Shown here: piece by piece, positions 1 to 64,000 of the stretch
How positions within the stretch are numbered: position 1 is the stretch's first letter
How the letters are laid out: the number at the start of each line of letters is the position of its first letter
Assembly (NCBI GenBank): GCA_947628305.1
Contig: CANQZG010000016.1
Span: forward strand, 304-64,303
Length of the DNA: 64,000 nucleotides
Reading direction: 5' to 3'
DNA from: an uncultured Muribaculaceae bacterium
GTDB lineage: Bacteria > Bacteroidota > Bacteroidia > Bacteroidales > Muribaculaceae
Notes under the pieces: generated by a model
Databases searched by the model: none
The model's input: the letters and a program-made list of their open reading frames with translations, nothing else
What the model was told of the DNA's origin: nothing
Program-made: the position numbers and the translations under genes

Positions 1-129
1 GACCCAGTGGAACTGGTTGACAATCAAGGTTTGTCTATAAGCGAACTGAAAATGGCGGAATCCATTATAGAAGACAACAAGGATATTTTTGCCGAGCGTT
101 GGAATGAATTCTTTAACAATAAAGAGTGA
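1..129 (+). CDS. DUF4160-like small protein, C-terminal fragment (5' end outside window)
   Basis: Frame 1 is open from nt 1 to TGA at 127-129 (..VDNQGLSISELKMAESIIEDNKDIFAERWNEFFNNKE*). It aligns with the C-terminus of the complete 77-aa paralog at 55054-55287 and overlaps the next gene by 4 nt. Confidence 0.55.
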   Translation, partial: DPVELVDNQGLSISELKMAESIIEDNKDIFAERWNEFFNNKE

Positions 130-539
130 TTGACATGGAAATAACTAAAATATGGTTGACAGATGATGCTGTCCACATCAGAACTGCAGACGGGCGTGAG
201 GGCAAGGAACTGTTTGCCAATTATGCTCGATTAAGAAATGCACCGCGCGAAGCACTGGAAGATTACACAGCCAATGCTTTCGGCATCCATTGGAATCTGC
301 TCAACGAAGACCTCGCTTTTGAGAGTTTCTTTCAGGAGAAGCGCGATAACCCTTTGTATCGTCTGTTCTTGGCTTACCCTGAAATCAATGTGTCAGCGGT
401 TGCGCGCCGTCTCGGTATTAGCCAGAGTTTGATGGCTCAATATATAGGAGGCTCTAAACGACCATCGGCCGAACGTGCCAATGCTATCGTTGAAATTCTG
501 AGGAAGATAGGTTCAGAACTATCAACGGCATCTTTATGA
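126..539 (+). CDS. DUF2442-like domain fused to a C-terminal XRE-type HTH (antitoxin-like partner of the DUF4160 protein)
   Basis: 137-aa ORF. The N-terminus (ITKIWLTDDAVHIRTADGRE..FGIHWNLLNEDL) looks like DUF2442. The C-terminus (INVSAVARRLGISQSLMAQYIGGSKRPS) is an HTH. Same architecture as 54633-55061. The start may be GTG at 126 or ATG at 135. Confidence 0.6.
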   Translation: MIDMEITKIWLTDDAVHIRTADGREGKELFANYARLRNAPREALEDYTANAFGIHWNLLNEDLAFESFFQEKRDNPLYRLFLAYPEINVSAVARRLGISQSLMAQYIGGSKRPSAERANAIVEILRKIGSELSTASL

Positions 540-592
540 GCATGGCATCCAGTGTCCCAACCAGTCGTTCCCGTGATTGTTTTTGCAAAAAA

Positions 593-620
593 AGTGTAAT
601 TCAACGAATTACACTCTTTT
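593..620. terminator. Bidirectional hairpin terminator
   Basis: AGTGTAATTC-aac-GAATTACACT (10-bp stem), flanked by an A-run upstream and CTTTT downstream. It lies between the convergent + gene and tRNA-Pro. Confidence 0.5.
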
Positions 621-632
621 GCTTGGGAATTG

Positions 633-705
633 TCGGGGTGAGAAGACTCGAACTTCCGACCTCCACGTCCCGAACGTGGCGCGCTGCCAACTGTGCTACA
701 CCCCG
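633..705 (-). tRNA. tRNA-Pro (anticodon CGG)
   Basis: The reverse complement folds as a cloverleaf: acceptor CGGGGTG/CACCCCG, A14, G18G19, anticodon stem CCACG/CGTGG with loop TTCGGGA, T-loop TTCGAGT, discriminator A. Confidence 0.9.
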
Positions 706-776
706 TAGTCCAATTGCGTGTGCAAAGTTAAGAAATATTTTTGCAATAGAGCAATCGTATGGCGTTTTTTTATGAA

Positions 777-1700
777 TTATTTTACCATCGAGGCAAAAGA
801 GGTGGGAATGGGTGTTGAAAAATTCATCTCTTTACCTGTCGTGGGATGGATGAAACGCAGGGTCGCGGCGTGAAGCGCAAGACGATGGATAGGGCTTGAC
901 TGCGCTCCGTATCGGCGGTCTCCCGCGATGGGGTGTCCGAGGTCTTTCATGTGGACACGTATCTGGTTCTTGCGACCGGTGTCAAGTTCGACCTCGGCGA
1001 GGGTGTATCCGTTTTTGCATTTCAGTGTTTGATAACGTGTGACGGCGAGTTGACCCTCGTCGGGATTGTCGGTGGAATATACCTCGTGTTGCGAGTTTTC
1101 GGCAAGATAGGAACGCACTATACCTTCGGCCGGGTCGAGTTTGCCTTCGGTGACAGCCAAGTACTTGCGGTTCAACACCATATTGTTCCAGTTGTGCTGC
1201 ATGCGTTCCTTGGCTTCGATTGTCTTGGCGAACATCATCAGGCCGGATGTGTCTCGGTCAAGACGATGCACAATGAAAATTTTGTTGCGTGGGTCACTCC
1301 ATTTGACATACTCCCGCAGAATCGAGTATGCCGTACCTTCTTTTGTTTTGTCATTACCCATGGAGAGCAGTCCGTATCCTTTGTTTATGACAATTATGTC
1401 ATCGTCCTCGTACACGAGTTTCATGCGCCGGTGGTAGAATACCCTGAATTCCCTGACGAGGTTGACTTTGACGGTGTCCGCCGGTGAGAGGGGGGCATTG
1501 AACTGTGTTGTCGGGGTACCGTTGATGGCCACTTGGTTGTGCTTCAGGAGTTCTTTGACCGATGTGCGTTTGCGTTGTGGCATTGCGTCTATCAGGAACG
1601 GCAGCAATGTGCTCTCGCTCTCGACCTGATAGGTTTCGATTATGTCGGGTTGAAACTTGTTGCGTTCCGAGCCGGGTTTGTGGTTGATGGGACGTGGCAT
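777..1700 (-). CDS. RluA-family pseudouridine synthase (S4-like N-terminus plus catalytic HRLDRDTSG motif)
   Basis: The ORF contains HRLDRDTSGLMMFAKT and GRKNQIRVH. I take the start at the ATG at 1700 (MPRPINHK), which sits just after the topA stop at 1706. The longer ORF reaching 1781 would overlap topA. Confidence 0.85.
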   Translation of the reverse strand: MPRPINHKPGSERNKFQPDIIETYQVESESTLLPFLIDAMPQRKRTSVKELLKHNQVAINGTPTTQFNAPLSPADTVKVNLVREFRVFYHRRMKLVYEDDDIIVINKGYGLLSMGNDKTKEGTAYSILREYVKWSDPRNKIFIVHRLDRDTSGLMMFAKTIEAKERMQHNWNNMVLNRKYLAVTEGKLDPAEGIVRSYLAENSQHEVYSTDNPDEGQLAVTRYQTLKCKNGYTLAEVELDTGRKNQIRVHMKDLGHPIAGDRRYGAQSSPIHRLALHAATLRFIHPTTGKEMNFSTPIPTSFASMVK

Positions 1701-1705
1701 TGTGG

Positions 1706-4039
1706 TTATTTTTTCTTGGATGTGGCTCGTCGGGTTGCTTTCTTTGGTTTGGATTCCTGGGAATTGATAATTTCCATGCACTCCTCGATAGTGAGGGTTT
1801 CGGGGGATGTGACGGTCTTGGGTATCTTGTAGTTGGATTTTTTGAACGAGATATAGACCCCGTAACGACCGTTAAGGATTCTGAGTTCAGGGTCGCTTTC
1901 AAATTCCTTTACGACTTTCTTTGTGTCGGCTTCCCTCTTGGCTGTTATCAATTCCTCGGCTTCGGATAATGTTATTTCGAGCGGGGAATATTCTTTGGGG
2001 ATGGAAACAAATGTTGAGTTGTAACGTATGTAAGGCCCGAACCGCCCTATGGCGACGGTGACATCCTTACCCTCGAATTCTCCTAATGACCGTGGAAGCT
2101 CAAACAGTTTCAATGCTTCCTCAAGAGTTATGTCAAATACCGACTGCTCCTTGCGGAGTGATGCGAACCGCGGCTTCTCGTCACCATCGGCTGTCCCTAT
2201 CTGCACGACAGGCCCGAACCGCCCGATTTTTACCGATACGGGTTGTCCCGACGCGGGGTCGATTCCGAGTTCACGTTCGCCTACCTTATGTTCGAGCCTC
2301 ATTTCGTTGGCCTTGACTACATCGGGGTGGAAAACGTCATAAAAATGGCTGATTTCATCGTTCCATCTTTCCTCGCCTTCGGCGATGCGGTCAAATTGTT
2401 CCTCTACTCTGGCAGTGAAATTGTAGTCGAGGATTCCGGGAAAATACTTGGTCAGGAAATCATTGACGACAGTCCCGGTGTCGGTGGGTATCAGCTTGCC
2501 TTTCTCGCTGCCGACATTCTCGGTGCGTATCGTTTCGGTTATGGTGTCTCCTTTAAGTGTGAGAACCGTGAAATCGCGTGCTTCGCCGGGACGCTCGCCT
2601 TTTTCGATATATTCGCGTTGTTGTATTGTGGATATGGTCGGCGCGTAGGTCGATGGACGGCCTATGCCGAGTTCTTCCATCTTTTTAACCAGCGATGCCT
2701 CGGTGTAACGTGGCGGTAGCTGGGTCAGGCGCATTGTCGCAGTCACGTTTTCACGTGACAATATATCACCGGGGGACATGACCGGAAGAAGTACACCCTC
2801 GCTACTGTCATCGGTGGTGTCGTCGTTACCTTCGATATAGACCTTAAGGAATCCGTCAAATTTGATGACTTCACCCGATGCAGTGAAATGTTTGTCTGAT
2901 TTTGACGGTTGTATTTCAACCGTGGTCTTTTCGATGATTGCGTCAGACATCTGTGAGGCCACTGTCCGCTTCCAGATGAGGTTGTATAATTTTTTCTCCT
3001 GCGCGGTGCCATCGATGGTGTGACGGTTTACGTATGTCGGACGTATTGCCTCGTGTGCCTCCTGTGCACCTTTTGAATGGGTGTGATATTTGCGGATGTG
3101 CAGATATTCCGCCCCTATGGTGTCTGAAATCTCGGCCGATATTGTCGCGATGGCAAGTGATGACAGGTTCAATGAGTCGGTACGCATGTAGGTTATGTGT
3201 CCGGCCTCATATAACCTTTGGGCCACCATCATAGTCTGCGACACCGAGAACCCGAGCTTGCGTGATGCCTCCTGTTGCAAGGTCGAGGTCGTGAAGGGGG
3301 GGGCGGGTGATTTCTTGATAGGCTTTACTGAAACCGATTTAACGGAAAAATCAGAGTCGAGACATTTTGTCAGGAAGTCCCGTGCCTGTTCCTCCGACGG
3401 GAAACGTGACGGCAGTTCGGCTCTGACGCTATGGCCATCGGAGGTCTTGAACGATGCTGTGATACGGAAATAGGTCTCGGGGGTGAAATTCTTGATTTCA
3501 TTTTCGCGTTCTACAATCAACCTTACGGCTACAGACTGTACTCGTCCGGCCGATAATGCAGGCTTGATTTTCTTCCACAGGACGGGTGAGAGTTCAAATC
3601 CCACGAGACGGTCGAGAACGCGCCGGGCCTGTTGTGCATCGACGAGGTTCAGGTCAATCGAGCGGGGATTGTCGATGGCGTGGAGAATCGCGTCCTTGGT
3701 TATTTCGTGGAATACGATACGCCGTGTGTTTTCCGGCTTCAATCCCAGTACTTCATATAGATGCCATGCAATGGCCTCTCCTTCACGGTCCTCATCGGAT
3801 GCGAGCCATACCGTTTCGGCTTCTTTGGCGGCTTTCTTCAGGGTTTTTACAAGTTCTTTCTTGTCGTCGGGTATCTCATATATTGGTGAGAACGAATTTT
3901 CCTTGTCAAGGCTCAGGTCTTTTTTGCGCAGGTCACGGATGTGCCCGTAACTTGACATTACCTTATAATCCTTTCCGAGGAATTTTTCAATGGTCTTGGC
4001 CTTGGCCGGAGACTCCACGATAACAAGATTTTTAAGCAT
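1706..4039 (-). CDS. topA: DNA topoisomerase I
   Basis: 777 aa. Toprim N-terminus (LVIVESPAKAKTIEKFLG), catalytic-region ITYMRTDS, and C-terminal repeats RFGPVVQIG and RFGPYIRY. Confidence 0.95.
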   Translation of the reverse strand: MLKNLVIVESPAKAKTIEKFLGKDYKVMSSYGHIRDLRKKDLSLDKENSFSPIYEIPDDKKELVKTLKKAAKEAETVWLASDEDREGEAIAWHLYEVLGLKPENTRRIVFHEITKDAILHAIDNPRSIDLNLVDAQQARRVLDRLVGFELSPVLWKKIKPALSAGRVQSVAVRLIVERENEIKNFTPETYFRITASFKTSDGHSVRAELPSRFPSEEQARDFLTKCLDSDFSVKSVSVKPIKKSPAPPFTTSTLQQEASRKLGFSVSQTMMVAQRLYEAGHITYMRTDSLNLSSLAIATISAEISDTIGAEYLHIRKYHTHSKGAQEAHEAIRPTYVNRHTIDGTAQEKKLYNLIWKRTVASQMSDAIIEKTTVEIQPSKSDKHFTASGEVIKFDGFLKVYIEGNDDTTDDSSEGVLLPVMSPGDILSRENVTATMRLTQLPPRYTEASLVKKMEELGIGRPSTYAPTISTIQQREYIEKGERPGEARDFTVLTLKGDTITETIRTENVGSEKGKLIPTDTGTVVNDFLTKYFPGILDYNFTARVEEQFDRIAEGEERWNDEISHFYDVFHPDVVKANEMRLEHKVGERELGIDPASGQPVSVKIGRFGPVVQIGTADGDEKPRFASLRKEQSVFDITLEEALKLFELPRSLGEFEGKDVTVAIGRFGPYIRYNSTFVSIPKEYSPLEITLSEAEELITAKREADTKKVVKEFESDPELRILNGRYGVYISFKKSNYKIPKTVTSPETLTIEECMEIINSQESKPKKATRRATSKKK

Positions 4040-4079
4040 CTGATTGCTGTTTTGTGAGAACTGCTTTTAATTTAAGGTG

Positions 4080-4087
4080 CAAAATTA
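4080..4087 (-). promoter_or_regulatory. Candidate Bacteroidetes -7 box (TAATTTTG) for topA
   Basis: CAAAATTA on the + strand matches TAnnTTTG on the - strand, about 40 nt upstream of the topA ATG. Confidence 0.4.
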
Positions 4088-4163
4088 GGAAAGAAATCTC
4101 AAATTTGCCCCCATTTTTAACAAAAACTGCCAAAAATAGGTTCAGGTGGATTGTGACATCCTC

Positions 4164-6497
4164 TTATTCCACGCTCTGATAGGTGAGGGGAGGGTCAAAA
4201 TACCGCGACATGCTTTTCAGGTTTTCGCGGTAGGTGGGGATGGCGAAATGTACATCTTTGAAATAGGCGTCGGCATCTCTTTTCCGTTGGACCTTTACCG
4301 GGTCTTGTTCAAAAGTGTAATCGGCTTGCTTGCCTGATGTCTCATGTAGGCTCACCGACATACGTTCCCCTTCTGCCGTCAACGTGATATAATCGCCCGA
4401 TGACATGGTGAAATTCACGGTCTGATAGGTGTCGATGTTGATGTTGAGATTTTTAGCTGCTCCATCCCAGTCATATCTGTAGGTGGTTTTATCTTTTTGA
4501 CGTGTAATGGCCATACTTAATGAACCGTCTCCTATTGACATCAGGCCGTTCACATCGGTTATATCGGACGGGAGACATGGGGTTATATTGATGGCTTGGT
4601 TTAACAAGTCGGGTCTGACACCGAGAAAATATTGATTCCATATCCTGATGTGTTCGCTGTTGCTCCATGCCTGTAGGAATGTACCGCTGCGTCTGACCCA
4701 TGTCCTGCCGGGGCGTGGCCAAGCGTCGGCGTTCTCTGAAAGGCTGCCGACCGCACCCTCTGAAAGGGCCTGGCGGTTCATGTTGCGGAATAGCTTGAAT
4801 GCGATGTCGGCTTGTCCCAGTTCAATCATCCGTTGCATCGCCATCCCGTTGTTCCATAGCCAGATTGTCCCGTTGTGGTAGGCATCGTCCTTGTGGTAAC
4901 GATGCCACTGTTCATGGTAGGGATGGAACTGTTCGTCATCCTGGTCGAGGGATGACACTCCCCATGGAAATACGAGGCGTTCCCACATCTTTTTTGTCTC
5001 GTGTATCCTTAGGCCGGGGTCTGAAATCATGTCAAGGGCATATATCGCGTTGGGGCGGAACTGAAGGTCGCCGCTTCCATCGGTGTTGAGGTGGTCATAA
5101 ATCACCTTGTTTTCTTTGTCGATGAAATCCCGTTCAAAGTTGGAACGTAGAATTGCCGCAGCCTTGTCCCAGTGTCGCGCATCATCGGTTTTGTCCAAGA
5201 GACGTGCGAGGTCAGCGGCATCGGTCAGCTGTGAATACCATAACGCTTGCACGTCTACGGCCCTGTTTCCTCGCGGGGAGCATGGAAATTTCCCTTGGCG
5301 CTTGGCATCCATCCATGTGTCGGCATCGGCGTGGGTGAGATAGCCGTCATTGTCGGTGTATAGTTTCAGGGATGCATCGGTGGCGATTTTCACTGCGGGA
5401 TATATCTCCTTTAGAAAAGCGGTGTCGCCGGTATATCTAAGGTAGTCGTGAACCTGCATGACGAACCGTGGCGTGCCGTCGGTGGTGTTGTACAGGATGC
5501 CGTCGAGGTTGAGACGGTTGGGTATGCGACCGTATGTCGCCGAGGTGGAGTCGGTGTCCTGATAGCGGGCAAAAGATGCCAAAATGTTACGTGCGGTTTC
5601 GAATTGCCCCGTGCAGAGCACCGCCCCCGGCATTGAGATGAACATGTCACGTCCCCAGAAATCGGTGAACCAGGGTAGACCGGCATATATGCCATAGCCA
5701 CCGTGCTGGCGGGTTATCAGTTGGTCATTTGTGAGCATAATCCACGCAAGGGCGCGGTCGAGTGAGTCGAGATTGGTTTTGAGCCGGTTTTGGTCGAGGA
5801 GCATCTGCATGCGCCGTCCTCTATCGGCAAGCCATTTGTCACCTTTATCCCGGAAAGAGTCTATTGCTTTCAGGGTCTGCGGTTCTGTCCCGAATGCGAT
5901 TATAAATCCACCTGAAGATGCTGACGTGGAAAGTGTACTGTCCTTTAATTCTGCGGAAGAATTGTTTAGCGGGGTTATTCTGACTACGTTGCCCGGGGAT
6001 TCGGTTGTTGTATATATGACAGAATTGCCGTCGGCGCGAGGCGAGGAGACATTGTCGCCAGTCAGTTTAATCGCAATCTCTTTTCCTTTTATGCTGTCGA
6101 GCGCGATATACAATAGACGTGCTGAATCCATCATGCAGAATGTTTCCACTGCGTTGTCATATCGGCGTGTCAGCTTGTCAGGGTATACCGTGACGGCTGC
6201 TTCGCGTCGTGAAAGAGGTTTGTTGTCTATGGACAGACTGTAGTCGGCAAATATACGTTTGGCGTTAATGTTCCATCCGGCATACCAGTCGTCCCAATTG
6301 TCGGTTGAGGTCATGCTGTAATAAAACCCTCCGTTCTTGTCGGTGTAGGAATACTCGCGGGATTCCCCTTGCGGGATGGTTATTCCCAATTCATTAAGCT
6401 GTAAGGAGGTAGATGACGTTGTGGCTCTATCGCCACAAGAGGTTGCCAAAAAGACGATTGCGCCGGCGGTCAGAAGTTTGGAGTTGAATGGATTCAT
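4164..6497 (-). CDS. Amylo-alpha-1,6-glucosidase / glycogen debranching enzyme family lipoprotein
   Basis: 777 aa. Lipobox FLATSCG. GDE_C-type motif GLPWFTDFWGRDMFISMPG and an alpha/alpha-toroid-like C-terminal half. Confidence 0.75.
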   Translation of the reverse strand: MNPFNSKLLTAGAIVFLATSCGDRATTSSTSLQLNELGITIPQGESREYSYTDKNGGFYYSMTSTDNWDDWYAGWNINAKRIFADYSLSIDNKPLSRREAAVTVYPDKLTRRYDNAVETFCMMDSARLLYIALDSIKGKEIAIKLTGDNVSSPRADGNSVIYTTTESPGNVVRITPLNNSSAELKDSTLSTSASSGGFIIAFGTEPQTLKAIDSFRDKGDKWLADRGRRMQMLLDQNRLKTNLDSLDRALAWIMLTNDQLITRQHGGYGIYAGLPWFTDFWGRDMFISMPGAVLCTGQFETARNILASFARYQDTDSTSATYGRIPNRLNLDGILYNTTDGTPRFVMQVHDYLRYTGDTAFLKEIYPAVKIATDASLKLYTDNDGYLTHADADTWMDAKRQGKFPCSPRGNRAVDVQALWYSQLTDAADLARLLDKTDDARHWDKAAAILRSNFERDFIDKENKVIYDHLNTDGSGDLQFRPNAIYALDMISDPGLRIHETKKMWERLVFPWGVSSLDQDDEQFHPYHEQWHRYHKDDAYHNGTIWLWNNGMAMQRMIELGQADIAFKLFRNMNRQALSEGAVGSLSENADAWPRPGRTWVRRSGTFLQAWSNSEHIRIWNQYFLGVRPDLLNQAINITPCLPSDITDVNGLMSIGDGSLSMAITRQKDKTTYRYDWDGAAKNLNINIDTYQTVNFTMSSGDYITLTAEGERMSVSLHETSGKQADYTFEQDPVKVQRKRDADAYFKDVHFAIPTYRENLKSMSRYFDPPLTYQSVE

Positions 6498-6500
6498 ACC

Positions 6501-7424
6501 TTAATTTGCTACAAAATTATATACGGCCTTTGATATCTGTGCTATGATTTTTTCAGCGTCCTCTTGTGTCCCGCCGAAGTCTTTGACGAATACAGCGATG
6601 GAGTAATGTCGGCCTGAAGGGAGGGTTACATATCCGCCGTCGTTCACAGCGGTGACTTCTCCACTGGAATTGGTATACCCTGAGCCTGTGCGGTGGGCAA
6701 ACTTTACGCCCTCGGGCAGTCCTGCGGCTATTCGGGTCGCGCCGGTGTGACAGTCATACATCATCTGCTTGATGTGTTCCTGTTTCGAATGGCTTACCAG
6801 GCTGTCAGTGAACACACGGTTTACAAGGGCGGCGTAGGAAAGCGGAGAACTACGGTTTTCGTAGGCTTTGGAATGGTCGGCTTTCATCTCTGACTCGGTA
6901 TATCGAATCTGAAAATCATCTTCTGGCAAAATGTTACGTATATAGCGGTCGGTCTCCGGGGCGGAAACAATCCTGTCAAACAATAGGTTGCTTGTATTAT
7001 TGTCGCTGTGTATAAGGATGTAGGCCAACAATTCGCCAATTGACATGGTGATGTGGTCCTGAGTATGCTCTTTAAACATGGGGCTCCAGGTCTCTGGGTC
7101 GAGGTCACTGCGTTTTATCGTTAAGGTCGAATCTAATTCGGTGGTTTGCGTGTCGAGTGTATGGCACACGGCGATTGCCTCGTGCAGCTTGAACATGCTC
7201 ATAAGGGGATAGTCCGCTGAATTGTTGAATGTTATGGTGTCGGTATTGTCAATTATTATGGCCATACCGAATTGTCCCGGTTTGCCTTCTGTGATTTTCG
7301 ATAACTCGTCTTGTAAGATGGAATTTTGCTTCGACGATGTATCGGTGTTTTCCGAACGGGGCGAGCATGACAGTAACGATAATGATACCGCAATGGCCGT
7401 GACAAGCAGTTTCGGTGAAGTCAT
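6501..7424 (-). CDS. Class A (subclass A2-like) beta-lactamase, lipoprotein
   Basis: Lipobox LLSCS. Class A motifs SMFK (S70-x-x-K), SDN (HSDNNTSN) and box 234 read as RTG (HRTGSG) in place of KTG. Confidence 0.8.
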   Translation of the reverse strand: MTSPKLLVTAIAVSLSLLSCSPRSENTDTSSKQNSILQDELSKITEGKPGQFGMAIIIDNTDTITFNNSADYPLMSMFKLHEAIAVCHTLDTQTTELDSTLTIKRSDLDPETWSPMFKEHTQDHITMSIGELLAYILIHSDNNTSNLLFDRIVSAPETDRYIRNILPEDDFQIRYTESEMKADHSKAYENRSSPLSYAALVNRVFTDSLVSHSKQEHIKQMMYDCHTGATRIAAGLPEGVKFAHRTGSGYTNSSGEVTAVNDGGYVTLPSGRHYSIAVFVKDFGGTQEDAEKIIAQISKAVYNFVAN

Positions 7425-7503
7425 ATAATAAATAACATAGGATGAAAACTAAAACAACGCCCATTTTACAGCCGTATTGATGTAAATTGGGCGTTGGTTC
7501 TTG

Positions 7504-7900
7504 TGGAGATGGAGGGATTCGAACCCTCGTCCAAACGTGGAACTAATGAGCTTTCTACATGCTTAGTCGGTTATTGGTTTTAGTGGAACGGCAGGCAATC
7601 GACAGCCAACCGTGCCCTTAGCCTCTAAAGTTTCGGAGACCGCACGAGGCTTTCGGCTTCCTATTTCCGATTTACCAGCACCGCCTTGTCGATTAGTCTC
7701 GGAAAAAGGACAATCGGGCGATGTCTTGTCCCCGCAACTGTTGCGGGGATTAAGCTAATCTACTGTACTTCGATTAAGCAGCAAGAGCGTAGTTGTTTTC
7801 GCCATTTAAAAAAGTCGATGTCCCTGATTAAAGAGAGTAGGCATCATTTCTCTGCATGCTTACACACCACCTCTACACGCTGTCAAAACCGGTCATCCCC
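7504..7900 (-). ncRNA. ssrA: tmRNA (SsrA), tag peptide GENNYALAA
   Basis: Reverse-complement 5' end GGGGATGACCGGTTTTGAC. Internal reading frame GGC GAA AAC AAC TAC GCT CTT GCT GCT TAA. 3' tRNA-like end GGGTTCGAATCCCTCCATCTCCA. Confidence 0.9.
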
Positions 7901-7925
7901 GTTACGTTTTGTGTGATATGTGCTG

Positions 7926-7933
7926 CAAAGATA
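7926..7933 (-). promoter_or_regulatory. Candidate -7 box (TATCTTTG) for tmRNA
   Basis: CAAAGATA on the + strand, about 26 nt upstream of the mature tmRNA 5' end. Confidence 0.45.
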
Positions 7934-8019
7934 GTGATTTATTCGGTTATGACAATGCACTTTGCAGTTCAGTGGCCATTAAAAATGGTTAATTATTTGT
8001 CTATGTCGCTGTCGTGGGG

Positions 8020-8027
8020 TATCTTTG
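8020..8027 (+). promoter_or_regulatory. Candidate -7 box (TATCTTTG) for the metK leader
   Basis: Matches TAnnTTTG. It lies about 175 nt upstream of the metK ATG, which implies a long leader. Confidence 0.45.
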
Positions 8028-8034
8028 CAGTCCC

Positions 8035-8085
8035 AAGTGGAAAAATTTGGCTGCTTGCAACCACTTCACAAAAAAATGCTAAAAC
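8035..8085 (+). promoter_or_regulatory. Possible SAM-II-like pseudoknot riboswitch in the metK leader
   Basis: P1 AAGTGG (8035-8040) pairs with CCACTT (8061-8066). Loop TTTGGC (8046-8051) can pair with the 3' GCTAAA (8078-8083), giving an H-type pseudoknot with an A-rich 3' strand, as in SAM-II. Not tested with a covariance model. Confidence 0.35.
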
Positions 8086-8143
8086 CGCACAACGCTTCCT
8101 CGATGCCGATGCATCAAGCGATTTTCGCGACCACAGTTTAAGC

Positions 8144-8177
8144 AAGCAGGCTGGATTATTCCATGCCGGCTTTTTTT
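8144..8177 (+). terminator. Possible leader attenuator/terminator before metK
   Basis: AAGCAGGC..GCCGGCTT (8-bp stem with 1 mismatch) followed by T7, ending 25 nt before the metK ATG. Confidence 0.35.
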
Positions 8178-8201
8178 ATGTAAAATACAAAACCAATCGA
8201 T

Positions 8202-9530
8202 ATGGACAACAGAAATTATTTATTCACTTCCGAATCGGTCTCGGAGGGACATCCCGACAAAGTGGCCGACCAGATTTCGGATGCGATACTCGATGAGTTT
8301 CTCGCATACGACCCGCAATCGAAGGTCGCGTGTGAGACAATGGTTACAACAGGGCAGGTCATCGTGGCCGGTGAAGTCAAGAGCCGAGCCTACATCGACC
8401 TGATGGCTGTGACGCGTGATGTCATCAACGAAATAGGTTATAACCGTTCGGAACTTAAGTTTGATGCCGAGTCATGCGGAGTGTTGTCGGCTCTGCATGA
8501 GCAGAGCGATGACATCAATCGCGGAGTCGAGCGTGAGGACGCCGAGAGTCAGGGTGCGGGCGACCAAGGCATGATGTTCGGTTATGCCTGTAACGAGACA
8601 TCGTCCTATATGCCTTTGACGCTTGACCTTAGCCATCTTTTGTTGCGTGAACTGTCGGCTATCAGGCGCGAGGGTGAAGAGATGACTTATACCGATGACA
8701 ATGGTGTGGCACGTACATATCTGCGTCCTGACTCCAAGAGCCAGGTGACGGTGGAATACACCCCCGGTCACAAGGCCGTACGTGTTGACACGATAGTCAT
8801 TTCGACCCAGCATGATGAGTTCATCCGTCCTGAGAATCCTGACGATGAGGAGGCGTGTCGCAAGGCCGATGCCGAGATGGCTCGCATAATCAAGGAGGAT
8901 GTCGAACGGGTGCTTATCCCGCGTGTGAAAGCGTTACTGCCTGTCGAAGTGGCCGCTTTGATTGACAATCCCCGGTTGCTTGTGAACCCGACAGGGAAGT
9001 TTGTTATCGGGGGGCCTCACGGGGATACAGGCCTGACGGGACGCAAGATTATCGTTGACACCTACGGTGGCCGTGGTGCGCACGGCGGTGGCGCGTTCTC
9101 GGGCAAGGACCCGTCTAAGGTTGACCGTTCGGCGGCGTATGCCGCTCGTCACATCGCCAAGAACCTTGTCGCCGCCGGGGTTGCCGACGAGGCGTTGGTC
9201 CAGGTGGCCTATGCAATCGGTGTGGACCGTCCTGTCAGTCTCTATGTCAACACCCGTGGCACATCCCATGTTGACATGGATGACGCCCATATATCGGATG
9301 TCGTGGCCGGATTGTTCGACATGCGTCCGCATGCGATTGAAAAACGTCTTAAATTGCGTAATCCGATATATCGCGAGACGGCATCGTTCGGTCACATGGG
9401 GCGTGAGCCACGCAAGGTGACAAAGCGTTTTCATTCACGTTATGAAGGGACCAAGGAGGTCGAGGTCGAACTGTTCACGTGGGAAAAACTTGACATGGTT
9501 GACACGTTGAAAAATGCTTTCGGATTATGA
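8202..9530 (+). CDS. metK: S-adenosylmethionine synthetase
   Basis: 442 aa. [53 protein letters not shown] and [19 protein letters not shown]. Confidence 0.95.
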
Positions 9531-9589
9531 TGCGGTGGTAAAATAGGTTGCAACCGACTTAAAAATTTTGAATCATACCGAAAAAAATG

Positions 9590-9597
9590 TATCTTTG
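9590..9597 (+). promoter_or_regulatory. Candidate -7 box (TATCTTTG) for the PpiD-like gene
   Basis: Matches TAnnTTTG, 84 nt upstream of the ATG. An 11-bp leader hairpin follows (ATTGCCTTTCG/CGAAAGGCAAT, 9606-9638). Confidence 0.4.
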
Positions 9598-9680
9598 TGC
9601 GCTTTATTGCCTTTCGTGGCTTGGCCGCGAAAGGCAATGGCGATATTAAACCGATTAATCAAGTAACTCTAAAACAATAA

Positions 9681-11756
9681 ATGGCAACATTAGAAAAAAT
9701 CAGGAGCAAGTCGGTATTCTTGCTCGTAGTCATCGGCCTTGCGTTGCTGGCTTTTGTCATCGGCGGCTTCTTCACATCGGGCCGTACTTTCTTCGGTACA
9801 GGTACAACCATCGCTAAGGTAGGCGGTCAGAAAATCGATGTCCAAGAATTCCAGCACCGTGTCGAGCAGACCAATCTGCAATATCAGAATTCGGGTCAGA
9901 AGATAGACCAGGCCGTGCTTCAGCAGCAGGTGTTAAGCCAGATGATTGCTGAGAAACTTTTTAACAAAGAAATAGATGAACTCGGTCTCGTTGTGACAGA
10001 CAGCGAGTTGACCGATGCCATGTTAGGGGCAAATTCACAATATGTCAATCAACTCGTGCAGCAACAGACTGGTATCGAGTCGGCCGCTATGGTCAATGAC
10101 ATGATAAACAACCCTGCCAAATATCAACTTGGCCAGGAACAGGTGCAGCAGATACGTGATTACTGGATTGGTCTTGAGAAACAAATCGAGCAGGAACTCC
10201 TTCAGGCTAAGTTCCAGAACCTGTTTGCGGGTACGATTGTAGCCAATCAACTTGATGCGAAGGCGTTGTATGACGAGAATGCCGCAACGGCCCATATCGC
10301 ATACGCCAAGAAGGAATACAGCTCACTGCCTGATGACAAGTTCGCGGTGAGCGATGATGAAATCAAGGCGGAATGGAATAAGACAAAGAAACGCTATGAG
10401 TTGTCAGAACCTATGCGCGCCGTCAGCTATATCGCTGTGGACATTGTTCCGTCGGCAGGAGACTTGGCGGCCGGAAAGAAAGCTGTTGAAAACGCGCTTT
10501 CGGGTCTCCGTTATTCCAATGAACTCGAAGGATTGAAGGATATGCCCGAATTTATCGTTGACCGTCAGACGGTGACAAAATCGGCAATCCGTGACGAACA
10601 ACTGAAAAAATTTGTTGACTCGGCTTCGGTTGCAACCGCCGAGCGCATCTCTGTGCGCGGTAATGAGTACACCCTTGCGAAACTCCTCGGCAAGACACAG
10701 GCCGTGGACTCTATCAATGTGGATATGATGATGGTCAACGGTACACGTGCGCAGGTTGACTCAATCGTCAACGCCCTCAATGGTGGCACGGCATGGGCCG
10801 AGGTCGCTAAGTCATCTCTTGTGTCCGGCAGCCAGGACAGCACCTGGGTGTCGTTGGTTGACCCCAATCTCGCGATGCTCAAGTCGACGCTCGAGAACGC
10901 TACGGTAGGGCAGGCGTTCACCCCCGACACTATTGCCGATGGCGGACGAGTGTTCCGTGTCCGTAACCGTCGTGCGGCTGTTCCCGTGTATGACCTCGCT
11001 GTCGTGCGGTATACAATCGAGCCGTCCGACGCCACTGTTGAACAGTTGACAACATCTTTGCAGGACTTTGTGGACAATAACAAGACGGCTGCCGATTTTG
11101 AAAAGAACGCTCCGGCGGCTCATTATACCACGACCCCTGCCAAGGTGTCCCCCTCTACTCCGCAGCTCGGTCGCCTGGAGGATTCCCGTGACATGGTGGC
11201 TTGGGCGATGAACGCCAAGAAGGGTGAGGTTTCACCCGTGTTTGGCGATGAGTCGGCCGGACGTGTGGTGGCGTTGACCGTAGATGACATTTATGATTCA
11301 GGTTACGTTCCCTCGACCGACCCCGATGTTCGTTCACAGTTGCTTGCCAAGATACGCGATGATAAGAAAGCCGCCGATTTACTGGGACAATATAAAGGTA
11401 AGGCCAAGGATTTGGCTGGTTATGCCAAGTTGATGGGGTCAAGCGTGGACTCTGCCGCCGTGACTTTCGGACAGTTCTTCATTTCGGGACTCGGTGCCAA
11501 TGAAAGCGAAATTACCGCCCGCGTGGCCAATGCCAAGAAAGGTCAACTCGTAGGTCCTGTCAAAGGCAATACAGGTGTGGTTGTATTCCAGGTGGCCGAT
11601 ATCGATAATTCCGGTCGTCCATATAACTTCGATGAGTCTGCGATGATGTATATGCAACAGCGCGGTGCTGGAGTCTTGATGCGTCAACTCACCCCGATAC
11701 TCATCGGCAATGAAAAAATCACCAACAACATGCTCAAGTTCTTTAACCGCAACTAA
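9681..11756 (+). CDS. PpiD/SurA-like periplasmic chaperone (peptidyl-prolyl isomerase family)
   Basis: 691 aa. N-terminal membrane anchor (VFLLVVIGLALLAFVIGGFF) and a SurA_N-like region (QQQVLSQMIAEKLF). Confidence 0.75.
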   Translation: MATLEKIRSKSVFLLVVIGLALLAFVIGGFFTSGRTFFGTGTTIAKVGGQKIDVQEFQHRVEQTNLQYQNSGQKIDQAVLQQQVLSQMIAEKLFNKEIDELGLVVTDSELTDAMLGANSQYVNQLVQQQTGIESAAMVNDMINNPAKYQLGQEQVQQIRDYWIGLEKQIEQELLQAKFQNLFAGTIVANQLDAKALYDENAATAHIAYAKKEYSSLPDDKFAVSDDEIKAEWNKTKKRYELSEPMRAVSYIAVDIVPSAGDLAAGKKAVENALSGLRYSNELEGLKDMPEFIVDRQTVTKSAIRDEQLKKFVDSASVATAERISVRGNEYTLAKLLGKTQAVDSINVDMMMVNGTRAQVDSIVNALNGGTAWAEVAKSSLVSGSQDSTWVSLVDPNLAMLKSTLENATVGQAFTPDTIADGGRVFRVRNRRAAVPVYDLAVVRYTIEPSDATVEQLTTSLQDFVDNNKTAADFEKNAPAAHYTTTPAKVSPSTPQLGRLEDSRDMVAWAMNAKKGEVSPVFGDESAGRVVALTVDDIYDSGYVPSTDPDVRSQLLAKIRDDKKAADLLGQYKGKAKDLAGYAKLMGSSVDSAAVTFGQFFISGLGANESEITARVANAKKGQLVGPVKGNTGVVVFQVADIDNSGRPYNFDESAMMYMQQRGAGVLMRQLTPILIGNEKITNNMLKFFNRN

Positions 11757-11777
11757 GCCGGGGATTGACAAGATACA

Positions 11778-11817
11778 ACGACAGGCGTCACGATTTTTCG
11801 TGACGCCTGTCGTTTTT
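11778..11817 (+). terminator. Rho-independent terminator
   Basis: ACGACAGGCGTCACG-attttt-CGTGACGCCTGTCGT (15-bp perfect stem) followed by TTTTT. Confidence 0.85.
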
Positions 11818-11849
11818 AGGAGACTTTTTGTAAATTGAAAATATAGGAC

Positions 11850-11857
11850 TATCTTTG
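11850..11857 (+). promoter_or_regulatory. Candidate -7 box (TATCTTTG) for the GH43 gene
   Basis: Matches TAnnTTTG. The left 16-bp inverted repeat begins 8 nt downstream. Confidence 0.45.
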
Positions 11858-11864
11858 TGTCTAT

Positions 11865-11880
11865 GAAGTCATCTTGACTT
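11865..11880. repeat. Left copy of a perfect 16-bp inverted repeat (GAAGTCATCTTGACTT)
   Basis: Exact reverse complement of 12043-12058. It is itself a near-palindrome (GAAGTCA-TCT-TGACTTt). Confidence 0.9.
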
Positions 11881-11932
11881 TTGAATCGTTGACATTTCCA
11901 GGCATTCTTGAGGACGTTTTGGGGTTGTTTCA

Positions 11933-11958
11933 AGGGAGCGATGCGGGCATCGTGACCG
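11933..11958 (+). repeat. 26-nt conserved motif AGGGAGCGATGCGGGCATCGTGACCG, copy 1
   Basis: Identical to the reverse complement of 44412-44437. Contains the internal palindrome CGATGC-gg-GCATCG. Confidence 0.9.
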
Positions 11959-12042
11959 CGGAGCAGCACAAAAACAGACCAAGCATGACGGAAAGGTCTC
12001 GAAATAATTCACAGATGACGGATGATTTTAATATCTTTCAAT

Positions 12043-12058
12043 AAGTCAAGATGACTTC
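12043..12058. repeat. Right copy of the 16-bp inverted repeat (AAGTCAAGATGACTTC)
   Basis: Exact reverse complement of 11865-11880. It covers the first in-frame ATG (12051) of the GH43 ORF. Confidence 0.9.
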
Positions 12059-12083
12059 TATATCCATAATCAATCAACCAATC

Positions 12084-13058
12084 ATGAAAACTAAAAATTA
12101 CTTGAAACGTATTTTCGTCTCGGCATTAGCGATATTAGCGGTGTCACCCTGTGTCAATGCCGGAGACAAGGACTTCAAAGGCTATCTTTTCACTTATTTC
12201 ACAGGAAACCGTATCGAGCAGGAGGCAATCTGTTACGCATTGAGCGAGGACGGACTCCATTTCAAGGCTCTTAACGGTAATAAACCTATCATAGATTCTA
12301 AGAAGATAAGTCTAACAGGAGGTGTGCGCGACCCACACATTTTAAGATGTGAGGATGGAAAAACATTCTATATGGTGGTGACCGACATGGTGTCGGCCAA
12401 CGGCTGGGACTCCAACCGCGGGATGGTGCTGATGAAATCGACCGACCTCGTGAATTGGAAACATTCGGCAATACACATCCCCACGCGTTATGCAGGACAG
12501 GAGAATCTGAAACGTGTGTGGGCCCCGCAGACTATTTATGACCCCGAATGCAAGAAGTATATGGTCTATTGGTCGATGCAGCATGGCAACGGGCCTGACA
12601 TAATATATTATGCCTACGCCAACAAGGATTTCTCCGACCTTGAAGGCGAGCCACGCCCACTGTTCATACCTGCCGATAAGAAATCCTGTATCGATGGAGA
12701 TATTGTTTTCCATGACGGTAAATTCCATCTGTTTTACAAGACCGAGGGACACGGCAACGGCATAAAGGTCGCCACCACTCGCTCGCTTACATCGGGACAA
12801 TGGGACGAAGACCCTGAATACAAGCAGCAGACAACCGATGCTGTCGAGGGCGCGGGCACTTTCAAACTTATCGGACAGGATAAGTACATCCTGATGTATG
12901 ACGTCTATATGAACAAGAAATATCAGTTCACCGAGACCACCGACCTCAAGAATTTTACAATCGTCGATGGCGTGGAGATGGACTTCCATCCGCGCCACGG
13001 GACTGTGATTCCCGTCACTGCCAAGGAAATGAAGCGGCTTCGCAGGCAATATCGTTGA
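12084..13058 (+). CDS. Glycoside hydrolase family 43 protein (secreted)
   Basis: Signal peptide MKTKNYLKRIFVSALAILAVSPCVNA. GH43-type blades (GGVRDPHILRCEDGKTFYMVVTDM, RVWAPQTIYD, CIDGDIVFHDGKFHLFYK). The ORF is also open from ATG 12051. Confidence 0.8.
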   Translation: MKTKNYLKRIFVSALAILAVSPCVNAGDKDFKGYLFTYFTGNRIEQEAICYALSEDGLHFKALNGNKPIIDSKKISLTGGVRDPHILRCEDGKTFYMVVTDMVSANGWDSNRGMVLMKSTDLVNWKHSAIHIPTRYAGQENLKRVWAPQTIYDPECKKYMVYWSMQHGNGPDIIYYAYANKDFSDLEGEPRPLFIPADKKSCIDGDIVFHDGKFHLFYKTEGHGNGIKVATTRSLTSGQWDEDPEYKQQTTDAVEGAGTFKLIGQDKYILMYDVYMNKKYQFTETTDLKNFTIVDGVEMDFHPRHGTVIPVTAKEMKRLRRQYR

Positions 13059-13142
13059 TATTGGTCTGATAAACGGTATTTTCGGTAGCGTGTGTGATGT
13101 TGGGATTATTTATTTTTGTGTCATAAATATAAACAAATTCTG

Positions 13143-13958
13143 ATGAAGTACTTATTTTTAACGATAGTTTTATCATTGGCATTATCAACAACAATGGCAC
13201 AGGAAAAAATAACCCAGACAGCTGGACGTACCCAACTCGGTGAATTTGCCCCCAAGTTCGCAGAACTGAACGATGACGTCCTTTTCGGGGAGGTGTGGAA
13301 TCGTCCCGGCCTTTCACCTCATGACCGTAGTATGATTACAGTCGCAACGCTTGTAGGCAAAGGGATTATCGACTCATCGCTCGGTCATCATCTCCAATTC
13401 GCCAAGAATAACGGGGTGACACGTGAGGAGATTTCAGAGATGCTCACCCACATCGCTTTCTATGCCGGATGGCCCAATGCCTGGGGGGCGTTCCGCCTCG
13501 CCAAGGATGTGTGGAATGACAGTTCGGCATCAGGAGACGATGCCAAGTCGCGTTTCCAACGTGAGATGATATTCCCGATTGGAGAACCTAACACGGCATA
13601 CGCCAAGTATTTCACAGGCAACAGCTACCTGGCGCGTGTATCCACCTCACAGATTCCGTTTGCCAATGTCACATTCGAGCCGCGTTGCCGTAACAACTGG
13701 CACATCCATCATGCCTCCAAGGGTGGGGGACAGATGCTTGTCGGTGTCGCAGGCCGAGGATGGTATCAGGAAGAAGGGAAACCGGCACAGGAAATCCTTC
13801 CGGGGACAGTGATACATATTCCCGCTAATGTCAAACACTGGCACGGGGCGGCTAAAAACAGCTGGTTTGCCCACCTTGCGTTTGAAATCCCCGGGGAGGA
13901 CACATCAAACGAATGGCTTGAGCCGGTGACTGACGAGGAGTACGACAGTTTGAAATAG
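13143..13958 (+). CDS. Carboxymuconolactone decarboxylase (AhpD-like) and cupin fusion protein
   Basis: Signal-like N-terminus MKYLFLTIVLSLALS. CMD region GEVWNRPGLSPHDRSMITVATLVGKG. Cupin region GQMLVGVAGRGWYQEEGKPAQEILPGTVIHIPANVKHWHGA. Confidence 0.7.
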   Translation: MKYLFLTIVLSLALSTTMAQEKITQTAGRTQLGEFAPKFAELNDDVLFGEVWNRPGLSPHDRSMITVATLVGKGIIDSSLGHHLQFAKNNGVTREEISEMLTHIAFYAGWPNAWGAFRLAKDVWNDSSASGDDAKSRFQREMIFPIGEPNTAYAKYFTGNSYLARVSTSQIPFANVTFEPRCRNNWHIHHASKGGGQMLVGVAGRGWYQEEGKPAQEILPGTVIHIPANVKHWHGAAKNSWFAHLAFEIPGEDTSNEWLEPVTDEEYDSLK

Positions 13959-13965
13959 TGGAGGC

Positions 13966-14346
13966 TCAACGCGACATCAGTGGCGGACGGAAGGCATCGG
14001 CATAGTGTGTAAGACGACATCCCGCCACATTGTTCACCGGGTCGCCGATTACGGTGATGATGTCAAACTGCGGTTCGTGAGGGATATTGTAGATGCGTAT
14101 ATACCTGTCGGCTGCGCGGGCGAGACGACACTGTTTCTTGTGGTCAACGGCGTCCAAAGGGTCGGTGAAGTCACTCGAACGGGTCTTGACCTCCACGAAT
14201 GCAATGCGGTTGTCCTTGATGGCTATGAAGTCCAACTCAACCCCGCATATCACGATGTTTTCGCCCCCTATCGCATATCCTTGCTTGAGAAGATACTCAC
14301 GGGCGAGCCTTTCGCCCGCTATGCCTAATTCGTTATGTTGTGCCAT
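13966..14346 (-). CDS. yraN: YraN-family (UPF0102) endonuclease-like protein
   Basis: 126 aa. GIAGERLAREYLLKQGYAI, GVELDFIA and AFVEVKTR are typical of UPF0102. Confidence 0.8.
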   Translation of the reverse strand: MAQHNELGIAGERLAREYLLKQGYAIGGENIVICGVELDFIAIKDNRIAFVEVKTRSSDFTDPLDAVDHKKQCRLARAADRYIRIYNIPHEPQFDIITVIGDPVNNVAGCRLTHYADAFRPPLMSR

Positions 14347-14384
14347 TGTGCAAATGTAATGAATCCATCTGCCAAAAACAAAAA

Positions 14385-14414
14385 AAGTGGGGCACGGTTT
14401 TATCCGTGCCCCAC
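14385..14414. terminator. Hairpin after/before yraN (bidirectional)
   Basis: AGTGGGGCACGG-ttttat-CCGTGCCCCACT (12-bp stem) preceded by A7. Confidence 0.55.
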
Positions 14415-14798
14415 TCCACGTTTCAACTATTTATTTATGAGAGCCTTAGTACCCAGTATCACTACTCGATAAAAAGGACGAGGGATGTAAAAATGCTTGT
14501 CTCTATCATTTACTCATTTCTACTTACGTTACATTATTACAACAAGCGGCTCATCCTTTTGACCGAAATGCCTGCACTAAAAGAGATTAAAAAGTGTTTA
14601 TCCATAGGGGTTTTATATTAAAACTCCTCGGATATTAACATTTTTCATGTAAATCCGGGCATTTGTCGCTATCCGCCCTTTTTATCCGGGTGATAAACTA
14701 TCGTGTCAGGTTTTTCGCATTGTCCCATTGTATATTGAATATAACCATTTTTAACACACAAACGGTCGGTCATATTTGCATACTCTCTCAAAAGTCCC

Positions 14799-14806
14799 TA
14801 CCTTTG
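14799..14806 (+). promoter_or_regulatory. Candidate -7 box (TACCTTTG) for tRNA(CAT)
   Basis: Matches TAnnTTTG, about 63 nt upstream of the tRNA 5' end. Confidence 0.4.
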
Positions 14807-14868
14807 TCCTCACCAAAAGATAGGGCAACGCTCAGAATGGAAACAGTTCCATTGACGGCGGTCCATCA

Positions 14869-14942
14869 GGTCCCATAGCTCAGTTGGTTAGAGCACCTGA
14901 CTCATAATCAGGGAGTCCTAGGTTCAAGCCCTAGTGGGACCA
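14869..14942 (+). tRNA. tRNA with anticodon CAT (elongator Met or lysidine-type Ile2); integration target
   Basis: Cloverleaf: GGTCCCA/TGGGACC acceptor, GCTC-AGTTGGTTA-GAGC D arm, CCTGA-CTCATAA-TCAGG anticodon arm, CTAGG-TTCAAGC-CCTAG T arm. The C4:G69 and C5:G68 pairs resemble E. coli tRNA-Ile2. Confidence 0.9.
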
Positions 14943-14943
14943 C
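14900..14943 (+). repeat. attL direct repeat (3' 43 nt of the tRNA plus 1 nt)
   Basis: ACTCATAATCAGGGAGTCCTAGGTTCAAGCCCTAGTGGGACCAC, identical to 32137-32180. Confidence 0.95.
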
Positions 14944-14996
14944 CTCTTAAAAATCAAGCAGTTACGAATCCACTCGTAGCTGCTTTTTCTTTTGCC

Positions 14997-15096
14997 TTGA
15001 ACACAAATCTGAACACAACTCGGCTTCAACTCGTTTCCGCCGCCACTGGCACCCCTCTGTGTTCATGCCCTTGTGTTCATGCCCTTGTGTTCAAAC
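14997..15096. repeat. Arm-type recombinase-site cluster, left end (TGTGTTCA / TGAACACA)
   Basis: TTGAACACAAATCTGAACACAAC (14997-15019), then tandem TGTGTTCATGCCCT x2 followed by TGTGTTCAAAC (15058-15096). Confidence 0.7.
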
Positions 15097-15241
15097 TATG
15101 GCTGGTGAAAAGAAAATAATAAGGTGGAACCTTTCTTTTTGCCCAGCATACGCCCTCCTTATATATTGGTTTAGGTTTAGTCGGGCATATATAAAGCCCG
15201 AACCAAACCAAGTCTGACTTGCTCATCTGCACAAATATGGG

Positions 15242-15249
15242 TAACTTTG
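15242..15249 (+). promoter_or_regulatory. Candidate -7 box (TAACTTTG) for the ECF sigma cargo operon
   Basis: Matches TAnnTTTG, 31 nt upstream of the ATG at 15280. Confidence 0.45.
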
Positions 15250-15279
15250 TAGTCTGATTCTCCTATAGCACTGCATATT

Positions 15280-15780
15280 ATGACATCCAAAGAATTTGAA
15301 ATATTCTTCCGTAGGCTGTACTTGCCGCTTGGCATGTACGCCCTGCGCATTGTCGATGACGCGGATGTTGCCGAGGATATGGTTCAGGAGGCTTTTATCA
15401 AGACATGGAGGCAACTGGAGACCGGACGGGAAATATCAAATTTCAAGGCCTTTATATATAGGTGTGTAAGAAATGAATGCCTGACATATCTTTCAACGCA
15501 GGAAAATAAAGTCGGGGAAGAACTGATACCTGATGTGGGCGAAGAGGTGATCGACACATCATTCCGAGACGCAAGAATTTGGAAAGCCATCGATGAACTG
15601 CCGGAGAAATGTCGGGAGATATTCCTGATGAGCAAGCGTGATGGATATTCAAACGAGGAAATATCTGAAGAACTCGGTATATCCATAAAGACCGTCAAGA
15701 ATCAGATAACCAAAGCCTTAAGCCGTCTGCGCGAGGCTCTGAGTGACGGACACAAACCGTTCTTCCTGCCGTTCCTGTAA
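15280..15780 (+). CDS. ECF-type RNA polymerase sigma-70 family factor
   Basis: 166 aa. Region 2 (AEDMVQEAFIKTWR) and region 4 (LPEKCREIFLMSKRDGYSNEEISEELGISIKTVKNQITKA). Confidence 0.9.
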   Translation: MTSKEFEIFFRRLYLPLGMYALRIVDDADVAEDMVQEAFIKTWRQLETGREISNFKAFIYRCVRNECLTYLSTQENKVGEELIPDVGEEVIDTSFRDARIWKAIDELPEKCREIFLMSKRDGYSNEEISEELGISIKTVKNQITKALSRLREALSDGHKPFFLPFL

Positions 15781-15862
15781 TTTTTTTTGAAAAAATTTTC
15801 TTTTCGGATAGGACTTTTTCGCAGGATGCCAGTCATAGGTGTGAACAAAAGATATTCACATC

Positions 15863-16444
15863 ATGAAAAAGATACTTATCATCCTGACAATACTGCTGAC
15901 AACGCTTTCATCCGAAGCGCGACAACCGCGACGCGGCTACCGTGGTTTTCTGGAATGGAGCAACAGCGTCCGAAGTGAAAAATTTGGCTATTCGGATATG
16001 GGCGGCAACCTGCTGATGAGTCGTGAAAACACTTTCTATACCGGTTTTTCAACCTCACACGGTTATCAGATCAATCCGATGTTTTTTATTGGTGCCGGTC
16101 TCGGAATGGAACGGTGCGGAAAACTTGACAACTGGGTGGCACCCATATTTATTCAGGGACGAATAGACTTGAAGTTTGGCAAATTCACACCGTTTGGAGA
16201 TTTGCGGCTTGGCGCCAATGTCGCTGAAGGGGTCGGCGTATACATCTCACCGACCATTGGTTACAGATTCAACTGGGGACGCAAAATGGGTGTAAACCTC
16301 GGAATCGGTCTGTCTCTTGCCGGATATAGAGCAGATCATTATGAAGGCACCATGACCGGTCCGGATTCATATGAAATTCAATATGTAGGCACCAAGAATC
16401 ATATCCGTCCGTATTTCTCATTTCGCTTAGGCATAGATTTCTGA
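15863..16444 (+). CDS. Small outer-membrane beta-barrel-like protein
   Basis: 193 aa. Signal peptide MKKILIILTILLTTLSSEA, alternating Gly/aromatic beta-strand pattern, and C-terminal FSFRLGIDF ending in Phe, as in OMP barrels. Confidence 0.6.
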   Translation: MKKILIILTILLTTLSSEARQPRRGYRGFLEWSNSVRSEKFGYSDMGGNLLMSRENTFYTGFSTSHGYQINPMFFIGAGLGMERCGKLDNWVAPIFIQGRIDLKFGKFTPFGDLRLGANVAEGVGVYISPTIGYRFNWGRKMGVNLGIGLSLAGYRADHYEGTMTGPDSYEIQYVGTKNHIRPYFSFRLGIDF

Positions 16445-16449
16445 AAATT

Positions 16450-16899
16450 ATGAAAAACAAAGAAGTTGAATTCATAGCCCGCCGCTATAAAAAAGGAAGA
16501 TTCTCGCCAGATGCGGGATGGCGTCGTCTCGGTATAGCACCTATATCCATATGGAGAAGATATAGAGTTGCCGCAGCAGTTGCCGCCACTGTCATTCTAT
16601 CCGCTACAGCGACAATACTCTATAAAGAATATCGCATGGAAGATGTGCCGCAGCAAACTATGCCGGTCAAGACTCAGACAATAAACCCATTGGCAGAGGT
16701 CAAAGCCATAGACTTTGAAAATGCTCCGTTGCCTGATGTCATCAAGAAGATCGAGACTGTTTACAATGTCAAGGTTAATGGCATCCCGGCTTACCCTGAG
16801 GAATATGAGTTGTCTCTCCACTATGAAGGTACGCCGACCGACCTCATATCTGTAATCAATGAAATTCTCGGGACTCAAATGACCGTTACAGAGAAATGA
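16450..16899 (+). CDS. Short anti-sigma-like protein (TM helix plus DUF4974/FecR C-terminal-like domain)
   Basis: 149 aa. TM segment VAAAVAATVILSATATILY. C-terminus (IDFENAPLPDVIKKIETVYNVKV..LISVINEILGTQMTV) resembles DUF4974. The central FecR domain is absent. Confidence 0.65.
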   Translation: MKNKEVEFIARRYKKGRFSPDAGWRRLGIAPISIWRRYRVAAAVAATVILSATATILYKEYRMEDVPQQTMPVKTQTINPLAEVKAIDFENAPLPDVIKKIETVYNVKVNGIPAYPEEYELSLHYEGTPTDLISVINEILGTQMTVTEK

Positions 16900-19307
16900 A
16901 ACTGTTTGTCTTATCCTTAATGCTATGTTTCAGCGCGGTTTGCATGGCGCAGAACGTCACAATCAGGGCAGTAAACCAGCCGGCGTCGGTTGTGTTCCGT
17001 AGTATCGTTGAGCAGACCGGAAAGAACTTCGTGTATTCATCCGAACTGCTGAAAGATATGCGCGTATCCATAAATGTAAAGAATAAGCCTTTGAAGCAAG
17101 CTCTTTCCATAATATTCAAGGACTCAGACATTGAATATGAGATAAAGGGAAGAAACATTATACTAAAAAGGAAGCCAAAGCCTGAAAAGAGAGTCAACAA
17201 ATCGGTTGTCTCCACAGAGCGTCCGATTATACCGAAACAGAACGCTGTTGTCCCCAAAATGCTTGAGGAAGTTGTCGTAGTGTCGCGCCTTGAAGCCCCA
17301 GCTGTGGAGACTGCTGAAATAGGTGCCAAGAAACTGACCGCACAGGAAATCATAAACACTCCCGTCTTGTTTGGTGAAAGCGATGTCATCAAGGCATTGC
17401 AGATGCAGCCGGGCGTATCGGAAGGTCAGGAAGGCATGGCGGGAATGCACGTGCATGGTGGCAACGCTGACGAGAACCTGTATATGCTCGATAATGTGCC
17501 GCTATATCAGGTGAATCACTTTGCCGGATTGTTCTCTGCCTTTAACGCTGAAGCAATTAGATACATTGACTTTTTCAAATCCTCAATCCCGGCGAAATAC
17601 GACGGACGCTTATCCTCTTACCTTGATGTGCGTACCAAGAGCGGCTCACCGGAAGGTCATCACGGTTCTTTCAGGCTGGGACTGACTTCCGGGGCATTCA
17701 ATATCGACGGCCCGATAGGAAGGAAGACCACCTACTCTGTTGCATTGAGGCGTTCATGGTTCGATGTGCTGTCGATTCCTATGCTGGCGTTGGTCAATTC
17801 GTCAAGCGACGATGAGAAAATCCGGTTCCGTTATGCTTTCATGGATCTGAACGCCAAGGTCACACACCGCTTTTCCAACAAGGCTACAGGATTTATTTCT
17901 GTCTATTTCGGCAATGACGTTCTTAAGACGGGTTCTTGTGACAAACATGTGCCTGAATCCGGTTGGTATGATGATGACAAGTGTGATTTACATTGGGGAA
18001 ACCTTGTGGCACAGACCGGTCTTAATTACAGAATAAATCCCTTGATTTCTGCCGAGTTCACCGCCGCATATACCCGATATTTCTCCGGCATGAAACATGA
18101 CTGGCTGTCAAAGGAGATTTCAAGTTCAGGAACTACGGAGTCGCATTCCATATCCAAGACAAACAATAATATCAATGACTGGATTTTCCGTGCGGATTTC
18201 GACTGGAGACCGAACGATGCGAACCGTGTGCGCTTCGGAGGCAACTATATCCTCCATTCATTTCTCCCAGCAAGAACCGACCGCAATTATACCGTCGGCA
18301 CAACACAGACATTGACACGGGATTCGACATGGGCATATACCGCCAATGAAGCCAACATCTATATAGAGGATGATTGGCGTATCAGCGAAAAATTCAGAAT
18401 GAATGCAGGTCTGCATCTGTCTCTGTTCAATATCGACGGCAAGACGAATTATGGAGTAGATCCACGACTTTCCTTCAGTTATCGGCCTTCCGAAAATTGG
18501 GCTGTAAAAGCCGCCTATGCACGGACAAACCAATATGTGCATCAGCTTTCCCAGACCTATCTGTCGTTGCCGACCGACCAATGGGTGCCGATCACGGGTA
18601 AATTCAAGCCTCAGAACGCGGATAAGGTTTCTCTGGGAGCCTACTGGCAGTCGGACAACAAAATGTTCGCCGCATCAGTCGAAGGGTATTATAAAGTCAT
18701 GCGTAATCTTGTGGATTACCGGGATGAATATTATCTGCAACCGCCTACAGAGATGTGGAATGCCCAGCTGTGTTCTGGCAAGGGAACAGCAAAAGGAATC
18801 GATTTCAAAATTGAAAAGCTATATGGAAAGCTGACAGGTCATATTTCCTATTCTCTCGCATGGTCAGACCGTACTTTCCCGGACAAGAACGGTGGTCTTA
18901 CTTTTCCGGCTCGTTTTGATAACAGGCATACCATCAATATTCTGCTCAACTGGAACATCAGTGATAAGGTGAGTCTTAACGCCGCATGGACAGGACACTC
19001 CGGCAACCGCTTCACGCTGCTGCCGCAGGTGTGGGAGTCACCCGATTTCGGCACCATCTATAGTGGCGACGAATCACCGTTGAAGACACGGCTCAACAAC
19101 TATCAGCTGCCGTTTTACCACCGTCTCGATCTTTCCTGCACGGTGCGCAACAAACGTGGTTACTGGACTTTCGGACTTTTCAACGCATATTGCCACATGA
19201 ATACTGTGGCAATCCGGCGGACGCATAACAACGCTAACCGTCCCGTGTTCCAGAAAGTGAAACTCTTACCCATAATTCCCTCAATTTCCTACACATGGCA
19301 ATTCTAA
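16896..19307 (+). CDS. TonB-dependent receptor with an N-terminal STN (signalling) domain
   Basis: 803 aa. STN-like region (VTIRAVNQPASVVFRSIVEQTGKNFVY..IEYEIKGRNIILKRK), plug (FGESDVIKALQMQPGV, YMLDNVPLYQ) and a barrel ending ISYTWQF. The start overlaps the anti-sigma stop by 4 nt. Confidence 0.85.
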   Translation: MKLFVLSLMLCFSAVCMAQNVTIRAVNQPASVVFRSIVEQTGKNFVYSSELLKDMRVSINVKNKPLKQALSIIFKDSDIEYEIKGRNIILKRKPKPEKRVNKSVVSTERPIIPKQNAVVPKMLEEVVVVSRLEAPAVETAEIGAKKLTAQEIINTPVLFGESDVIKALQMQPGVSEGQEGMAGMHVHGGNADENLYMLDNVPLYQVNHFAGLFSAFNAEAIRYIDFFKSSIPAKYDGRLSSYLDVRTKSGSPEGHHGSFRLGLTSGAFNIDGPIGRKTTYSVALRRSWFDVLSIPMLALVNSSSDDEKIRFRYAFMDLNAKVTHRFSNKATGFISVYFGNDVLKTGSCDKHVPESGWYDDDKCDLHWGNLVAQTGLNYRINPLISAEFTAAYTRYFSGMKHDWLSKEISSSGTTESHSISKTNNNINDWIFRADFDWRPNDANRVRFGGNYILHSFLPARTDRNYTVGTTQTLTRDSTWAYTANEANIYIEDDWRISEKFRMNAGLHLSLFNIDGKTNYGVDPRLSFSYRPSENWAVKAAYARTNQYVHQLSQTYLSLPTDQWVPITGKFKPQNADKVSLGAYWQSDNKMFAASVEGYYKVMRNLVDYRDEYYLQPPTEMWNAQLCSGKGTAKGIDFKIEKLYGKLTGHISYSLAWSDRTFPDKNGGLTFPARFDNRHTINILLNWNISDKVSLNAAWTGHSGNRFTLLPQVWESPDFGTIYSGDESPLKTRLNNYQLPFYHRLDLSCTVRNKRGYWTFGLFNAYCHMNTVAIRRTHNNANRPVFQKVKLLPIIPSISYTWQF

Positions 19308-20275
19308 GATACATAATACCGATTTTGTCAGTCTTTTTGCTGACAGGATGTTACGAGGACTTCAATCCGGAAATTGACACTAAGCCGGTGCTTTGTCTGA
19401 ACTCCCTGATCACAGCCGGAGAACCGATTGAGGTGAAGGTGACGCACACATGGATGTTCAATGATGAAAAATCTGAGAGGAACCATGATGTTAAAGATGC
19501 CGTTGTAACCATTCTCGCCAACGAGAGGATTGTCGGCTCAGACTATCTTCCGAAGGAGGGAGACAAGATCCGTATTGTCGCGGAGAGTCCGACTTACGGA
19601 ACAGCAATGGCCGAAGTTATTGTTCCTTTAGCCACACCGATCGGTAAGGTAAAGGTTACTCCATCGGTCACAAATATATGGAAAAGGGATGATATGCCTA
19701 ATTATGAGATGCTTGCGGATATAACTTTCAACCTCAATATCGAGATGGATGTCAATGACCCGGCAGGAACAGACAATTATTATCATTTCGGATACAACTG
19801 GTTCGGTTCAGACACTGACGGTTCGCCGACACTGTCTATCGGACAATTCGAGTATAATTCCGAACCGATATTCAAAGAACACATCGGAGTATTTGAGACA
19901 GTAATGGGTAACGACGAGGATACGCAATTTGTATTTTTCTCTGACCGTCAGTTTTCCGGTAAAACATATACCCTGCATCTGAATTTCTCAAACAACTCCT
20001 TTCATGTAAACTCACAGGAGTATGATGAATCCCGACTTGAATGTGGCGTGAATCTCTATCTCACCACAGTCTCAAAAAGCTATTACAATTGGGCGGTATA
20101 TAAATGGAATGTCGATGAAGGGATTACAGGAGACCTGTCTGACATCGGTCTTGCGGAATCAAAATGGGGATACAGCAATGTCTCCACGGGAGCCGGCGTC
20201 GTGGCGGCTCAGTCATCAGTAAAATATACCATTGATTTGAAAGAATTTTTGAAAACAACATTAAATAATAAATAA
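19295..20275 (+). CDS. DUF4249-like lipoprotein (usual partner of this TonB-receptor class)
   Basis: 326 aa. Lipobox LLTGCYEDF, then PVLCLNSLITAGEPIEVKVTHTW, which is typical of DUF4249. Overlaps the receptor gene by 13 nt. Confidence 0.7.
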   Translation: MAILRYIIPILSVFLLTGCYEDFNPEIDTKPVLCLNSLITAGEPIEVKVTHTWMFNDEKSERNHDVKDAVVTILANERIVGSDYLPKEGDKIRIVAESPTYGTAMAEVIVPLATPIGKVKVTPSVTNIWKRDDMPNYEMLADITFNLNIEMDVNDPAGTDNYYHFGYNWFGSDTDGSPTLSIGQFEYNSEPIFKEHIGVFETVMGNDEDTQFVFFSDRQFSGKTYTLHLNFSNNSFHVNSQEYDESRLECGVNLYLTTVSKSYYNWAVYKWNVDEGITGDLSDIGLAESKWGYSNVSTGAGVVAAQSSVKYTIDLKEFLKTTLNNK

Positions 20276-20276
20276 G

Positions 20277-20681
20277 ATGAAAAAATTACTTTTTATTGCG
20301 ACCATACTGTTCACCGTTCTAACCTTCTCATCCTGCGAAGGGAAGGATGGTCCAGACGCACCACCGGCTTTCACTGAGATTACAATCCATCTTGAATATG
20401 AAGGGAAGGATGATTTTCAGGGTGAATTATCCAGAATAGTGGTATTTGTCACGGATGAGAACGGTAATTTCATTATTCGTCATGCCGACAAAATCGATGG
20501 GAATATATTTGTGGCTGATTGCAGACCCGGCAAATATGCCGTAAGTGCCGAATATGTTAATCCAGACACCGATAACGACAATATCATCCTTGGAAGGGTA
20601 AATGTGGAATTAAAAGCCTATCAACCAATTGAGGTGACATTGAAAATAAATCTCAATAAAATAAAAATACAGAAACAATAA
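20277..20681 (+). CDS. Hypothetical lipoprotein
   Basis: 134 aa. MKKLLFIATILFTVLTFSSCEG lipobox. The signal peptide is paralogous to that of the next gene. Confidence 0.6.
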   Translation: MKKLLFIATILFTVLTFSSCEGKDGPDAPPAFTEITIHLEYEGKDDFQGELSRIVVFVTDENGNFIIRHADKIDGNIFVADCRPGKYAVSAEYVNPDTDNDNIILGRVNVELKAYQPIEVTLKINLNKIKIQKQ

Positions 20682-20683
20682 AG

Positions 20684-21115
20684 ATGAAAAAGTTACTTTT
20701 TATCGCAACCGTATTGTTCACGGTTCTCTCGTTATCTTCCTGCAAGGAAGACGACCCCAACCCCATGATATGGGAGTTCTCCAACTACGACCGAGAGGCT
20801 ATCTCGGCTGTATATTCTCCTGATTACGTCAATCAGGTGGCAATCGTTGCTCCACCCGAGTATAGCGGTGACATCACTCTGAAATGCACCAACTACTCAC
20901 AGCTGACGCTCAATGCTAATACTGCTGACGGTATTTTCAAAAGTGCCGGGGCTGGGTTCACGGTCATTAAGATAGATGACAACACTCTTAAAATCACCTT
21001 TGAGCCAATAGCGGCAGCCGGTGAGAACGGAATATACGAAACAGTTTCGGCAGACGGTAGAAACGGCAAGGAAACCGGAATGACCAATATGTCGGTCGGC
21101 AGAGTTAAAAAATGA
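20684..21115 (+). CDS. Hypothetical lipoprotein
   Basis: 143 aa. MKKLLFIATVLFTVLSLSSCKE lipobox. The mature part has no similarity to the preceding gene. Confidence 0.6.
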   Translation: MKKLLFIATVLFTVLSLSSCKEDDPNPMIWEFSNYDREAISAVYSPDYVNQVAIVAPPEYSGDITLKCTNYSQLTLNANTADGIFKSAGAGFTVIKIDDNTLKITFEPIAAAGENGIYETVSADGRNGKETGMTNMSVGRVKK

Positions 21116-21255
21116 AAGCCCTTAAATCACGACTGATTGTCATAATGTCAGTTGTTGCCATACTATTGTCGGTATCGTCCTGTACTACCATACAGTTAGA
21201 CCCGGCGAATAGAGCCGAGCAGGTTTCAGTAACATTCGATAAGACAATCAAATAA
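21112..21255 (+). CDS. Small hypothetical lipoprotein (47 aa, below the ORF-track cutoff)
   Basis: ATG at 21112 overlaps the previous stop (ATGA). Translation MKALKSRLIVIMSVVAILLSVSSCTTIQLDPANRAEQVSVTFDKTIK* with lipobox VSSC. Confidence 0.45.
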   Translation: MKALKSRLIVIMSVVAILLSVSSCTTIQLDPANRAEQVSVTFDKTIK

Positions 21256-21266
21256 CAGAATAGCAA

Positions 21267-21776
21267 ATGAAATATTCATTATTGGGGATAAGCGTTATCG
21301 CGCTTATCTCAGCACTCTTGTTGTCTTCTTGCAGCAAGGAAGAGTACGTACCGGTACCGGTCAGCTCAAAATCCTGCAACATCGAGGTTGAATGTGTCGG
21401 AGCTTCCGGCGAGAATCTTCTCGCAGACAAATCGTTCACCGACAAAATCAAAATCGAGGGCGAAAACTCCCACACCAACATCAAGTTTACAGTCAATAAC
21501 AATCGCCTTTGTTTTGAAGCAGACCTTCCCGATCAAGACGATATGAAGTGGGCGAAGGACAGAAGCGAGGCTACGGGCATATCAAATATGACCGTCAGGT
21601 TCGGCAAACAGAAAGCATCGCTGAAATGCTTTTTGAAATACATCGCTAATCGACCTCCAGCCACAGTTGGAGGTTCCATCACTCTTGAAGAAGTCGAATA
21701 CAAAGGTATGACTCACAAGCGTACCGGCGGTTCAGTGACATTCAGAATACAATTCAACAGAGACGGCAAACTGTAA
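21267..21776 (+). CDS. Hypothetical lipoprotein
   Basis: 169 aa. MKYSLLGISVIALISALLLSSCSKE lipobox. Confidence 0.6.
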   Translation: MKYSLLGISVIALISALLLSSCSKEEYVPVPVSSKSCNIEVECVGASGENLLADKSFTDKIKIEGENSHTNIKFTVNNNRLCFEADLPDQDDMKWAKDRSEATGISNMTVRFGKQKASLKCFLKYIANRPPATVGGSITLEEVEYKGMTHKRTGGSVTFRIQFNRDGKL

Positions 21777-21940
21777 AATGAATAGTGACGATGTAAAACA
21801 ATTATAACCTTACACCGTAGTTTTTAAGTAACACCTATGGCAGAAAGAAGCCGAGTGCAAAGAATCTGCTTAATAATATGAAATCGCTATCCAATTCAGT
21901 CACGACACGGAGGGATGGCAAATGGAAATCATAAAAAAAC

Positions 21941-21980
21941 AGACAGACAACCTCGACAGTGATGTCGAGGTTGTCTGTCT
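21941..21980. terminator. Bidirectional terminator between cargo and mobilisation modules
   Basis: AGACAGACAACCTCGACA-gtga-TGTCGAGGTTGTCTGTCT (18-bp perfect stem), with A7 upstream and TT downstream, between convergent genes. Confidence 0.85.
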
Positions 21981-22011
21981 TTAGGGATTGTGAGCTGTTG
22001 CTCAGGGGATA

Positions 22012-23046
22012 TTATTCGTAGCCTTCGGGCAGTTCGGGTTTGGCGTCTTCAGGGATGTTGGGACTGGCTCTCATATCCTTGATTGCTTGGATTTCGCCGG
22101 GTGTCAACCTTGATTTACGCTGATGCGGGAGCGGCCATCTGTCGATCTCCGTTTCTTTGGCAGATTTTGTTTCCTCCGGCCGCGGTTTAGGCGGCTCCGG
22201 CTTCCAGTCGTCATGCGGCTGGAAATGACGGAACGGGATTCCCTTTGCCTCATGTTCCATTATGGTTGTCTGCCAACTCTCGCGCTGCTCGTCAGTGCCA
22301 TACAGTATCTTCTGCTCCATGCTGTTTATGGAAGCGGTGTCTTTCGGGTTTAACATCGACCGCAAGCCACGATAGAGCCATTCGACACGCATGAGTTCGT
22401 TGTGTTCCTTCCGGAGTCCCTTAGTCCACCAGCCGAGTAAGCACACAATGTTGAACAGGACTATTATAACGATGACGAGATTGCGGTTGACTTTCAATAA
22501 TCCGGCATATTTCTTTTGTGTGTCAAATCTGTTATTCGTCTCTTTCAGCGTCTGATGTATGCTCGCTGCATCATTAAAACTGATTCCCGGAGCGTTCATA
22601 ACGCCGTGGCGCATAGCCTTTGCCGTCGAATCGTCAATCTTCGGAGTGAGATTGTCAACGACCTCCCTTGCGGTTTCCTTCGCCACTTTCTCGGCTATGG
22701 ACTGAACATCCGGCTTTGGCATTGCCTCAAAAGCGTTATTGATGTCTGCCAGTCCTTTCACTGCAAGCGCGACGGTGCCGTTCAATGTCTGTATCATTCC
22801 TGTCAATGCCTTTATGTCGCCACTCTTGGCGAGGTTGTCAGGAAGACTGACCTCAATCGGCTCCTGAGGCTGTGGCTCCCCCGATGGGGGAAACACAGGC
22901 TGTTGCGCCGGAATACTGCCAATCTGCTTCTTGACCTCGGTAAACTTTTCGGTGAGAGTATTTTCAAGACGCGCCAACTGGCGGCGCAGTATCTCGATGT
23001 CGGCGTTCTCACACTGTACGCCTTGAACTTCATCTTTCTTTGCCAT
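22012..23046 (-). CDS. Third gene of the mobilisation operon: coiled-coil protein with one TM helix, function unknown
   Basis: 344 aa. TM segment LVIVIIVLFNIVCLLGWW. Starts 5 nt after the relaxase stop. Confidence 0.5.
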   Translation of the reverse strand: MAKKDEVQGVQCENADIEILRRQLARLENTLTEKFTEVKKQIGSIPAQQPVFPPSGEPQPQEPIEVSLPDNLAKSGDIKALTGMIQTLNGTVALAVKGLADINNAFEAMPKPDVQSIAEKVAKETAREVVDNLTPKIDDSTAKAMRHGVMNAPGISFNDAASIHQTLKETNNRFDTQKKYAGLLKVNRNLVIVIIVLFNIVCLLGWWTKGLRKEHNELMRVEWLYRGLRSMLNPKDTASINSMEQKILYGTDEQRESWQTTIMEHEAKGIPFRHFQPHDDWKPEPPKPRPEETKSAKETEIDRWPLPHQRKSRLTPGEIQAIKDMRASPNIPEDAKPELPEGYE

Positions 23047-23051
23047 GACTA

Positions 23052-24065
23052 TTATCTTTTGATTCCACGATTAGGTTTCTTTTTCCTGGGATGCGCGAGT
23101 TCCCATGCCAGGCGTTCTTCCTCCGGATCGTATGCGGGGCCCGGTTGAAACAGTCCGCCTACGAATTGCCCGACACTCTCGCCTATGTCCGCAACCATTC
23201 CCGCTGCTGTGGCTGCCGTTGCCTTTACTGCCCGCATTGCCTCGTCGGAAATTGACGATGCGCCGGACTGCGGAGATTTGGCCTGCACCGTTGCCTTTTT
23301 AGAAGCTGGCTGACGGTTGCCCTGCGAGAAATAGCGGTCGAGATTCCTGAACTTGAAAGCCTCGCCGACATCAGAGCCTTTGACTTTATAGTCGCCCGAC
23401 TGAAAAGATATGCCCTGCATTTCGGTGGTGCCACGGCGATATTTCGGTATGATGTGGATATTCTTCCGTGCCAACAGAGCTGCAAAAGTGTTCCAGTCGC
23501 GGGCGTTGCGCAGAGCCTCGGTAGCGGCAATTCTAATCTCGGCTTTCGCCCTTTCAAGACCGTGGAGTTTCTCCGGATCGGGAGTCTCCTGCTTTGGCAG
23601 AGCAAGGCGGTAACGCTTCGTCAGTGCCTCACAGACGCGCTTGTTCCGGTATCGGTTGCGCCCCGATTCCATGCGTTTGCCGTTGTCGCCGACCATGTTG
23701 AACACGATATGACAGTGCGGTTTGTCAGTTTCGTAATGTCGGACTATGAGGAACTGCGTCTTGTCAAGGCCCATCATCTTGATGTAGTCAAGGGCGATTT
23801 TAAGCATCTTTTCATCGCTCAACTTGGGCTTGTCGTCGGCGGCAAAAGACAATGTTATGTGTCCGGCAGGATTGCCGATTCTCCGGTTCTGCATAGCCTG
23901 AGCCTCGAAGCTCGCCACTATCTGATTGCGTTTTTCGCCCATCAGACCACGGCTGCCGAGTATCTTCCAAGTATCGGATGTAAAGATTTTCTTGTCGTGT
24001 TTTTCGCGGGTTACATAATCGACTTTTGAGCCGAATGACCCTCCTTTGAGTATTTTCCCTATCAT
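23052..24065 (-). CDS. Relaxase / mobilisation nuclease domain protein
   Basis: 337 aa. N-terminus MIGKILKGGSFGSKVDYV and a histidine triad region HYETDKPHCHIVFNMV, as in MOB relaxases of Bacteroides mobilizable elements. Confidence 0.8.
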   Translation of the reverse strand: MIGKILKGGSFGSKVDYVTREKHDKKIFTSDTWKILGSRGLMGEKRNQIVASFEAQAMQNRRIGNPAGHITLSFAADDKPKLSDEKMLKIALDYIKMMGLDKTQFLIVRHYETDKPHCHIVFNMVGDNGKRMESGRNRYRNKRVCEALTKRYRLALPKQETPDPEKLHGLERAKAEIRIAATEALRNARDWNTFAALLARKNIHIIPKYRRGTTEMQGISFQSGDYKVKGSDVGEAFKFRNLDRYFSQGNRQPASKKATVQAKSPQSGASSISDEAMRAVKATAATAAGMVADIGESVGQFVGGLFQPGPAYDPEEERLAWELAHPRKKKPNRGIKR

Positions 24066-24412
24066 GTTTTCATACGGTTTTTGAGTTTGAGAACAAAGGC
24101 GGCGATACGGTCAACAAGGTTTTCAGCCTTGTCCGCCGCGCCGTGATAGCCCTCGGTATTGGCTTGATGGGCTATCTGGTTGAGATTCGGGCCGAGCTTT
24201 TTCAGTTCGTAAAGGAGCATCTTTTCCTCGTCGGAGAGTACGCCGGTGACCTCGGCGTTCAACGCTCCCTCCCTCACATATTCAGCCCGGCTCAAACCGG
24301 CGCGGGATGCCTTGATGTCTATGATGTCGAACTGAGAATCGCTGAAACGTACCGTCACAGTGTTGCTCTTCTTAGCCTGTCCGAGAGGCGGTCTTCCGGT
24401 TGATTTCTTCAT
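24062..24412 (-). CDS. MobC-family ribbon-helix-helix relaxosome accessory protein
   Basis: 116 aa. VTVRFSDSQFDIIDIKASRAGLSRAEYVREGAL and LKKLGPNLNQIAHQAN. Overlaps the relaxase start by 4 nt. Confidence 0.75.
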   Translation of the reverse strand: MKKSTGRPPLGQAKKSNTVTVRFSDSQFDIIDIKASRAGLSRAEYVREGALNAEVTGVLSDEEKMLLYELKKLGPNLNQIAHQANTEGYHGAADKAENLVDRIAAFVLKLKNRMKT

Positions 24413-24629
24413 TGGAAAATCGGTGTGGTTGGTGTAATGATTGCACCGGATCGAGCGACCATCGGGAGGCAGGCAACAACCGCCCGGACGGGCTGTTTTG
24501 CCCCTTTTGAGGAACTCAAAAGGTATCTTGCCTTACCAATCTAAAAGACGCTATTGGATATCGGGCGAAGCCATCCCTTCGGGACTTGCCGCCTACCGAT
24601 TTAGCCACTAATCCGATGCCGTTTCTATC
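24413..24629. other. Candidate oriT region
   Basis: Non-coding 217 bp immediately upstream of the mob operon. It contains a perfect inverted repeat CCTTTTGAG-gaa-CTCAAAAGG (24503-24523). Confidence 0.4.
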
Positions 24630-25139
24630 TCAGAGTTTGCGCCAGACTTCGATGTCCGGGGAGTATGCCCGCAAGTGGTCGGCGAGGACAGCGTTGATGT
24701 AGCTGGCGACGGTGGTGCCACGATTGCCGAGGATGCGGGCGATGCGTTCAAGCTGCTCCCAGATGTCGTCCTCGATGTTGACCGGGTGACGGTTCACCAC
24801 CTTTGCCGGAGTTAGGAACGTTGCCTTGAAGTCGGCGAAGTCCGATTTGCGCTGCTGCTTGCCGATGCGCTGTTGCTTCGGTGGCTCGGTCGTTTCGATT
24901 ACTGATGTTGCCTCGGTTGCCGTCTGCTCGTCGCCAAACAGATTGTCGGCGTTGGCAGGTGTGGTAATGTCAACAGCGTTATCGCTGTTAACTGTGGAAG
25001 TGGGGTTGATTGAATTAGGTGAGTTATCGGGTTGCATAATAATTTGCGGGTTAGAGTTTGATACTTTGGATTTGGTTGCATTGGTCAACTCGGTTGACTT
25101 AGATGCGGTTGTTGATGATGCTTTTGTTGTTTTCATCAC
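24630..25139 (-). CDS. DUF3408-like protein (common in Bacteroidales integrative elements)
   Basis: 169 aa. Low-complexity N-terminus. C-terminus FLTPAKVVNRHPVNIEDDIWEQLERIARILGNRGTTVASYINAVLADHL. Confidence 0.6.
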   Translation of the reverse strand: MMKTTKASSTTASKSTELTNATKSKVSNSNPQIIMQPDNSPNSINPTSTVNSDNAVDITTPANADNLFGDEQTATEATSVIETTEPPKQQRIGKQQRKSDFADFKATFLTPAKVVNRHPVNIEDDIWEQLERIARILGNRGTTVASYINAVLADHLRAYSPDIEVWRKL

Positions 25140-26011
25140 TTGTTTTGTTTGATGGTTGAGCTTTGATTTGTGAGATACTCATTCAAGTCGTTGAACTCGG
25201 AGTAGAGTGTTGATTGGTCAATCACAATTGAGCCATATATGGCTGTTAATTCGGATAATGCGTTTTGTCCGGCATTGTCGTTGTCAAGATAGCAGTTGAT
25301 TGTTTTGTAATCTTTGAGAAAAGGCACAGCCTTGTTGACATTGACAACCGAGTTGAGTATGATTGCGTCGGCTCCGCTGATGATGCCGAGTGTGAGTGCC
25401 GAGAGATAATCTATAAATCCCTCGAACACGGCACACTCTGCTGACGGGCCATCTCTCGCCCACGGCAAATATGAGATGTCCTTGCGTCTACGGCAACCTT
25501 TGAAATATCGGTTGCGCAGTTCCCAGCCTCCGCTGACATTCTCAAATGCCACGGCAAAATATGGTTTACTGTTGACGCTGTAGTGAGCCTCCTTGCAGTT
25601 CGCCTTGGCAATGTGTACCGGGATACCACGCTCTTGGAGGTATGCGACAAGTGCGTGGTGTTCCAGTGGCACGACTTCAAACCGCTCCATACTCGGTGCA
25701 GAATGTCGCGGAGCAAAAGAGGAAGCGACTGTCGGCACCGATGGCACCGGGTAGCTGTCAGCGATGCAACGCATGAGATAGTGCAGGTCGGTTGACTGAT
25801 ACAACTCGAATGCCAGGTCGATGATGTTGCCGCCTTTGCCAATACCGAAGTCATACCAGCAGTTGAGCGCGGTATCGACCTTGAACGATGGTGTCTGTTC
25901 CTGTCGCAATGGCGACTTATACCAAAGCCTCGTTCCTTTTCTCGCCGCCGGCTCATGTCCGAGCAGGGACAAGAAGGAGGCTAAAGGGATTGATTTAATC
26001 TCTTTGATCAT
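25136..26011 (-). CDS. Toprim-domain, primase-like protein
   Basis: 291 aa. N-terminal zinc-finger-like region without the full Cys set (RLWYKSPLRQEQTPSFKVDTALNCWYDFGIGKGGNIIDL), then Toprim (VFEGFIDYLS..CYLDNDNAGQ). Confidence 0.7.
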   Translation of the reverse strand: MIKEIKSIPLASFLSLLGHEPAARKGTRLWYKSPLRQEQTPSFKVDTALNCWYDFGIGKGGNIIDLAFELYQSTDLHYLMRCIADSYPVPSVPTVASSFAPRHSAPSMERFEVVPLEHHALVAYLQERGIPVHIAKANCKEAHYSVNSKPYFAVAFENVSGGWELRNRYFKGCRRRKDISYLPWARDGPSAECAVFEGFIDYLSALTLGIISGADAIILNSVVNVNKAVPFLKDYKTINCYLDNDNAGQNALSELTAIYGSIVIDQSTLYSEFNDLNEYLTNQSSTIKQNK

Positions 26012-26097
26012 GGGTTCTAAAATGTTAGAGTGGGTTGGTCTTTGGTTTGGGTCCTATTATATATGCCCTTTTCTAAACCAGACCAGAATTGTGATTT

Positions 26098-27141
26098 TCA
26101 ATAGTAGAAATCCGGATTGTAGATGTACTCGCGATTCTCGTAGCGAATCATGCCTTTGTTGTCAAGAAAGGTCTTTAAGCCCTTGACCTTGTTGTTGGAA
26201 TACGAGTGTCCACAGGCGGCATATCCTGCCTTCAATGCCGCCTCGAAGTTGCGACAACCTTTTATCGGCCCGTTGGCGAATACCACACCCAACGCCTCGC
26301 GGTGCTGTTCCTCGGTCAGTTCCTTGTAGGGATAAGGGTCTTTGGTTTTCTTGCCCGGCTCGGTGAACACATATCCGCTGGCTATCTCCGGCAGTCCGTA
26401 GTCATTGACACGGAAAGCGAATGGATCGAACTCGGCGGCGCGTATCATGGCGGCGCAGACCTCAGATACGGTATCATCGGTTTTACTGCGGCTCACCTGA
26501 AGTACGGTTTCTGCTTTGTTGTTCAGCTCAGTACCAACATGACCACGGGCATTATCATCGCTCTTGTTGAGATGCAGGACGGTGTGGATATGTATCTGGA
26601 ACTTGTCCGTCCATTCCATCAGCTTGCCGATAAGATCAGTTGACTCCTTGGCGCAGTTGATGTCATACATCAGGTCGCGCACACCGTCTATTACTACCAA
26701 TCCTACGCCGGGAGTATTGATTATAGCCTGCTCGATGACTTCAAGGCGCAATGAGGGTGTAAGCTGGCGCAATGCCGCGAATTTCAGATGCTCAGGGTGG
26801 GTGTCTGTCGGCAGTTTCGCCAGTCGCAAGGCTCGTTCCATTACCTTCTGACAATGATACGGACTTTGCTCTGTATCGAAGTAGAGGATTGTGCGCTTGT
26901 CGTCGGGAAACTCGGCTGTGTAGCCCAATACCTTGCCATTGACAAGCGATGCTCCGACGATGGCAGCGACATTGAAGGTCTTTTTACTCTTTGCCTTGCC
27001 GGTCGATGCCGAGAAGTTGCCGAGAGTGCCGATGACACTGCCGTTGGCATACAGTACCTCCGGCGCAGTCTGAATCTCATCGGTGATTCGCAACTGCTTT
27101 TCCTCCCAGAGTTTGAGGATGTCTTGCTTCACTCCGTCCAT
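26098..27141 (-). CDS. AAA-family (RepA/DnaB-like, AAA_25-type) ATPase
   Basis: 347 aa. P-loop-like GNFSASTGKAKSKKT, Walker B LVVIDGVRDLMYD, and HIHTVLHLNKSDDNARGH. Confidence 0.65.
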   Translation of the reverse strand: MDGVKQDILKLWEEKQLRITDEIQTAPEVLYANGSVIGTLGNFSASTGKAKSKKTFNVAAIVGASLVNGKVLGYTAEFPDDKRTILYFDTEQSPYHCQKVMERALRLAKLPTDTHPEHLKFAALRQLTPSLRLEVIEQAIINTPGVGLVVIDGVRDLMYDINCAKESTDLIGKLMEWTDKFQIHIHTVLHLNKSDDNARGHVGTELNNKAETVLQVSRSKTDDTVSEVCAAMIRAAEFDPFAFRVNDYGLPEIASGYVFTEPGKKTKDPYPYKELTEEQHREALGVVFANGPIKGCRNFEAALKAGYAACGHSYSNNKVKGLKTFLDNKGMIRYENREYIYNPDFYY

Positions 27142-27467
27142 TCCTCACCCCCTTTCTTATGTTCTTGTATGAGATCGAGTGCTTTCTGGGCGTCAATGAC
27201 GATTTTTCTGCCAGATTGGGTTATGGCATCTTTGATTACGCCACTGTTCTTGATACGGTGTGCGGTAGCCTTACTGCACTGGAGAAGTTCGCATAGACCC
27301 TTGATTCCGTAAACGAGCCAACGCTTTGCAGTGGTGGCAACATTTTCGTCAGAGGTAACGCTTTCGGTAGCGGTCTTGGTCTTGACAAAATGAGAGTCAA
27401 GTAATTCTAAAAATTGTTCTCCGGTGTACTGCCAGAGAGGAAGTTTGAGTAACTGGTCTTTTGTCAT
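27129..27467 (-). CDS. HTH_17/excisionase-like DNA-binding protein
   Basis: 112 aa. GIKGLCELLQCSKATAHRIKNSGVI. First gene of the HTH-AAA-primase operon. Confidence 0.6.
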   Translation of the reverse strand: MTKDQLLKLPLWQYTGEQFLELLDSHFVKTKTATESVTSDENVATTAKRWLVYGIKGLCELLQCSKATAHRIKNSGVIKDAITQSGRKIVIDAQKALDLIQEHKKGGEEWTE

Positions 27468-27535
27468 ACGCAGTGTGGGTTTGAGTTATACTTCCGCCCT
27501 CTGAGAGAGCGTATCCGAGTATCTCCCGGACACTG

Positions 27536-27543
27536 CAAAATTA
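27536..27543 (-). promoter_or_regulatory. Candidate -7 box (TAATTTTG) for the HTH-AAA-primase operon
   Basis: CAAAATTA on the + strand, about 69 nt upstream of the ATG at 27467. Confidence 0.4.
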
Positions 27544-27595
27544 CAACCGGTAATGAGTGGTATGTATGTGGATTCCTATTCTCCACTTACTAAAA

Positions 27596-27628
27596 CTACC
27601 CGTCAGAGTATCAGGCTCTAACGGGTAG
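27596..27628 (-). terminator. Hairpin terminator after the 390-aa gene
   Basis: CTACCCGT..ACGGGTAG (8-bp stem), followed on the - strand by TTTT. Confidence 0.45.
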
Positions 27629-27704
27629 TATCATAAGGTTTCAAAAGTGGAAATTTGAGTGGTGAAAGTGGTGCGCGAGTGGTATCTTTAAGTAGCACGG
27701 ACTA

Positions 27705-28877
27705 TCAAGCCCTCTTTTTATGGTTTTTCATGACTTCATCGACATCATCGGCGAAAGCCATACTTGACCTGCTGGCGTCGCTTCCACGTGGATGAGAATA
27801 TTTGCTTTCGTAATAGGACGCATCAATGTTGAAGTGCGTAAGAATGTCCTCCCTCCATGCTACCTTGTGCTTTTCTGGCACTATGTCGTAGAGCTTCGAG
27901 ATGAGATAGCACACCTTAATTTTTTGCTTGGGCTTTATCTTAAGAGGTTCATGCTTGCCATGCAGATTCAACGATGAATGAAACTGCGTTTCTGTCGGAT
28001 TGTCGAACACATCTGAACACACCTCATATAGTTCAGAGATGAGTATCATCGGAAACAGCTCTTCCTCCCATTGACGGCATGATTTCGTATTGGTCTGATT
28101 CTGTTTTACAGGTTGTTCAGGCGTGGGATAACTGCCATTATGAACCTGCATCTTTTGTATAAAGGTTTCCCTGCATTTCGGATGTAACTGAATTTCACAA
28201 GGCGGAAAGTATCTTTCCACCGTGATAAAAATTTTGCGACAGACATTTCGCAAGTCATGGTACACATCGAATGAAGGTTTCAACAGAAATTCATCATATT
28301 CAACGCTTTCCTGCAATTTCTTAAGAAATTCCCGTTTCTTTTCAAGCCATCCTTCACGGGTTTCGGCCATATGGAATAACTCGATTTCCTGTTTGTACTT
28401 ATCTATCGTCCAATCATCAGGCACCGGGATTTTGCGGCAAGCCTTTAGCGCGTACTCATAATGAGCGGCAATCATATAGAACATCTCCACTTCTTTAAGG
28501 AAGTGGTTGCTTTCGTAGCCGTCTATCATGTCTGCCTTGGATTTATTTTTACGTTCTTTGTCCAATTTATAGAATACATTTTGGAATGTATCTATTCTTG
28601 TCGCAATCTCAACACAGTAATTTCTGGTCTGGTTAGCTTGCACCTTTCCGATTTCTCCGGAAGCATGGGATTCGATGATAGCGTTTTCGATGTCGATAGA
28701 GCAAAGTTTACTGGTGGCCTCGGCAATTCGCTTGTACAGAATTGTATCCTGTTTGGCTACCAGCGGAACTTTCGTGAGTTGCCTCAGGTCGTCCAATATT
28801 GGCACAACATCTCGTAATGTCGTAGGGTTTGGCATTTGCGGGGTGGTGTTTAATGGGTTGATGAATGTGAGTACCAA
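27705..28877 (-). CDS. Hypothetical protein, 390 aa, no domain recognised
   Basis: Long ORF on the same strand as its neighbours and predicted to be largely helical. Lys-rich C-terminus. The start may be at M1 or M15. Confidence 0.55.
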   Translation of the reverse strand: MVLTFINPLNTTPQMPNPTTLRDVVPILDDLRQLTKVPLVAKQDTILYKRIAEATSKLCSIDIENAIIESHASGEIGKVQANQTRNYCVEIATRIDTFQNVFYKLDKERKNKSKADMIDGYESNHFLKEVEMFYMIAAHYEYALKACRKIPVPDDWTIDKYKQEIELFHMAETREGWLEKKREFLKKLQESVEYDEFLLKPSFDVYHDLRNVCRKIFITVERYFPPCEIQLHPKCRETFIQKMQVHNGSYPTPEQPVKQNQTNTKSCRQWEEELFPMILISELYEVCSDVFDNPTETQFHSSLNLHGKHEPLKIKPKQKIKVCYLISKLYDIVPEKHKVAWREDILTHFNIDASYYESKYSHPRGSDASRSSMAFADDVDEVMKNHKKRA

Positions 28878-28968
28878 TAAATCTTAACAATACCTATTGG
28901 AATGTTATGAAATTTTAGCACTCAGTATCTCAAACAACAAGCAACCCAAAAGTGTTCGCCCGCAAGAT

Positions 28969-30495
28969 TCAATGTTTAAGGATATCCCATCTGCCCGCTC
29001 TGGTACTGCCTTGGCGCAAGATTACGCCTTCCTTTTGCAAAACGTCTAAGTCGCGACGTATGGTAATTTTTGCAACATCTTCCTTAGCAGCTAACTCAGA
29101 CAATCTAATTGTGGGATTCTCAGATATGTATCCAATGATGCGCAACTGTCTTCCAGATAATTTTATGTGCTCATTTATGTGCTCATTTATGTGCTCATTC
29201 GGTGAACCATAAGGGTTCTCGGCATTGACTATCTTCAGTTCGAGTTTAACCTGCATCAGTTCAGGTTGCTCAATGAGCTGAGGTTTCAGCCAGTGCCTTT
29301 CATGCCAGGCATTGAGTATGAGAGGGAAGCCTGAACCAAGATTTTCGCCATAGCCTATCATACGAAGCATGTGCTGCATCCGCTGGTTACGCGCTTTGGA
29401 CTCTCCTCCGGCATAAATCTGCTCAAGCGGAAGTTTCAGCAGTCCGGGATTAGTGAGCACAAATCTGTCATCATACTTTTCAACCCTAAGGAGTCCGCTG
29501 CCTATCATCATGTCGGCATGGATAATCATGTTGGTAAAAGCCTCACGAACTGCTTTCTTCTGCGGAGTATCATCCTCTCGGATAATACCTGTCATCTTGA
29601 ATGGTCTGGGTAAATCCCGCGTAAGACGGGGAACTACCATACGCAGAAAGTTGAATATGTTGTTCTCCCATGTGCCATCGTATGTCAGGCGGTCGCTATA
29701 CCTTTGGTCTCCAACAAGATTAGACTTGTCGATGTAATCCATTCGCAGGTTGTCAAATCGCTCCCGCACCGGCAAGCCTTTGCCAAACATCAGCAAACCT
29801 GCCATAGTAAGCCCTTCCTTTCCGGAGGTACGGTCAATGGTATAAGCTCCGAGTTGTGTTAGAAATTCTTTGTGGTCCAATCCGTTCCATACGTGTTCGA
29901 GATTTGCCACACGGAACATGTTGCGATATGCCTCAAGTGTCGGAATATCTATGTCGTCCATCGTATAATGTTCGAGAAACATACGGTCATTACCATCATC
30001 ATAGGCATCTCGCAACATCATTCTTATAATGGCTTCGGGGCAATGATAATCTCCCTCATGCCGGCGTCGGTATGTGCCACGCATAATGTTGTTGTTGATA
30101 TATACCGGGCGCTCTTCATAAGTGGCACGAGGCACATGAATAACGACAACATCTTTACCATCGTATGAAAGGGTATTGATGTCTTCGTCTCTAAGCAGGC
30201 TGGTGCTTACCTTTTCTCGGCTATTGAGTGTGTTCCATATATCCGTGCGTATTTTTGCGGCATCTTCAACGCCGATGACATTGAAGCGTTTGGATGTGTC
30301 CTTTTCCTTCAAATCCTCGTCAACACCAAGAAGAATTGTGCCGCCATCAGTATTCGCAAAAGCAGAATAAGTTTCCCATAATGAATGTGGCACATCCTTT
30401 CTTGCTCTCTTACATTCAAGGGTAACCCGTTCTCCATTAGCCAAAAGTTGGTCAATGTATTCTTTATTGTTTATTTCTGCGTTGTTCGTTGCCAT
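28969..30495 (-). CDS. AlbA_2 (Schlafen-like), HATPase_c_4 and winged-HTH protein (COG2865-type)
   Basis: 508 aa. AlbA_2 (VTLECKRARKDVPHSLWETYSAFANTDGGTILLGVDE), HATPase_c_4 (REAFTNMIIHADMMIGSGLLRVEKYDDRFVLTNPGLL), and C-terminal wHTH (LSGRQLRIIGYISENPTIRLSELAAKEDVAKITIRRDLDVLQKEGVI). Confidence 0.75.
   Translation of the reverse strand: MATNNAEINNKEYIDQLLANGERVTLECKRARKDVPHSLWETYSAFANTDGGTILLGVDEDLKEKDTSKRFNVIGVEDAAKIRTDIWNTLNSREKVSTSLLRDEDINTLSYDGKDVVVIHVPRATYEERPVYINNNIMRGTYRRRHEGDYHCPEAIIRMMLRDAYDDGNDRMFLEHYTMDDIDIPTLEAYRNMFRVANLEHVWNGLDHKEFLTQLGAYTIDRTSGKEGLTMAGLLMFGKGLPVRERFDNLRMDYIDKSNLVGDQRYSDRLTYDGTWENNIFNFLRMVVPRLTRDLPRPFKMTGIIREDDTPQKKAVREAFTNMIIHADMMIGSGLLRVEKYDDRFVLTNPGLLKLPLEQIYAGGESKARNQRMQHMLRMIGYGENLGSGFPLILNAWHERHWLKPQLIEQPELMQVKLELKIVNAENPYGSPNEHINEHINEHIKLSGRQLRIIGYISENPTIRLSELAAKEDVAKITIRRDLDVLQKEGVILRQGSTRAGRWDILKH
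29165..29200. repeat. In-frame 12-bp tandem repeat x3 (ATGTGCTCATTT), encoding (NEHI)3
   Basis: ATGTGCTCATTT ATGTGCTCATTT ATGTGCTCATTC. It lies in the linker between the HATPase_c_4 and wHTH domains. Confidence 0.9.
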
Positions 30496-30547
30496 AATAC
30501 AAAATTAATCATTTCTAATGGACTTTTCATGTCTGGGGAGCAAATAA

Positions 30548-31900
30548 TCACTGTATCGGAGGCACTATAAATATTTTCTCGTTAAATGCCTGCATCATCG
30601 CCGGAGTCACATTAGAAATGTAACCGGCGAGAAGCGCCGATACTTCCGATGTGGCGTGTCCTACAGCATAGTCTATGTACGCTGTCATGACTCCATGATG
30701 CGCCAATGCCGAAATAAAAGAGTTGCGGGCATACTGTGGCGTAACGGGCTGGATTCCGAGAGATTCGCATACGTCCTTAATATTTTTTGATATGCGGCGA
30801 TTGAAGTCGTGGACACGTATAGACTTCTGTTCATCTGTAACCGCATTGAGGAATATGTCAGGGAAAACAGGTTCACCGGGATTATATGGAGAGGCATACG
30901 CATCGAGCAACTGCCGTAGCTGAGGGATAATCGGCACGGATGTTTCATCAAGCTGCTTGCCGACAGGTTTGTTTGCCCTGTCAATCTTGGAGCGTATGAA
31001 AACAAATTGCGGAAATTTCTGCGAGACTGCCGCCTTCTCGGTCCAGATAAGTTTAGCCATATCTATGGTGTTCATACCGTTAAGACAATAAAGGAGTAGC
31101 CAGCGTCCTACCGCACGCGCATATTTTGACTGTTTATCAGGATCTGCAAGCCAATATTCCCACAACTTCAATACTTCTTCCACAGTCAAGGCGTTCAAAC
31201 GGCGACGGTTGCCGGCATGGATAAGACCTTTGAAATTAGGTGCCATAGTGGTGTGTCCGTCTTTATATGCCTGATTGAACACAGCACGAGTGGCGCGAAG
31301 AATTACCATTCGCGTGTCCAAAGAAAGCGGCAGATCTGTGCCGTTTCGCGCTTTCTGTTCATCAAGCCATTTGGCGAAGCGTGTAATTATGGCGGTATCG
31401 ACAGCACCGAGAGAAATAGGTTTATCCTTGCGGAACAGTTTGAACCAATCAAGCGCGGAAGAATACATCGCGCGGGTCTTTACTTTTTCTTTCGATGCTC
31501 CAAGAGCTGCCCAATAAGAAAAAGTATCATCTGCTCTCATCGTTTTTTCTGTCACTTTCCCTTCCGACTTGTCGAGATAACTTTTCAAGTCGGCTACAGA
31601 GAAGCGATTGAGCAAGATAAGCTCATCAGTTTTGGCGCATACACGATCAAACATCTTGCGAAGTTCTTTTCGGGTTTCGATGGCGGTATTAGATTTTGAG
31701 AACAGAGCCTCGTATTCTTTCATTGATGACACCTTATATCCGGTCGAGAAATATCTTCTCGCCCGCTGATGGGTGACGCAGACTGTCAACGGCACAGATT
31801 TGCCTTTATCGAATTTATATCTATTATCAGGAGCGAGAATGATATACACCGTCGCTCCTGCGAACCGTCGTGATTCATCGCTAAAAAGTGCCTTGTTCAT
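30548..31900 (-). CDS. Tyrosine-type site-specific integrase
   Basis: 450 aa. Arm-binding-like N-terminus. Catalytic C-terminus with NGMNTIDMAKL, RNSFISALAHHG and AYIDYAVGH (R..H-x-x-R..Y context). Confidence 0.85.
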   Translation of the reverse strand: MNKALFSDESRRFAGATVYIILAPDNRYKFDKGKSVPLTVCVTHQRARRYFSTGYKVSSMKEYEALFSKSNTAIETRKELRKMFDRVCAKTDELILLNRFSVADLKSYLDKSEGKVTEKTMRADDTFSYWAALGASKEKVKTRAMYSSALDWFKLFRKDKPISLGAVDTAIITRFAKWLDEQKARNGTDLPLSLDTRMVILRATRAVFNQAYKDGHTTMAPNFKGLIHAGNRRRLNALTVEEVLKLWEYWLADPDKQSKYARAVGRWLLLYCLNGMNTIDMAKLIWTEKAAVSQKFPQFVFIRSKIDRANKPVGKQLDETSVPIIPQLRQLLDAYASPYNPGEPVFPDIFLNAVTDEQKSIRVHDFNRRISKNIKDVCESLGIQPVTPQYARNSFISALAHHGVMTAYIDYAVGHATSEVSALLAGYISNVTPAMMQAFNEKIFIVPPIQ

Positions 31901-31906
31901 ATAGCT

Positions 31907-32009
31907 GTGTTCAAAGTTGTGTTCAAGTTTTTATCAGACCTGCCAGACCCTATAAAACAATCAGGGAGCGTGTTCAGCAAATGGGATTTGAACACATTTT
32001 GAACACAAC
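31907..32009. repeat. Arm-type recombinase-site cluster, right end
   Basis: TGTGTTCAAAGTTGTGTTCAAG (31907-31926), GCGTGTTCAGC (31968-31978) and TTGAACACATTTTGAACACAAC (31988-32009). Same 8-mer as at the left end. Confidence 0.7.
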
Positions 32010-32033
32010 CCACGAGTTTCAAGAGGTCTCATA

Positions 32034-32041
32034 CAAAATTA
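32034..32041 (-). promoter_or_regulatory. Candidate -7 box (TAATTTTG) for the integrase
   Basis: CAAAATTA on the + strand, about 134 nt upstream of the int ATG. Confidence 0.3.
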
Positions 32042-32136
32042 CAAACTTCTTTTGATGTCTGCAAATATCTGATAATCAAATTACAACTTATTAACGAAGT
32101 TTCATGCGGTTTCGTTCAAAATCATGCCGTCCACCT

Positions 32137-32180
32137 ACTCATAATCAGGGAGTCCTAGGTTCAAGCCCTAGTGGGACCAC
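32137..32180 (+). repeat. attR direct repeat (displaced 3' part of the tRNA; not a functional tRNA)
   Basis: Identical to 14900-14943. It lacks the 5' acceptor strand and D arm. A tRNA-terminator-like hairpin follows: AGTAGTTAGC-acgt-AGCTGACTACT-T6. Confidence 0.95.
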
Positions 32181-32279
32181 TCAAAATCAAGTAGTTAGCA
32201 CGTAGCTGACTACTTTTTTATTGCCATTCTCCGCAGAAATATACAGAATCGCGCCCTCTGTTTTCTCCAATGTTTTCAT

Positions 32280-33173
32280 TCAGTCGTTTTGTTCATAATA
32301 GTACGAGTAGTCAATACCTTTCATGAACATTTCGCGGTCATTGATTTTTGTTGTCAAAGCTGTCTTGATTAGATTTTTAATATGTGAACTTTCGGCAACA
32401 CTTTCACGCATTGCCGAAAGGTATTCATTTTTGTCTATCTTGCTCCAATCGACACATCGTTTCAATGAACGCTTGAGCATTATATCGAGCCAAATACGAG
32501 TGCTTCTGCCATTACCTTCCATGAATGGATGGGCGACATTCATTTCGACATATTTGTCAATAATCTCATCGAAAGTCGTTTCCGGCATTCTTTCAATAGT
32601 AAGTAGTGTTTCGGGGAAGTGCATACAGTTGGCAAAGGTAAAGCCTCCCTTAGATATGTTCTTTGTGCGAATCTGCCCGGCAAAATCATACAGACCACCG
32701 AATATATAAGCATGTATCTGTTGCAGACATTTTATGCTACCCGGCTCCAGTCGTTGTAACAGACCGCTCTCATACAACTGATATGCTTTCTTGCGGCTTT
32801 GCCCGTCTAAAGTGGTGTCACTATATGTGAACCAATCGAGAAATTCATTTGCCCGGTTGTTGGGATAATGTTTGGCCAATAGTGAAACGCCTTCGCTGTT
32901 AAGCACATCCGCGACACGTAGTTTTCCATCAGGAGCCTCAAATTTGAACTTGTGAGTGCCACTCACGACTTCAACGCCTTCTTTCAGCAATTTCCGTTTA
33001 AGCCATCGCCAATAGTTTCCGGCCTTGACATAATCAGGTTCATTGTTTATAGCCCTGACGATATCTGTTGCCGAAAACCACCAGCAGTTGTTCTCGTCAT
33101 CCCAAACGGCACGCACCTCCCGGTCGTTAAAGAACCGAATGGATTTCTTATGTGATTTCGCTGATTCTTCCAT
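32280..33173 (-). CDS. Fic-domain protein with a Bro-N-like N-terminal domain
   Basis: 297 aa. Canonical Fic motif HPFMEGNGRSTR. The N-terminus (IRFFNDREVRAVWDDENNCWWFSATDIVRAIN) resembles Bro-N/antirepressor domains. Confidence 0.8.
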   Translation of the reverse strand: MEESAKSHKKSIRFFNDREVRAVWDDENNCWWFSATDIVRAINNEPDYVKAGNYWRWLKRKLLKEGVEVVSGTHKFKFEAPDGKLRVADVLNSEGVSLLAKHYPNNRANEFLDWFTYSDTTLDGQSRKKAYQLYESGLLQRLEPGSIKCLQQIHAYIFGGLYDFAGQIRTKNISKGGFTFANCMHFPETLLTIERMPETTFDEIIDKYVEMNVAHPFMEGNGRSTRIWLDIMLKRSLKRCVDWSKIDKNEYLSAMRESVAESSHIKNLIKTALTTKINDREMFMKGIDYSYYYEQND

Positions 33174-33215
33174 AAGTGAAATATATAATTTGCCAACAGA
33201 TAAGTTGATGGCTAA

Positions 33216-34013
33216 TTATTGGAACCATGAGTTTGGCATTAAGGGGACTCTCTTAATTTTAGGCAAATTTCGAGAAATAATTTGCCCTACGATTTGCTTT
33301 TGAACCAAAGACATGTCTTTGCCATAGTAGGCACACACAAAACAATCTTTTGGCAAGACTATGCGCTTGTATTCATCTTCCATCGTTTGGGGATAGATGA
33401 AACGTATCTCTTGTTCTGGTTTCCATGGAATAGATTTCTTTAGCGCAAAAAATTTATATGCAGAAAAAATCCTAACTGACGATGGTGCGCTAAGTGCCAG
33501 CCATGGTATAGCATCCTCAACAGAATCCTCGTATCGTACCATAATGCAAGCTGTTTTGAGGCCTTGCGCTATTAATGCTTTTGTGACTTTATTCTGATTC
33601 AAGCCAATACAGATTCCGTTTACTTGACCATTATCATCACAGGCATATCGGTTCCAAAGCGTGGTATTCGTAGGCGATGTGCCAAGACTACAAACACCAA
33701 ATGATGACAACACTTTTTCCTGTTCTCGCAAATGGTTATTTGCAATTTCTTGTGCGCTTTCTATTCCTTCTAAGATTTTAAGTGGGGCCGAGGTGTTAAA
33801 CTTAGTTATATTTAAATCCTCTGTATCATTTAACCTATCCCCTCGTGTAAATTGAAGATTATTGTATTGCAACATCTTACATCCACTTTCAAAAGTGAGA
33901 TATTTATATATAATCGGATAGTTGCTTGCTTGTTTAACGAGCAAGGTCATGAAATTTTTTATCTCATATTCGGAGATGGGACTTGAATCGGCAAATCTTG
34001 TTTCTTTTGACAT
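33216..34013 (-). CDS. DUF2971-like protein
   Basis: 265 aa. N-terminal IIYKYLTFESGCKMLQYNNLQFTRGDRLNDTEDL matches the DUF2971 signature (YKY..L..L.F...NDP.E). Confidence 0.6.
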   Translation of the reverse strand: MSKETRFADSSPISEYEIKNFMTLLVKQASNYPIIYKYLTFESGCKMLQYNNLQFTRGDRLNDTEDLNITKFNTSAPLKILEGIESAQEIANNHLREQEKVLSSFGVCSLGTSPTNTTLWNRYACDDNGQVNGICIGLNQNKVTKALIAQGLKTACIMVRYEDSVEDAIPWLALSAPSSVRIFSAYKFFALKKSIPWKPEQEIRFIYPQTMEDEYKRIVLPKDCFVCAYYGKDMSLVQKQIVGQIISRNLPKIKRVPLMPNSWFQ

Positions 34014-34014
34014 A

Positions 34015-34248
34015 TCAATCTAATTTGCCGCCATTGATTAATGAGCGAGTGTCAACTTTAGGGATAGAAGCAATCTTTACTAACATTTCAAGACTGGGCT
34101 GAGATGTGTTGGAACACCATCGGGAAATGGTCGCTTCGTTTTTCCCTAACTGTTCGGCGAGCCATTTGCCGGTGCGGTTCTGCTCAACCAAAACGACTTT
34201 CAGCCTATTTATGCGTTCAATTTCTATTTCTATACTATTTGTGAGCAT
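34015..34248 (-). CDS. XRE-family HTH transcriptional regulator (77 aa)
   Basis: MLTNSIEIEIERINRLKVVLVEQNRTGKWLAEQLGKNEATISRWCSNTSQPSLEMLVKIA. ATG at 34248 is preferred; the ORF-track extension to 34359 runs through the promoter and the att remnant. Confidence 0.7.
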   Translation of the reverse strand: MLTNSIEIEIERINRLKVVLVEQNRTGKWLAEQLGKNEATISRWCSNTSQPSLEMLVKIASIPKVDTRSLINGGKLD

Positions 34249-34272
34249 GAAATAATTCGTTGATGTTATTTG

Positions 34273-34280
34273 CAAATTTA
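34273..34280 (-). promoter_or_regulatory. Candidate -7 box (TAAATTTG) for the HTH-DUF2971-Fic operon
   Basis: CAAATTTA on the + strand, 25 nt upstream of the ATG at 34248. Confidence 0.4.
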
Positions 34281-34333
34281 GTGAGCGTTTTTGAGACAGC
34301 AAAATTTTGTAGAACCAAAATATGGATTTTCCA

Positions 34334-34344
34334 AGTGGGACCAC
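34334..34344 (+). repeat. Degenerate third copy of the tRNA 3' end (AGTGGGACCAC): possible ancestral att/tRNA terminus
   Basis: 11-nt exact match to the last 11 nt of the att repeats, in the same orientation. A hairpin plus T-run follows about 22 nt downstream, as after the other two copies. Upstream similarity is weak. Confidence 0.4.
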
Positions 34345-34366
34345 AACAAGCGAAAGCAAAACACGG

Positions 34367-34401
34367 AAGAATCCTGAAAATCAACGATTTTCAGGATTCT
34401 T
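34367..34401. terminator. Strong bidirectional hairpin terminator
   Basis: AAGAATCCTGAAAATC-aac-GATTTTCAGGATTCTT (16-bp perfect stem), with T-runs on both strands. Confidence 0.8.
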
Positions 34402-34418
34402 TTATGTCTTTATGATAT

Positions 34419-34913
34419 TCAATATCTCACACTGATTTTAGTGTTGCATACTTCAACATTGCCGACATATTTAGGAGTGGCATTATCATAATTCCCCTCT
34501 GTGTCACCATGATATATTTTCAAAATGAAGTCATTTTGAGGTATATTTTCAATGGTAAAAGATGCGTCTATCTCGCAACGACAGTCTGCACCATCGTAGG
34601 ACGGGTATTCAATTATTGTCATAATCCCCTCGTTATATGTTATTTTGACGTTCACCTGTCCGTAATCACAAGGATATTCAAGCGATGTGAATTTGCATTT
34701 GGCAATCTGACCTTCAAATATCATCTCAAAAGTGCCGTTGTTGTTTTCACTGCGATTTTCAGTGTTATCAATGTCCCGGTGCGACAGGCAATCGGTATTT
34801 ACAAGGTTGGAAATGTAGGGGTATTGAACGGCTATGTCTTCCATGCTTGAGCAAGAGTTCAATGCGATAAAAATGAAACTTATAGCCATGAGTTGAAAGA
34901 TTGAATGTTTCAT
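34419..34913 (-). CDS. Hypothetical Cys-rich lipoprotein
   Basis: 164 aa. Lipobox FIALNSCSS and several Cys pairs. Last gene of the sigma-barrel/CotH operon. Confidence 0.55.
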   Translation of the reverse strand: MKHSIFQLMAISFIFIALNSCSSMEDIAVQYPYISNLVNTDCLSHRDIDNTENRSENNNGTFEMIFEGQIAKCKFTSLEYPCDYGQVNVKITYNEGIMTIIEYPSYDGADCRCEIDASFTIENIPQNDFILKIYHGDTEGNYDNATPKYVGNVEVCNTKISVRY

Positions 34914-34925
34914 ATTGCCTGATTA

Positions 34926-36182
34926 TTACTTTTTGTTTATGGGCAAGTGGTTGTTGAACCATTCGATATTGCGTCTTAAAGCGTTCTTTATTCTGTCCGC
35001 TCTTACTCGTGCTGTCTGCGTCGGGTCTTCATTCCACCTTTCGCAATCATTTTCCCAAGCCTCGGCAAGGGGCAAGACGGTTGCATCAATGTAGTCGTAT
35101 ATCTCGGAAAGTTGATGTGGGTAAACATCGCCCCAAATTGATTTTACCGATTGGCAGAAACTATCATATTGGATTATCTCTCCAATCCAATGGGGGGTAA
35201 AGCCATAATGGACTTTCATCCTGAATGTGTAGTCAGTCTTTTCGCGGTTGTAGCACACCAAATCCCAAATCGGTCCGGCAATCCATTTGGCATTGTCGCC
35301 CATATCCTTGTGAAGATAGAAACTGCCGTGAAAACCGTCCGGGTTGTCCATAACTTCCTGCAATATAAAAAAACGGGCCATGTTTTCAACATCAATATAT
35401 TCTTCCCATTCGGTCGAAGCCTTGTCTTTGGAATATATTGCTGCATTTATTGACGTGAATTCGTTAGTGAGCCATTGCAACTGAGGATTGGACAGATTTT
35501 CCGGTGAATGGTAACGGAGAGTCAGGTTCCATCTACCACATTCGGGAATCGTAATCTGGCACACATCGTGGTAGTTGTCAACTTCCACAAGCCACCCTCC
35601 CTTTATAAATTCGGGATTGGTTTCCTTGTCCGGCTGTTCATAGATATTCACTCGGTTTTCATCTATGCGGATTGTTTCAGTAAGGAAATACAATCCTATA
35701 TAATCTCCGTTCAATACGACTTCGACCGGGCGAAAACTCGGAGTCCACGCCATATCCATCAGCTTGCCCAACTGTAATCCTGCAACAGTGTTTTCGGTTG
35801 GTTTGAGCAATGCCCAATGCTTGTTTTTAGGCATACCCATCAAGGCTGTCTTTTTACCGAGTTTGATTTTGTATGGCTTCTTAACGCCTTTCCATGATGA
35901 ATGGCCTCTCCCTCTGATTTGCATAGGCAACGGGGCGGTTTCTGTGCCGAGTGGTTCAATGTCCTCTGCACGCATAGGGTCAAGCCAATATGAGGCGTTG
36001 AGATATTCCTCTTTGGAAATAATCGGTTGGCGGTTTTCAGTTTCGATATACAGAACAGGCAATGTGCCGGATACCGATACGGTGGATTGAGATGGCGGTG
36101 CGGTCGCTTCTATGTCATCCTTGCAGGAGGCAAACATTAGAGCAAGCAATAAGTAGCTGATTTTGATGATTATGCGATGCAT
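34926..36182 (-). CDS. CotH-family (atypical kinase fold) secreted lipoprotein
   Basis: 418 aa. Lipobox MFASCKDD. MQIRGRGHSSWKGVKKPYKIKLGKKTALMGMPKNKHWALL and DNPDGFHGSFYLHKD are typical of CotH. Confidence 0.7.
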   Translation of the reverse strand: MHRIIIKISYLLLALMFASCKDDIEATAPPSQSTVSVSGTLPVLYIETENRQPIISKEEYLNASYWLDPMRAEDIEPLGTETAPLPMQIRGRGHSSWKGVKKPYKIKLGKKTALMGMPKNKHWALLKPTENTVAGLQLGKLMDMAWTPSFRPVEVVLNGDYIGLYFLTETIRIDENRVNIYEQPDKETNPEFIKGGWLVEVDNYHDVCQITIPECGRWNLTLRYHSPENLSNPQLQWLTNEFTSINAAIYSKDKASTEWEEYIDVENMARFFILQEVMDNPDGFHGSFYLHKDMGDNAKWIAGPIWDLVCYNREKTDYTFRMKVHYGFTPHWIGEIIQYDSFCQSVKSIWGDVYPHQLSEIYDYIDATVLPLAEAWENDCERWNEDPTQTARVRADRIKNALRRNIEWFNNHLPINKK

Positions 36183-36270
36183 AGTTATACATTATTGGGT
36201 TTTGTTAATTTTACCGTATAGATGAAATAATACCCCAAAGACTGCATAAAGATAACAGAATTTCGTCAAA

Positions 36271-37812
36271 TTACCATGTCAGCCTTAACCCTATAGGTAT
36301 GGAAAACTCAACGGGTTTGTCCTGTCGGATTGTATTGATATCCGAACCGGGATTGAAATAATACTTGAACGATGGTTCGGCGTATATGCTGAACGATGGC
36401 GTGAAATGGTACTGAATTCCCAAACCTCCTTCTACCGACCATTGCACCGACGCATGGATATTGATTGTGGTGTTGGTGGGATTGCCCCATTGCGGAGAAT
36501 GCTCCATTATCGACTGACTGCCGTTGACGGGAATATCCAGCGCGCCGCCACCTTGTCCGTACAATGAGAATTCATTATAGGTGAATATTAGATAGTTGAG
36601 TTTAAACGGAATACCGATATAATGTATTCGCTGAATGGTTTCTTTGTCTATCACTTTGCTTTGAGAAAGGATGTCTGACCGTAGGAATGTATAACGGATG
36701 CCCGTTTCCACGCTCCAACGAGAGGTAAGTGACCTATTGATAGATAGGCCAATCACCAACGGCATATAATGACGTGTCTTCTCCGTGACTTCGATTTCGC
36801 CGGCGGGACCTTCCACATCGGGCAGGGTAGGATTAGGTATTCTATAATGATTTATTTCGTTTTGTTCAAGGCTGCCTGCGTATGCCAGCGACAATGACCA
36901 ATCAGGATTTTCGGATTGTTGGGTAGAGAGGTAATTTTCCTGTGCAATAAGTTCTTCCCGGTTAATGATATTCGGAATTACCCTTATGGAGTCATTGGTA
37001 ATACTGTCATTCTTAACAGCAGGGATACTGTCGATTGTGATTGGTCTCTCGGCTATATTCCGTTGCGTGTTATGATGTCGTATTGTCTTGTAAATCATTT
37101 TAGAATTTGGCACGATGCTGTCAGCAGGAGAATTGCCGTTATTTATAGAATCGGTAACAGCCGGTGTCTCTTTTTCGGCATTTTTGCTTATTATCGGGAT
37201 TGACGGAGTATCTTCACGATGTTTGAACAGGCAATGCCAGATAAGCAGTATAATTCCAAGGATAGACAGAATACCCATCTCCACACGATATTGCGTAATC
37301 AAACGTCGCAGCATAGCTTTTGCGCGGGTTAGTTGTGAAGATGACGAATGAGGAGCGATGCCAAGCAACGCGGCGATTTCTTTATGCGAAAGTCCATCAA
37401 GAACAGCAAGCCGAAAGACTTTGCCGTAACCATCAGGCAATTTGTCGATTATTTTGTCCAGTTCTTCCCAAGTCAGTTCACGTGCGTTCTCAGCGGAGGC
37501 AACGGAATTATCCGCGGTTGCAGTATCCGACATGGGTACAGAAATGTGGCTTGCTTCATCTTTAAGATATTGGAGTGACAGGTTTTTCATTATGGATGTT
37601 AGCCAGGCCTCTATTCTCACTCCATTTTTGAGAGAGCCTATTGATGTGAAGGCAATCAGAAAACCGTCATGCAGTATATCTTGTTCTGTATCAACATTAT
37701 GAATATAATACGCCACAACCTCACGCATGGGCGCAAGATAAGTCTGATAGAGAATCCCGAAGGCTTCTCTATCTCCTGATTGGCATTGTTTGACAAGCTG
37801 TACTTTGTCCAT
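36271..37812 (-). CDS. ECF sigma-70 domain fused through one TM helix to an outer-membrane-type beta-barrel domain
   Basis: 513 aa from ATG 37812 (MDKVQLVKQCQSGDREAF). Sigma region 2 (DILHDGFLIAF), region 4 (LPDGYGKVFRLAVLDGLSHKEIAALLGIAPHSSSSQLTRAKAMLRR), TM (MGILSILGIILLIWHCLF), a Ser/Asn/Ile-rich linker, and a C-terminal barrel-like domain (WSLSLAYAGS..GGLGIQYHFTPSFSIYAEPSFKYYF..IPIGLRLTW). Confidence 0.7.
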   Translation of the reverse strand: MDKVQLVKQCQSGDREAFGILYQTYLAPMREVVAYYIHNVDTEQDILHDGFLIAFTSIGSLKNGVRIEAWLTSIMKNLSLQYLKDEASHISVPMSDTATADNSVASAENARELTWEELDKIIDKLPDGYGKVFRLAVLDGLSHKEIAALLGIAPHSSSSQLTRAKAMLRRLITQYRVEMGILSILGIILLIWHCLFKHREDTPSIPIISKNAEKETPAVTDSINNGNSPADSIVPNSKMIYKTIRHHNTQRNIAERPITIDSIPAVKNDSITNDSIRVIPNIINREELIAQENYLSTQQSENPDWSLSLAYAGSLEQNEINHYRIPNPTLPDVEGPAGEIEVTEKTRHYMPLVIGLSINRSLTSRWSVETGIRYTFLRSDILSQSKVIDKETIQRIHYIGIPFKLNYLIFTYNEFSLYGQGGGALDIPVNGSQSIMEHSPQWGNPTNTTINIHASVQWSVEGGLGIQYHFTPSFSIYAEPSFKYYFNPGSDINTIRQDKPVEFSIPIGLRLTW

Positions 37813-37884
37813 TGAATATATAGATGGACAGCACCCCAAAAGACTGCATCAAGTAGGGATAAAAGTTTTTGATATTTTCTGTTT

Positions 37885-40365
37885 TCAGTTGTTCAATGTG
37901 ATTTGGCTTTGGGGTGGGATTGTGACGCGTTTTTGGATGTTGCCGTCAGGGGTGATTGTTGTGACAGTTACTTTGGCGGTCGCTTTTCCGTTGTTTTTGA
38001 TTGTCAGGGCGGCGGGGTTGCCGGGGGCTTGGGTGACGGTGATGTTGTCGCCCTTGATAAATGTTTTAAGGGTATGTCCTATCGAGTTGTTTTGGGCGAC
38101 GGTAAATGTCGCCGATGATTTATTGTCGGAGATATCGGTGGGGGCGGCGAATATCGGTGCGCCTAAGGGGCACTCAATTCCTGAAAGATGACAGACGCTG
38201 TCACCTCTGAAGTTTGCGAGGAATAGGTAGAACGAGCCATCGGGGTCGGGCGCGACTACGCCGTTCCATCCGTCAGGCAGGGACTGGGCGAGCGGGCGCA
38301 TGTCACGCGAGAGGTTACGTGTGGTGGCTGCATCGATATCGCTGTAGTATGTCACGTTACGTCGGTCGATTGTCTCTCCGGGGTTGAACGGGCGTCTTTC
38401 GGTTGAGTGGGATGGGTATAGTTTAGCAGTCCATATCGAGTTGTTTAGCGAGCGGTCGCCGAATGCCATTCTCTTATCGCTGATGGAGACGATGCCAAGC
38501 GCGTTGTCAATGTTGACATAATCGGTGTTGAGTGTTATTTTGTCCTTGTCATCAGACTTGACGTGCAGTCCGTCACCGTAATATAGGGTGCGGTTCTCAC
38601 TTGTAAACGGGTCGGTGCTGATTGCCATGAGTCCCCCTTTCTCGGCTGTGATGACCCCCTCGCGGTTGGTCGTCACGCAGTCGAGGTAGATGAATGCGTT
38701 GCCCGGGGTGGAATATATCGCGAAACGGTTGTTGAGGGTCGAGTCATTGGTGTTGATTTCACCGTTCATTGTGTAGGCGTTACCCTCCAGATGGTATATT
38801 CCGCTGACTACAGGTTTGGCATTGACTTTCGTCCCCTCTGCTTCATACCATCCGAGGATATTCCCCGTGTTGTTGGCGCGGTAGGGAACTATTATTTTGG
38901 CGTTGTCGGCGTTGTTGGGGGTGATATATCCGGTGTAGCTTTTAAGACCGTCGCTCCATGAGAAACAGCTGAAGCGGTCGGGGGTGGATGCCCGCACAAT
39001 GTTCTGTGATTTCAGAAGCCGGGCATCGGAATGGCGGAGATTGAAGTCGTGCCATTCGGTGGGGGATAGCTTGGCTGTTGACAGATAATGGTGCATCAGC
39101 CACGTCATCATGACGCGGTGTCCCTGGACACCCATTCGTCGTGCGCCCACGTCGGGGTTCTGCAGCCATGAGCCGTTGGCCGTGGTGTTCTGACGCGTCT
39201 TTATGGCACGGTATGCAAGGTTTTCAAGCATCAGCGCGTCGGGGTCGCGCAGGAAGCAAGCCATAGTGGAGTAGGACGTGATTTGGTCGAACAGGAACAG
39301 ACTCCAGTCATTGCCGTTGGGCATCGCGAGTTCACCGTCGGCGAGCGCGAGCCAGTTCAGTACATCGGTCATGACGCGTTGGTTATTGTGCATGAGCGCA
39401 TTGGTCGCCCATCTCTCCTTGCCGTGTATACCGAGCTGGAATATTTTCAGGGCAAGCGCGGCCTCGCCGAGTTCCTGCATCACTACGTTCTGATAACTTG
39501 TGTGGAACAAGTTGTGATTCTGGAGGGTATAGTCGTCATATAGGTTCTGTCCCCGGTAAAGGTCGGTGACTCTCACGCTGTCACGTGACGGGTCGATGAT
39601 TGTAAGGTCCCGGGCATCGTCAGGATGGGAATAGCTGTTAATGGCGAATTCCCGTAGTCGTTCAAACCACCGGGGCGCAAGAGGGTCATCGGGAAACAGA
39701 CCGAGCGTGACGGCGAGCACGTCGGCTTCCCATCCGTTCTCCTCGGCCTTGGTGTCTCCGTCGAACCCTGTGGGGATTGTCCTTTCAAGTTCATAGTTGC
39801 ATTCGGCCTTTAACATTGTCTCGATGTGTCTTTTTTGCCTTTCGGTGAGGCTGTCCCACTGGAAGAATGCCGAATAGGCCACCGACATCGCCCACAGCGA
39901 GGATTCCCACACATGGTCATTGACCGAGACGGAACCCCAGTGGTTGTCACCGATACATTTTTTAAGACGGTTGGCCTTGTGGGTCGAGTAGGCGAATACG
40001 AGCGATTTGCGGGCCATTGATTCTATGTCGTCCCATGACACGTCGGCAGGTAGGGTCACTTTGCCTTTGGCATGCCTGGCAAGGAATGCGCAGAGCATTG
40101 ACATGTCGGCGTTAGGTCTGACCCCGCGTTCATCGTTGGCCATGGTGTGTTCCCCCTTGAAGCAACCGCATTCGTCACCTTCGGAGTTAGGCGTGTCGCA
40201 GTCGATGAAATCGTTCTTCATGTAAAGGGAGAAGTCGGCGAGCATCTGTAACAGTCCGTCCTGCATTTCAGGTTCGGGTACAAATCGGTTGCTCGTTGAC
40301 ACGGCTGATGCCGTGAATGAAAACGACAGGGTGATAATGAATAGAAATGATTTTATAATGTTCAT
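37885..40365 (-). CDS. Secreted 826-aa protein, possibly a polysaccharide-lyase/heparinase II-III-like alpha/alpha toroid plus beta-sandwich
   Basis: Signal peptide MNIIKSFLFIITLSFSFTASA from ATG 40365. Helical N-terminal half with LQNHNLFHTSYQNV (an N-H..Y arrangement reminiscent of lyases) and a beta-rich C-terminal half. Function not established. Confidence 0.35.
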   Translation of the reverse strand: MNIIKSFLFIITLSFSFTASAVSTSNRFVPEPEMQDGLLQMLADFSLYMKNDFIDCDTPNSEGDECGCFKGEHTMANDERGVRPNADMSMLCAFLARHAKGKVTLPADVSWDDIESMARKSLVFAYSTHKANRLKKCIGDNHWGSVSVNDHVWESSLWAMSVAYSAFFQWDSLTERQKRHIETMLKAECNYELERTIPTGFDGDTKAEENGWEADVLAVTLGLFPDDPLAPRWFERLREFAINSYSHPDDARDLTIIDPSRDSVRVTDLYRGQNLYDDYTLQNHNLFHTSYQNVVMQELGEAALALKIFQLGIHGKERWATNALMHNNQRVMTDVLNWLALADGELAMPNGNDWSLFLFDQITSYSTMACFLRDPDALMLENLAYRAIKTRQNTTANGSWLQNPDVGARRMGVQGHRVMMTWLMHHYLSTAKLSPTEWHDFNLRHSDARLLKSQNIVRASTPDRFSCFSWSDGLKSYTGYITPNNADNAKIIVPYRANNTGNILGWYEAEGTKVNAKPVVSGIYHLEGNAYTMNGEINTNDSTLNNRFAIYSTPGNAFIYLDCVTTNREGVITAEKGGLMAISTDPFTSENRTLYYGDGLHVKSDDKDKITLNTDYVNIDNALGIVSISDKRMAFGDRSLNNSIWTAKLYPSHSTERRPFNPGETIDRRNVTYYSDIDAATTRNLSRDMRPLAQSLPDGWNGVVAPDPDGSFYLFLANFRGDSVCHLSGIECPLGAPIFAAPTDISDNKSSATFTVAQNNSIGHTLKTFIKGDNITVTQAPGNPAALTIKNNGKATAKVTVTTITPDGNIQKRVTIPPQSQITLNN

Positions 40366-40420
40366 GGTGGGACAAAGGTAATAAAAAACGAGGATGTTGA
40401 ACACATCCTCGTCTCTGATT

Positions 40421-42034
40421 TTACCACATTGCTTCGTGGAATTTCTTTGGTCTCTCCATCAGTTGACGGTAGACGCGGCCATAACCGTCGGTCACTTTTA
40501 TGTCAAGGGTCGAGGTAGGCGATTTTGCCTTGACCTTGAACAGATGGGTGGTGATGGCTGTCAGGCCACCCTTTGACGGTTTTTTACCTGTCGCCATCTG
40601 ATTGCAGTTATAGGAGAGGGCGTGTAGCGGGTCGTATGATGCAAGACGTATCACCGATAGTGGTTTGCCATTTTCAGTCACTTCAATCCTCCATGACGGG
40701 TCATAGTTGAACACATTGATTAGAACCTCGTTGTCGGTGCGCGGGGTCATATATCCCATACTGTATTTTTTCAACGCCACGGGGTCGGCGATTTTGGTCG
40801 AGTCAACGTATGTTGTGTTCATATCGTAGGCCCGGAACTGATAATCTGCCGGGAAATCATAACACTTATAGTAGGCTCGCTCGATTTGGTCGCCGTCCAT
40901 GAGGATTACAAGGTAACCCGCCGGAGAACCGTCACGGCATATATGATTGCCTGAAAGGGCATCGGTATACCAGAATGTACCGCATATTGACGGGATATTG
41001 TGCTCGATGCCGTTTCCACCTTTCAGGGGTATGTTGTTTATGACGTGGGAATGCCCCGAAAGCACCCTGACGTTTGAGAACCCCTTGAGACATTCCTCAA
41101 ACCCCTCGCCGTCGGGTAGACGGTATCGCGCGGGCATTAGCGAGCGGTCTACGTGGAACAGCGGGGCATGCATCGACACTATCAGCGGTGCTGACTTGTC
41201 TTTCACGGTCGCGAGGTCTTTCTTGAACCAATCCATGACATGCTTGGTGAAATCGACACGGAACGTCCGGCTTCCCATTGTGTCGGGTGTCGCCCCGTGG
41301 CTGTCGTAGATGATGTTGTCGAGCACGACATAATGTGCCTCGCCGATGTTGAACGAGTAGTAAATCGGGCCGAACTCGCGTTCAAACGTTTTCTCCGCCT
41401 CACGGTCGGTGTTGAAATAGGGATTATTGTCATGGTTTCCCATCAGGTGATACAGGGGCATATCGATGGCTTGTTCTATTATCTTGACCTTGGCCGGACT
41501 CATGTCGCGTGAACGCCAGTGCTGGTCCCATGTCAGGTCGCCAAGGTCGATTCCTTCCACATGATATCCGGCTGCACGGAGTGAGTCGGCTGTGGCGTTG
41601 ATGTCCTTGACAAACACGGCATATTGTTCCAGGTCTCCGTTGCGACGTGTCAGGTGTTTATCGGAAGTGGCGATGAACGCATGTTTGCGGTCGGTCACCT
41701 TTTTTAATTCGAAGTCCACTGTCTCGGTCTTGTCGGTGGATTCGGTCAACGGTTTCCAGAATACAGGTGTGTTGCCATCCATTGGTGGCGAGTAACCTCC
41801 CGGAGTCGAGACGAATACATATCCGTTCTCTTTTTTTGACGGGAGTTTATAACACCCTTTGCTGTCGGTCACTGCAAGTTCATATCCGTCGGAGACGACC
41901 ACTCCCGCGATTCCTTTCCCCTCGGCGGTCACTCTCCCTGTGACGGATGCCTTTACGCCTTTGCCCTCGGCCTGTATCGCTGTCGTAAACAGCGCGAGTG
42001 ACATCAGTGCGATATTCAATAGTTTTCTGTTCAT
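40421..42034 (-). CDS. Calcineurin-like metallophosphoesterase with an N-terminal CarboxypepD_reg-like domain
   Basis: Signal peptide from ATG 42034 (MNRKLLNIALMSLALF). GRVTAEGKGIAGVVVSDGYELAVTDSKGCY. Phosphoesterase motifs DKH, GDLTWD, GNHDNN and SGHSH. Confidence 0.75.
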   Translation of the reverse strand: MNRKLLNIALMSLALFTTAIQAEGKGVKASVTGRVTAEGKGIAGVVVSDGYELAVTDSKGCYKLPSKKENGYVFVSTPGGYSPPMDGNTPVFWKPLTESTDKTETVDFELKKVTDRKHAFIATSDKHLTRRNGDLEQYAVFVKDINATADSLRAAGYHVEGIDLGDLTWDQHWRSRDMSPAKVKIIEQAIDMPLYHLMGNHDNNPYFNTDREAEKTFEREFGPIYYSFNIGEAHYVVLDNIIYDSHGATPDTMGSRTFRVDFTKHVMDWFKKDLATVKDKSAPLIVSMHAPLFHVDRSLMPARYRLPDGEGFEECLKGFSNVRVLSGHSHVINNIPLKGGNGIEHNIPSICGTFWYTDALSGNHICRDGSPAGYLVILMDGDQIERAYYKCYDFPADYQFRAYDMNTTYVDSTKIADPVALKKYSMGYMTPRTDNEVLINVFNYDPSWRIEVTENGKPLSVIRLASYDPLHALSYNCNQMATGKKPSKGGLTAITTHLFKVKAKSPTSTLDIKVTDGYGRVYRQLMERPKKFHEAMW

Positions 42035-42038
42035 TATT

Positions 42039-42818
42039 TCAATAATTAAAGACTTCATTCAACAGACGTGCCAGGCGGTAACCTGCCAGGACTATGCGCT
42101 TATGTGCGATTTTCTCGGCCTCCAACTGGAATGCGAATGTCTGCGGGCGGTCATATATGCGACCGTTCTCAAACCAGTCGTAGGTCGCTGTTATGGCTTT
42201 ACCTGACTCTGTCACCCAGTCGGCAGGATTACCGGAGGCCATGCGCTCACGTTCGGTATCACTGTATCGGTCGAGCTGATGGGCGAACTCGGTGTAATGC
42301 CACGGGTGATGTGACAGACAGTCCTGGTCCCAGAAGTGGTGAACCTCCGATGGCTGTCCGTCAAGTATAAACTTGGTCCCTTTCTGGTCATATCCTTTGT
42401 AGAACGCATGTCCGGGGCAGTGCATATCGCCGACAAGATGTACGATGAGTTTTATATTTGTGGCAACGGCCGAGTCCGTCAGGTTCCTGTGGTTGCGAAG
42501 ATAGGCCATCGTTGTATTGACCCCTTCGACCGAATCGCGTTTCTTGCTCGGGGTGTAGTTGCCGAGCGAGTCCACGTCAGACGCATGCCATCGGCTTGAA
42601 TGTCTATATTCGGGAGTCCAGCGCACCATGTCCGTCCATGATGCATAATACACGATAGAATGATTGTCGAGATAACGCTCTATGTTGGCCTTGGCCCGCG
42701 GTGTAAGATGTCGCTCGGCGATATAGGCGATGGCGTCATGGCCGAGACGTCCCCATGCTCCCGCCGTCAGGCTTGCCATGACGACGGTGCATGCGGTCAG
42801 TAGATATTTCAGATTCAT
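42039..42818 (-). CDS. S1/P1-family nuclease (secreted)
   Basis: 259 aa. The mature N-terminus WGRLGHDAIAYIAERHL (Trp1 zinc ligand), WHASD, HLVGDMHCPGH and HHFWD are typical of S1/P1. Confidence 0.85.
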   Translation of the reverse strand: MNLKYLLTACTVVMASLTAGAWGRLGHDAIAYIAERHLTPRAKANIERYLDNHSIVYYASWTDMVRWTPEYRHSSRWHASDVDSLGNYTPSKKRDSVEGVNTTMAYLRNHRNLTDSAVATNIKLIVHLVGDMHCPGHAFYKGYDQKGTKFILDGQPSEVHHFWDQDCLSHHPWHYTEFAHQLDRYSDTERERMASGNPADWVTESGKAITATYDWFENGRIYDRPQTFAFQLEAEKIAHKRIVLAGYRLARLLNEVFNY

Positions 42819-42824
42819 TGCAGG

Positions 42825-44177
42825 TTACTTTTGGGGCGCGGTACATTGATAGAAAAGAATGTTGGCGCGACGCGTGCTCGAGGACCCGTCACGTGAGGCT
42901 ATGCCGAGGTAGATTCCTTGGTCGCTGACTTTGATGCCTTCAGGCTCGCACCATCCGGTGGTTGTCAATCCCAACTCTTTCCATTTGTCGGTTTCAGCCA
43001 CAGCTTTCACCTCGGTACGAGGCACACAGATGTTACCTGAATAGTCCAATACAGTGACATAGGCCTTGCATGTGAAGTTGTCAGTGCCCGGGAGGGTGAT
43101 GGCATTTCCTTCGTAGAAATAGATATAGTCCCCGTGAATGGCTGTACCCTGGTGATTGTAGGTGTATATATCCGTCGCCTGGTCGCCACCCCCGGCAATG
43201 GTGAAATGTCCGAGAACCTTGCAATCGTTCAGGTCATAACCTTTTACGACCCTTTCGGTCACGACTCCCTCGACGTTGGTCGATACGGTCATATCTTTCT
43301 CAGGCAATGCGAGCACTTCATCAAGGTCAAACACCCAGAAACATCTCACTCCTTTGCGAGAGCCAATGAATAACCGACGGTTCTCAAAGTCAATTGACAC
43401 CTGTTGGTCATATTCACCGTTCTTGTTCAGGAAGAATGTTTTGCCGGCACAGTTTTCATGCACAGCCCCGGGCTGGAACTCCACGCGGCTGATTGACATG
43501 TTTTCACCGTATTCCCCGCTCGTGGCCATGTTCCCGTTGCTGTTCATCCAGATATAGGTTTTGCCGTCTTCGGCCTCCTCGGCTACAATCTGGGTGCCGT
43601 GACCGAAATAGCGGCAGTCCATGTAGTAGGTCTCGGCCGATTGTCCCGGTGAGCCGGCGCGTGAGACGTAGGTCGAGGTTCCCGCGCCTGCGCTGATTTG
43701 GGAATAATACATTACGCCCGATTTTGAAATGTCAAATCCCTGCATGATGCGTTTGTTGGCCGGTAGGAGCACATCGCGGCTGTATATCAGGTTTTCCAGG
43801 TCGGTGTTCATCAGTGACGATGACACGTCCATGGGCTGTGAGGAAATCAGCGTGACGGTGCATGTGCAGAAATAGCTGCCGGCACGGGCGGTGACAACCG
43901 CGCTTCCGCGGTTGTCGTTTGCCGTGATTACACCCCTGTCATCGACACTCACGATTGATGCGTCGCTTGATGTCCATTTAATGTCGATTGCCGCATCGGC
44001 GGGACGGGGGATGGCCTGTAGTTGGAATGTCTCTCCTTGTGCGAGCATGAGGGCGACCTTGTTCATTTTCAGTCCGCTCATCGGTTCCGGCTTGCTGTCG
44101 TCGGAGCAAGAACCGAAAGCCAATGTCGCAATGAGAAGCGATAGATATAGAAAAATCTGTTTTTTCATGTCGTTCAT
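42825..44177 (-). CDS. Surface lipoprotein: Big_2 Ig-like domain plus a C-terminal beta-propeller-like domain (helveticin-J/TagC-like impression)
   Basis: Lipobox LAFGSCSDD. Big_2 region (KWTSSDASIVSVDDRGVITANDNRGSAVVTARAG). C-terminal motifs MQGFDISKSGVMYYSQ and CEPEGIKVSDQGIYLG resemble helveticin-J-type propellers; this is unverified. The start may be at 44177 or 44168. Confidence 0.5.
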   Translation of the reverse strand: MNDMKKQIFLYLSLLIATLAFGSCSDDSKPEPMSGLKMNKVALMLAQGETFQLQAIPRPADAAIDIKWTSSDASIVSVDDRGVITANDNRGSAVVTARAGSYFCTCTVTLISSQPMDVSSSLMNTDLENLIYSRDVLLPANKRIMQGFDISKSGVMYYSQISAGAGTSTYVSRAGSPGQSAETYYMDCRYFGHGTQIVAEEAEDGKTYIWMNSNGNMATSGEYGENMSISRVEFQPGAVHENCAGKTFFLNKNGEYDQQVSIDFENRRLFIGSRKGVRCFWVFDLDEVLALPEKDMTVSTNVEGVVTERVVKGYDLNDCKVLGHFTIAGGGDQATDIYTYNHQGTAIHGDYIYFYEGNAITLPGTDNFTCKAYVTVLDYSGNICVPRTEVKAVAETDKWKELGLTTTGWCEPEGIKVSDQGIYLGIASRDGSSSTRRANILFYQCTAPQK

Positions 44178-44411
44178 TGTGTTGATGGTGAAAGTTTAGA
44201 GGTTGTTTAAAAATCACGGTTAATTGGCAACCGGGTGTTTTGAGATGGATTTCGCTTGGAGTTGAAGGAGCATAGCGGGCTATGTGACTGAAACTACGGG
44301 CGAAAGACGCTCAAAAGACCCTGGAATTATATCAACGGTTATCAATAGACATCCTCATTTTAATATTACATATCATCATGATGTCTCTTTTGTTAAATCA
44401 CAGTTGCCAGT

Positions 44412-44437
44412 CGGTCACGATGCCCGCATCGCTCCCT
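44412..44437 (-). repeat. 26-nt conserved motif, copy 2 (reads AGGGAGCGATGCGGGCATCGTGACCG on the - strand)
   Basis: Exact reverse complement of 11933-11958. It lies in the 328-nt gap between the BACON and Big_2 genes. Confidence 0.9.
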
Positions 44438-44505
44438 CCTGTCAATCTGCAATTTACCTAAAAGATTCATCATTGCCAATTTAACATTGATTATTAAACA
44501 TCCTC

Positions 44506-45822
44506 TTATTCTACTAACGAGATTGTTATGGTGCCTTTCAGTCGGGACGAGCCACCACCTTTATTGGTGATTGTATTGTCGAGAGTCACCCTGACGTTGG
44601 CACATACCCTGAACCTGATGAAAAGTGTCCCGTTGTTAATCGGGTGGTTCACGGTGAACGTGTTGCTGAAATTGCCGGTCTTGTCGCCTATGGTGGTAGT
44701 GCCGTCTACAGCACGTAGATGGTAATCGAATGTCTTGTTGTTGAATGTGCCTGATTGTGCACCATCGGCCTGATGCCATGATACTCCGTCAACAGAATAT
44801 TCAATCATGTAGAATGCCGCTGCCGAGCCGGACCCTCCTATACTGCCTTTGAAATTAATCTGTTGCCCTGCGGCTAATCGGGAGACAGGCACGGTGAACA
44901 AGAAATAATCATCGAGGTACAGTCCTTTCAGATATAGATGCCCGTCATTGAAATTCCAAAGGCTTAACGATGCCGCGGTCTTGCCTTCGGCCTCGATAAC
45001 CGAGATTGTCCCGTTGCCTATGTCGGAGGTGCAATAGTGTTCGTCACCGACCCATTCGGGATGTAGCGCACGTAATGCGTCACGGTCAGCGGCAGTGCCT
45101 TTGGTCGGCATGAAATTCCATTGTACAGGGAAGTCTTCGACCGGGATTTCATCAGCCTTGAGGACAGTGTGGGTTATAGTGCCCACTTCAATATTATTGA
45201 TATATAGCGTAATGGCTATCTCCCCTGCGCCTGAAGGTGTACCGATGACGTTTACGGTAAACCGTCCCTCTCCTTTGTCAAGGTCGACTTTGGCGGGGAC
45301 TACATCGATGCCGGTTACATCGCCTCTTATTTCACCTCTGACATCTATCGTCTCGTCTCCGAAACTGCGGGAGTATTTCACCGAAATCTGTGCGTCAGAT
45401 TCCACACCTTCCTTGATTACGCCGTATACAGTGAAATCGGAGTATCGTATGAATCCTTCCCCCTGGCTGACGGTGATTGGGAAACGTTTCCCGTCACATT
45501 CCAGGAATATGGTGGCTTCGCGTTGGTCTCCACGGTTATTGGCGGCGATGATGTCAATCCACGAGAAAGAGCCGTCGCCTACGCCTTCAGAGGGGGACAC
45601 CGAGACCCATTCCGCGCCTTCAGGAATCACGGAGTGCCACGCTCCGTTGCATCTAAGGGTTATGCTCTTGCTCGACTCAAGGTTGCCCGAGAAGTCGACC
45701 TCATCGGTCTCGCGCACGAGGGGGGATTCCATCCCGTCATCGGAACTGCATCCCTGTAATGTCGTAGACAGTACGGCGGTCAAGGCCAGGAATCCTGTCA
45801 GGTATCTTGATATAGTTTTCAT
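44506..45822 (-). CDS. BACON-domain surface lipoprotein
   Basis: From ATG 45822 (MKTISRYLTGFLALTAVLSTTLQGCSSDD). BACON-like region SITLRCNGAWHSVIPEGAEWVSVSPSEGVGDGSFSWIDIIAANNRGDQREATIFL. Confidence 0.65.
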   Translation of the reverse strand: MKTISRYLTGFLALTAVLSTTLQGCSSDDGMESPLVRETDEVDFSGNLESSKSITLRCNGAWHSVIPEGAEWVSVSPSEGVGDGSFSWIDIIAANNRGDQREATIFLECDGKRFPITVSQGEGFIRYSDFTVYGVIKEGVESDAQISVKYSRSFGDETIDVRGEIRGDVTGIDVVPAKVDLDKGEGRFTVNVIGTPSGAGEIAITLYINNIEVGTITHTVLKADEIPVEDFPVQWNFMPTKGTAADRDALRALHPEWVGDEHYCTSDIGNGTISVIEAEGKTAASLSLWNFNDGHLYLKGLYLDDYFLFTVPVSRLAAGQQINFKGSIGGSGSAAAFYMIEYSVDGVSWHQADGAQSGTFNNKTFDYHLRAVDGTTTIGDKTGNFSNTFTVNHPINNGTLFIRFRVCANVRVTLDNTITNKGGGSSRLKGTITISLVE

Positions 45823-45842
45823 ATCTGTTGATTTACGTTGTA

Positions 45843-47624
45843 TTATTTGCCCCATCCGGGATTTTGTCCGAGGTTGGGATTGTCGGTTATTGCTTTGGTG
45901 GGTATGGGACGGACATATTTTTTATCATCCCATTTACGCTCGATGCTTCTGTAGGAGACGAGATTGCCGCTCGTGCCATCGGTCAATTGAAAATCAGAGC
46001 CGATTATGCGGTATTGCACTCCCTTGGTGGTGCTCGACGGTTGTTTCTCAACAAAGCATACATCGGGCGTGCCGTCGCCGTCGAGGTCATAGTTGACATT
46101 CATCGCCGGGACATATATCCCGTGCCATTCACGTTCGAGGAGACGGCCCATGCGCCAACGCATGCAGTCGGCCCAGCGCAGGTTCTCCATGAACAGTTCG
46201 ATGCCGCGTTCTCGGCGTATCTCAAGGATTACCTTGTCAGAGACGGTGTTGAGGAAATATCCGGCCATATAGGGGTCGGTTGTCGCGGGCATAGTGCCAA
46301 CGACCCCAGCGCGTTCGCGGAGCGGTTTGATTGTCTGATTCCATATCCCTTCGGTGAACTCTCCCAATTCAGCCTTGGCTTCGGCGTAGGATAACAACAC
46401 TTCAGCGTATCGTATGATGGGGATTGAATTGTTACACGGAGATACACTTTGGTCGAGGCTCATGTCATCGATTACCCACTTGATAGGCTGATAGCCGGTT
46501 GATGAATAGTTGAAGTTGGGTGGCTGTGGGAGGTCGCTTCCGTTGCTTTTGCGTGTGTACCCGGGATGGCGTAATGACTGTGCCATGCGTGCGTCCCTGT
46601 CGGTGAATTCTTCATTGAACGGAATCTTTTCATATCCCGGTTTGTCGGTGAAACGGGTCCCATCGGTGTTCAGATAGGTATTCACAAATTCCTTTACCGC
46701 GGCAAAGCTGCCGTTCTGTTGTACGATGAACTGTGAATTAAGATGGTGTGTCACATTGAGGGACGCGTTGTAGGCGCGAGCCCAGATACATTCATTGGTG
46801 TTGATTGCTTCAGTGGTGAACAGTTCGCGGTATTGTGTCTTGACCTGTGCCGCGTTGTTGACGATTGAATATCGGCCGCTCTGAATCAGTTTCTCGCATG
46901 CGTCGGCACATTCGCGCAGATACATCGCTGATTCATCGGCAGTCCATGGCGTGCCGGTCGAGGGGTCGTTGGCATGATATTTTCTAAATGTCCCTTCAAA
47001 TAGACATATCCGGGCCTTGAGAGCCAGTGCCACATACTTGGTGACACGGACAGAGTTGACTTCCATCTCCTTTGAGGTGATGCAATTTTTGGAGGCGAAA
47101 TCAATATCCTCCAAGATTTTGCGCATTACATCCTCGCGGTTGTCACGGCTCTTGAAAAGATTGCCGTTATCCTCGCTGTCAATCACGTGCTCATACCAGG
47201 GCACCGCTCCGAACTGTTTCACCATATTGAAGTAGAACCAGGCCCGCCAGAAACGGCCTACGCCCACATAGTGATTTTTGATGGCTTCGGAGCAGTCGGC
47301 ACGTTCCATGTTGTCGAGGTAATAGTTGATGTTACGCAGGTTAGTCCATGTCCAGCCCCCTTGGTCGTCGGCATTGAAATTGTCCTGAAGATAGTTCCAT
47401 GGGCCGCGCCAACTGAGATAGTCGGTGTGCTGGTCTCCTGTCGCGATGGCCTCGGCGTCGGGGAGCATTCGCTGCAGGAAGCCGTTGGCGTAGGTCTCAA
47501 GGTCGGTCTCGTTGCGGAAATAGCTTGGCGCGTCAACCTTGTTGGGGTCTTCCTTGGTCAGGAAGTCCTCGCATGAGGTCAGGCACATCGCGCCGATTGT
47601 TGCTAAAATTATATATCTTTTCAT
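45843..47624 (-). CDS. SusD/RagB-family nutrient-binding lipoprotein
   Basis: 593 aa. Lipobox CLTSCEDFL, WFYFNMVKQFGAVPW and LLSYAEAKAELGE (TPR-like SusD features). Immediately downstream of SusC. Confidence 0.9.
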   Translation of the reverse strand: MKRYIILATIGAMCLTSCEDFLTKEDPNKVDAPSYFRNETDLETYANGFLQRMLPDAEAIATGDQHTDYLSWRGPWNYLQDNFNADDQGGWTWTNLRNINYYLDNMERADCSEAIKNHYVGVGRFWRAWFYFNMVKQFGAVPWYEHVIDSEDNGNLFKSRDNREDVMRKILEDIDFASKNCITSKEMEVNSVRVTKYVALALKARICLFEGTFRKYHANDPSTGTPWTADESAMYLRECADACEKLIQSGRYSIVNNAAQVKTQYRELFTTEAINTNECIWARAYNASLNVTHHLNSQFIVQQNGSFAAVKEFVNTYLNTDGTRFTDKPGYEKIPFNEEFTDRDARMAQSLRHPGYTRKSNGSDLPQPPNFNYSSTGYQPIKWVIDDMSLDQSVSPCNNSIPIIRYAEVLLSYAEAKAELGEFTEGIWNQTIKPLRERAGVVGTMPATTDPYMAGYFLNTVSDKVILEIRRERGIELFMENLRWADCMRWRMGRLLEREWHGIYVPAMNVNYDLDGDGTPDVCFVEKQPSSTTKGVQYRIIGSDFQLTDGTSGNLVSYRSIERKWDDKKYVRPIPTKAITDNPNLGQNPGWGK

Positions 47625-47641
47625 CGTTTTTATCTTTTGGG

Positions 47642-50600
47642 TTAGAATGAGAAGTTCAGGCCGAGGGTAAACACGCGTTGCATCGGGTAGGAATATCCGT
47701 CACCCTCGTCTCGGAAATCGCTGTCACCCGATGTAATGACCTCGGGGTCGTAGTTGGGGGCGTGGGTGTGAAGCGGGGTCCATGTTAACAGATTTTCGCC
47801 TGTGAACCACAGCTTCAGGTCTCGGATGCGCATTGCCTTGCATATTTTCTCGGGGAAGGCATATTCCACTGTGAGGGTCTTGAGTCGCAGATAAGACGCG
47901 TTTTGTAGGAATCGGTCGTTGGCGTTGCGTAGGGTGCGTGTGTCACTGTCGGCATTAGCTTGATAGGCAGTGTATTTAGGCCAGTAGGCGGTGTCCCAGT
48001 TGTCAAGTTCCTTTCGGTAAACATCATCGCCGGTGTGGATGTTGAGCATATATCCTTGCGGGCGGTTGTATTGCCCCCAGAAATAGCCTGAATCATAACG
48101 GGGATACCAGTCACGCTTGCCCACGCCCTGAAAAAATGCTGAGATTCCGATGCCGTTCCAGTTTGCTCCGAGGTTGAAACCGTACATGTAACGTGGCGAT
48201 TCGTTGCCTATGATAGTGCGGTCGCCCGGGTTGTCAAGGGTGCCTTCCCCGAAATCAATCACTCCGTCTTGGTTTAGGTCAGCGAACTTCAATGCACCCG
48301 GGCGTGATATTTTGTCGGATGATGACAGGAACGTCTGCACTGCATGTGAGTCGATGTCTTCCTGGTCACGGAAAAGTCCCTCCACGCGGAATCCCCATAT
48401 CTCGCCAATCTCCTTGCCGACGTAATGGTCCGACAGGTTGCCGTTGGGGTTGATGTATTTGGTCACTACAGTCCTGGCGTCCCACACCATTGCCTTGACG
48501 TTGTAGCTGAACGGCTTGCCTAAAAGACGGAAGCTGTCTTTCCACGACAGGGACAGTTCCCAGCCGTCGGTGCGCATCGATGCGTTGTTCCCTTTGGGGG
48601 CGGAGGTGCCGTATACGTCAGGCAGACTCACGCCGACGGTGTACATGTCGGTGGTGTTACGGCGATACCAGTCGAAGCCGAGTCCGAGACGGCTGTTCAA
48701 TACGTCCATGTCGAGTCCGATGTCGTAGGTGGTGGCTTTCTCCCATGTCAGTGACAGGGGAATCGCCCCGGGTGCGGTAGTGTAGGAGCCTAACGCGTCG
48801 CCTATAAGGACTGAAGTCGTGGAAATCTTCATATAATCGATATACTTGTAGGGGTCGATGTTACCGTTGCCCATCGAGCCGGCCGAGACACGCAGTTTCA
48901 GGTTGTCGAGCCATCCACGGGTGCCATCCATGAATTTTTCCTCATTGACGCGCCAGCCTAACGAGGCCGATGGGAAGAACCCCCATTTTGAATTTTCGGG
49001 GAATTTGGACGAACCGTCATAGCGTCCCGACACCTCGGCAAGGTAACGGTCGCGGAAACTATAGTTGACACGGAAGAACGCTCCGGCGTAACTCCAGTCA
49101 TTGCCTCCCGCCTTTGGGTCGGTCGTCACGCCGTCCATCAGTCCGAACGACGGTTTTTCGGGAATTGTCAACCCCTCGCGCTTGATTGTCTGATTGCGGT
49201 ATTTACGTGATTCGACATTCCAGCCACCGAGAAGCGTCAGTGAGTTTCCGCCACGCAATTTCGGTGAGAAACGGGCGTATATGTTGGTTGACCAATAATC
49301 AGTGTCGCCTCGGTAATTCTCGAGTGTGCTGCCTTGGCTCTCGTTCACCCTTATAGGGGTGGTGGGACCCCGGTAACCGGTGTACATGTTGGTCACGCGG
49401 TCGCGGTTAGTGCGGATGAATCGATAGGAGGCGTCGCCCGATAATTGCAGTACGTCCTTGATGATGTCGATTTCGACATTGAATTTTTCGGTGAATGCGG
49501 TCTTCTTCTCCTGTTGATAGCTTGTACCCTCGGCAAAACCCGCGAACCCGCTCTCGACGGCCGCACTACTCCATTGTCCGTTGGGGGTATATATAGTACT
49601 CAACGGTTGACATTTATGTTCCATCATGCGTTGTGGCAACTGAAGCGAGTAATAAAGCATCGGTTGATGGTAATCGGAGACATGCAGGTCCATGTTGTTG
49701 CCGATTCTCAGCCACGGTTTGACCTGGAGATTGCCCTTGGCGCGTATGTTATATTGCTTGAAATTCTCATTACCGACCTTATAGATGCCATCCTGACTGT
49801 AATATCGGCCTGACACATAGTAATTGGACTTGGCTGTGCCGCCCGAGATGCTTAGGTTATGCTCGGTGGAATAGTTGTGGTCTTTGAACCACTCGTCGTG
49901 CCAGTCGGTGTTACCGAAGTATTCATACAGGCCATTGTCGTTCACCCTTATCTTTTCCAGGGAAGGGTCTTTGTCCCTTCGGGCCAGTTCATTGACCCAG
50001 TCCATTGAAAACGGAATGGTGTTGTTGATTGTGGTGTTATAGGGGTTCTGTCCATTATAATAGTTGTCCCATGCATCCATGTAGCCTTTAGTCCATTGAT
50101 AGCCGTTGGTGACGAGGTCGGGTTTGACTGTACGCTGGCGCAGAGAGACGCTTCCGCTGTAGTTGACCTTGGCATCCCCTTTGTGGGCGTCCTTGGTCGT
50201 GATGAGAATCACGCCGAACGCCCCGCGTGCCCCGTATATGGCTGTCGATGAGGCATCCTTGAGCACTGATACGTTGGCGACATCCTGGGGGTTAATCATG
50301 TTCATGTCGCCCTCGACACCGTCGATTAGTATCAACGCTTTCCCGCCTGAACCGATAGAGCCGGTGCCACGGACGTTGACCGAGCCGTTGTGTGTCGGCT
50401 TGCCGTCAACCATGGTGATGTTAAGGTTGGGAATCGCCCCTTGCAGCGCACGCGTCACAGAGGTGTTGGAACGTTCCGACAGCACTTCGGAACCTACCTG
50501 GTCGACCGAGCCTATGAGATTGCGCTTTTTCATGGTGCCGTATCCCACTACGACCACCTCGTCGAGGTCGGTGGTGGCTTGGCGTAGTGTGATTTTCAGG

Positions 50601-50950
50601 TTGCGGTTGTCAGGGGTGACCTCCACTGTCTGTGACTCACAGCCGATATAACTGACCGTGAGCCGGCATGTCGCCGGGGCTTTTAGTGAAAAGTGCCCGT
50701 CGATGTCGGTCGAAGCACCGATACCGGTGCCTTTGACTATCACCGATGCCCCGATGACAGGTTCACCTTCAGTGTCGAGTACAGTTCCGTTGATAATTGC
50801 GTTTGCTTTGCTTTCACTCTGCGTCGCCGGCGTGGCCATGGCGGTCTGTGTCATCCCCAGCGGCGACAGCGACGCTAACGCTAAAATGGCGCAGGCCAAC
50901 TCACGGCGTGAATTGCCATGGTGACGGCTGCGTTTGGTTTTAGGGTTCAT
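47642..50950 (-). CDS. SusC/RagA-family TonB-linked outer membrane transporter
   Basis: 1102 aa. CarboxypepD_reg (INGTVLDTEGEPVIGASVIVKGTGIGASTDIDGHFSL), plug (VVVGYGTMKKRNLIGSV, LQGAIPNL) and a barrel ending FTLGLNFSF. Confidence 0.9.
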   Translation of the reverse strand: MNPKTKRSRHHGNSRRELACAILALASLSPLGMTQTAMATPATQSESKANAIINGTVLDTEGEPVIGASVIVKGTGIGASTDIDGHFSLKAPATCRLTVSYIGCESQTVEVTPDNRNLKITLRQATTDLDEVVVVGYGTMKKRNLIGSVDQVGSEVLSERSNTSVTRALQGAIPNLNITMVDGKPTHNGSVNVRGTGSIGSGGKALILIDGVEGDMNMINPQDVANVSVLKDASSTAIYGARGAFGVILITTKDAHKGDAKVNYSGSVSLRQRTVKPDLVTNGYQWTKGYMDAWDNYYNGQNPYNTTINNTIPFSMDWVNELARRDKDPSLEKIRVNDNGLYEYFGNTDWHDEWFKDHNYSTEHNLSISGGTAKSNYYVSGRYYSQDGIYKVGNENFKQYNIRAKGNLQVKPWLRIGNNMDLHVSDYHQPMLYYSLQLPQRMMEHKCQPLSTIYTPNGQWSSAAVESGFAGFAEGTSYQQEKKTAFTEKFNVEIDIIKDVLQLSGDASYRFIRTNRDRVTNMYTGYRGPTTPIRVNESQGSTLENYRGDTDYWSTNIYARFSPKLRGGNSLTLLGGWNVESRKYRNQTIKREGLTIPEKPSFGLMDGVTTDPKAGGNDWSYAGAFFRVNYSFRDRYLAEVSGRYDGSSKFPENSKWGFFPSASLGWRVNEEKFMDGTRGWLDNLKLRVSAGSMGNGNIDPYKYIDYMKISTTSVLIGDALGSYTTAPGAIPLSLTWEKATTYDIGLDMDVLNSRLGLGFDWYRRNTTDMYTVGVSLPDVYGTSAPKGNNASMRTDGWELSLSWKDSFRLLGKPFSYNVKAMVWDARTVVTKYINPNGNLSDHYVGKEIGEIWGFRVEGLFRDQEDIDSHAVQTFLSSSDKISRPGALKFADLNQDGVIDFGEGTLDNPGDRTIIGNESPRYMYGFNLGANWNGIGISAFFQGVGKRDWYPRYDSGYFWGQYNRPQGYMLNIHTGDDVYRKELDNWDTAYWPKYTAYQANADSDTRTLRNANDRFLQNASYLRLKTLTVEYAFPEKICKAMRIRDLKLWFTGENLLTWTPLHTHAPNYDPEVITSGDSDFRDEGDGYSYPMQRVFTLGLNFSF

Positions 50951-50999
50951 AAGTTATGGTTTAAGGTTAAAGAATTTTCAAAAAAGAATGTGTTGACGC

Positions 51000-52349
51000 T
51001 CAGTCGTCATAGCCGTTGGCTTTCGCTTTCCACGCCAGGGCGAAGATGGCTGTGCCTATAATCGCCATTGCGATGAGTGTGGCGAGTGTGACACCCCAGC
51101 CGGTGTGCTGCACGAGTAATCCGAGACCCCATCCCGAGACGATGGTGCTTCCGTAGCCGAACAGTCCGCAGAAGCCACCGGCGGTGGCCGCCGCTTTCTT
51201 GGTCGCGATGTTGGCCGCCGCGATTCCCACCAGCGCCTGTGGCCCGTAGATGAAGAACCCTGCGCCCATCAGGATGAGAATGGCGACAATCAACGGTGTG
51301 CCGGGTGTGAGATAGTAGAGGGCGACCATGCACACTGCGGTCATCGCCATGCATATCACGCATGTGCGCGGGGCGCGTCCCCCGAACACCTTGTCGGTCG
51401 CCCATCCGGCGACAAGCATTCCGGCGATTCCGGCGACCTCGAATGCCGCGACACTCCATCCGGCGTTACTTATGTCCATGCCGATGTGCTCCTTGAGCAT
51501 CGTGGGACCCCAGTCGAGCACTGCGAAACGGACGATGTAGACAAAGAAATTACCTACCGCGATTGTCCATATAACCGGGTTCATGAACACCTTGCGGCGC
51601 AGGAACGCTTTCATCTCGGCCTTGTTGTCACCCGATGCGGCTTTCCCCGGTTTACCGGTGTTCAGTTCGGGAAGCCCCACCGATGAGGGGGTGTCCCTCA
51701 TGGTGAACGCGAGGACGATACCGCCGATGATTGCGACAGCCGATGGCAGGAGGAAGCACCAACGCCAGTGCTGCGACAGCATCGTGCCGGAGGTGAAGAT
51801 ATTTCCCCAATGGATGCTGACCGCATATCCGCAGAAAATTATGGCAAGTCCCGCCCCGATGGAATGGGATGTGTTCCACAGTGACATTTTGGTCGCCAGT
51901 CGTTCGGGAACGACCCAATGGGTCATAAGGCGTGTACAAGGGGGTACGCCCATCCCTTGGAACCAGCCGTTGAGTACCCAGAACACGCCGAGGACGATAA
52001 CGGCCGATGAAAGACCGAAGCACAGATTGGTGACGCCGCAGAGAATCAACCCCGCCGGCAGGAAAAGGCGTGCACTCGTGCGGTCGCCGATAATCCCGTT
52101 GACAAATTTTGACAGACCGTAGACAAGGCCGTTAAGGGTCAGGAACAATCCTAAGTCGGTCTTTGAAATCCCCATTTCGGAGTTTAAATAGGGCATGGCG
52201 ATGCTGAGGTTCTTTCGCACGAAGTAGAAAAGAGCATACCCGATTATACACGTCACGATGGTGCGCGTCTCCCAATGCCGGAAACTTTTCACCTGTTCCC
52301 CGGTCATGTTGGCGTATGCCTTGTTGGTGCTTGCAGAGGGCGCGTTCAT
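51000..52349 (-). CDS. MFS organophosphate:phosphate antiporter (GlpT/UhpC family)
   Basis: 449 aa, 12-TM pattern. IGDRTSARLFLPAGLILCGVTNL and WRWCFLLP resemble GlpT. Confidence 0.8.
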   Translation of the reverse strand: MNAPSASTNKAYANMTGEQVKSFRHWETRTIVTCIIGYALFYFVRKNLSIAMPYLNSEMGISKTDLGLFLTLNGLVYGLSKFVNGIIGDRTSARLFLPAGLILCGVTNLCFGLSSAVIVLGVFWVLNGWFQGMGVPPCTRLMTHWVVPERLATKMSLWNTSHSIGAGLAIIFCGYAVSIHWGNIFTSGTMLSQHWRWCFLLPSAVAIIGGIVLAFTMRDTPSSVGLPELNTGKPGKAASGDNKAEMKAFLRRKVFMNPVIWTIAVGNFFVYIVRFAVLDWGPTMLKEHIGMDISNAGWSVAAFEVAGIAGMLVAGWATDKVFGGRAPRTCVICMAMTAVCMVALYYLTPGTPLIVAILILMGAGFFIYGPQALVGIAAANIATKKAAATAGGFCGLFGYGSTIVSGWGLGLLVQHTGWGVTLATLIAMAIIGTAIFALAWKAKANGYDD

Positions 52350-53350
52350 CTCTTGTTCGCTTTTGTTTTACGTGACTTTACAGCGGTGTCCTGGGCACGG
52401 TGAAGCGCATCGCGTCCCCAAGGCAAACCTATGAACTCCGACGGATAGTCGGTCTCGATGATGTCGGGCAGTGACAGCAGGTCGCGATGGTAGGCGACTT
52501 TCCTGTCCACGGGGTTCTTTATCTTGTCGGATGTCGCCGTTATGGAGGTCATCGTCATGACGCCGAGTTGATGCAGACGGTCGTAGACATGCTGCATTTC
52601 AGGGTTGACGGCCGTGCGTATGTACGCCATTATGTAGTTCCACGGGATAGGGGATTTATCGTAGGCCTCGAAATGTTCAGGCTTGCTGATTTCAACACAG
52701 AACATGACGTTCCGCAATCCTTTGTTCCAGTAGAACATCGCTTCGTCGAGCGAGCGCACGCTAAGCATGATATTGTGGTACATCGACCAGTCGCCTCCGG
52801 ATGACAGCTGGCGTGCATAGTATTCAAGCGAGGCGCGTTTGACACTGTCGGGGACATTCTTGGTGTTGATATACTTGTTGTCAAAATTGAAGACGACCTT
52901 GTCCTTTCCCCATTCGAGCATCTGTTTCAACGACGGGATTTTATAGGGCGTCAGGTTGCCGGCGCGGTCAACGAGGTTGAATCCCTGAAGCTGGTCAAAG
53001 GTATAATCGGCTACGCGGCCCTTGCCGTTGGTGGTGCGGTCGATTGTGAGGTCATGCATGAGCACCGGCACGCTGTCGGCGGTGAAACTGAAGTCGATTT
53101 CAAAGAATGTCGGCATCAGCGAGAGGGTCTTTTCACATGATTCGATACAGTTTTCAGGATAGCCGGGCATCATCCCGCCCCGGTGGCCGCTGACGATGAT
53201 GTCGCGGTCGGGAGAATAACGGAAATAGGCCTGCAGCTCGTCAATCGAGTTGACCTTGACCGTGTGTGCCCCGGGAATCTCTCCCAGGACACACGCGGCT
53301 GTGGCCACATTAATACCTAAAAACAGTGCAATTCTTTTTATTGTAACCAT
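52346..53350 (-). CDS. Glycerophosphodiester phosphodiesterase (GDPD) family, exported
   Basis: From ATG 53350 (MVTIKRIALFLGINVATAACVLG). VSGHRGGMMPGYPENCIESCEKT and FEIDFSFTADSVPVLMHDLTIDRTTNGKG. Overlaps the MFS start by 4 nt. Confidence 0.8.
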   Translation of the reverse strand: MVTIKRIALFLGINVATAACVLGEIPGAHTVKVNSIDELQAYFRYSPDRDIIVSGHRGGMMPGYPENCIESCEKTLSLMPTFFEIDFSFTADSVPVLMHDLTIDRTTNGKGRVADYTFDQLQGFNLVDRAGNLTPYKIPSLKQMLEWGKDKVVFNFDNKYINTKNVPDSVKRASLEYYARQLSSGGDWSMYHNIMLSVRSLDEAMFYWNKGLRNVMFCVEISKPEHFEAYDKSPIPWNYIMAYIRTAVNPEMQHVYDRLHQLGVMTMTSITATSDKIKNPVDRKVAYHRDLLSLPDIIETDYPSEFIGLPWGRDALHRAQDTAVKSRKTKANKR

Positions 53351-53355
53351 GGAAA

Positions 53356-54420
53356 TCAGTCGTTGAATGGAAGTAGGTGCTCGTAGGTGAACGCCTCCCA
53401 CGGCATGTCGGCCTCAGCCTTGCCTCTGTCAAGAATCTCGACGATGTGCATCAGCAAGGGGAACTCCTTGAGGTCTACAAGTCCCAGTTCGGCCTTACGG
53501 CGGATTGCGTTGCCCATTATGCGGGTGATGACAAGGCTCTCGAGAGTGATGCCGGCCAATGCCTCTGTCACCTGGTCATAATCGAGCCCTTGGCCCATCA
53601 GCACGCCACAACGGCGTGTGCGACCGCTGAATATTGTCACATACAGGTCGCCGAGGCCGATGCATTCGCTCTCGAATGTGCCACCCTGCAATTGCATGAG
53701 TGCATGGGTCTCGCGCACGGCTTGCGTGAACGTGCCCGCCTGAGAGTTGTAATGTTGGGGCTCCTGCTCGCCATGCCACCGCGTGTTGAGTCCGACGGCG
53801 AGTGTGACGGCCATCGCGTAGGCGTTTTTCAGTGCGACCGCGCTCTCGAGACCGATGACATCGTTGGTGAGGGATATGTGATAGTAGGGCCGTTGCATCG
53901 CCTCTTTCATCATGCGCAATGCCTTGTTGTCCTTTCCGCAGAACCCAACCTCGGTCGGGTCCATGAACACGAGTTCGTAGGATGTGCAAGGGCCTCCGAT
54001 TGCACAGATGTCACGTGTGATGCCTCGTTTCTCTAATTCGCTAATCCAGTATCCGGGGTAGGACAGGAGGGAGCCGTCCTCGGTTGCGTGCAGACCTTTG
54101 GTGACTGACAGCACCGGCATCGACGGGTCGAGTTGTGTCAGGATTTCGTCAAGGAACCACTCGACGCCGAACGATGATACGCCCCCGATGACGAATGCCG
54201 AGCCTTTGACCACCTCTTTCCATTCCTTGAAATAGTGAAAATGTACGTTGGCGGGAAATGCACGGCAGAATTTCTCGTGTTTCCCGGTCTTGATATATCC
54301 GTCTATGATTTCATCGTCAAGACAAGTGCCGACAATGTGTACTTCGTTACCGTTTTCCGCTGCCGGGAATGCGAGGGCCGACCCCATCATTCCCGCTCCG
54401 ATAATTGTTATTTTTTTCAT
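53356..54420 (-). CDS. NAD(P)H-dependent glycerol-3-phosphate dehydrogenase-like protein (divergent GpsA family)
   Basis: 354 aa. Rossmann motif MKKITIIGAGMMGSALAF, then IGGPCTSYELV and AVALKNAYAMAV, which parallel GpsA motifs. Confidence 0.6.
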   Translation of the reverse strand: MKKITIIGAGMMGSALAFPAAENGNEVHIVGTCLDDEIIDGYIKTGKHEKFCRAFPANVHFHYFKEWKEVVKGSAFVIGGVSSFGVEWFLDEILTQLDPSMPVLSVTKGLHATEDGSLLSYPGYWISELEKRGITRDICAIGGPCTSYELVFMDPTEVGFCGKDNKALRMMKEAMQRPYYHISLTNDVIGLESAVALKNAYAMAVTLAVGLNTRWHGEQEPQHYNSQAGTFTQAVRETHALMQLQGGTFESECIGLGDLYVTIFSGRTRRCGVLMGQGLDYDQVTEALAGITLESLVITRIMGNAIRRKAELGLVDLKEFPLLMHIVEILDRGKAEADMPWEAFTYEHLLPFND

Positions 54421-54475
54421 GTTTTATGTAGGTTAAAGATTCTTCTTGGTTGCGTGCACGTGCACATTGACGATG

Positions 54476-54483
54476 CAAATATA
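54476..54483 (-). promoter_or_regulatory. Candidate -7 box (TATATTTG) for the gpsA-like/GDPD/MFS/SusCD operon
   Basis: CAAATATA on the + strand, 56 nt upstream of the ATG at 54420. The 12-bp palindrome GTGCACGTGCAC (54454-54465) lies between the box and the start. Confidence 0.4.
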
Positions 54484-54574
54484 TGCCTCATTTTTTAATT
54501 TTCCAAATTTTTCACTAAAATTATTTATTAAAGGATTTCCAGGAAATATTTTAGAGTATGTTTTAAAGAGAAAA

Positions 54575-54609
54575 GTCGTCTGTGAGTTATGGAATAACTC
54601 ACAGACGAC
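54575..54609 (-). terminator. Terminator after the DUF2442-HTH gene
   Basis: GTCGTCTGTGAGTTA-tggaa-TAACTCACAGACGAC (15-bp perfect stem), followed on the - strand by TTTTCTCTTT. Confidence 0.8.
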
Positions 54610-54632
54610 TGATGTTTTAAATGCCTCTTTAA

Positions 54633-55061
54633 TCAAAGAGTTGTCATTGCCTGTCCCATTTGGCGGAGGGTGTCTTTTATTTGCATCACCTTCTCCGCGC
54701 TTGGTTTCTTAATCCCATAGATATAGCGGGTCAACAGACTCCTGTTTATTCCCATGACACGGGCGACCTCCGAAATATTTATCCAAGGAAACCTGGCGAA
54801 TATATCTGATACTTCATTGTCTGTTTCTGTCCCTTTGGCCTCAAGAAAACTTGAGATATGTATATCCTCGTCAATCGATGGCCAACGCAATGCTTCGCCC
54901 CCAAGTTCGATGGTGTATTCCTGACGCTGTGCATTCGAAGCCTCTTTAAGTAACGGGAACATCCCTAACGGGCATCCATAAATATTGTCCTCGTCAGTAC
55001 GTATATAAATTCGGTCGGATGTAAACCACACGTTAACAATTTTTTCCATAATACTATCCAC
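54633..55061 (-). CDS. DUF2442-like domain with a C-terminal HTH (second copy)
   Basis: 142 aa. VWFTSDRIYIRTDEDNIY..ALRWPSIDEDI, then INISEVARVMGINRSLLTRYIYGIKKPS. Same architecture as 126-539 with low sequence identity. Confidence 0.6.
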   Translation of the reverse strand: MDSIMEKIVNVWFTSDRIYIRTDEDNIYGCPLGMFPLLKEASNAQRQEYTIELGGEALRWPSIDEDIHISSFLEAKGTETDNEVSDIFARFPWINISEVARVMGINRSLLTRYIYGIKKPSAEKVMQIKDTLRQMGQAMTTL

Positions 55062-55287
55062 AATATTCGTTCCACAAATCCATTATCTCATCATGGAACT
55101 TGGTGACCAGTTCCATGGCGATTGAAAGTTCTTTAGGCTTCAAACCATTGTTTGACATCACCTTTATTTCGGGTGAGACTTGAATCTTTGCCGATGCATT
55201 ACCCTTGACGACATGGAGATGAACCGGGAGATGGTCTCCTGAAAAGAAATATCCTCTTAACCCTAATATATCAAAAACGGTAGGCAT
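55054..55287 (-). CDS. DUF4160-like small protein (second copy)
   Basis: 77 aa. LRGYFFSGDHLPVHLHVVKGNASAKIQV is typical of DUF4160. Overlaps the DUF2442 gene by 8 nt. Confidence 0.65.
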   Translation of the reverse strand: MPTVFDILGLRGYFFSGDHLPVHLHVVKGNASAKIQVSPEIKVMSNNGLKPKELSIAMELVTKFHDEIMDLWNEYCG

Positions 55288-55304
55288 GGTTTTGTTATTA
55301 AGAC

Positions 55305-55335
55305 GAAGTCAAAAATAAGCATAATTTTTGACTTC
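55305..55335. promoter_or_regulatory. Palindrome GAAGTCAAAAAT-N7-ATTTTTGACTTC in the divergent promoter region
   Basis: 12-bp perfect arms between the DUF4160 start (55287) and the LacI gene. The outer 7 nt match the GAAGTCA/TGACTTC motif family. Confidence 0.5.
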
Positions 55336-55402
55336 CTGTTGCGATTTTGATGTCTCATTTGTTAAATTTGATATTTTTTACGAAATTTGCATTGGTTATA
55401 TG

Positions 55403-55419
55403 GAAGTCAATATGACTTC
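55403..55419. promoter_or_regulatory. Palindrome GAAGTCA-ATA-TGACTTC, 15 nt upstream of the LacI-family gene
   Basis: Perfect 7+7 arms. It contains an ATG that opens a 5-codon ORF (MTSGS*). Confidence 0.5.
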
Positions 55420-55433
55420 GGGCTCTTAAATCT

Positions 55434-56507
55434 ATGACTCAGGAAATAATCGAGGATGTTCAGAGAGGGCAGGCCACGATTTTTGACGTGGCGAAGTTGT
55501 GTGGTGTGTCAAGGGGTACTGTTGACCGTGTGATACATCGTCGTGGACGTGTGTCGCAGGACACCGTTGACAAGGTCAAACGTGCTATCGACATGCTCGG
55601 TTACAGGCCCAATCCCAATGCGTCAATCCTCGCCTCGAGAAAGACATTCAGGTTTGCGTGTCTGATTCCGCGATTTGTCCCCGGGGAATACTGGGAAAAG
55701 ATACATGAAGGATTTATCACGGGGGCGCAACTGATGTTCAATTATAATATCGAGGTTGAGTTCCATCTTTATGACCAGACCAGTCCCGCCTCCTACCTGA
55801 AGTGTTGTGACGATATTCTTGAATCAATTCCGGCGGGTGTCATAATGAACGCCGTGTTCAAGGCCGAGACAAAGGATTTTGCGGGAAGACTGGAGGCGGC
55901 CGGGATTCCATACGCGTTCGTTGACAATAAGTTCGACGACCTCAATTATACACTGTATTACGGCGTGGACCCATACAAGAGCGGGACACTGGGGGCGTTT
56001 CTACTGACCAATCATTGCAACCCTAAGGAAATCGCATTGGTACGTCTGATTCGAGACAGCGGTCACAAGGCCGACCCTAACGCCCCGCGCCGTAAAGGAT
56101 TCCTTGACTACATAGAGAAAAAGCATCCCGGTTGCACGGTGCACACACTTTTCATCGACCCGGCCGATTCACATCAGGTCTACATGACGATGAAAGATTT
56201 TTTCACGAAGCATCCCGATGTGAAACATGTCGCAATGACCAATTCCCGCATATATCTTATCGATGAATATTTGCGTGCCAATCCCGATTGTGACAGGGTG
56301 GTCGTGGGGTTCGATGACCTTGAGGCCAATCTCGCCAGCCTACGTTCGGGACAGGTGGAGTATCTCGTGACACGTCATATCCCTATGCAGGCACAACATG
56401 CACTGCATGCACTGGCCGAGAGTGTCATTCGTGGTGTCAAACCGTCAAAACGCAACAACTACCTTCACATGGATATTCTCCATCATCTCAATCTCGACGA
56501 CTATTGA
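55434..56507 (+). CDS. LacI-family transcriptional regulator
   Basis: 357 aa. N-terminal HTH (ATIFDVAKLCGVSRGTVDRVIHRRGRVSQDTVDKVKRAIDMLGYRPN) and a periplasmic-binding-protein-like C-terminus. Confidence 0.85.
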   Translation: MTQEIIEDVQRGQATIFDVAKLCGVSRGTVDRVIHRRGRVSQDTVDKVKRAIDMLGYRPNPNASILASRKTFRFACLIPRFVPGEYWEKIHEGFITGAQLMFNYNIEVEFHLYDQTSPASYLKCCDDILESIPAGVIMNAVFKAETKDFAGRLEAAGIPYAFVDNKFDDLNYTLYYGVDPYKSGTLGAFLLTNHCNPKEIALVRLIRDSGHKADPNAPRRKGFLDYIEKKHPGCTVHTLFIDPADSHQVYMTMKDFFTKHPDVKHVAMTNSRIYLIDEYLRANPDCDRVVVGFDDLEANLASLRSGQVEYLVTRHIPMQAQHALHALAESVIRGVKPSKRNNYLHMDILHHLNLDDY

Positions 56508-56525
56508 TTGAAATCTCTAAGGTAG

Positions 56526-56545
56526 GGTTCTGCCATGGCAGAACC
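56526..56545. terminator. Hairpin after the LacI gene
   Basis: GGTTCTGCCATGGCAGAACC, a perfect 20-nt palindrome. Confidence 0.5.
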
Positions 56546-56641
56546 GAAACACATTGAAAATCAGTAATGACACAATCGGCGGTACGGCCATGGCCGCACC
56601 CTGCCGATGTCATGCAATTCATCAAACGTCCTCTAAATATG

Positions 56642-56677
56642 GAACGACCCGCGCCAATCAATTGGCGCGGGTCGTTC
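56642..56677. terminator. Bidirectional terminator between the LacI and GLUG genes
   Basis: GAACGACCCGCGCCAAT-ca-ATTGGCGCGGGTCGTTC (17-bp perfect stem). Confidence 0.75.
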
Positions 56678-56700
56678 TTATTGGAATGTCAGGCTGTCTT

Positions 56701-59700
56701 TCAGAATGCCAGTTTCTTGACCGTGACGGTGCCGTCATTCAATATCGTGCGTTCAATCACAATTCCCGTCCCTGTTGAAGGCATGGCAATCTCAATGCCG
56801 TCGGTCGTGTAATAAGTGCGTGACTTGACAGTCTGTTCGCTGTCTATGCCAACGATTGACGATGCCCCTGTCTCAACGTGGAGTTTTATCGTGCGTGATA
56901 GTTCGCCGAGTTTTGCAGTCAGAGCGAAATCTCCGGTCGTGTTCGGTTTTACGCTGACCTGATTGCCCGATACAGTGAAAACGTCATCTCCTGAAAGGGA
57001 TACTTCGGGGTCGGTTAAGATTGAGAAACCGTTCTTTACCATACCGAAATGCTCACCTTCGCCAAGCGATACAGCCGTCCTGTGCAGACGTGCGACAGGG
57101 ATTTCTGCGAGGCAGTTCAGGATGGGATATCCGTTGGTACCGTCAGAGAAATTTTCGCCGAAGGAAGTGGCAAGCAATGCAGAGGTCGAGAGACCGCCGT
57201 CATCGGTGGCGTCATGCAGTACCTGTTTGTCATAGACACAGTTGGTGAGTATGGGTTTCTTTGATGTGCTGCCTTTGCCGATAAATATTGCAGCCCCCGC
57301 GGGAGTAGTGCCTGTTGCAGTGACATTGCCCGCATTGTAGAAATTCTTGACGCTGGTCTGTGCAGTCGTGCTATTATATATTCCCAGTGCGCTGCCCACA
57401 TTATCCCATGCCGAGATTGTCCCGAAGTTGTAACAGTCCTCTATGGTCGGGTCAGCCTTGGCGACAATGGCCGCCGCTCCCGCGTTGCTTGTCGAGAGGC
57501 TGGTCTTGGTATTGGTGATGTCACCGAAATTGGCGCATTGGCTGATGGTGACTGCGACACCCCTTGCAAGTATGCCGGCCGCGGCCTGTGTGTTGGCTTC
57601 TACATTTGCCGCGTTCATGCAACCGATTATTTTTGAACCGGCTTTGGAGGTGTATCCCGCGATACCGCCCACTTCGGTCGCTCCACTTATCTTACCATAG
57701 TTATAACCGTTTTCTATTATAAGGATGTCGGAACTTTGCCCGACAAGTCCGGCGACATCGTTCCTACCTGTGATGACACCGTAATTTTCGGCTCCGTTAA
57801 GCTCGAAGCCTGTTGCGTGGCTGACAATGCCTGCTGCGTTGTTGGCCGTGCTTGTGATGTCGCCCCGGTTAACCAGATTAGACCCTTTCACGCCTAAAGA
57901 TGTGATTGCTCCGACGATACCTGCGGTTTTGGTCTGTGATGAGGTCATTGACGCTTCGTTGACAAGGTCAGAAAGCACGGCTTGTCCTTTGGCTGTCCCT
58001 ACGAGACCTCCCGCGATTGTCGCTGTCGTTGATACGGTGGCCTTGTTTGTGCAGTTGTGCAGGGTGCCTTCAAGATTGCTTGCAAACGCCCCGGTCGAGC
58101 CTTTGCCCGTGATTTTGGATTTTGCACCGATGGTGAGGTTGCAAATCTTGGCAGTCGCTCCTACATTATAGAAAAGACCGGCCGGTGTTGTCGTGCTCGA
58201 GATTGTCAGGTTGTCGATTGTGTGGCCGTCTCCATCAAACGTCGCGCCAAATTTCGCATTCTGTGCGATGGGCGTGAAGTTGGCGACCGAACTCATGTCT
58301 ATGTCTTTGGACACGCGGAAGAACTTGCCGGCATATCCTACTCCCGAGGCGGCGATGTCATCGCTCAGTTTAACAAGGTCATCGGCTGTAGAGATAATGT
58401 AAGGGTCATCCTCGCTTCCTTTACCGGAGAAAAGGACTGCCATCGCACCGAGGGGAATCTCTTTGGTGCGTCCGTTGAATGTTGCGGTGAGCACGTCTTT
58501 TGTGTATGCCTGCGGTGCTGAATAGACAAGTTTGTTGCCGTTGATGCTTAGGGCACCCCCTTCTTTGAGCGACCATGTCAGGCCATTGGCTTGGTATAGG
58601 ATGCCGTCACCCGAAATCTGGTTGCGTGACATTCCGTCGCCAAGGATTACAGGCATGGAACCTAACTGAGCATTGGGCTCATCGGCCATGTATGCTAACA
58701 CAGGGTATCTCCCGGGGGTGTAACTCCATGCTTCAGTGCCGAGCCCTTTCCAGTCGTATGCAGTGAGGACGTTGGTGTTGACAAGCGAGACACCGTCGAG
58801 ACCGTCGGCGTGAAGTGTAATTTGGATGTCGGCGTATGAGTTCTTGTATGTTCCTTTCGGTGAGCCTACGATGCTGCCTACATTGTCGATTCCACCAGCG
58901 ATTACCGGCGCAACCGAGAGGGCGTTCTCGATTAATGACTGGGCATTGTCGGTCGCTACGATTCCGCCAATGATAGAACTGTTGGCACCGCCCTTTACAA
59001 GGCCGGTGTTCATGACATTACGTAATGTCCCGTGATTGCTGTAGCCTATACCACCGAGGTTTTGCGCCTTGTCGAAGCTGTCGGCCGTGATAGTGCCGGT
59101 GTTAAGGCAGTTCTCCACGAGACCACCGTTGTTGGATATAAATATACCGCCTAATGCGCCATTGCGTGTTGTGGCCGATATAGAGCCTGCATTGAAACAA
59201 CCTTTAACCTTGCCTGATTCATATATGAACCCGGCGCATCCGGCAGAATAACCTTCGGTGGTTGGCACGTCGGCATAATTGCGACAGTTTTCAAGTGTAC
59301 CGTACAGATTGGCGGTAAACGGGGCGAAATTTCGGAATACAAGGAATTGGCAACTGTTGTCGAGAGTCAGGTTCTTGACAATGCCGAGTGCGCCGATGGT
59401 GGGGAACAGGCCGACATTCATTACCTTGTTGGTGCGTGAGTCAATCGAGATGTTCTTGAGCGAATGTCCGTTGCCGTCGAATGTCCCGTTGAACGCCAAC
59501 AGGGCGGTCGTGCTGAACCCGAAAGGAAGGAAACTGCCGTCATGCTCGATATCGATATCGGATGTCATGCGCAGGTATTCTCCAGTGAAGTCCATCTGCT
59601 GGTTGTTCATGGCATCGCAGAATTTGAGGATGTCTTCCTTTGTCGCCAGTATATAGGGGTCGGACTCGGTGCCTGCACCGGTGAATATCTGCGGGTATAC

Positions 59701-61185
59701 GCTGACAAGGCTACGGCGTTCAAGGTTGCCGAGGTAGGATGTCAGTACGAGGTTCTGTATCGTGGCTGAACGCTGTACAGTGACGTTGTTCCCGTTGATG
59801 CTGGCTGTGCCTCCACGCACCTCCCATTCCACGTCATTGGCGGTGGAGACTGTGAAACTGGTCTTGACACGGTCATGGTTCTCCCCGTCGGCGAGGGTAA
59901 ACGGAGTCGAGAATAACAATGCCGCCTCGGTGTCGGCCGATGTTTTTAAACGTGGGTACAGGCCGGCGGTGAATGTCCATGTTGCTGCGTCATACCCTGT
60001 CAGGGCGTTGCCCGATGTCATGGATGAAGTTGAAAGCCCCAGGTCTGAATCAAAAAAACCTGATGTTTGTCGGTCATAAAAGCAGTTTTCAAGATATTCG
60101 TTATAGGCGATATCGGCATCTCCGATAAGTTCGCAACCTGCATTGCGTTTTATGACAGGAACGAACATGCTGCCTGAATTGTAGCAGTTCTTGATTTTAA
60201 GTTCCTTGTTATTGGTATTCTTGACAAATCCGGCTATGCCTCCGGCGGTTGACGCGATGTTGTACACAGTCCCGGCGTTGTAACAATCGGAGATTGTCCC
60301 GGCGTTGAGTGTGGCCACTATGCCGCCGAGGTTGCCGCTGCCCGAGATGTAACCGCCGTTCCAGCATCGTTCGATTTCACCGACATTAAGTGTTGATGAT
60401 ATGCCGCCGCAGTTGTTCAGGCTTGAGCCTTGGATTGACCCGATGAAATAACAGTCGGATATCTTGGAGGCATCGCTGAGCGTGAGGGATACCGAGGCGA
60501 TACCGCCGATGTGTACGGAGCTGCCGCTCTCTGATTGTGCCACTATCGTGGCGTCACAATATGATTTGGATATATGCCCGTAGTTCTGGCCTACGATTCC
60601 GCCGAAAGACACTGCCGTGGTGAATGAGCCTGATACGTGGCAATTGGATAGGGTCGCACCTTTCAGGAATCCGACGAGACCGCCCTTGTAGCTCCCGACG
60701 GTTGTCGTCAGGTCGATGTTTGACGCATGGCAGTTGTCGATATCGCCTTGGCTTTGGCCGGCAAGTGCACCACCGTAGGAGTTGGTGCTCGTGATTTTGA
60801 GATTGTCGAGTGTCAGGTTCTTGACACTCCCTTTTGTGTCGATGAATGCGAAAAGGGATACGTAGTATGTTCCGTTGAGGGTCCCTCCGCTTATGGTCTT
60901 GCCGTTGCCGTCAAATGTCCCATTAAATTTCTTGGGGGTGACTTTGCCGGTATAACCAATCATAGGGAATGATTCCGATGAAGTGTATGTGAGATTGTTC
61001 TCAAGTCTGAAACACTTGTTCTCGAATGTGTTGCCGTCACCTACTGCAGTGGCCAGTTCTGTCAGATGGGCTTTGGTGCTGATGAGGTAGGGGGATTGCG
61101 ATGAGCCGTCTCCTCCTCCGAAAGTCTGTGCCTGCACTGAAGCAGTGGCGAGCAAGACCGATAATGTCAGTAAAGATTTTTTCAT
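56701..61185 (-). CDS. Giant GLUG-motif repeat surface protein with a T9SS C-terminal sorting domain
   Basis: 1494 aa. Signal peptide MKKSLLTLSVLLATASVQA. Three super-repeats, each opening with DPY(L/I)I(S/A)T..FxGTFDG(N/D)GxTI, followed by many GG(L/I)(V/A)G GLUG-type turns. C-terminus (YYTTDGIEIAMPSTGTGIVIERTILNDGTVTVKKLAF) resembles a T9SS CTD. Confidence 0.75.
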   Translation of the reverse strand: MKKSLLTLSVLLATASVQAQTFGGGDGSSQSPYLISTKAHLTELATAVGDGNTFENKCFRLENNLTYTSSESFPMIGYTGKVTPKKFNGTFDGNGKTISGGTLNGTYYVSLFAFIDTKGSVKNLTLDNLKITSTNSYGGALAGQSQGDIDNCHASNIDLTTTVGSYKGGLVGFLKGATLSNCHVSGSFTTAVSFGGIVGQNYGHISKSYCDATIVAQSESGSSVHIGGIASVSLTLSDASKISDCYFIGSIQGSSLNNCGGISSTLNVGEIERCWNGGYISGSGNLGGIVATLNAGTISDCYNAGTVYNIASTAGGIAGFVKNTNNKELKIKNCYNSGSMFVPVIKRNAGCELIGDADIAYNEYLENCFYDRQTSGFFDSDLGLSTSSMTSGNALTGYDAATWTFTAGLYPRLKTSADTEAALLFSTPFTLADGENHDRVKTSFTVSTANDVEWEVRGGTASINGNNVTVQRSATIQNLVLTSYLGNLERRSLVSVYPQIFTGAGTESDPYILATKEDILKFCDAMNNQQMDFTGEYLRMTSDIDIEHDGSFLPFGFSTTALLAFNGTFDGNGHSLKNISIDSRTNKVMNVGLFPTIGALGIVKNLTLDNSCQFLVFRNFAPFTANLYGTLENCRNYADVPTTEGYSAGCAGFIYESGKVKGCFNAGSISATTRNGALGGIFISNNGGLVENCLNTGTITADSFDKAQNLGGIGYSNHGTLRNVMNTGLVKGGANSSIIGGIVATDNAQSLIENALSVAPVIAGGIDNVGSIVGSPKGTYKNSYADIQITLHADGLDGVSLVNTNVLTAYDWKGLGTEAWSYTPGRYPVLAYMADEPNAQLGSMPVILGDGMSRNQISGDGILYQANGLTWSLKEGGALSINGNKLVYSAPQAYTKDVLTATFNGRTKEIPLGAMAVLFSGKGSEDDPYIISTADDLVKLSDDIAASGVGYAGKFFRVSKDIDMSSVANFTPIAQNAKFGATFDGDGHTIDNLTISSTTTPAGLFYNVGATAKICNLTIGAKSKITGKGSTGAFASNLEGTLHNCTNKATVSTTATIAGGLVGTAKGQAVLSDLVNEASMTSSQTKTAGIVGAITSLGVKGSNLVNRGDITSTANNAAGIVSHATGFELNGAENYGVITGRNDVAGLVGQSSDILIIENGYNYGKISGATEVGGIAGYTSKAGSKIIGCMNAANVEANTQAAAGILARGVAVTISQCANFGDITNTKTSLSTSNAGAAAIVAKADPTIEDCYNFGTISAWDNVGSALGIYNSTTAQTSVKNFYNAGNVTATGTTPAGAAIFIGKGSTSKKPILTNCVYDKQVLHDATDDGGLSTSALLATSFGENFSDGTNGYPILNCLAEIPVARLHRTAVSLGEGEHFGMVKNGFSILTDPEVSLSGDDVFTVSGNQVSVKPNTTGDFALTAKLGELSRTIKLHVETGASSIVGIDSEQTVKSRTYYTTDGIEIAMPSTGTGIVIERTILNDGTVTVKKLAF

Positions 61186-61201
61186 TATGATTAATTAAGC
61201 G

Positions 61202-63355
61202 TTAATGTTTTGCAAATTTCAGGGTTTCGGTGGCATCTCCGTCTGTGACATTTATGACATACAGGCCTGACGGTAATTCTGACAGGCTGATTACATCCTC
61301 GTTTCCCATGGAGCGTGAACCTCCTGAAAATCCTTTTACAGTCATTCCCGAGGTGTTGTACACGTTGATATTTGTCGGGTTGCCATCCTTGTAATACAGC
61401 ACATGTAGTTTATCTCCCATGATGTTGACACTCCACGGACTGTCCTTGACTGTGGCGGAGACGATGTCGCTTTGGGCAAAATTCTGTAGGACATATTTCA
61501 GGCCTTCGTATGCATCGATTTTACCACGTCCCCAAGTATAGTTGTCGCCTGAACCTGTGAACTCATCGTGGCGGCATGTGTTATCAAAAGTCTGACGCAC
61601 CTGTGCCGGAGTCAGTGTAGGGCACGCCTGTAGCCATAGGGCGATGACTCCGGCTACGTGGGGTGAAGCCATGGATGTGCCTTGGTATACCCCGTAAGGG
61701 TATTCCGTTCCGTTCCAGCTTTCACGATAGGCGATTGCAGGGTCATTGTTCATCCCGCTGTTGAATGCCGAGACGATGAGGCTTCCCGGTGCGGCGACAT
61801 CAGGTTTCAGACGTCCGTCGGCCGACGGACCGACATTGGAGAATGGGGATATGTCGCTGATGGTGAATTCTGTGACCTGCGGGTCTCCCTTTACCACCGG
61901 GATGTTGTTCTTGGTATTGTAGGATGCGACGGTTATGATGCTTTTGCCTGTGCCGCCTATTTCGCAGATTCCATAGTCGTGGTCGGGGATGTCCATGTTG
62001 TCAAGGAACTTCTTGAAGCAGCACATGTTTTCATTGGCCCATGCATGCACTGTGCTTCCCGCTTCGCCTGTCACCATGATTGCGATGACTTTGTCGGGTT
62101 GATAATCGGTGATGCCGAGTGTTATATGGGCCATCGGTTTCCCGTTGAGCGGTGATGTCTGTGTTATTATTTTAAAATAGCCACCTGAACCGTCAAATGG
62201 TTTTTGTAGTGTGACAGACGCGGTGTTTGAACGGCTGCAGTCGTATGTACGGCTTTTATACACAGGTGCCATTGTCTCCTTATCGATTGTACATACATTC
62301 ACTTTCAGTGTTTTGCCAGGTTCTCCCCATACCTGAAGTTCACCTATGCCTGACATACCTTCCCTGAATGCCACTCCGGTGAGAAGTTGGGTGTTCTCCT
62401 CGGTGAATCGTTTGCTGATGTGCATGTCGATAAGACCGTTATTACCCGATGCCCCCACGAGGATGCGTCCCGGTCCCGTGAGCTCGTCGCCGAGAACGTC
62501 ACGCAATGAACTGCCGTCATGGGGTCCCATCTCTGTGCCGAGGCTCATATTGATGACAGCGGGCATCTGTTTTTCATCGGCGTAGTCAAACAGATATTGT
62601 ATCGCGTCCGAAATCCCCTTATCGATTTCGGAGAATGTCGAGAACGCGAGGGTGGCATCGTAGGCTATGCCATGATAGGGGCAGGAGATGTTGTTTCCTG
62701 CGGCGATATTCATCACATGGCTGCCATGGGAATAATAGACAAGGTCACTTTTCTTTTCAAGCAATGCGTCCTGTGTCTTGTATTCGGTGCCATATCCGAA
62801 CTTTGCCGGGGCGTTACCCGAATCATCGTCATGTACCCATGCCCTTTCAAGGCGAAGCGATGAACGGTTGGCGTCATAGAACGCAACATGGGTGAAATCG
62901 AGCCCTCCGTCAATTGCGGCAACTATTACGCCTTTGCCGGTAAACGGGGTTTTGAATCCCGGGATTTCAGTTCCGGCGTGTATCTTGCTGACTTTTGTGT
63001 CCTGGCGGGCTACATCCAACAACGGTTTGGCGGTTTGTGCGGCCTGGATGCATTCCACACTTTCCATTGCGGCCACCTGTTCCAGCATATTGACAGGGAC
63101 ACGTGCCGTCAGAACGGTCTTTCCTACGGCATCAACCGTGATTCCAAGTTGGGTCAGGTCATCGATGCAGGAAGCGTTTGAAAAACGGATATATACAGGA
63201 ATGACCGATTGTTTCTCGGCGGGAAGGTGTAGGGCGTTGGATGAGTCAGACAACCTTTGTATCTCGAGTATTGTCTCGGTTGTGAATTTTGGAGTCGCGC
63301 CTGATGCAGTAAATATAGGGGTTAGGCATACCGTAGCAAGTAAAAATTTTTTCAT
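61202..63355 (-). CDS. S8-family (subtilisin-like) serine peptidase with a T9SS C-terminal sorting domain
   Basis: 717 aa. Catalytic triad contexts VAAIDGGLD, HGSHVMNIAAG and GTSMASPHVAGVIALW. C-terminus LPSGLYVINVTDGDATETLKFAKH. Lies 16 nt upstream of the GLUG gene. Confidence 0.85.
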   Translation of the reverse strand: MKKFLLATVCLTPIFTASGATPKFTTETILEIQRLSDSSNALHLPAEKQSVIPVYIRFSNASCIDDLTQLGITVDAVGKTVLTARVPVNMLEQVAAMESVECIQAAQTAKPLLDVARQDTKVSKIHAGTEIPGFKTPFTGKGVIVAAIDGGLDFTHVAFYDANRSSLRLERAWVHDDDSGNAPAKFGYGTEYKTQDALLEKKSDLVYYSHGSHVMNIAAGNNISCPYHGIAYDATLAFSTFSEIDKGISDAIQYLFDYADEKQMPAVINMSLGTEMGPHDGSSLRDVLGDELTGPGRILVGASGNNGLIDMHISKRFTEENTQLLTGVAFREGMSGIGELQVWGEPGKTLKVNVCTIDKETMAPVYKSRTYDCSRSNTASVTLQKPFDGSGGYFKIITQTSPLNGKPMAHITLGITDYQPDKVIAIMVTGEAGSTVHAWANENMCCFKKFLDNMDIPDHDYGICEIGGTGKSIITVASYNTKNNIPVVKGDPQVTEFTISDISPFSNVGPSADGRLKPDVAAPGSLIVSAFNSGMNNDPAIAYRESWNGTEYPYGVYQGTSMASPHVAGVIALWLQACPTLTPAQVRQTFDNTCRHDEFTGSGDNYTWGRGKIDAYEGLKYVLQNFAQSDIVSATVKDSPWSVNIMGDKLHVLYYKDGNPTNINVYNTSGMTVKGFSGGSRSMGNEDVISLSELPSGLYVINVTDGDATETLKFAKH

Positions 63356-63625
63356 TATGTGATGACGTTAGTTGCTAATGAGCGCAAAATTACAAATTAA
63401 TTAAAAAATACAATCAAATTGATGCTTAAAATTTGAGTTTAACATTAAATATTCAAATTGGATTATAAATGATTATTACTTGAGCCCTGTTACTATAGTG
63501 GTCGTTAAAATAGGCTGAAATGAATAAAAATATCGCAGGTTTGTCTAATTGTTTAAGAAGCGTTAAATTTGTGGCCGTTTTCAGACAGGCTGTTAACATT
63601 AACCGTAGAAGCTGAATCAAAAACT

Positions 63626-63642
63626 GAAGTCAAGATGGCTTC
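63626..63642. promoter_or_regulatory. Near-palindrome GAAGTCA-AGA-TGgCTTC, 25 nt upstream of the GT2 gene
   Basis: One mismatch to the GAAGTCA-N3-TGACTTC family. Its ATG opens an 11-codon ORF (MASLSKNWRLS*) whose stop overlaps the GT2 ATG (ATGA). Confidence 0.4.
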
Positions 63643-63666
63643 ACTCTCTAAAAATTGGAGATTATC

Positions 63667-64000
63667 ATGACAGGACATCCTGAAATATCGATAATTGTTC
63701 CGGTGTATAACGTTATGACTTATCTACCGGTATGCCTTGACTCTATTATTGGTCAGGATTTTACCGATTGGGAGGCCATTGTTGTGGATGATGGTTCGAC
63801 CGATGGTTCGGGAGAGATATGTGACCGATATGCTAAAATAGATTCCCGGATACGTGTGTTTTATCAAAGGAACGCCGGGGTGTCTGTTGCCCGTAATGAG
63901 GCTTTAAAAATGGCTCGTGGACGTTTCATCGGTTTTGTCGACAGTGACGACTGGATTGCCCCGACTTTTTATAGTACATTGTACAGGCTTATAACTGAGA
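63667..64000 (+). CDS. Family 2 glycosyltransferase, N-terminal fragment (3' end outside window)
   Basis: ATG at 63667. MTGHPEISIIVPVYNVMTYLPVCLDSIIGQDFTDWEAIVVDDGSTDGSGEICD..GFVDSDDW (GT2 DxD context). Open to the window end, so it is absent from the ORF track. Confidence 0.8.
   Translation, partial: MTGHPEISIIVPVYNVMTYLPVCLDSIIGQDFTDWEAIVVDDGSTDGSGEICDRYAKIDSRIRVFYQRNAGVSVARNEALKMARGRFIGFVDSDDWIAPTFYSTLYRLITE

Follow-up and report, generated by a model that had tools for sequence, protein, structure and literature searches.

A probable decayed tRNA-Met islet with HTH, DUF2971 and Bro-N Fic genes, a candidate defence module, in an uncultured Muribaculaceae bacterium

Integrative elements can accrete in tandem and leave integrase-less derivatives, e.g., the CIMEs next to ICEs in streptococci, and variable defence hotspots, including ones with PARIS, are found in P2/P4-type phages and satellites. 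The PrrC anticodon nuclease sits within the EcoprrI type I R-M locus. Class III Fic proteins AMPylate Tyr109 of GyrB and are controlled by a tetramer/monomer switch together with auto-AMPylation. The mechanism of NmFic (Neisseria meningitidis NMB0255) and inhibition via the SxxxE motif have been described (PMC3667792, PMC12894286), the motif itself being defined in PMC3667792. Aristaios, a DUF2971 protein encoded on a Lactococcus plasmid, is an experimentally shown abortive infection (Abi) system (PMC11381338). PADLOC already lists Fic (PDC-S04) and DUF2971 (PDC-S31) proteins as separate defence candidates, both computational and each modelled as a single gene; the sole published PDC-S04 gene test that we found saw no phenotype in E. 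coli NILS69 (bioRxiv 10.1101/2024.12.20.629700).

Positions 32181-34405 of the window (the whole 64,000-nt stretch of DNA that was analysed) are an AT-rich 2.2-kb islet, probably the decayed remnant of a small mobile island of an ordinary kind, with two candidate anti-phage genes and a regulator. Three co-oriented minus-strand genes, for an XRE HTH protein, a divergent DUF2971 protein and a Bro-N + Fic protein, lie between the attR of a larger element and a third copy of the tRNA-Met 3' end:

32137-32180, plus strand: attR of a 17.2-kb integrative element, a 44-nt copy of the tRNA-Met 3' part and the left limit of the islet
32181-32235, plus strand: 'type-B' tRNA-Met downstream flank, with a terminator hairpin at 32189-32215
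32236-32276, no strand: 41-nt filler separating the type-B flank from the conserved island block
32280-33173, minus strand: Bro-N + class III Fic AMP-transferase (by its motifs), 297 aa
33216-34013, minus strand: divergent DUF2971 protein, 265 aa, a candidate single-gene Abi effector
34015-34248, minus strand: XRE HTH protein, 77 aa (HTH_3, E=1e-8), the leader regulator of the operon
34249-34310, minus strand: promoter and 5' leader, with the Bacteroidetes -7 box TAAATTTG at 34273-34280
34311-34330, no strand: arm stub next to the att core
34331-34344, plus strand: 14-nt tRNA-Met 3' end remnant CCAAGTGGGACCAC, the att core at the distal islet end
34345-34403, plus strand: 21-nt spacer and 'type-A' hairpin terminator, a sequence found 3' of tRNA-Met in L208

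The explanation that we prefer, and consider probable as a whole, is that of a tRNA-Met island derivative carrying an HTH-run operon of two latent toxins; its origin part is established by the alignments given below. The islet would be a deletion derivative of a small defence-island family whose integration site in gut Bacteroidales is the final 14 nt of tRNA-Met, and the window copy would have kept only the cassette (HTH and DUF2971), Fic, the arm stub, the core and a spacer and terminator of tRNA type. Another element, 17.2 kb long and with a 44-nt core, would later have entered the tRNA and now separates it from the islet. The two copies of that element's 44-nt repeat (14900-14943 and 32137-32180) are identical and point the same way, and metagenome contigs end at the second of them. 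As in other tRNA-integrated islands with tandem accretion, successive elements share one tRNA, tRNA 3' repeats lie between them and the older one is without a recombination module; here, however, the two elements have different integrases and cores (44 nt vs 14 nt), and the older has been cut to a 2-kb defence operon. If this reading is right, three layers of mobile DNA are stacked at one tRNA-Met gene, which would aid the annotation of such loci in gut Bacteroidales.

A windowed GC and k-mer check agrees that the composition of the islet departs from its host. Islet GC is 39.8% (DUF2971 37.6%, Fic 42.8%) against 49-53% in core DNA, placing it among the 12 lowest of 618 windows of 2.2 kb, and its tetranucleotide distance is the largest in the 64-kb window. 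The preliminary description had put the islet at about 35% GC, which is too low, and the flank at about 52%, which is correct only further out: DNA of ~51-53% GC starts near 37.9 kb, and the next three genes are still low (Lipo 38%, CotH 45%, sigma/OMP 44%). This low-GC sigma/OMP-CotH-Lipo trio is element cargo in other genomes.

The last 11 nt of the tRNA/att end (AGTGGGACCAC) do recur at 34334-34344 in the same orientation, as first described, and the match extends to 13/14 (CCAAGTGGGACCAC, 34331-34344). In CCAAG, the 'A' corresponds to an alternative allele of the tRNA-Met T-stem, which also occurs in the tRNA-Met genes of L091, L135, L141 and L143. From 34345 on, 19 of the 21 spacer nucleotides match the L208 remnant, with stem pairing kept via compensatory changes, and the strong hairpin reported at 34367-34401 scores as a terminator on both strands (34365-34403) in a terminator scan. 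One could still hold that the 11-mer is a chance match and that the genes are ordinary chromosomal genes downstream of a tRNA, and 4 of 100 dinucleotide shuffles did give at least three hits at no more than one mismatch (a tally that includes the two true att copies), so for the earlier claim that the 11-mer is unlikely by chance the shuffles are weak evidence alone. That claim stands on the flank alignments instead: together with its spacer and hairpin, the third copy can be aligned to each of the two L208 copies (82% and 77%; 66-71 nt), with window 34330-34395 matching the tRNA-Met junction of the L208 island at 82% over 66 nt, and the L115 junction matches that of the third copy at 25 of 28 nt. 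The third copy is not due to chance, given that its junction shares homology with the L208 and L115 junctions. The block also occurs in three unrelated genomic contexts across species and departs strongly in GC from its surroundings; we give the chance reading, which the junction alignments refute, almost no credence.

The two tRNA-type flanks of the islet differ. The hairpin after attR (32189-32215) was scored as a terminator on the plus strand only, and over ~70 nt the type-B flank that contains it (32181-32235) is 78% identical to the chromosomal sequence flanking the L115 island; this hairpin probably also terminates the Fic operon arriving from the other side. The type-A hairpin is bidirectional and probably now serves both the islet side and the neighbouring lipoprotein gene. 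That it is solely the lipoprotein gene's own terminator was considered and rejected, because the hairpin is homologous to the tRNA-Met terminator of L208, and relatives of the lipoprotein gene have another hairpin.

L208, from a different genome, carries the same island with HTH-DUF2971-Fic at 39% GC within a host of 58-60% GC. Window 32277-34310 is 93.1% identical to L208 5939-7972 at the nucleotide level, with the homology ending at 32277, 3 nt past the Fic stop codon, and the proteins are 98.7% (Fic), 93.1% (DUF2971) and 88.2% (HTH) identical. The L208 block has an intact tRNA-Met on one side and the remnant CCTAGTGGGACCAC on the other, with the same spacer and hairpin after each, i.e., it is enclosed by ~75-nt direct repeats of tRNA end, spacer and terminator, and this copy too is without an integrase. 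Both flanks of the L208 copy are type A; in the window the left is B and the right A.

L115, a third relative, has a homologous core and arm, an HTH (58% aa identity), Fic (94% aa), p345, an HTH_17 excisionase and a 409-aa tyrosine integrase, with a fused PARIS AriAB (E=2e-110; PADLOC) replacing DUF2971 as the middle gene. The family layout is an att core, an arm of ~190 nt, a variable cassette (XRE HTH plus one defence gene), a conserved Bro-N-Fic gene and p345, to which full copies add the excisionase and tyrosine integrase. The L115 arm (7487-7690) matches that of L208 at 76%; window 34311-34329 corresponds to L208 5750-5938, so ~170 nt of the ~190 nt seen in relatives has been deleted. The 41-nt filler (32236-32276), for which a sequence match was sought and none found, is a deletion/recombination scar where relatives have p345, xis and int. 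With neither integrase nor p345 and with most of its arm gone, the window copy is the most reduced of the three. The earlier proposal of an older, integrase-less insertion at the same tRNA, ending in a degenerate tRNA 3' end and a terminator, is thereby supported, with the same block beside an intact tRNA-Met in L208 and an int/xis version in L115.

P2/P4-type defence hotspots likewise combine a conserved mobile backbone with a defence cassette that can be exchanged, but here the backbone is a small Bacteroidales tRNA-Met island rather than a phage or satellite, and the cassettes observed to date are of just two types, DUF2971 (window, L208) and fused PARIS (L115). If the island reading is right, PDC-S04 and PDC-S31 are both linked to a definite family of islands that moves horizontally and can exchange its cassette, and DUF2971 versus PARIS in one backbone is a natural comparison in Bacteroidales, a group in which few defence systems have been put to the test.

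How the islet came to its present place is less clear-cut. The preliminary description had the tRNA terminus displaced twice, which is not proven: the flanks differ in terminator type (B after attR, A after the third copy), so the junction may have been imported with the islet, and simple in-situ integration followed by deletion needs an extra assumption. The whole block, from Fic through DUF2971, HTH, arm stub and core to the type-A flank, might have been brought in from a donor and joined downstream of a native type-B flank by illegitimate or homologous recombination, making the third tRNA end the donor's rather than a displaced local one. We regard this as possible though on balance unlikely. 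It would fit the matches of 32181-32235 (B) to the L115 chromosomal flank and of 34345-34403 (A) to the L208 host tRNA-Met flank; the 17-kb element family has an att flank that mimics type B, a hint that this type is the native one here; and with the sigma/OMP-CotH-Lipo cargo at low GC, all of 32.2-37.9 kb may be patchwork. However, two tRNA-end copies of the same orientation bracket the islet precisely, next to the tRNA, which is the arrangement that tandem site-specific insertions should give, and flank exchange in earlier excision/integration cycles could also mix the flank types.

The islet and the 17-kb element are independent of each other, because in rabbit-gut run X11 the islet has a depth of 12-18 with no mismatches and the element cargo a depth of 0-3. 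An islet that is still alive, i.e., an integrase-less (CIME-like) satellite mobilised in trans by an L115-type integrase, seems improbable to us. The L208 copy does retain its flanking ~75-nt repeats despite having no integrase, and remains 93% identical to the window copy even though the hosts are ~10% apart in GC and their CMD genes just 72% identical; on the other hand, the window copy is missing ~170 nt of arm beside its core, no L115-type integrase is detectable anywhere in the 64-kb window (and none of any kind in 32181-34405), and no islet-skipping junction is among the joints listed for four metagenomes. Searches for an excision junction likewise found none. Exact-protein look-ups with the lipoprotein, CotH, S1-P1 nuclease and Fic found no islet-free strain of the species, all same-species contigs carrying the islet; same-species assembly GCA_964018515.1 has a different element on the tRNA side, the only side read. 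A genome-contig scan with the CMD-cupin protein encoded upstream of the tRNA gave no syntenic locus (best match 84% identity, no shared neighbours) and no empty-site information, the organism was absent from raw-read runs X21 and X22, and neither Fic, DUF2971 nor the att pattern TTTYCCAAGTGGGACCAC had a match in viral-contig scans.

The gene calls agree with the first description of a three-gene minus-strand operon with its own promoter box: TAAATTTG lies 24 nt before the HTH ATG. The DUF2971 gene does follow the HTH immediately, with a gap of 1 nt (HTH stop to DUF2971 ATG) where 2 nt had been given, and 42 nt separate it from Fic. The promoter and leader fall within the 93%-identical block common to L208, and a 13-mer of the promoter region (TCACTAAATTTGC) is identical in L115. 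By our preferred explanation, the three genes would be transcribed from the TAAATTTG promoter under control of the HTH, which has thousands of homologues at 80% identity or more in Bacteroidales and whose family also heads other, unrelated operons, including defence operons. RNA traces are limited to one rat-gut RNA-Seq contig (171 nt, exact) within Fic and a few exact fragments from a run of unknown type, with other coverage being conserved 35-mers common to homologues; such thin traces are too few to claim operon expression.

The Fic protein has the intact FIC motif and Bro-N-like N-terminal domain first ascribed to it: HPFMEGNGRSTR at residues 215-226 fits HxFx(D/E)GNGRxxR, its motifs are invariant in 20 homologues, and Pfam scores are 47 bits for Fic and 27.3 bits for Bro-N (cutoff 25.6). 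It matches the NCBIfam NmFic equivalog NF046029 (268.5 bits, cutoff 230, residues 122-295), NmFic in the PDB (E=4e-64, residues 121-294, about 60% identity) and, over its full length, the PADLOC PDC-S04 model PDLC04841 (E=3.6e-168; residues 8-297 vs model 3-292 of 292). An inhibitory helix, which the preliminary description had not found, is present: C-terminal S290-Y-Y-Y-E294 aligns column for column with the SYYYE of NmFic, although the next residue is Q, not G/N. By these motifs the protein is class III (NmFic-like) with its own SxxxE inhibitory helix, and since this helix is in the same polypeptide, no partner would be needed for inhibition, contrary to what had been suggested. In class I (FicTA) a small antitoxin encoded beside Fic provides the helix in trans; here the helix is the protein's own, the adjacent upstream gene encodes the 265-aa DUF2971 protein and the HTH family heads unrelated operons.

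Besides the FIC motif and SxxxE helix, the window protein has in common with NmFic the SYYYE tyrosines, which are auto-AMPylated in NmFic. It differs from NmFic in the residue after the inhibitory Glu, in being embedded in defence loci and in an extra 115-residue N-terminal Bro-N domain; at 297 aa it thus also departs from the single-domain class III form of ~190 aa. Fic would be an AMP-transferase held off by its own C-terminal helix and, by analogy with NmFic, further restrained by oligomerisation, activated by auto-AMPylation of the helix tyrosines and able to block DNA gyrase (GyrB). The Bro-N domain is a probable infection sensor or tether; the AF2 model of the whole protein is poor (pLDDT 62, shallow alignment), and the Bro-N/Fic interface is not readable from it. 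If the class III assignment is right, E294G or loss of the last helix should unmask Fic activity, and a very common Bacteroidales Fic is corrected in class to a self-inhibited form with an added Bro-N. The findings as a whole leave current ideas on islands or Fic proteins unaltered.

The DUF2971 protein is more divergent, scoring 17.9 bits on Pfam PF11185, under the 22-bit cutoff. Eight of 23 close homologues match PF11185 at E<=0.01, and all 10 sampled distant profile-search relatives score 24.6-51.4 bits, so membership in the DUF2971 superfamily is supported transitively. PADLOC PDC-S31 models match at E=3.8e-19 (PDLC04994) and E=1.9e-12 (PDLC04990). Its AF2 model (pLDDT 89) has only DarT as PDB matches below E=1e-3 (best E=3e-4), at low TM scores of 0.36-0.46, and the predicted fold may be DarT-like (ADP-ribosyltransferase-like). 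It can be likened to Aristaios at the superfamily level, as a single-gene Abi candidate with a possible ADP-ribosyltransferase-like fold, but its subfamily, from Bacteroidales, is divergent and scores below the Pfam cutoff. It may be an ART-like effector of the Aristaios/PDC-S31 kind.

The preliminary description likened the operon to a toxin/immunity or Abi module. Matches to PDC-S04 and PDC-S31 agree with Abi-type defence, a function that we infer from family membership for both proteins; unlike in PADLOC, the two are here in one operon behind a shared HTH. The idea of one obligate toxin/immunity system, in which HTH and/or DUF2971 would restrain Fic, draws on the tight 1-nt and 42-nt spacing, on the triad being kept in L208-L211 and on L197, where a DUF2971 homologue adjoins two Fic genes, but we find it very doubtful. 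Fic has its own inhibitory helix, and the triad is not fixed: relatives have exchanged the HTH and the middle gene (in L115, PARIS and not DUF2971 precedes the 94% Fic), Fic elsewhere follows hsdS or RhuM plus a 482-aa protein, DUF2971 homologues occur without the HTH or this Fic, the HTH family also heads unrelated operons and PADLOC treats Fic and DUF2971 as single-gene candidates. We prefer two separate latent Abi-type toxins, one DUF2971 and one Fic, as the putative products of this operon.

The settings of homologues elsewhere agree with a defence role: those of Fic lie within type I R-M loci that are phase-variable and close Gabija or R-M islands, and those of DUF2971 lie between TIR and Schlafen-like genes or beside Fic and HipBA genes. 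The Fic gene plus flanks as a mobile cassette was rejected as an explanation: at the DNA level, homology both to L115 and to the copies in type I R-M loci ends a few bases from the ORF ends. Phage records held only the Fic domain or a Bro-N-like part, each separately and at <60% identity. Fic directly follows DUF2971, fused PARIS, hsdS (phase-variable type I R-M) or RhuM plus the 482-aa protein, and a speculative reading, which we consider unlikely, would give Bro-N + class III Fic a general role as the 'last-gene' guard toxin in defence loci of Bacteroidales. This toxin would fire, with Bro-N as sensor, when phage disables or engages the neighbouring system, in the manner of PrrC in EcoprrI, and the tRNA-Met island would be a vehicle with a swappable HTH + defence cassette before a fixed Fic-p345 backbone. 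The effector chemistry differs from that of PrrC and the window islet is without an R-M system, but the position is the same in L120-L127, where hsdS genes of a type I R-M locus enclose an 87% Fic homologue, which also has Abi_C beside it.

Three minus-strand open reading frames (ORFs) start directly after the right-hand copy of a 44-nt tRNA-Met repeat (attR, the right border of a 17.2-kb element) and occupy an AT-rich islet at 32181-34405, which ends beside a third copy of the tRNA end. The features are as follows:

14869-14944, tRNA-Met(CAT)
14900-14943 and 32137-32180, exact direct repeat of the last 44 nt of tRNA-Met (att repeats), bracketing the 17.2-kb element
14945-32136, 17.2-kb integrative element at tRNA-Met
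30548-31900, minus strand, 450-aa integrase of that element, at its right end
32280-33173, minus strand, Bro-N+Fic protein, 297 aa
33216-34013, minus strand, DUF2971-like protein, 265 aa
34015-34248, minus strand, XRE HTH protein, 77 aa
34273-34280, -7 box TAAATTTG, 24 nt upstream of the HTH start
34334-34344, third tRNA-end copy, 11/11 nt of the repeat end, extending to 13/14 as CCAAGTGGGACCAC at 34331-34344; the paired 14-nt core in attR is 32167-32180
34365-34403, hairpin with a positive terminator score on both strands

The three ORFs, the -7 box, the 11-mer recurrence and the hairpin are all present as in the preliminary description of this DNA, but the GC content of the islet, put there at about 35%, is 39.8% when measured, which is within the lowest 2% of 2.2-kb windows. 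Low GC extends over the next three genes (lipoprotein 38%, CotH 45%, sigma/OMP fusion 44%), and DNA of about 51-53% GC starts near 37.9 kb.

Shuffling statistics for the 11-mer recurrence are weak, and whether the third copy is a real tRNA end was decided by homology, using relatives found by locating genes for proteins close to those of the islet. A Fic protein 94% identical to that of the islet is encoded in five contigs of another Bacteroidales organism (L115-L119). The L115 operon has the order HTH, 631-aa ATPase/DUF4435 protein and Fic. Behind it come p345 (a gene for 345 aa), small ORFs, a gene of the HTH_17 excisionase type and one for a 409-aa integrase. About 255 nt upstream of its HTH gene, CCCAAGTGGGACCAC and a terminator are directed away from the operon, as in the window, and this junction agrees with window positions 34318-34345 at 25 of 28 nt, with matching bases also beyond the core on its island side. 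Identity between the two HTH proteins is 58%. All contigs with this type of island end about 125 nt past the integrase (L115 15350-15380; the ends of L116-L119) at a perfect 30-nt palindrome, GACTGAACTTTTCAGCTGAAAAGTTCAGTC, so the tRNA-proximal end of the island cannot be read.

An HTH protein 88% identical to that of the islet led to four further loci (L208-L211). In L208 (NCBI assembly GCA_964018255.1), tRNA-Gln and an intact tRNA-Met precede a 21-nt spacer with a hairpin; then come a truncated AlbA_2-like gene, p345, Fic, DUF2971 and HTH, and, after an arm of about 190 nt, the remnant CCTAGTGGGACCAC, again with this spacer and hairpin, and finally the host gene yjbQ. The L208 island is without an integrase, has direct repeats of about 75 nt on both sides, and is 39% GC against 58-60% in its host flanks. 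Window positions 32277-34310 are 93.1% identical to it over 2034 nt (98.7% for the Fic protein, 93.1% for DUF2971 and 88.2% for HTH), and 34330-34395 match its remnant junction at 82%. After the tRNA end comes the spacer of what we call the type-A flank (one of two kinds of tRNA-Met downstream terminator flank), AACAAGCGAAAGCAAAACACG, and then a hairpin; the spacer is identical to that of L208 at 19 of 21 nt, and the differences in the hairpin stem are compensating. The third copy reads CCAAG in place of CCTAG, the A being an alternative tRNA-Met T-stem allele also seen in a strain of the same species (L091) and in other genomes. Because the junction is homologous to those of L208 and L115, and because CCAAG is a known tRNA-Met allele, the 14-mer, spacer and hairpin are a true tRNA-Met 3'-end junction belonging to an island family and not a coincidence, which bears out the third, degenerate tRNA end proposed from sequence alone.

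Of the copies in L208, L115 and the window, that in the window is the most reduced. Homology to L208 stops 3 nt past the Fic stop codon, and p345 and everything beyond it are absent; about 19 nt of the 190-nt arm are left between promoter and core, and no integrase of the L115 type is detectable in the window. Between the conserved block and the terminator flank at 32181-32235 lie 41 nt (32236-32276) for which no match was found. The islet is very probably what is left of a horizontally moving tRNA-Met island; in this kind of island HTH and one defence gene vary and Fic is conserved, as is p345 in the fuller copies.

Two observations show that the islet and the 17.2-kb element are independent: in L091 (98% nucleotide identity) a different element occupies the tRNA, and a rabbit-gut metagenome covers the islet at a depth of 12-18 with zero mismatches but contains almost none of the cargo of the 17.2-kb element. 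No islet-free contig was found among the same-species contigs examined, and no reads or contigs skipping the islet were seen among the joints listed for four metagenomes. The islet had been proposed to be an older insertion at the same tRNA, whose terminus would have been displaced twice. Given the island homology in L208 and L115, the first part is well supported. The second is plausible, and the flanks bear on it: the sequence after attR (AGTAGTTAGC...) is type B, with homology to the chromosomal DNA that flanks the L115 island on the outside and a resemblance to the flank carried by the 17.2-kb element family, whereas that after the third copy is type A, the sequence which follows tRNA-Met in the L208 host, where both flanks are type A. 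Exchange of flank DNA in earlier excision and integration cycles could have produced this mixture, but the mixed flanks would be explained equally well if the islet had been imported together with its donor's tRNA junction.

The Fic protein was described earlier as lacking an inhibitory helix, which is incorrect. Over residues 121-294 it shares about 60% identity with NmFic, the class III Fic of Neisseria meningitidis, with a score of 268.5 bits against the NCBI equivalog for NmFic (cutoff 230), and the alignment covers the C-terminal helix, where S290-Y-Y-Y-E294 corresponds to NmFic SYYYE. Class III Fic proteins have SxxxE as their inhibition motif (PMC3667792), and the sole departure from the class pattern is a Q after the inhibitory Glu where the textbook has G/N. 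Across 20 homologues, the FIC motif, the S/E pair and the tyrosines show no or almost no variation. In NmFic, the Glu prevents productive ATP binding and tetramers conceal the target site, until auto-AMPylation of Tyr183 in the helix frees activity towards GyrB Tyr109 (PMC12894286). The N-terminal 115 residues form a Bro-N domain (slightly above the Pfam cutoff) that also matches the N-terminus of PDC-S13, a PADLOC candidate defence family, and the full-length protein matches another, PDC-S04, at E=3.6e-168. Its structure model is of poor quality.

Bro-N-Fic homologues at 80-94% identity number in the thousands in Bacteroidales (e.g., Duncaniella muris). The contexts of Fic homologues are all defence loci, and Fic is always immediately downstream of another gene. 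In L115 it follows a fused PARIS system (AriAB, E=2e-110); in L120-L127 an 87% identical homologue lies inside a phase-variable type I restriction-modification (R-M) locus, among hsdS genes and beside Abi_C and a RelA/SpoT protein; and in L202-L207 (D. muris and relatives) RhuM (PDC-S05), a 482-aa protein and Fic form the end of a Gabija or R-M island. The full order in L120-L127 is hsdM, recombinase, several hsdS, Fic, hsdS, Abi_C, hsdR and RelA/SpoT, with two Fic copies alternating with hsdS genes in L124. A conserved hairpin and GGGGTGCCCAGAACAGG directly after Fic in L202-L207 mark another integration hotspot, distinct from tRNA-Met, since three different integrase-bearing elements have inserted there.

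The middle gene of the islet encodes a divergent DUF2971 protein, in which E200 and E202 are invariant: it falls below the Pfam cutoff but matches PDC-S31 at E=3.8e-19, and 10/10 distant relatives sampled are above that cutoff (profile search, 1989 cluster representatives, E<=1e-3). The only PDB match of its confident AF2 model (pLDDT 89) below E=1e-3 is DarT, a DNA ADP-ribosyltransferase, with a low TM-score of 0.36-0.46. Aristaios, a Lactococcus DUF2971 protein with a predicted ART fold, is an abortive-infection system by experiment (PMC11381338). DUF2971 homologues occur between TIR and Schlafen-like genes after an R-M system, or adjoining two Fic genes and HipBA. The HTH family is very common in Bacteroidales (at least 80% identity in thousands of proteins), and its islet member is likely to be a generic leader regulator of defence operons and not a dedicated antitoxin. 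In L212-L221, an HTH protein 82% identical to it leads an Mrr-DUF6361-591-aa-helicase operon, and a second HTH gene with a type I R-M system lies divergent from this operon. Many Bacteroidales defence operons thus seem to be led by a single family of small regulators.

In the mechanism we propose, the operon would be transcribed from the TAAATTTG promoter with HTH in control, and DUF2971 and Fic would be two independent latent toxins, the former an ART-like effector. Fic would be self-inhibited and, once released, could arrest the cell via AMPylation of gyrase or topoisomerase IV, with the Bro-N domain as its likely sensing or tethering part. We lean towards a defence role for the islet. The one PDC-S04 gene with a published test gave a negative result (bioRxiv 10.1101/2024.12.20.629700), a reminder that this role is still predicted. 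The specific Fic mechanism is a tentative suggestion and somewhat doubtful.

Elements stacked at one tRNA, and derivatives that lack an integrase, are familiar; PADLOC already has both effector families among its candidates (PDC-S04 and PDC-S31), and an enzyme closely related to the Fic domain has a solved structure. The novelty is modest: a Bacteroidales tRNA-Met island family in which the cassette before a fixed Bro-N-Fic is exchangeable (DUF2971 or PARIS), and the assignment of a very common Bacteroidales Fic to class III, with a Bro-N domain added to it.

Contigs of 4/4 metagenome assemblies break at 33075-33099, in the 5' part of Fic; assembly graphs tangle at 33070-33105 because this segment is word-for-word common to Fic homologues of other species. 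A 35-mer within it has high depth in mouse-gut RNA libraries, and RNA data on the islet are too thin for an expression claim. The organism was absent from two raw-read runs, and scans of viral contigs gave no matches.

The sigma/OMP-CotH-lipoprotein trio adjoining the islet (34419-37839, 43% GC) is inverted relative to the tRNA, and the type-A terminator meets the lipoprotein stop codon. Elsewhere (L133, L135, L141, L143 and L144) the trio lies directly after tRNA-Met and the att flank typical of the 17-kb element family, and in those genomes it is element cargo; an integrase with 94% identity is also present at the L144 locus. The 17.2-kb element of the window is probably mobilisable; it has relaxase and NikA/MobC genes, and its cargo is an ECF sigma factor, a FecR-STN-TonB receptor and DUF4249. 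GTGTTCA/TGAACAC repeats near both ends (14998-15023, 15060-15095 and 31894-31915) and a 12-nt unit present three times at 29162-29199 are possible integrase arm sites. A contig from a rat-gut run (X1) links 32181 back to 14950, a joint that would be consistent with this element family existing in a circular or tandem form.

Upstream of the tRNA, a CMD-cupin gene (13116-13958) has relatives 57-84% identical in Bacteroidales, Firmicutes, Collinsella and others. None of these relatives shares a neighbouring gene with the window, so the gene has the look of an accessory gene spread by horizontal transfer. There is also a 72% identical copy near the L208 island. A SAM-II (long-loop) riboswitch match at 8031-8092 (Rfam 57.7 bits, gathering score 44) lies just upstream of an S-adenosylmethionine synthetase gene (8202-9530).

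Follow-up and report, generated by a model that had tools for sequence, protein, structure and literature searches.

A SusC/SusD operon with phosphoesterases and a sugar-alcohol-phosphate module in an uncultured Muribaculaceae bacterium suggests use of teichoic-acid-like polymers

Clusters that combine SusC/SusD pairs with phosphodiesterases, phosphomonoesterases and organophosphate transporters have been described as Pus systems, and Pi depletion induces them in Flavobacterium (PMC8115612). The general kind of system considered here is therefore not new. The locus under study, in a 64,000-nucleotide stretch of DNA from an uncultured Muribaculaceae bacterium (hereafter the window), shares with Pus systems the SusC/SusD pair, phosphodiesterases and an organophosphate transporter. 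However, it has a LacI-type regulator with a candidate operator, whereas the Flavobacterium clusters respond to Pi depletion (PMC8115612). The initial annotation knew of no characterised PUL with this composition, and our literature search likewise found no description of one, nor any characterised Bacteroidota system for sugar-alcohol-phosphate polymers. We consider it moderately probable that this Sus-like operon targets a glycopolymer of other microbes with phosphodiester linkages and alditol phosphate units, the best candidate being a glycerol-phosphate teichoic acid or related phosphoglycan.

The ORF listing, together with Pfam and NCBIfam scans, gives ten minus-strand genes running from 54420 to 37885, with intergenic gaps in operon order of 5, -4, 49, 17, 20, 328, 6, 4 and 55 nt. 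The same-strand run and its domains were thus as first annotated, but the genes had been counted as eleven; the 328-nt gap was confirmed, but the last gap exceeds the 50 nt given as the limit for all others. Three more ORFs follow downstream on the same strand, for an ECF-sigma/OMP-barrel fusion (after a gap of 45 nt), a CotH protein (88 nt) and a 164-aa product (12 nt). The gene content and intact catalytic motifs support the original proposal of a Sus-like system centred on phosphodiester and alditol-phosphate chemistry.

Three of the products are phosphoesterases with signal peptides. The GDPD-family phosphodiesterase (52346..53350, minus strand, as for all ten genes) probably starts at M18 of the longest ORF and matches PF03009 (56 bits) in its N-terminal half only, with HRG and HD motifs legible in the sequence. 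Among known structures it matches 3mz2 best (E 7e-59), whose deposited name is glycerophosphoryl diester phosphodiesterase, while alignment to all other GDPD structures, including 5t91, is confined to the first ~100 residues; 883 homologues with 70-82% identity occur across many Bacteroidales. The GDPD enzyme GlpQ removes Gro3P units from wall teichoic acid, and D-Ala or sugar substituents block its action (PMC7086022); such a block would account for the presence of esterases in related loci. The S1/P1-family zinc phosphoesterase (42039..42818) matches PF02265 over its full length (116.8 bits) and has the mature N-terminus WGRLGH, with the zinc-ligand motifs W1/H6 and HxxGDxHxPxH legible; a homologue with 31% identity occurs in related locus L022. 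The MetallophosN-Metallophos-MetallophosC phosphoesterase (40421..42034; PF16370 130, PF16371 84 and PF00149 37 bits) retains legible DxH, GDxxD, GNHD and GHxH motifs and has homologues in L013/L021, L018 and L029.

These last two enzymes could also be read as tools for extracellular nucleic-acid use, with S1/P1, a 2',3'-cyclic-nucleotide-phosphodiesterase-like metallophosphoesterase and, in relatives, EEP enzymes digesting DNA or RNA imported by SusC/SusD. The full-length S1/P1 match with its zinc ligands, a weak SpdA-like match of the metallophosphoesterase (33 bits), the recurrence of S1/P1 and EEP in L022 and three EEP genes after the L012 SusC/SusD pair are consistent with this reading. 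It is nevertheless quite improbable: nucleoside, ribose or deoxyribose transport or catabolism genes are absent from the operon and all related loci examined, S1/P1 and EEP are missing from several of these loci (L013/L021, L023 and L030), and what is conserved on the cytoplasmic side is a set of alditol-phosphate enzymes with an organophosphate antiporter. Nucleic acids, initially listed among possible substrates, thus find no support in the conserved partners.

In the window, the cytoplasmic dehydrogenase is NAD(P)-dependent and glycerol-3-phosphate-dehydrogenase-like (GpsA-like; 53356..54420), with PF07479 (63.6 bits) and PF01210 (48.7 bits) above cut-off and the ALKN and GDL..T..GR motifs kept. 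Its nearest structure is 1txg, deposited as NAD(P)+ glycerol-3-phosphate dehydrogenase (E 3.9e-33), and it is 88-94% identical to its counterparts in L006, L022 and L024. The transporter (51000..52349; MFS_1 174 bits) is an MFS protein of the organophosphate:Pi antiporter type (GlpT/UhpC/PgtP-like), beyond which a finer specificity cannot be assigned from sequence. The earlier names GlpT and GpsA hold at the level of domain type but not as equivalog identities: the top NCBIfam score of the GpsA-like protein is 99.7 bits against a cut-off of 257, and all transporter scores lie below their cut-offs (TIGR00881 342.5/407.75, GlpT 317.6/632.55, UhpC 311.8/564). That GDPD, MFS and dehydrogenase each fall below every equivalog cut-off counts against the teichoic-acid reading, as does the independent assortment of MFS clade and dehydrogenase type among loci, which makes the transported compound uncertain. 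Because of the unmet cut-offs, and because the same GDPD and MFS (75-76% identity) adjoin a mannitol-1-P dehydrogenase in a common gut species, glycerol-3-phosphate is a likely but not secure imported product.

The SusC-type TonB-dependent transporter (47642..50950; TIGR04056 853.6 bits against a cut-off of 368) has CarbopepD_reg_2, Plug and barrel domains and lacks an STN domain. The SusD-family lipoprotein (45843..47624; PF07980 156 bits) has relatives with 32-77% identity in 15 genome loci. Two further lipoproteins are putative surface binding proteins. In the first (44506..45822), a profile check confirmed the BACON domain (PF13004 27.6 bits); we take its mature N-terminus, CSSDD, to resemble a surface-export signal. 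The protein is kept after SusD in L006-L010, L013, L021 and L022, and its C-terminal half (aa 233-449) is found again in three more L022 genes, for a 797-aa protein, an EEP phosphoesterase and a GLUG/GDSL protein. The second (42825..44177; mature N-terminus CSDDS) proved on profile and structure checks to combine Big_2 with a beta-propeller (AlphaFold pLDDT 92) related to Phage_RBD_prop, and is the most constant non-SusC/SusD partner among related loci.

The propeller lipoprotein itself scores 21.6 bits with PF21311 (Phage_RBD_prop), just below the Pfam cut-off of 23.7, and this model matches 31 of the 42 members of the propeller family (best E 2e-12). The family profile in turn matches receptor-binding proteins from the phages P68, phi11 and 80alpha (E 8e-7 to 4e-3), and the lipoprotein appears to share its family with the platform domain of receptor-binding proteins from Staphylococcus phages. 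Phage phi11 uses GlcNAc on wall teichoic acid as its receptor, with the propeller as the modelled binding site (PMC4901313). Against the teichoic-acid reading, however, a Foldseek search with the propeller gave no preference to phage receptor-binding proteins. Distant relatives carry the propeller on the C-terminal side of esterase or beta-helix catalytic domains and of dockerin scaffolds, as would be expected of a binding module, and the CE2/GDSL, GH28-like or dockerin modules fused to some of them might indicate plant-wall ligands. Also counting against the teichoic-acid reading, no obvious surface endo-acting enzyme was identified in the locus. Beyond the region first annotated, a 1494-aa secreted protein with three GLUG-like beta-helix repeat units (56701..61185, minus strand), in which Pfam finds only a faint Glug motif, has 25-30% similarity to GLUG and GLUG/GDSL proteins inside related operons L013, L021, L022 and L031 and is probably associated with the system.

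Related loci have in common a core of SusC, SusD, the BACON lipoprotein and the Big_2 and propeller lipoprotein. Around it stand phosphoesterases (GDPD, MetallophosN/C, S1/P1, EEP), an organophosphate antiporter and a sugar-alcohol module that differs by lineage: G3P-dehydrogenase-like in the window, and elsewhere mannitol-1-P dehydrogenase, GlpD with a G1P-dehydrogenase-like protein, or a ribitol/arabitol transporter with FGGY kinases. L006 has the order LacI, GpsA-GDPD-MFS-SusCD-BACON, and L022 the order LacI, GpsA-MFS-SusCD-BACON-propeller-GLUG-EEP-S1/P1-GLUG/GDSL. L013/L021 read MPE-GLUG/GDSL-SusCD-BACON-propeller-MtlD-GDPD-MFS-GlcN6P isomerase-SASA esterase, and their MtlD reaches the equivalog cut-off (502 bits against 368). 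In L023 and L030, GDPD, MFS, GDSL or esterase and mannitol-type PTS genes surround SusCD and the propeller, while L028 holds GlpD-like, SusCD, G1P-dehydrogenase-like, OPA MFS, HAD phosphatase, propeller and metallophosphoesterase genes. L011 (Puia) reads DeoR-SusCD-GDPD-RbtT/DalT polyol transporter-dehydrogenase-two FGGY kinases, the transporter scoring 563 bits against a cut-off of 375. Because the arrangement recurs in independent genomes, the sequence comparison indicates that it is no chance juxtaposition. The alditols classically found in teichoic acids are glycerol, ribitol and mannitol, and among the substrates first listed the teichoic-acid type gains most from these swappable modules and the phage-type propeller. 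Two points count against it: to our knowledge, mannitol-phosphate polymers are rare among known ones, and the Alistipes orthologues comprise SusCD-BACON-propeller only, under ECF/anti-sigma control, with no phosphoesterase nearby.

The regulator noted upstream by the initial annotation is encoded divergently from the operon (55434..56507, plus strand; PF00356 52 and PF13407 82 bits, both above cut-off), and no NCBIfam model reached its equivalog cut-off for this LacI-family protein. Orthologues with 78% and 54% identity, also divergent, adjoin the GpsA-like gene in L006 and L022, respectively. A DUF2442/HTH ORF and a second small ORF beside it, read as DUF4160-like, lie between the LacI gene and the operon. 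The Bacteroides -7 consensus is TAnnTTTG, and a candidate box of this kind, TATATTTG (54476..54483, minus strand), stands 55 nt upstream of the GpsA-like ATG; of four such motifs on the minus strand in 37885-54632 it is the one in the upstream intergenic region, and no further box occurs in the internal gaps of the operon. L006 and L022 have equivalent boxes, TACATTTG and TATCTTTG, at the corresponding position. The stretch from the -7 box to the start codon contains a perfect 12-bp palindrome, GTGCACGTGCAC (54454..54465), the sole perfect match within the window and a candidate LacI operator. The identical palindrome stands in the corresponding place before the GpsA-like gene of both L006 and L022, so that a palindrome downstream of the -7 box is kept in all three loci and ties the regulator to the operon.

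This control bears on a Pus-type role, in which SusC/SusD would import small phosphodiesters such as glycerophosphocholine and glycerophosphoglycerol mainly for phosphate or G3P, and not a Gram-positive wall polymer. Comparable clusters induced by Pi depletion are known in Flavobacterium (PMC8115612), phospholipid head groups are classical GDPD substrates, and a GpsA-like and MFS pair (89% identity) occurs without SusCD in another organism. We regard this role as unlikely, as the regulator is LacI-type with its own candidate operator and no sign of phosphate control was found. Moreover, two surface binding-type lipoproteins, a GLUG beta-helix protein and the enzyme-fused shared module in L022 suggest a polymer, and the mannitol and ribitol modules of related loci mismatch phospholipid head groups.

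The last of the ten genes (37885..40365) encodes an 826-aa (826/839) secreted protein without a Pfam or NCBIfam family. Its AlphaFold model (pLDDT 69) confirms the toroid-like fold first described, as an (alpha/alpha)-toroid with a beta-sandwich and an Ig-like domain, and Foldseek retrieves PL8, PL17, PL15 and heparinase-type lyases (E 3e-9 to 1e-4, TM 0.3-0.44). The modelled fold appears polysaccharide-lyase-like. No GH family was detected by Pfam or NCBIfam scans in the ten genes or the LacI gene, so the initial statement that no canonical glycoside hydrolase is present stands at Pfam level; at the level of structure the lyase-like fold is CAZyme-like. If the protein were the key enzyme, the locus could be an ordinary PUL for an acidic polysaccharide, with glp-type genes merely adjacent or serving a side substituent. 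The lyase-like toroid and beta-sandwich, the position of the gene on the same strand 55 nt downstream and GH31, GH2 or GH3 genes in L021 and L014 fit such a PUL, but we judge it very improbable. A terminator-like hairpin (40384..40416, minus strand; 14-bp stem and T run), followed by a TACCTTTG -7 box at 40373-40380, separates the gene from the phosphoesterase gene, and homologues with 62-69% identity stand in non-PUL contexts. The protein is therefore probably non-core, and its gene a loosely attached neighbour with its own transcription unit, contrary to its earlier inclusion in the locus. The gene is also absent from the more distant loci examined (L007, L008, L013, L021-L023, L028 and L030), the repeated companions of SusCD are phosphoesterase, MFS and dehydrogenase genes, and the glp-type genes lead the operon, since operator and promoter sit before the GpsA-like gene.

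Under the favoured alditol-phosphate polymer reading, the nine genes from 54420 to 40421 would be transcribed from a single promoter, lying before the first gene and overlapping the candidate LacI operator, and the lyase-like gene downstream would probably form a separate unit. Polymer fragments would be captured by the BACON and the Big_2 and propeller lipoproteins, perhaps aided by the upstream GLUG-repeat protein, and would pass through SusC/SusD into the periplasm, where the GDPD, the S1/P1-type zinc enzyme and the MetallophosN/C enzyme would split them into alditol phosphate units. Glycerol-3-phosphate would then enter the cytoplasm via the organophosphate:Pi antiporter and be oxidised to DHAP by the NAD-dependent G3P-dehydrogenase-like enzyme. 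The locus suggests that polymers of sugar-alcohol phosphates, for example teichoic acids from Gram-positive neighbours, may serve this gut bacterium as substrates.

The minus-strand run from 54420 down to 37885 was defined from the ORF list together with Pfam and NCBIfam scans of the window. It holds ten genes rather than the eleven claimed in the initial annotation, and the genes named there are present with the domains described. From the upstream end, they encode a NAD-G3P-dehydrogenase-like (GpsA-like) protein (53356-54420; PF01210, 48.7 bits against a cut-off of 23.1, and PF07479, 63.6 against 25), a GDPD with a probable start at the signal peptide MVTIKRIALF... (52346-53350; PF03009, 56.4 bits against 23.6, profile positions 1-117 of 244), an MFS protein of the organophosphate-antiporter type (51000-52349; MFS_1), SusC (47642-50950; TIGR04056, 853.6 bits against 368) and SusD (45843-47624; PF07980, 156 bits). 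These are followed by a BACON lipoprotein (44506-45822; PF13004), a Big_2 and propeller lipoprotein (42825-44177; PF02368 and, weakly, PF21311), a putative S1/P1 nuclease (42039-42818; PF02265, 116.8 bits against 29.5, profile positions 1-257 of 258), a MetallophosN/Metallophos/MetallophosC phosphoesterase (40421-42034; PF16371, PF00149, PF16370) and an 826- or 839-aa protein of no family (37885-40365). The intergenic gaps, in the same order, are 5, -4, 49, 17, 20, 328, 6, 4 and 55 nt. Active-site motifs are legible in the translations: catalytic HRG and HD in the GDPD; the mature-protein W1/H6 and HxxGDxHxPxH zinc-ligand motifs in the S1/P1 protein; DxH, GDxxD, GNHD and GHxH in the metallophosphoesterase; and GxGxxG, ALKN and GDL..T..GR in the dehydrogenase. 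The last also aligns to the solved G3P dehydrogenase chain 1txg (E 3.9e-33) with KN and GDL..T..GR kept.

The arrangement resembles a classical PUL in several respects. The SusC and SusD genes are adjacent, 17 nt apart, as in PULs, and they are accompanied by binding-type surface lipoproteins, periplasmic enzymes, an inner-membrane transporter and a dedicated regulator, as in the Sus paradigm. However, Pfam detected no GH, PL or CE family in any of the ten proteins, in agreement with the earlier reading that no glycoside hydrolase signature is present. The nine-gene operon proposed below is without a GH or recognised CAZy family, and its degradative enzymes are phosphoesterases. Further, classical PULs are more usually controlled by hybrid two-component, SusR or ECF/anti-sigma regulators, whereas the window locus has a LacI-type regulator; ECF/anti-sigma genes or an STN-bearing SusC are found in its relatives in Alistipes and on the metagenome contigs L021 and L023.

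A precedent is offered by the PusCD clusters of Flavobacterium, in which the partners of SusC/SusD are not CAZymes but phosphodiesterases and phosphomonoesterases, predicted to be periplasmic, together with an organophosphate transporter of the inner membrane (Lidbury et al. 2020, PMC8115612). The window locus likewise pairs SusCD with phosphoesterases and an organophosphate transporter in place of CAZymes, and its SusCD, GDPD, S1/P1, Metallophos and OPA-type MFS genes lie in one same-strand run, which is the gene content of a Pus-type cluster. The general kind of locus has therefore already been described (PMC8115612). What defines a Pus cluster is that it is induced when phosphate is depleted, and no substrates are known for these clusters (PMC8115612). 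The window locus is set apart from them by a LacI regulator with a conserved candidate operator, a carbon-catabolic dehydrogenase as the first gene, BACON and phage-RBP-like propeller surface proteins, and relatives that swap alditol modules.

The three 'glp-type' proteins (dehydrogenase, MFS and GDPD) score below every NCBIfam equivalog cut-off. With a best score of 99.7 bits (NF000942) against the GpsA cut-off of 257, the dehydrogenase is, as judged from its sequence, a divergent paralogue of GpsA. The MFS protein is predicted to be of OPA type, with near-equal scores for the models of GlpT (TIGR00712, 317.6 against 632.55), UhpC (311.8 against 564) and the PgtP subfamily (TIGR00881, 342.5 against 407.75). 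The GDPD reaches 17.4 against 254 (NF008354), 41.4 against 264 (NF006989) and 48.2 against 450 (NF053857) for the GlpQ/UgpQ equivalogs. Only one solved structure, 3mz2 (a glycerophosphoryl diester phosphodiesterase by its deposition title), matches it over the full length, and all other GDPD structures, the 5t91 chain included, match only its first ~100 residues. Because the equivalog scores fall below cut-off and the structural matches of the GDPD are mostly N-terminal, we regard the exact substrates as predictions, although the families are sound.

In B. subtilis and S. aureus, GlpQ removes Gro3P exolytically from unsubstituted wall teichoic acid (PMC7086022), and the window locus resembles GlpQ-GlpT recycling in Firmicutes in that it also couples a GDPD-family enzyme with an organophosphate antiporter. 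However, the window GDPD belongs to a Bacteroidales-specific subfamily, 70-82% conserved over many Bacteroidales, that aligns to 5t91 over ~80 N-terminal residues only, and the window system would take up a foreign polymer through outer-membrane SusCD.

The GpsA-like protein is 88-94% identical between loci, compared with 60-77% for SusD and 43-83% for the MFS, and its 90%-identity cluster has 495 members. Given this conservation, the GpsA-like gene may be strongly constrained or may have spread horizontally in recent times. It also occurs beside an MFS gene in places that lack SusCD. On L024 (9062-12400) and also on L025-L027, a GpsA-like gene of 89% identity is found with an OPA MFS gene among purine-biosynthesis genes and without SusCD. 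On L024 they are preceded by a gene for a 307-aa secreted protein with weak Phage_RBD_prop (PF21311) and glutamine cyclotransferase matches, which in hhalign gave no significant match to the propeller family of the window locus (probability 0.9%).

The LacI-family regulator gene (55434-56507) is divergent from the operon, and its product has both the HTH domain (PF00356, 52.2 against 27) and the periplasmic-binding-protein-like domain (PF13407, 82.3 against 35.1). The region upstream of the GpsA-like gene contains a TATATTTG box (54476-54483), followed within a few bases on its downstream side by the perfect palindrome GTGCACGTGCAC (54454-54465), the sole perfect copy in the 64-kb window. The same palindrome occurs at the same place in the two close relatives L006 and L022 (LacI 78% and 54% identical), after TACATTTG and TATCTTTG respectively. 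This comparative evidence is good, and it points to GTGCACGTGCAC as a candidate LacI operator overlapping the transcription start. No second copy was found in the intergenic DNA before susC or the propeller gene. Matches from a sigma-70 promoter scan were set aside, as that model is not applicable to Bacteroidetes promoters.

Between the LacI gene and the operon (54633-55290, minus strand) lie a DUF2442/HTH ORF and, upstream of it, a second small ORF that we take to be DUF4160-like; the pair is followed by a perfect 17-bp-stem hairpin (54574-54610). The cassette looks like a lineage-specific insertion, because the corresponding spacer in L006 is different and shorter (about 370 nt) and shows no sign of it. 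Neither an ORF nor an Rfam family nor a -7 box is present in the 328-nt gap between the BACON and propeller genes (44178-44505), which is confined to the window lineage and the near-identical genome L001, with 20-40 nt at this place in other loci. The 49-nt internal gap also has no -7 box. Since the internal gaps have neither a -7 box nor an Rfam match and the 328-nt gap is lineage-specific, we propose that the nine genes from 54420 to 40421 would form one transcription unit, ending at a hairpin (40384-40416; 14-bp stem and T run) in the 55-nt gap before the 826-aa gene. The hairpin is followed by a TACCTTTG box.

The 826-aa protein had been listed as an operon member and described as toroid-like. 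The fold description was right: the AlphaFold model comprises an alpha/alpha toroid, a beta-sandwich and a C-terminal Ig-like domain, and its top Foldseek matches are all toroid and sandwich polysaccharide lyases (E 3e-9 to 1e-4), namely chondroitin AC, xanthan and hyaluronate lyases, PL17 and other alginate lyases, and heparinase III. The matches have a probability of 1.0, yet TM is only 0.3-0.44 and the model pLDDT 69. From comparison with PL8, PL15, PL17 and heparinase II/III-like lyases, the protein may be called lyase-like in fold. Pfam, NCBIfam and a PDB sequence search found no sequence family for it. Its homologues, which share an invariant LQNHNLFHTSYQN segment, form a large uncharacterised family of secreted toroid and sandwich proteins from metagenomes of the gut and elsewhere; the small number of records that carry a name are Bacteroidaceae MAGs. 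Many of them, and most in the set P0002-P0120, are about 1350 aa long, with an additional N-terminal HpiC1-like module, C-terminal DUF5013 or, sometimes, a dockerin. Its operon membership is not well supported: because homologues 62-69% identical sit in unrelated non-PUL neighbourhoods, the hairpin and TACCTTTG box occupy the 55-nt gap, and the gene joins SusCD only in near-identical L001, it is better separated from the operon as a neighbour or recent add-on. Synteny and the hairpin led us to reject a role as core PUL enzyme.

The adjoining downstream genes, also on the minus strand, encode an ECF sigma (regions 2 and 4)/outer-membrane beta-barrel fusion (36271-37839) and a CotH-kinase-family protein (34926-36182), a pair conserved only in L001. 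Farther off, the window contains a tmRNA gene (7501-7900; tag GENNYALAA) adjoining a SAM-II (long-loop) riboswitch (8031-8092) upstream of an ORF at 8202-9530.

The AlphaFold model of the 450-aa propeller protein (pLDDT 92) places a Big_2 domain ahead of a propeller of ~23 strands. With 21.6 bits (E 1.8e-4), the protein falls just short of the cut-off of 23.7 for PF21311 (Phage_RBD_prop), a profile matched by 31 of 42 propeller-family members at E<=1e-3 (best 2.1e-12). A profile of the propeller family in turn matches 6iab, 6iac, 9m7x, 5efv and 6v8i (E 8e-7 to 4e-3), all of them receptor-binding proteins of the Staphylococcus phages P68, phi11 and 80alpha. On these profile matches, the link to the phage receptor-binding platform domain appears firmer at the family level than for the window protein. 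The phi11 receptor is GlcNAc on wall teichoic acid, with the propeller site modelled and not observed (PMC4901313). The likeness to phi11 Gp45, 80alpha gp61 and the P68 tail fibre lies in the Phage_RBD_prop matches, but these span at most ~100 of ~330 propeller residues, and the window model may, by our own count, have six blades rather than five. In addition, the phage proteins are trimeric tail proteins, whereas the window protein is a monomeric Big_2-tethered lipoprotein. In Foldseek searches of the PDB and a viral library, Big_2 domains and generic propellers dominate and phage receptor-binding proteins are not top-ranked, so that these searches weigh neither for nor against the phage link. 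A tblastn search of 50,697 phage records with the propeller protein gave no match, and PDB sequence searches with the three uncharacterised proteins returned nothing useful.

Members of the propeller family are few, with 195 cluster representatives among 1.84 billion. Its invariant residues are Q146, D149, H193, D263, R278, E356, E411, E413, K416 and R436. In distant members the propeller lies C-terminal to a CE2/GDSL esterase, to a GH28-like beta-helix or in dockerin/Big_2 proteins; this position as a C-terminal appendage favours a binding module over a surface enzyme, and the varied fusions mean that ligand specificity may vary inside the family. The BACON and propeller lipoproteins both carry Cys-Ser-(Ser)-Asp-Asp after the lipobox, which we take to resemble the Bacteroides surface-export signal. 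Residues 233-449 of the BACON protein recur in three more genes of L022, encoding a 797-aa protein, an EEP phosphoesterase and a GLUG/GDSL protein, which suggests that its C-terminal half could be a shared substrate-binding module. By analogy only, the propeller, GDSL and GDPD domains of the window locus and its relatives may be compared with the UmbA receptor-binding proteins of Streptomyces umbrella toxins, whose C-terminal domain families include five-bladed propellers, GDSL domains and a GDPD domain. A single receptor was characterised in that study, a polymer of teichuronic-acid-like type that is joined to wall teichoic acid (PMC13274773).

Related loci were anchored on SusD, the propeller protein and the GDPD, and window proteins were mapped onto them by tblastn. 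Two of the relatives share the LacI gene and the GpsA-like dehydrogenase. L006, from a human-gut Bacteroidales (SusD 77%), reads LacI / GpsA-like (94%)-GDPD (82%)-MFS (83%)-SusCD-BACON, and the metagenome contig L022 reads LacI (54%) / GpsA-like (88%)-MFS-SusCD-BACON-propeller-GLUG-797 aa-EEP-S1/P1-GLUG/GDSL. A mannitol-type module occurs in L013, a Bacteroidales MAG from water-deer rectum, and in L021, in the order MetallophosN/C-GLUG/GDSL-SusC(STN)-SusD-BACON-propeller-mannitol-1-P 5-dehydrogenase (502 bits against 368)-GDPD (70%)-MFS-GlcN6P-isomerase-like-SASA esterase-GH31-GH2. Similarly, in the common gut species of L031, PHP-like-MtlD (476 bits against 368)-GDPD (75%)-MFS (76%) is divergent from ECF sigma-GLUG-SusCD. 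L023 carries ECF/FecR-SusC-(SusD fragment)-GDPD-BACON-propeller-MFS-HPr-EI-GT4-esterase-Mannitol_dh-family dehydrogenase-PTS EIICBA-GlcN isomerase/PIG-L, and the metagenome contig L030 carries SusCD-BACON/propeller-PfkB beside MFS-GDSL-EI-GDPD-HPr-PTS. These two SusCD-bearing loci (L023, 12725-14408 and 17716-19485; L030, 15517-20397) thus have a complete PTS set of HPr, enzyme I and EIICBA, adjoining the mannitol dehydrogenase or GDPD gene. Such a set is unusual for Bacteroidota, to which the hosts presumably belong.

Other lineages carry further modules. The environmental locus L028 (propeller 32%) has GlpD-like-SusCD-glycerol-1-P-dehydrogenase-like (178 bits, below cut-off)-OPA MFS (59%)-HAD phosphatase-propeller-purple-acid-type metallophosphoesterase, and that of Puia (L011, SusD 43%) has DeoR-SusCD-GDPD-RbtT/DalT-family polyol transporter (563 bits against 375)-2-hydroxyacid dehydrogenase-two FGGY kinases. 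Sphingobacterium (L012) has FecR-SusCD-three EEP phosphoesterases, Prevotella (L018) has SusCD-BACON-two MetallophosN/C-PAP2, and Alistipes (L007-L010) has ECF/FecR-SusCD-BACON-propeller only. The constant theme of these gene orders is SusCD together with binding lipoproteins, phosphoesterases, a transporter for organophosphates or polyols and an enzyme of alditol(-phosphate) catabolism, with the alditol differing by lineage between glycerol, mannitol and ribitol/arabitol. Teichoic acids are built with these alditols. The esterases (GDSL, SASA) and GlcNAc-related genes of the relatives are consistent with the known substituents of teichoic acids; D-alanyl and glycosyl groups stop GDPD-type exo-cleavage of wall teichoic acid (PMC7086022).

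Beyond the LacI gene, the window encodes on the minus strand a 1494-aa secreted protein (56701-61185) with a signal peptide and three GLUG-like beta-helix repeats. It has no Pfam family above threshold, and its repeats are similar to GLUG and GLUG/GDSL proteins whose genes lie within related SusCD operons; it is probably a member of the system. A T9SS C-terminal domain was suspected on this protein and dropped, as no NCBIfam model matched.

The identity of the imported product is less direct. In L031 the window-type GDPD and MFS, at 75-76% identity, are found beside MtlD, while in L022 and L024 the GpsA-like gene is accompanied by a 43-46% identical MFS. The clade of the MFS is therefore not tied to the type of dehydrogenase. 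One explanation is that the antiporters accept a range of compounds, which their family permits; the other is that more than one alditol phosphate is present in the polymers. For the window locus, glycerol-3-phosphate would be the most economical reading of the imported product. The rus loci of Bacteroides likewise use SusCD for a non-classical, phosphate-linked nutrient source and are reported to be centred on ribose (bioRxiv 10.1101/574913). In contrast to rus, the window locus has no ribose or nucleoside catabolism gene in the Pfam and NCBIfam scans.

Gene content, motifs, synteny, the family relationship of the propeller and the conserved palindrome are direct observations, from which we infer localisation, substrate, order of action and effector as follows. 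The BACON and propeller lipoproteins would capture the polymer at the surface, possibly helped by the GLUG protein, and SusCD would import it. The GDPD, S1/P1-type and MetallophosN/C phosphoesterases would then cleave it in the periplasm, glycerol-3-phosphate would be antiported against Pi and oxidised by the NAD-linked enzyme to DHAP, and a breakdown product would lift LacI repression. It is probable that SusCD here serves phosphodiester-linked organophosphate nutrients, as a source of carbon as well as phosphorus. For the more specific reading, that the locus is a SusCD system for an alditol-phosphate polymer, the sequence evidence inclines us only slightly in favour. More tentatively, and with somewhat less than an even chance in our judgement, Bacteroidota may possess a dedicated modular SusCD-locus family for Gram-positive teichoic acids and related alditol-phosphate glycopolymers, with a constant outer-membrane module (SusC, SusD, BACON protein and phage-RBP-like propeller lectin), interchangeable phosphodiesterases and an alditol-specific cytoplasmic module. 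The last would handle glycerol-P via G3P dehydrogenase, GlpD or G1P dehydrogenase, mannitol-P via MtlD, and ribitol via a polyol transporter and kinases, and the window would hold the LacI-controlled glycerol-phosphate version. No characterised Bacteroidota teichoic-acid utilisation locus was found in the full-text literature that could be searched, an absence that is weak evidence because most subscription journals were outside reach.

Teichoic acids account for a large share of Gram-positive cell-wall mass and represent a large reservoir of carbon and phosphorus in organic form; lipoteichoic acid, in addition, has immune activity. To our knowledge, the gut degraders of teichoic acids are largely unknown. 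If the proposed function is true, the Sus paradigm would be widened from glycosidic to phosphodiester-linked polymers, and a phage receptor-binding fold would be tied to a bacterial nutrient-capture protein. Further, cross-feeding from dead Gram-positive cells would become open to genetic tests through susC, the gene for the GDPD, and LacI with its candidate operator. Whatever the substrate, the swapping of alditol modules is a clear and testable comparative pattern.
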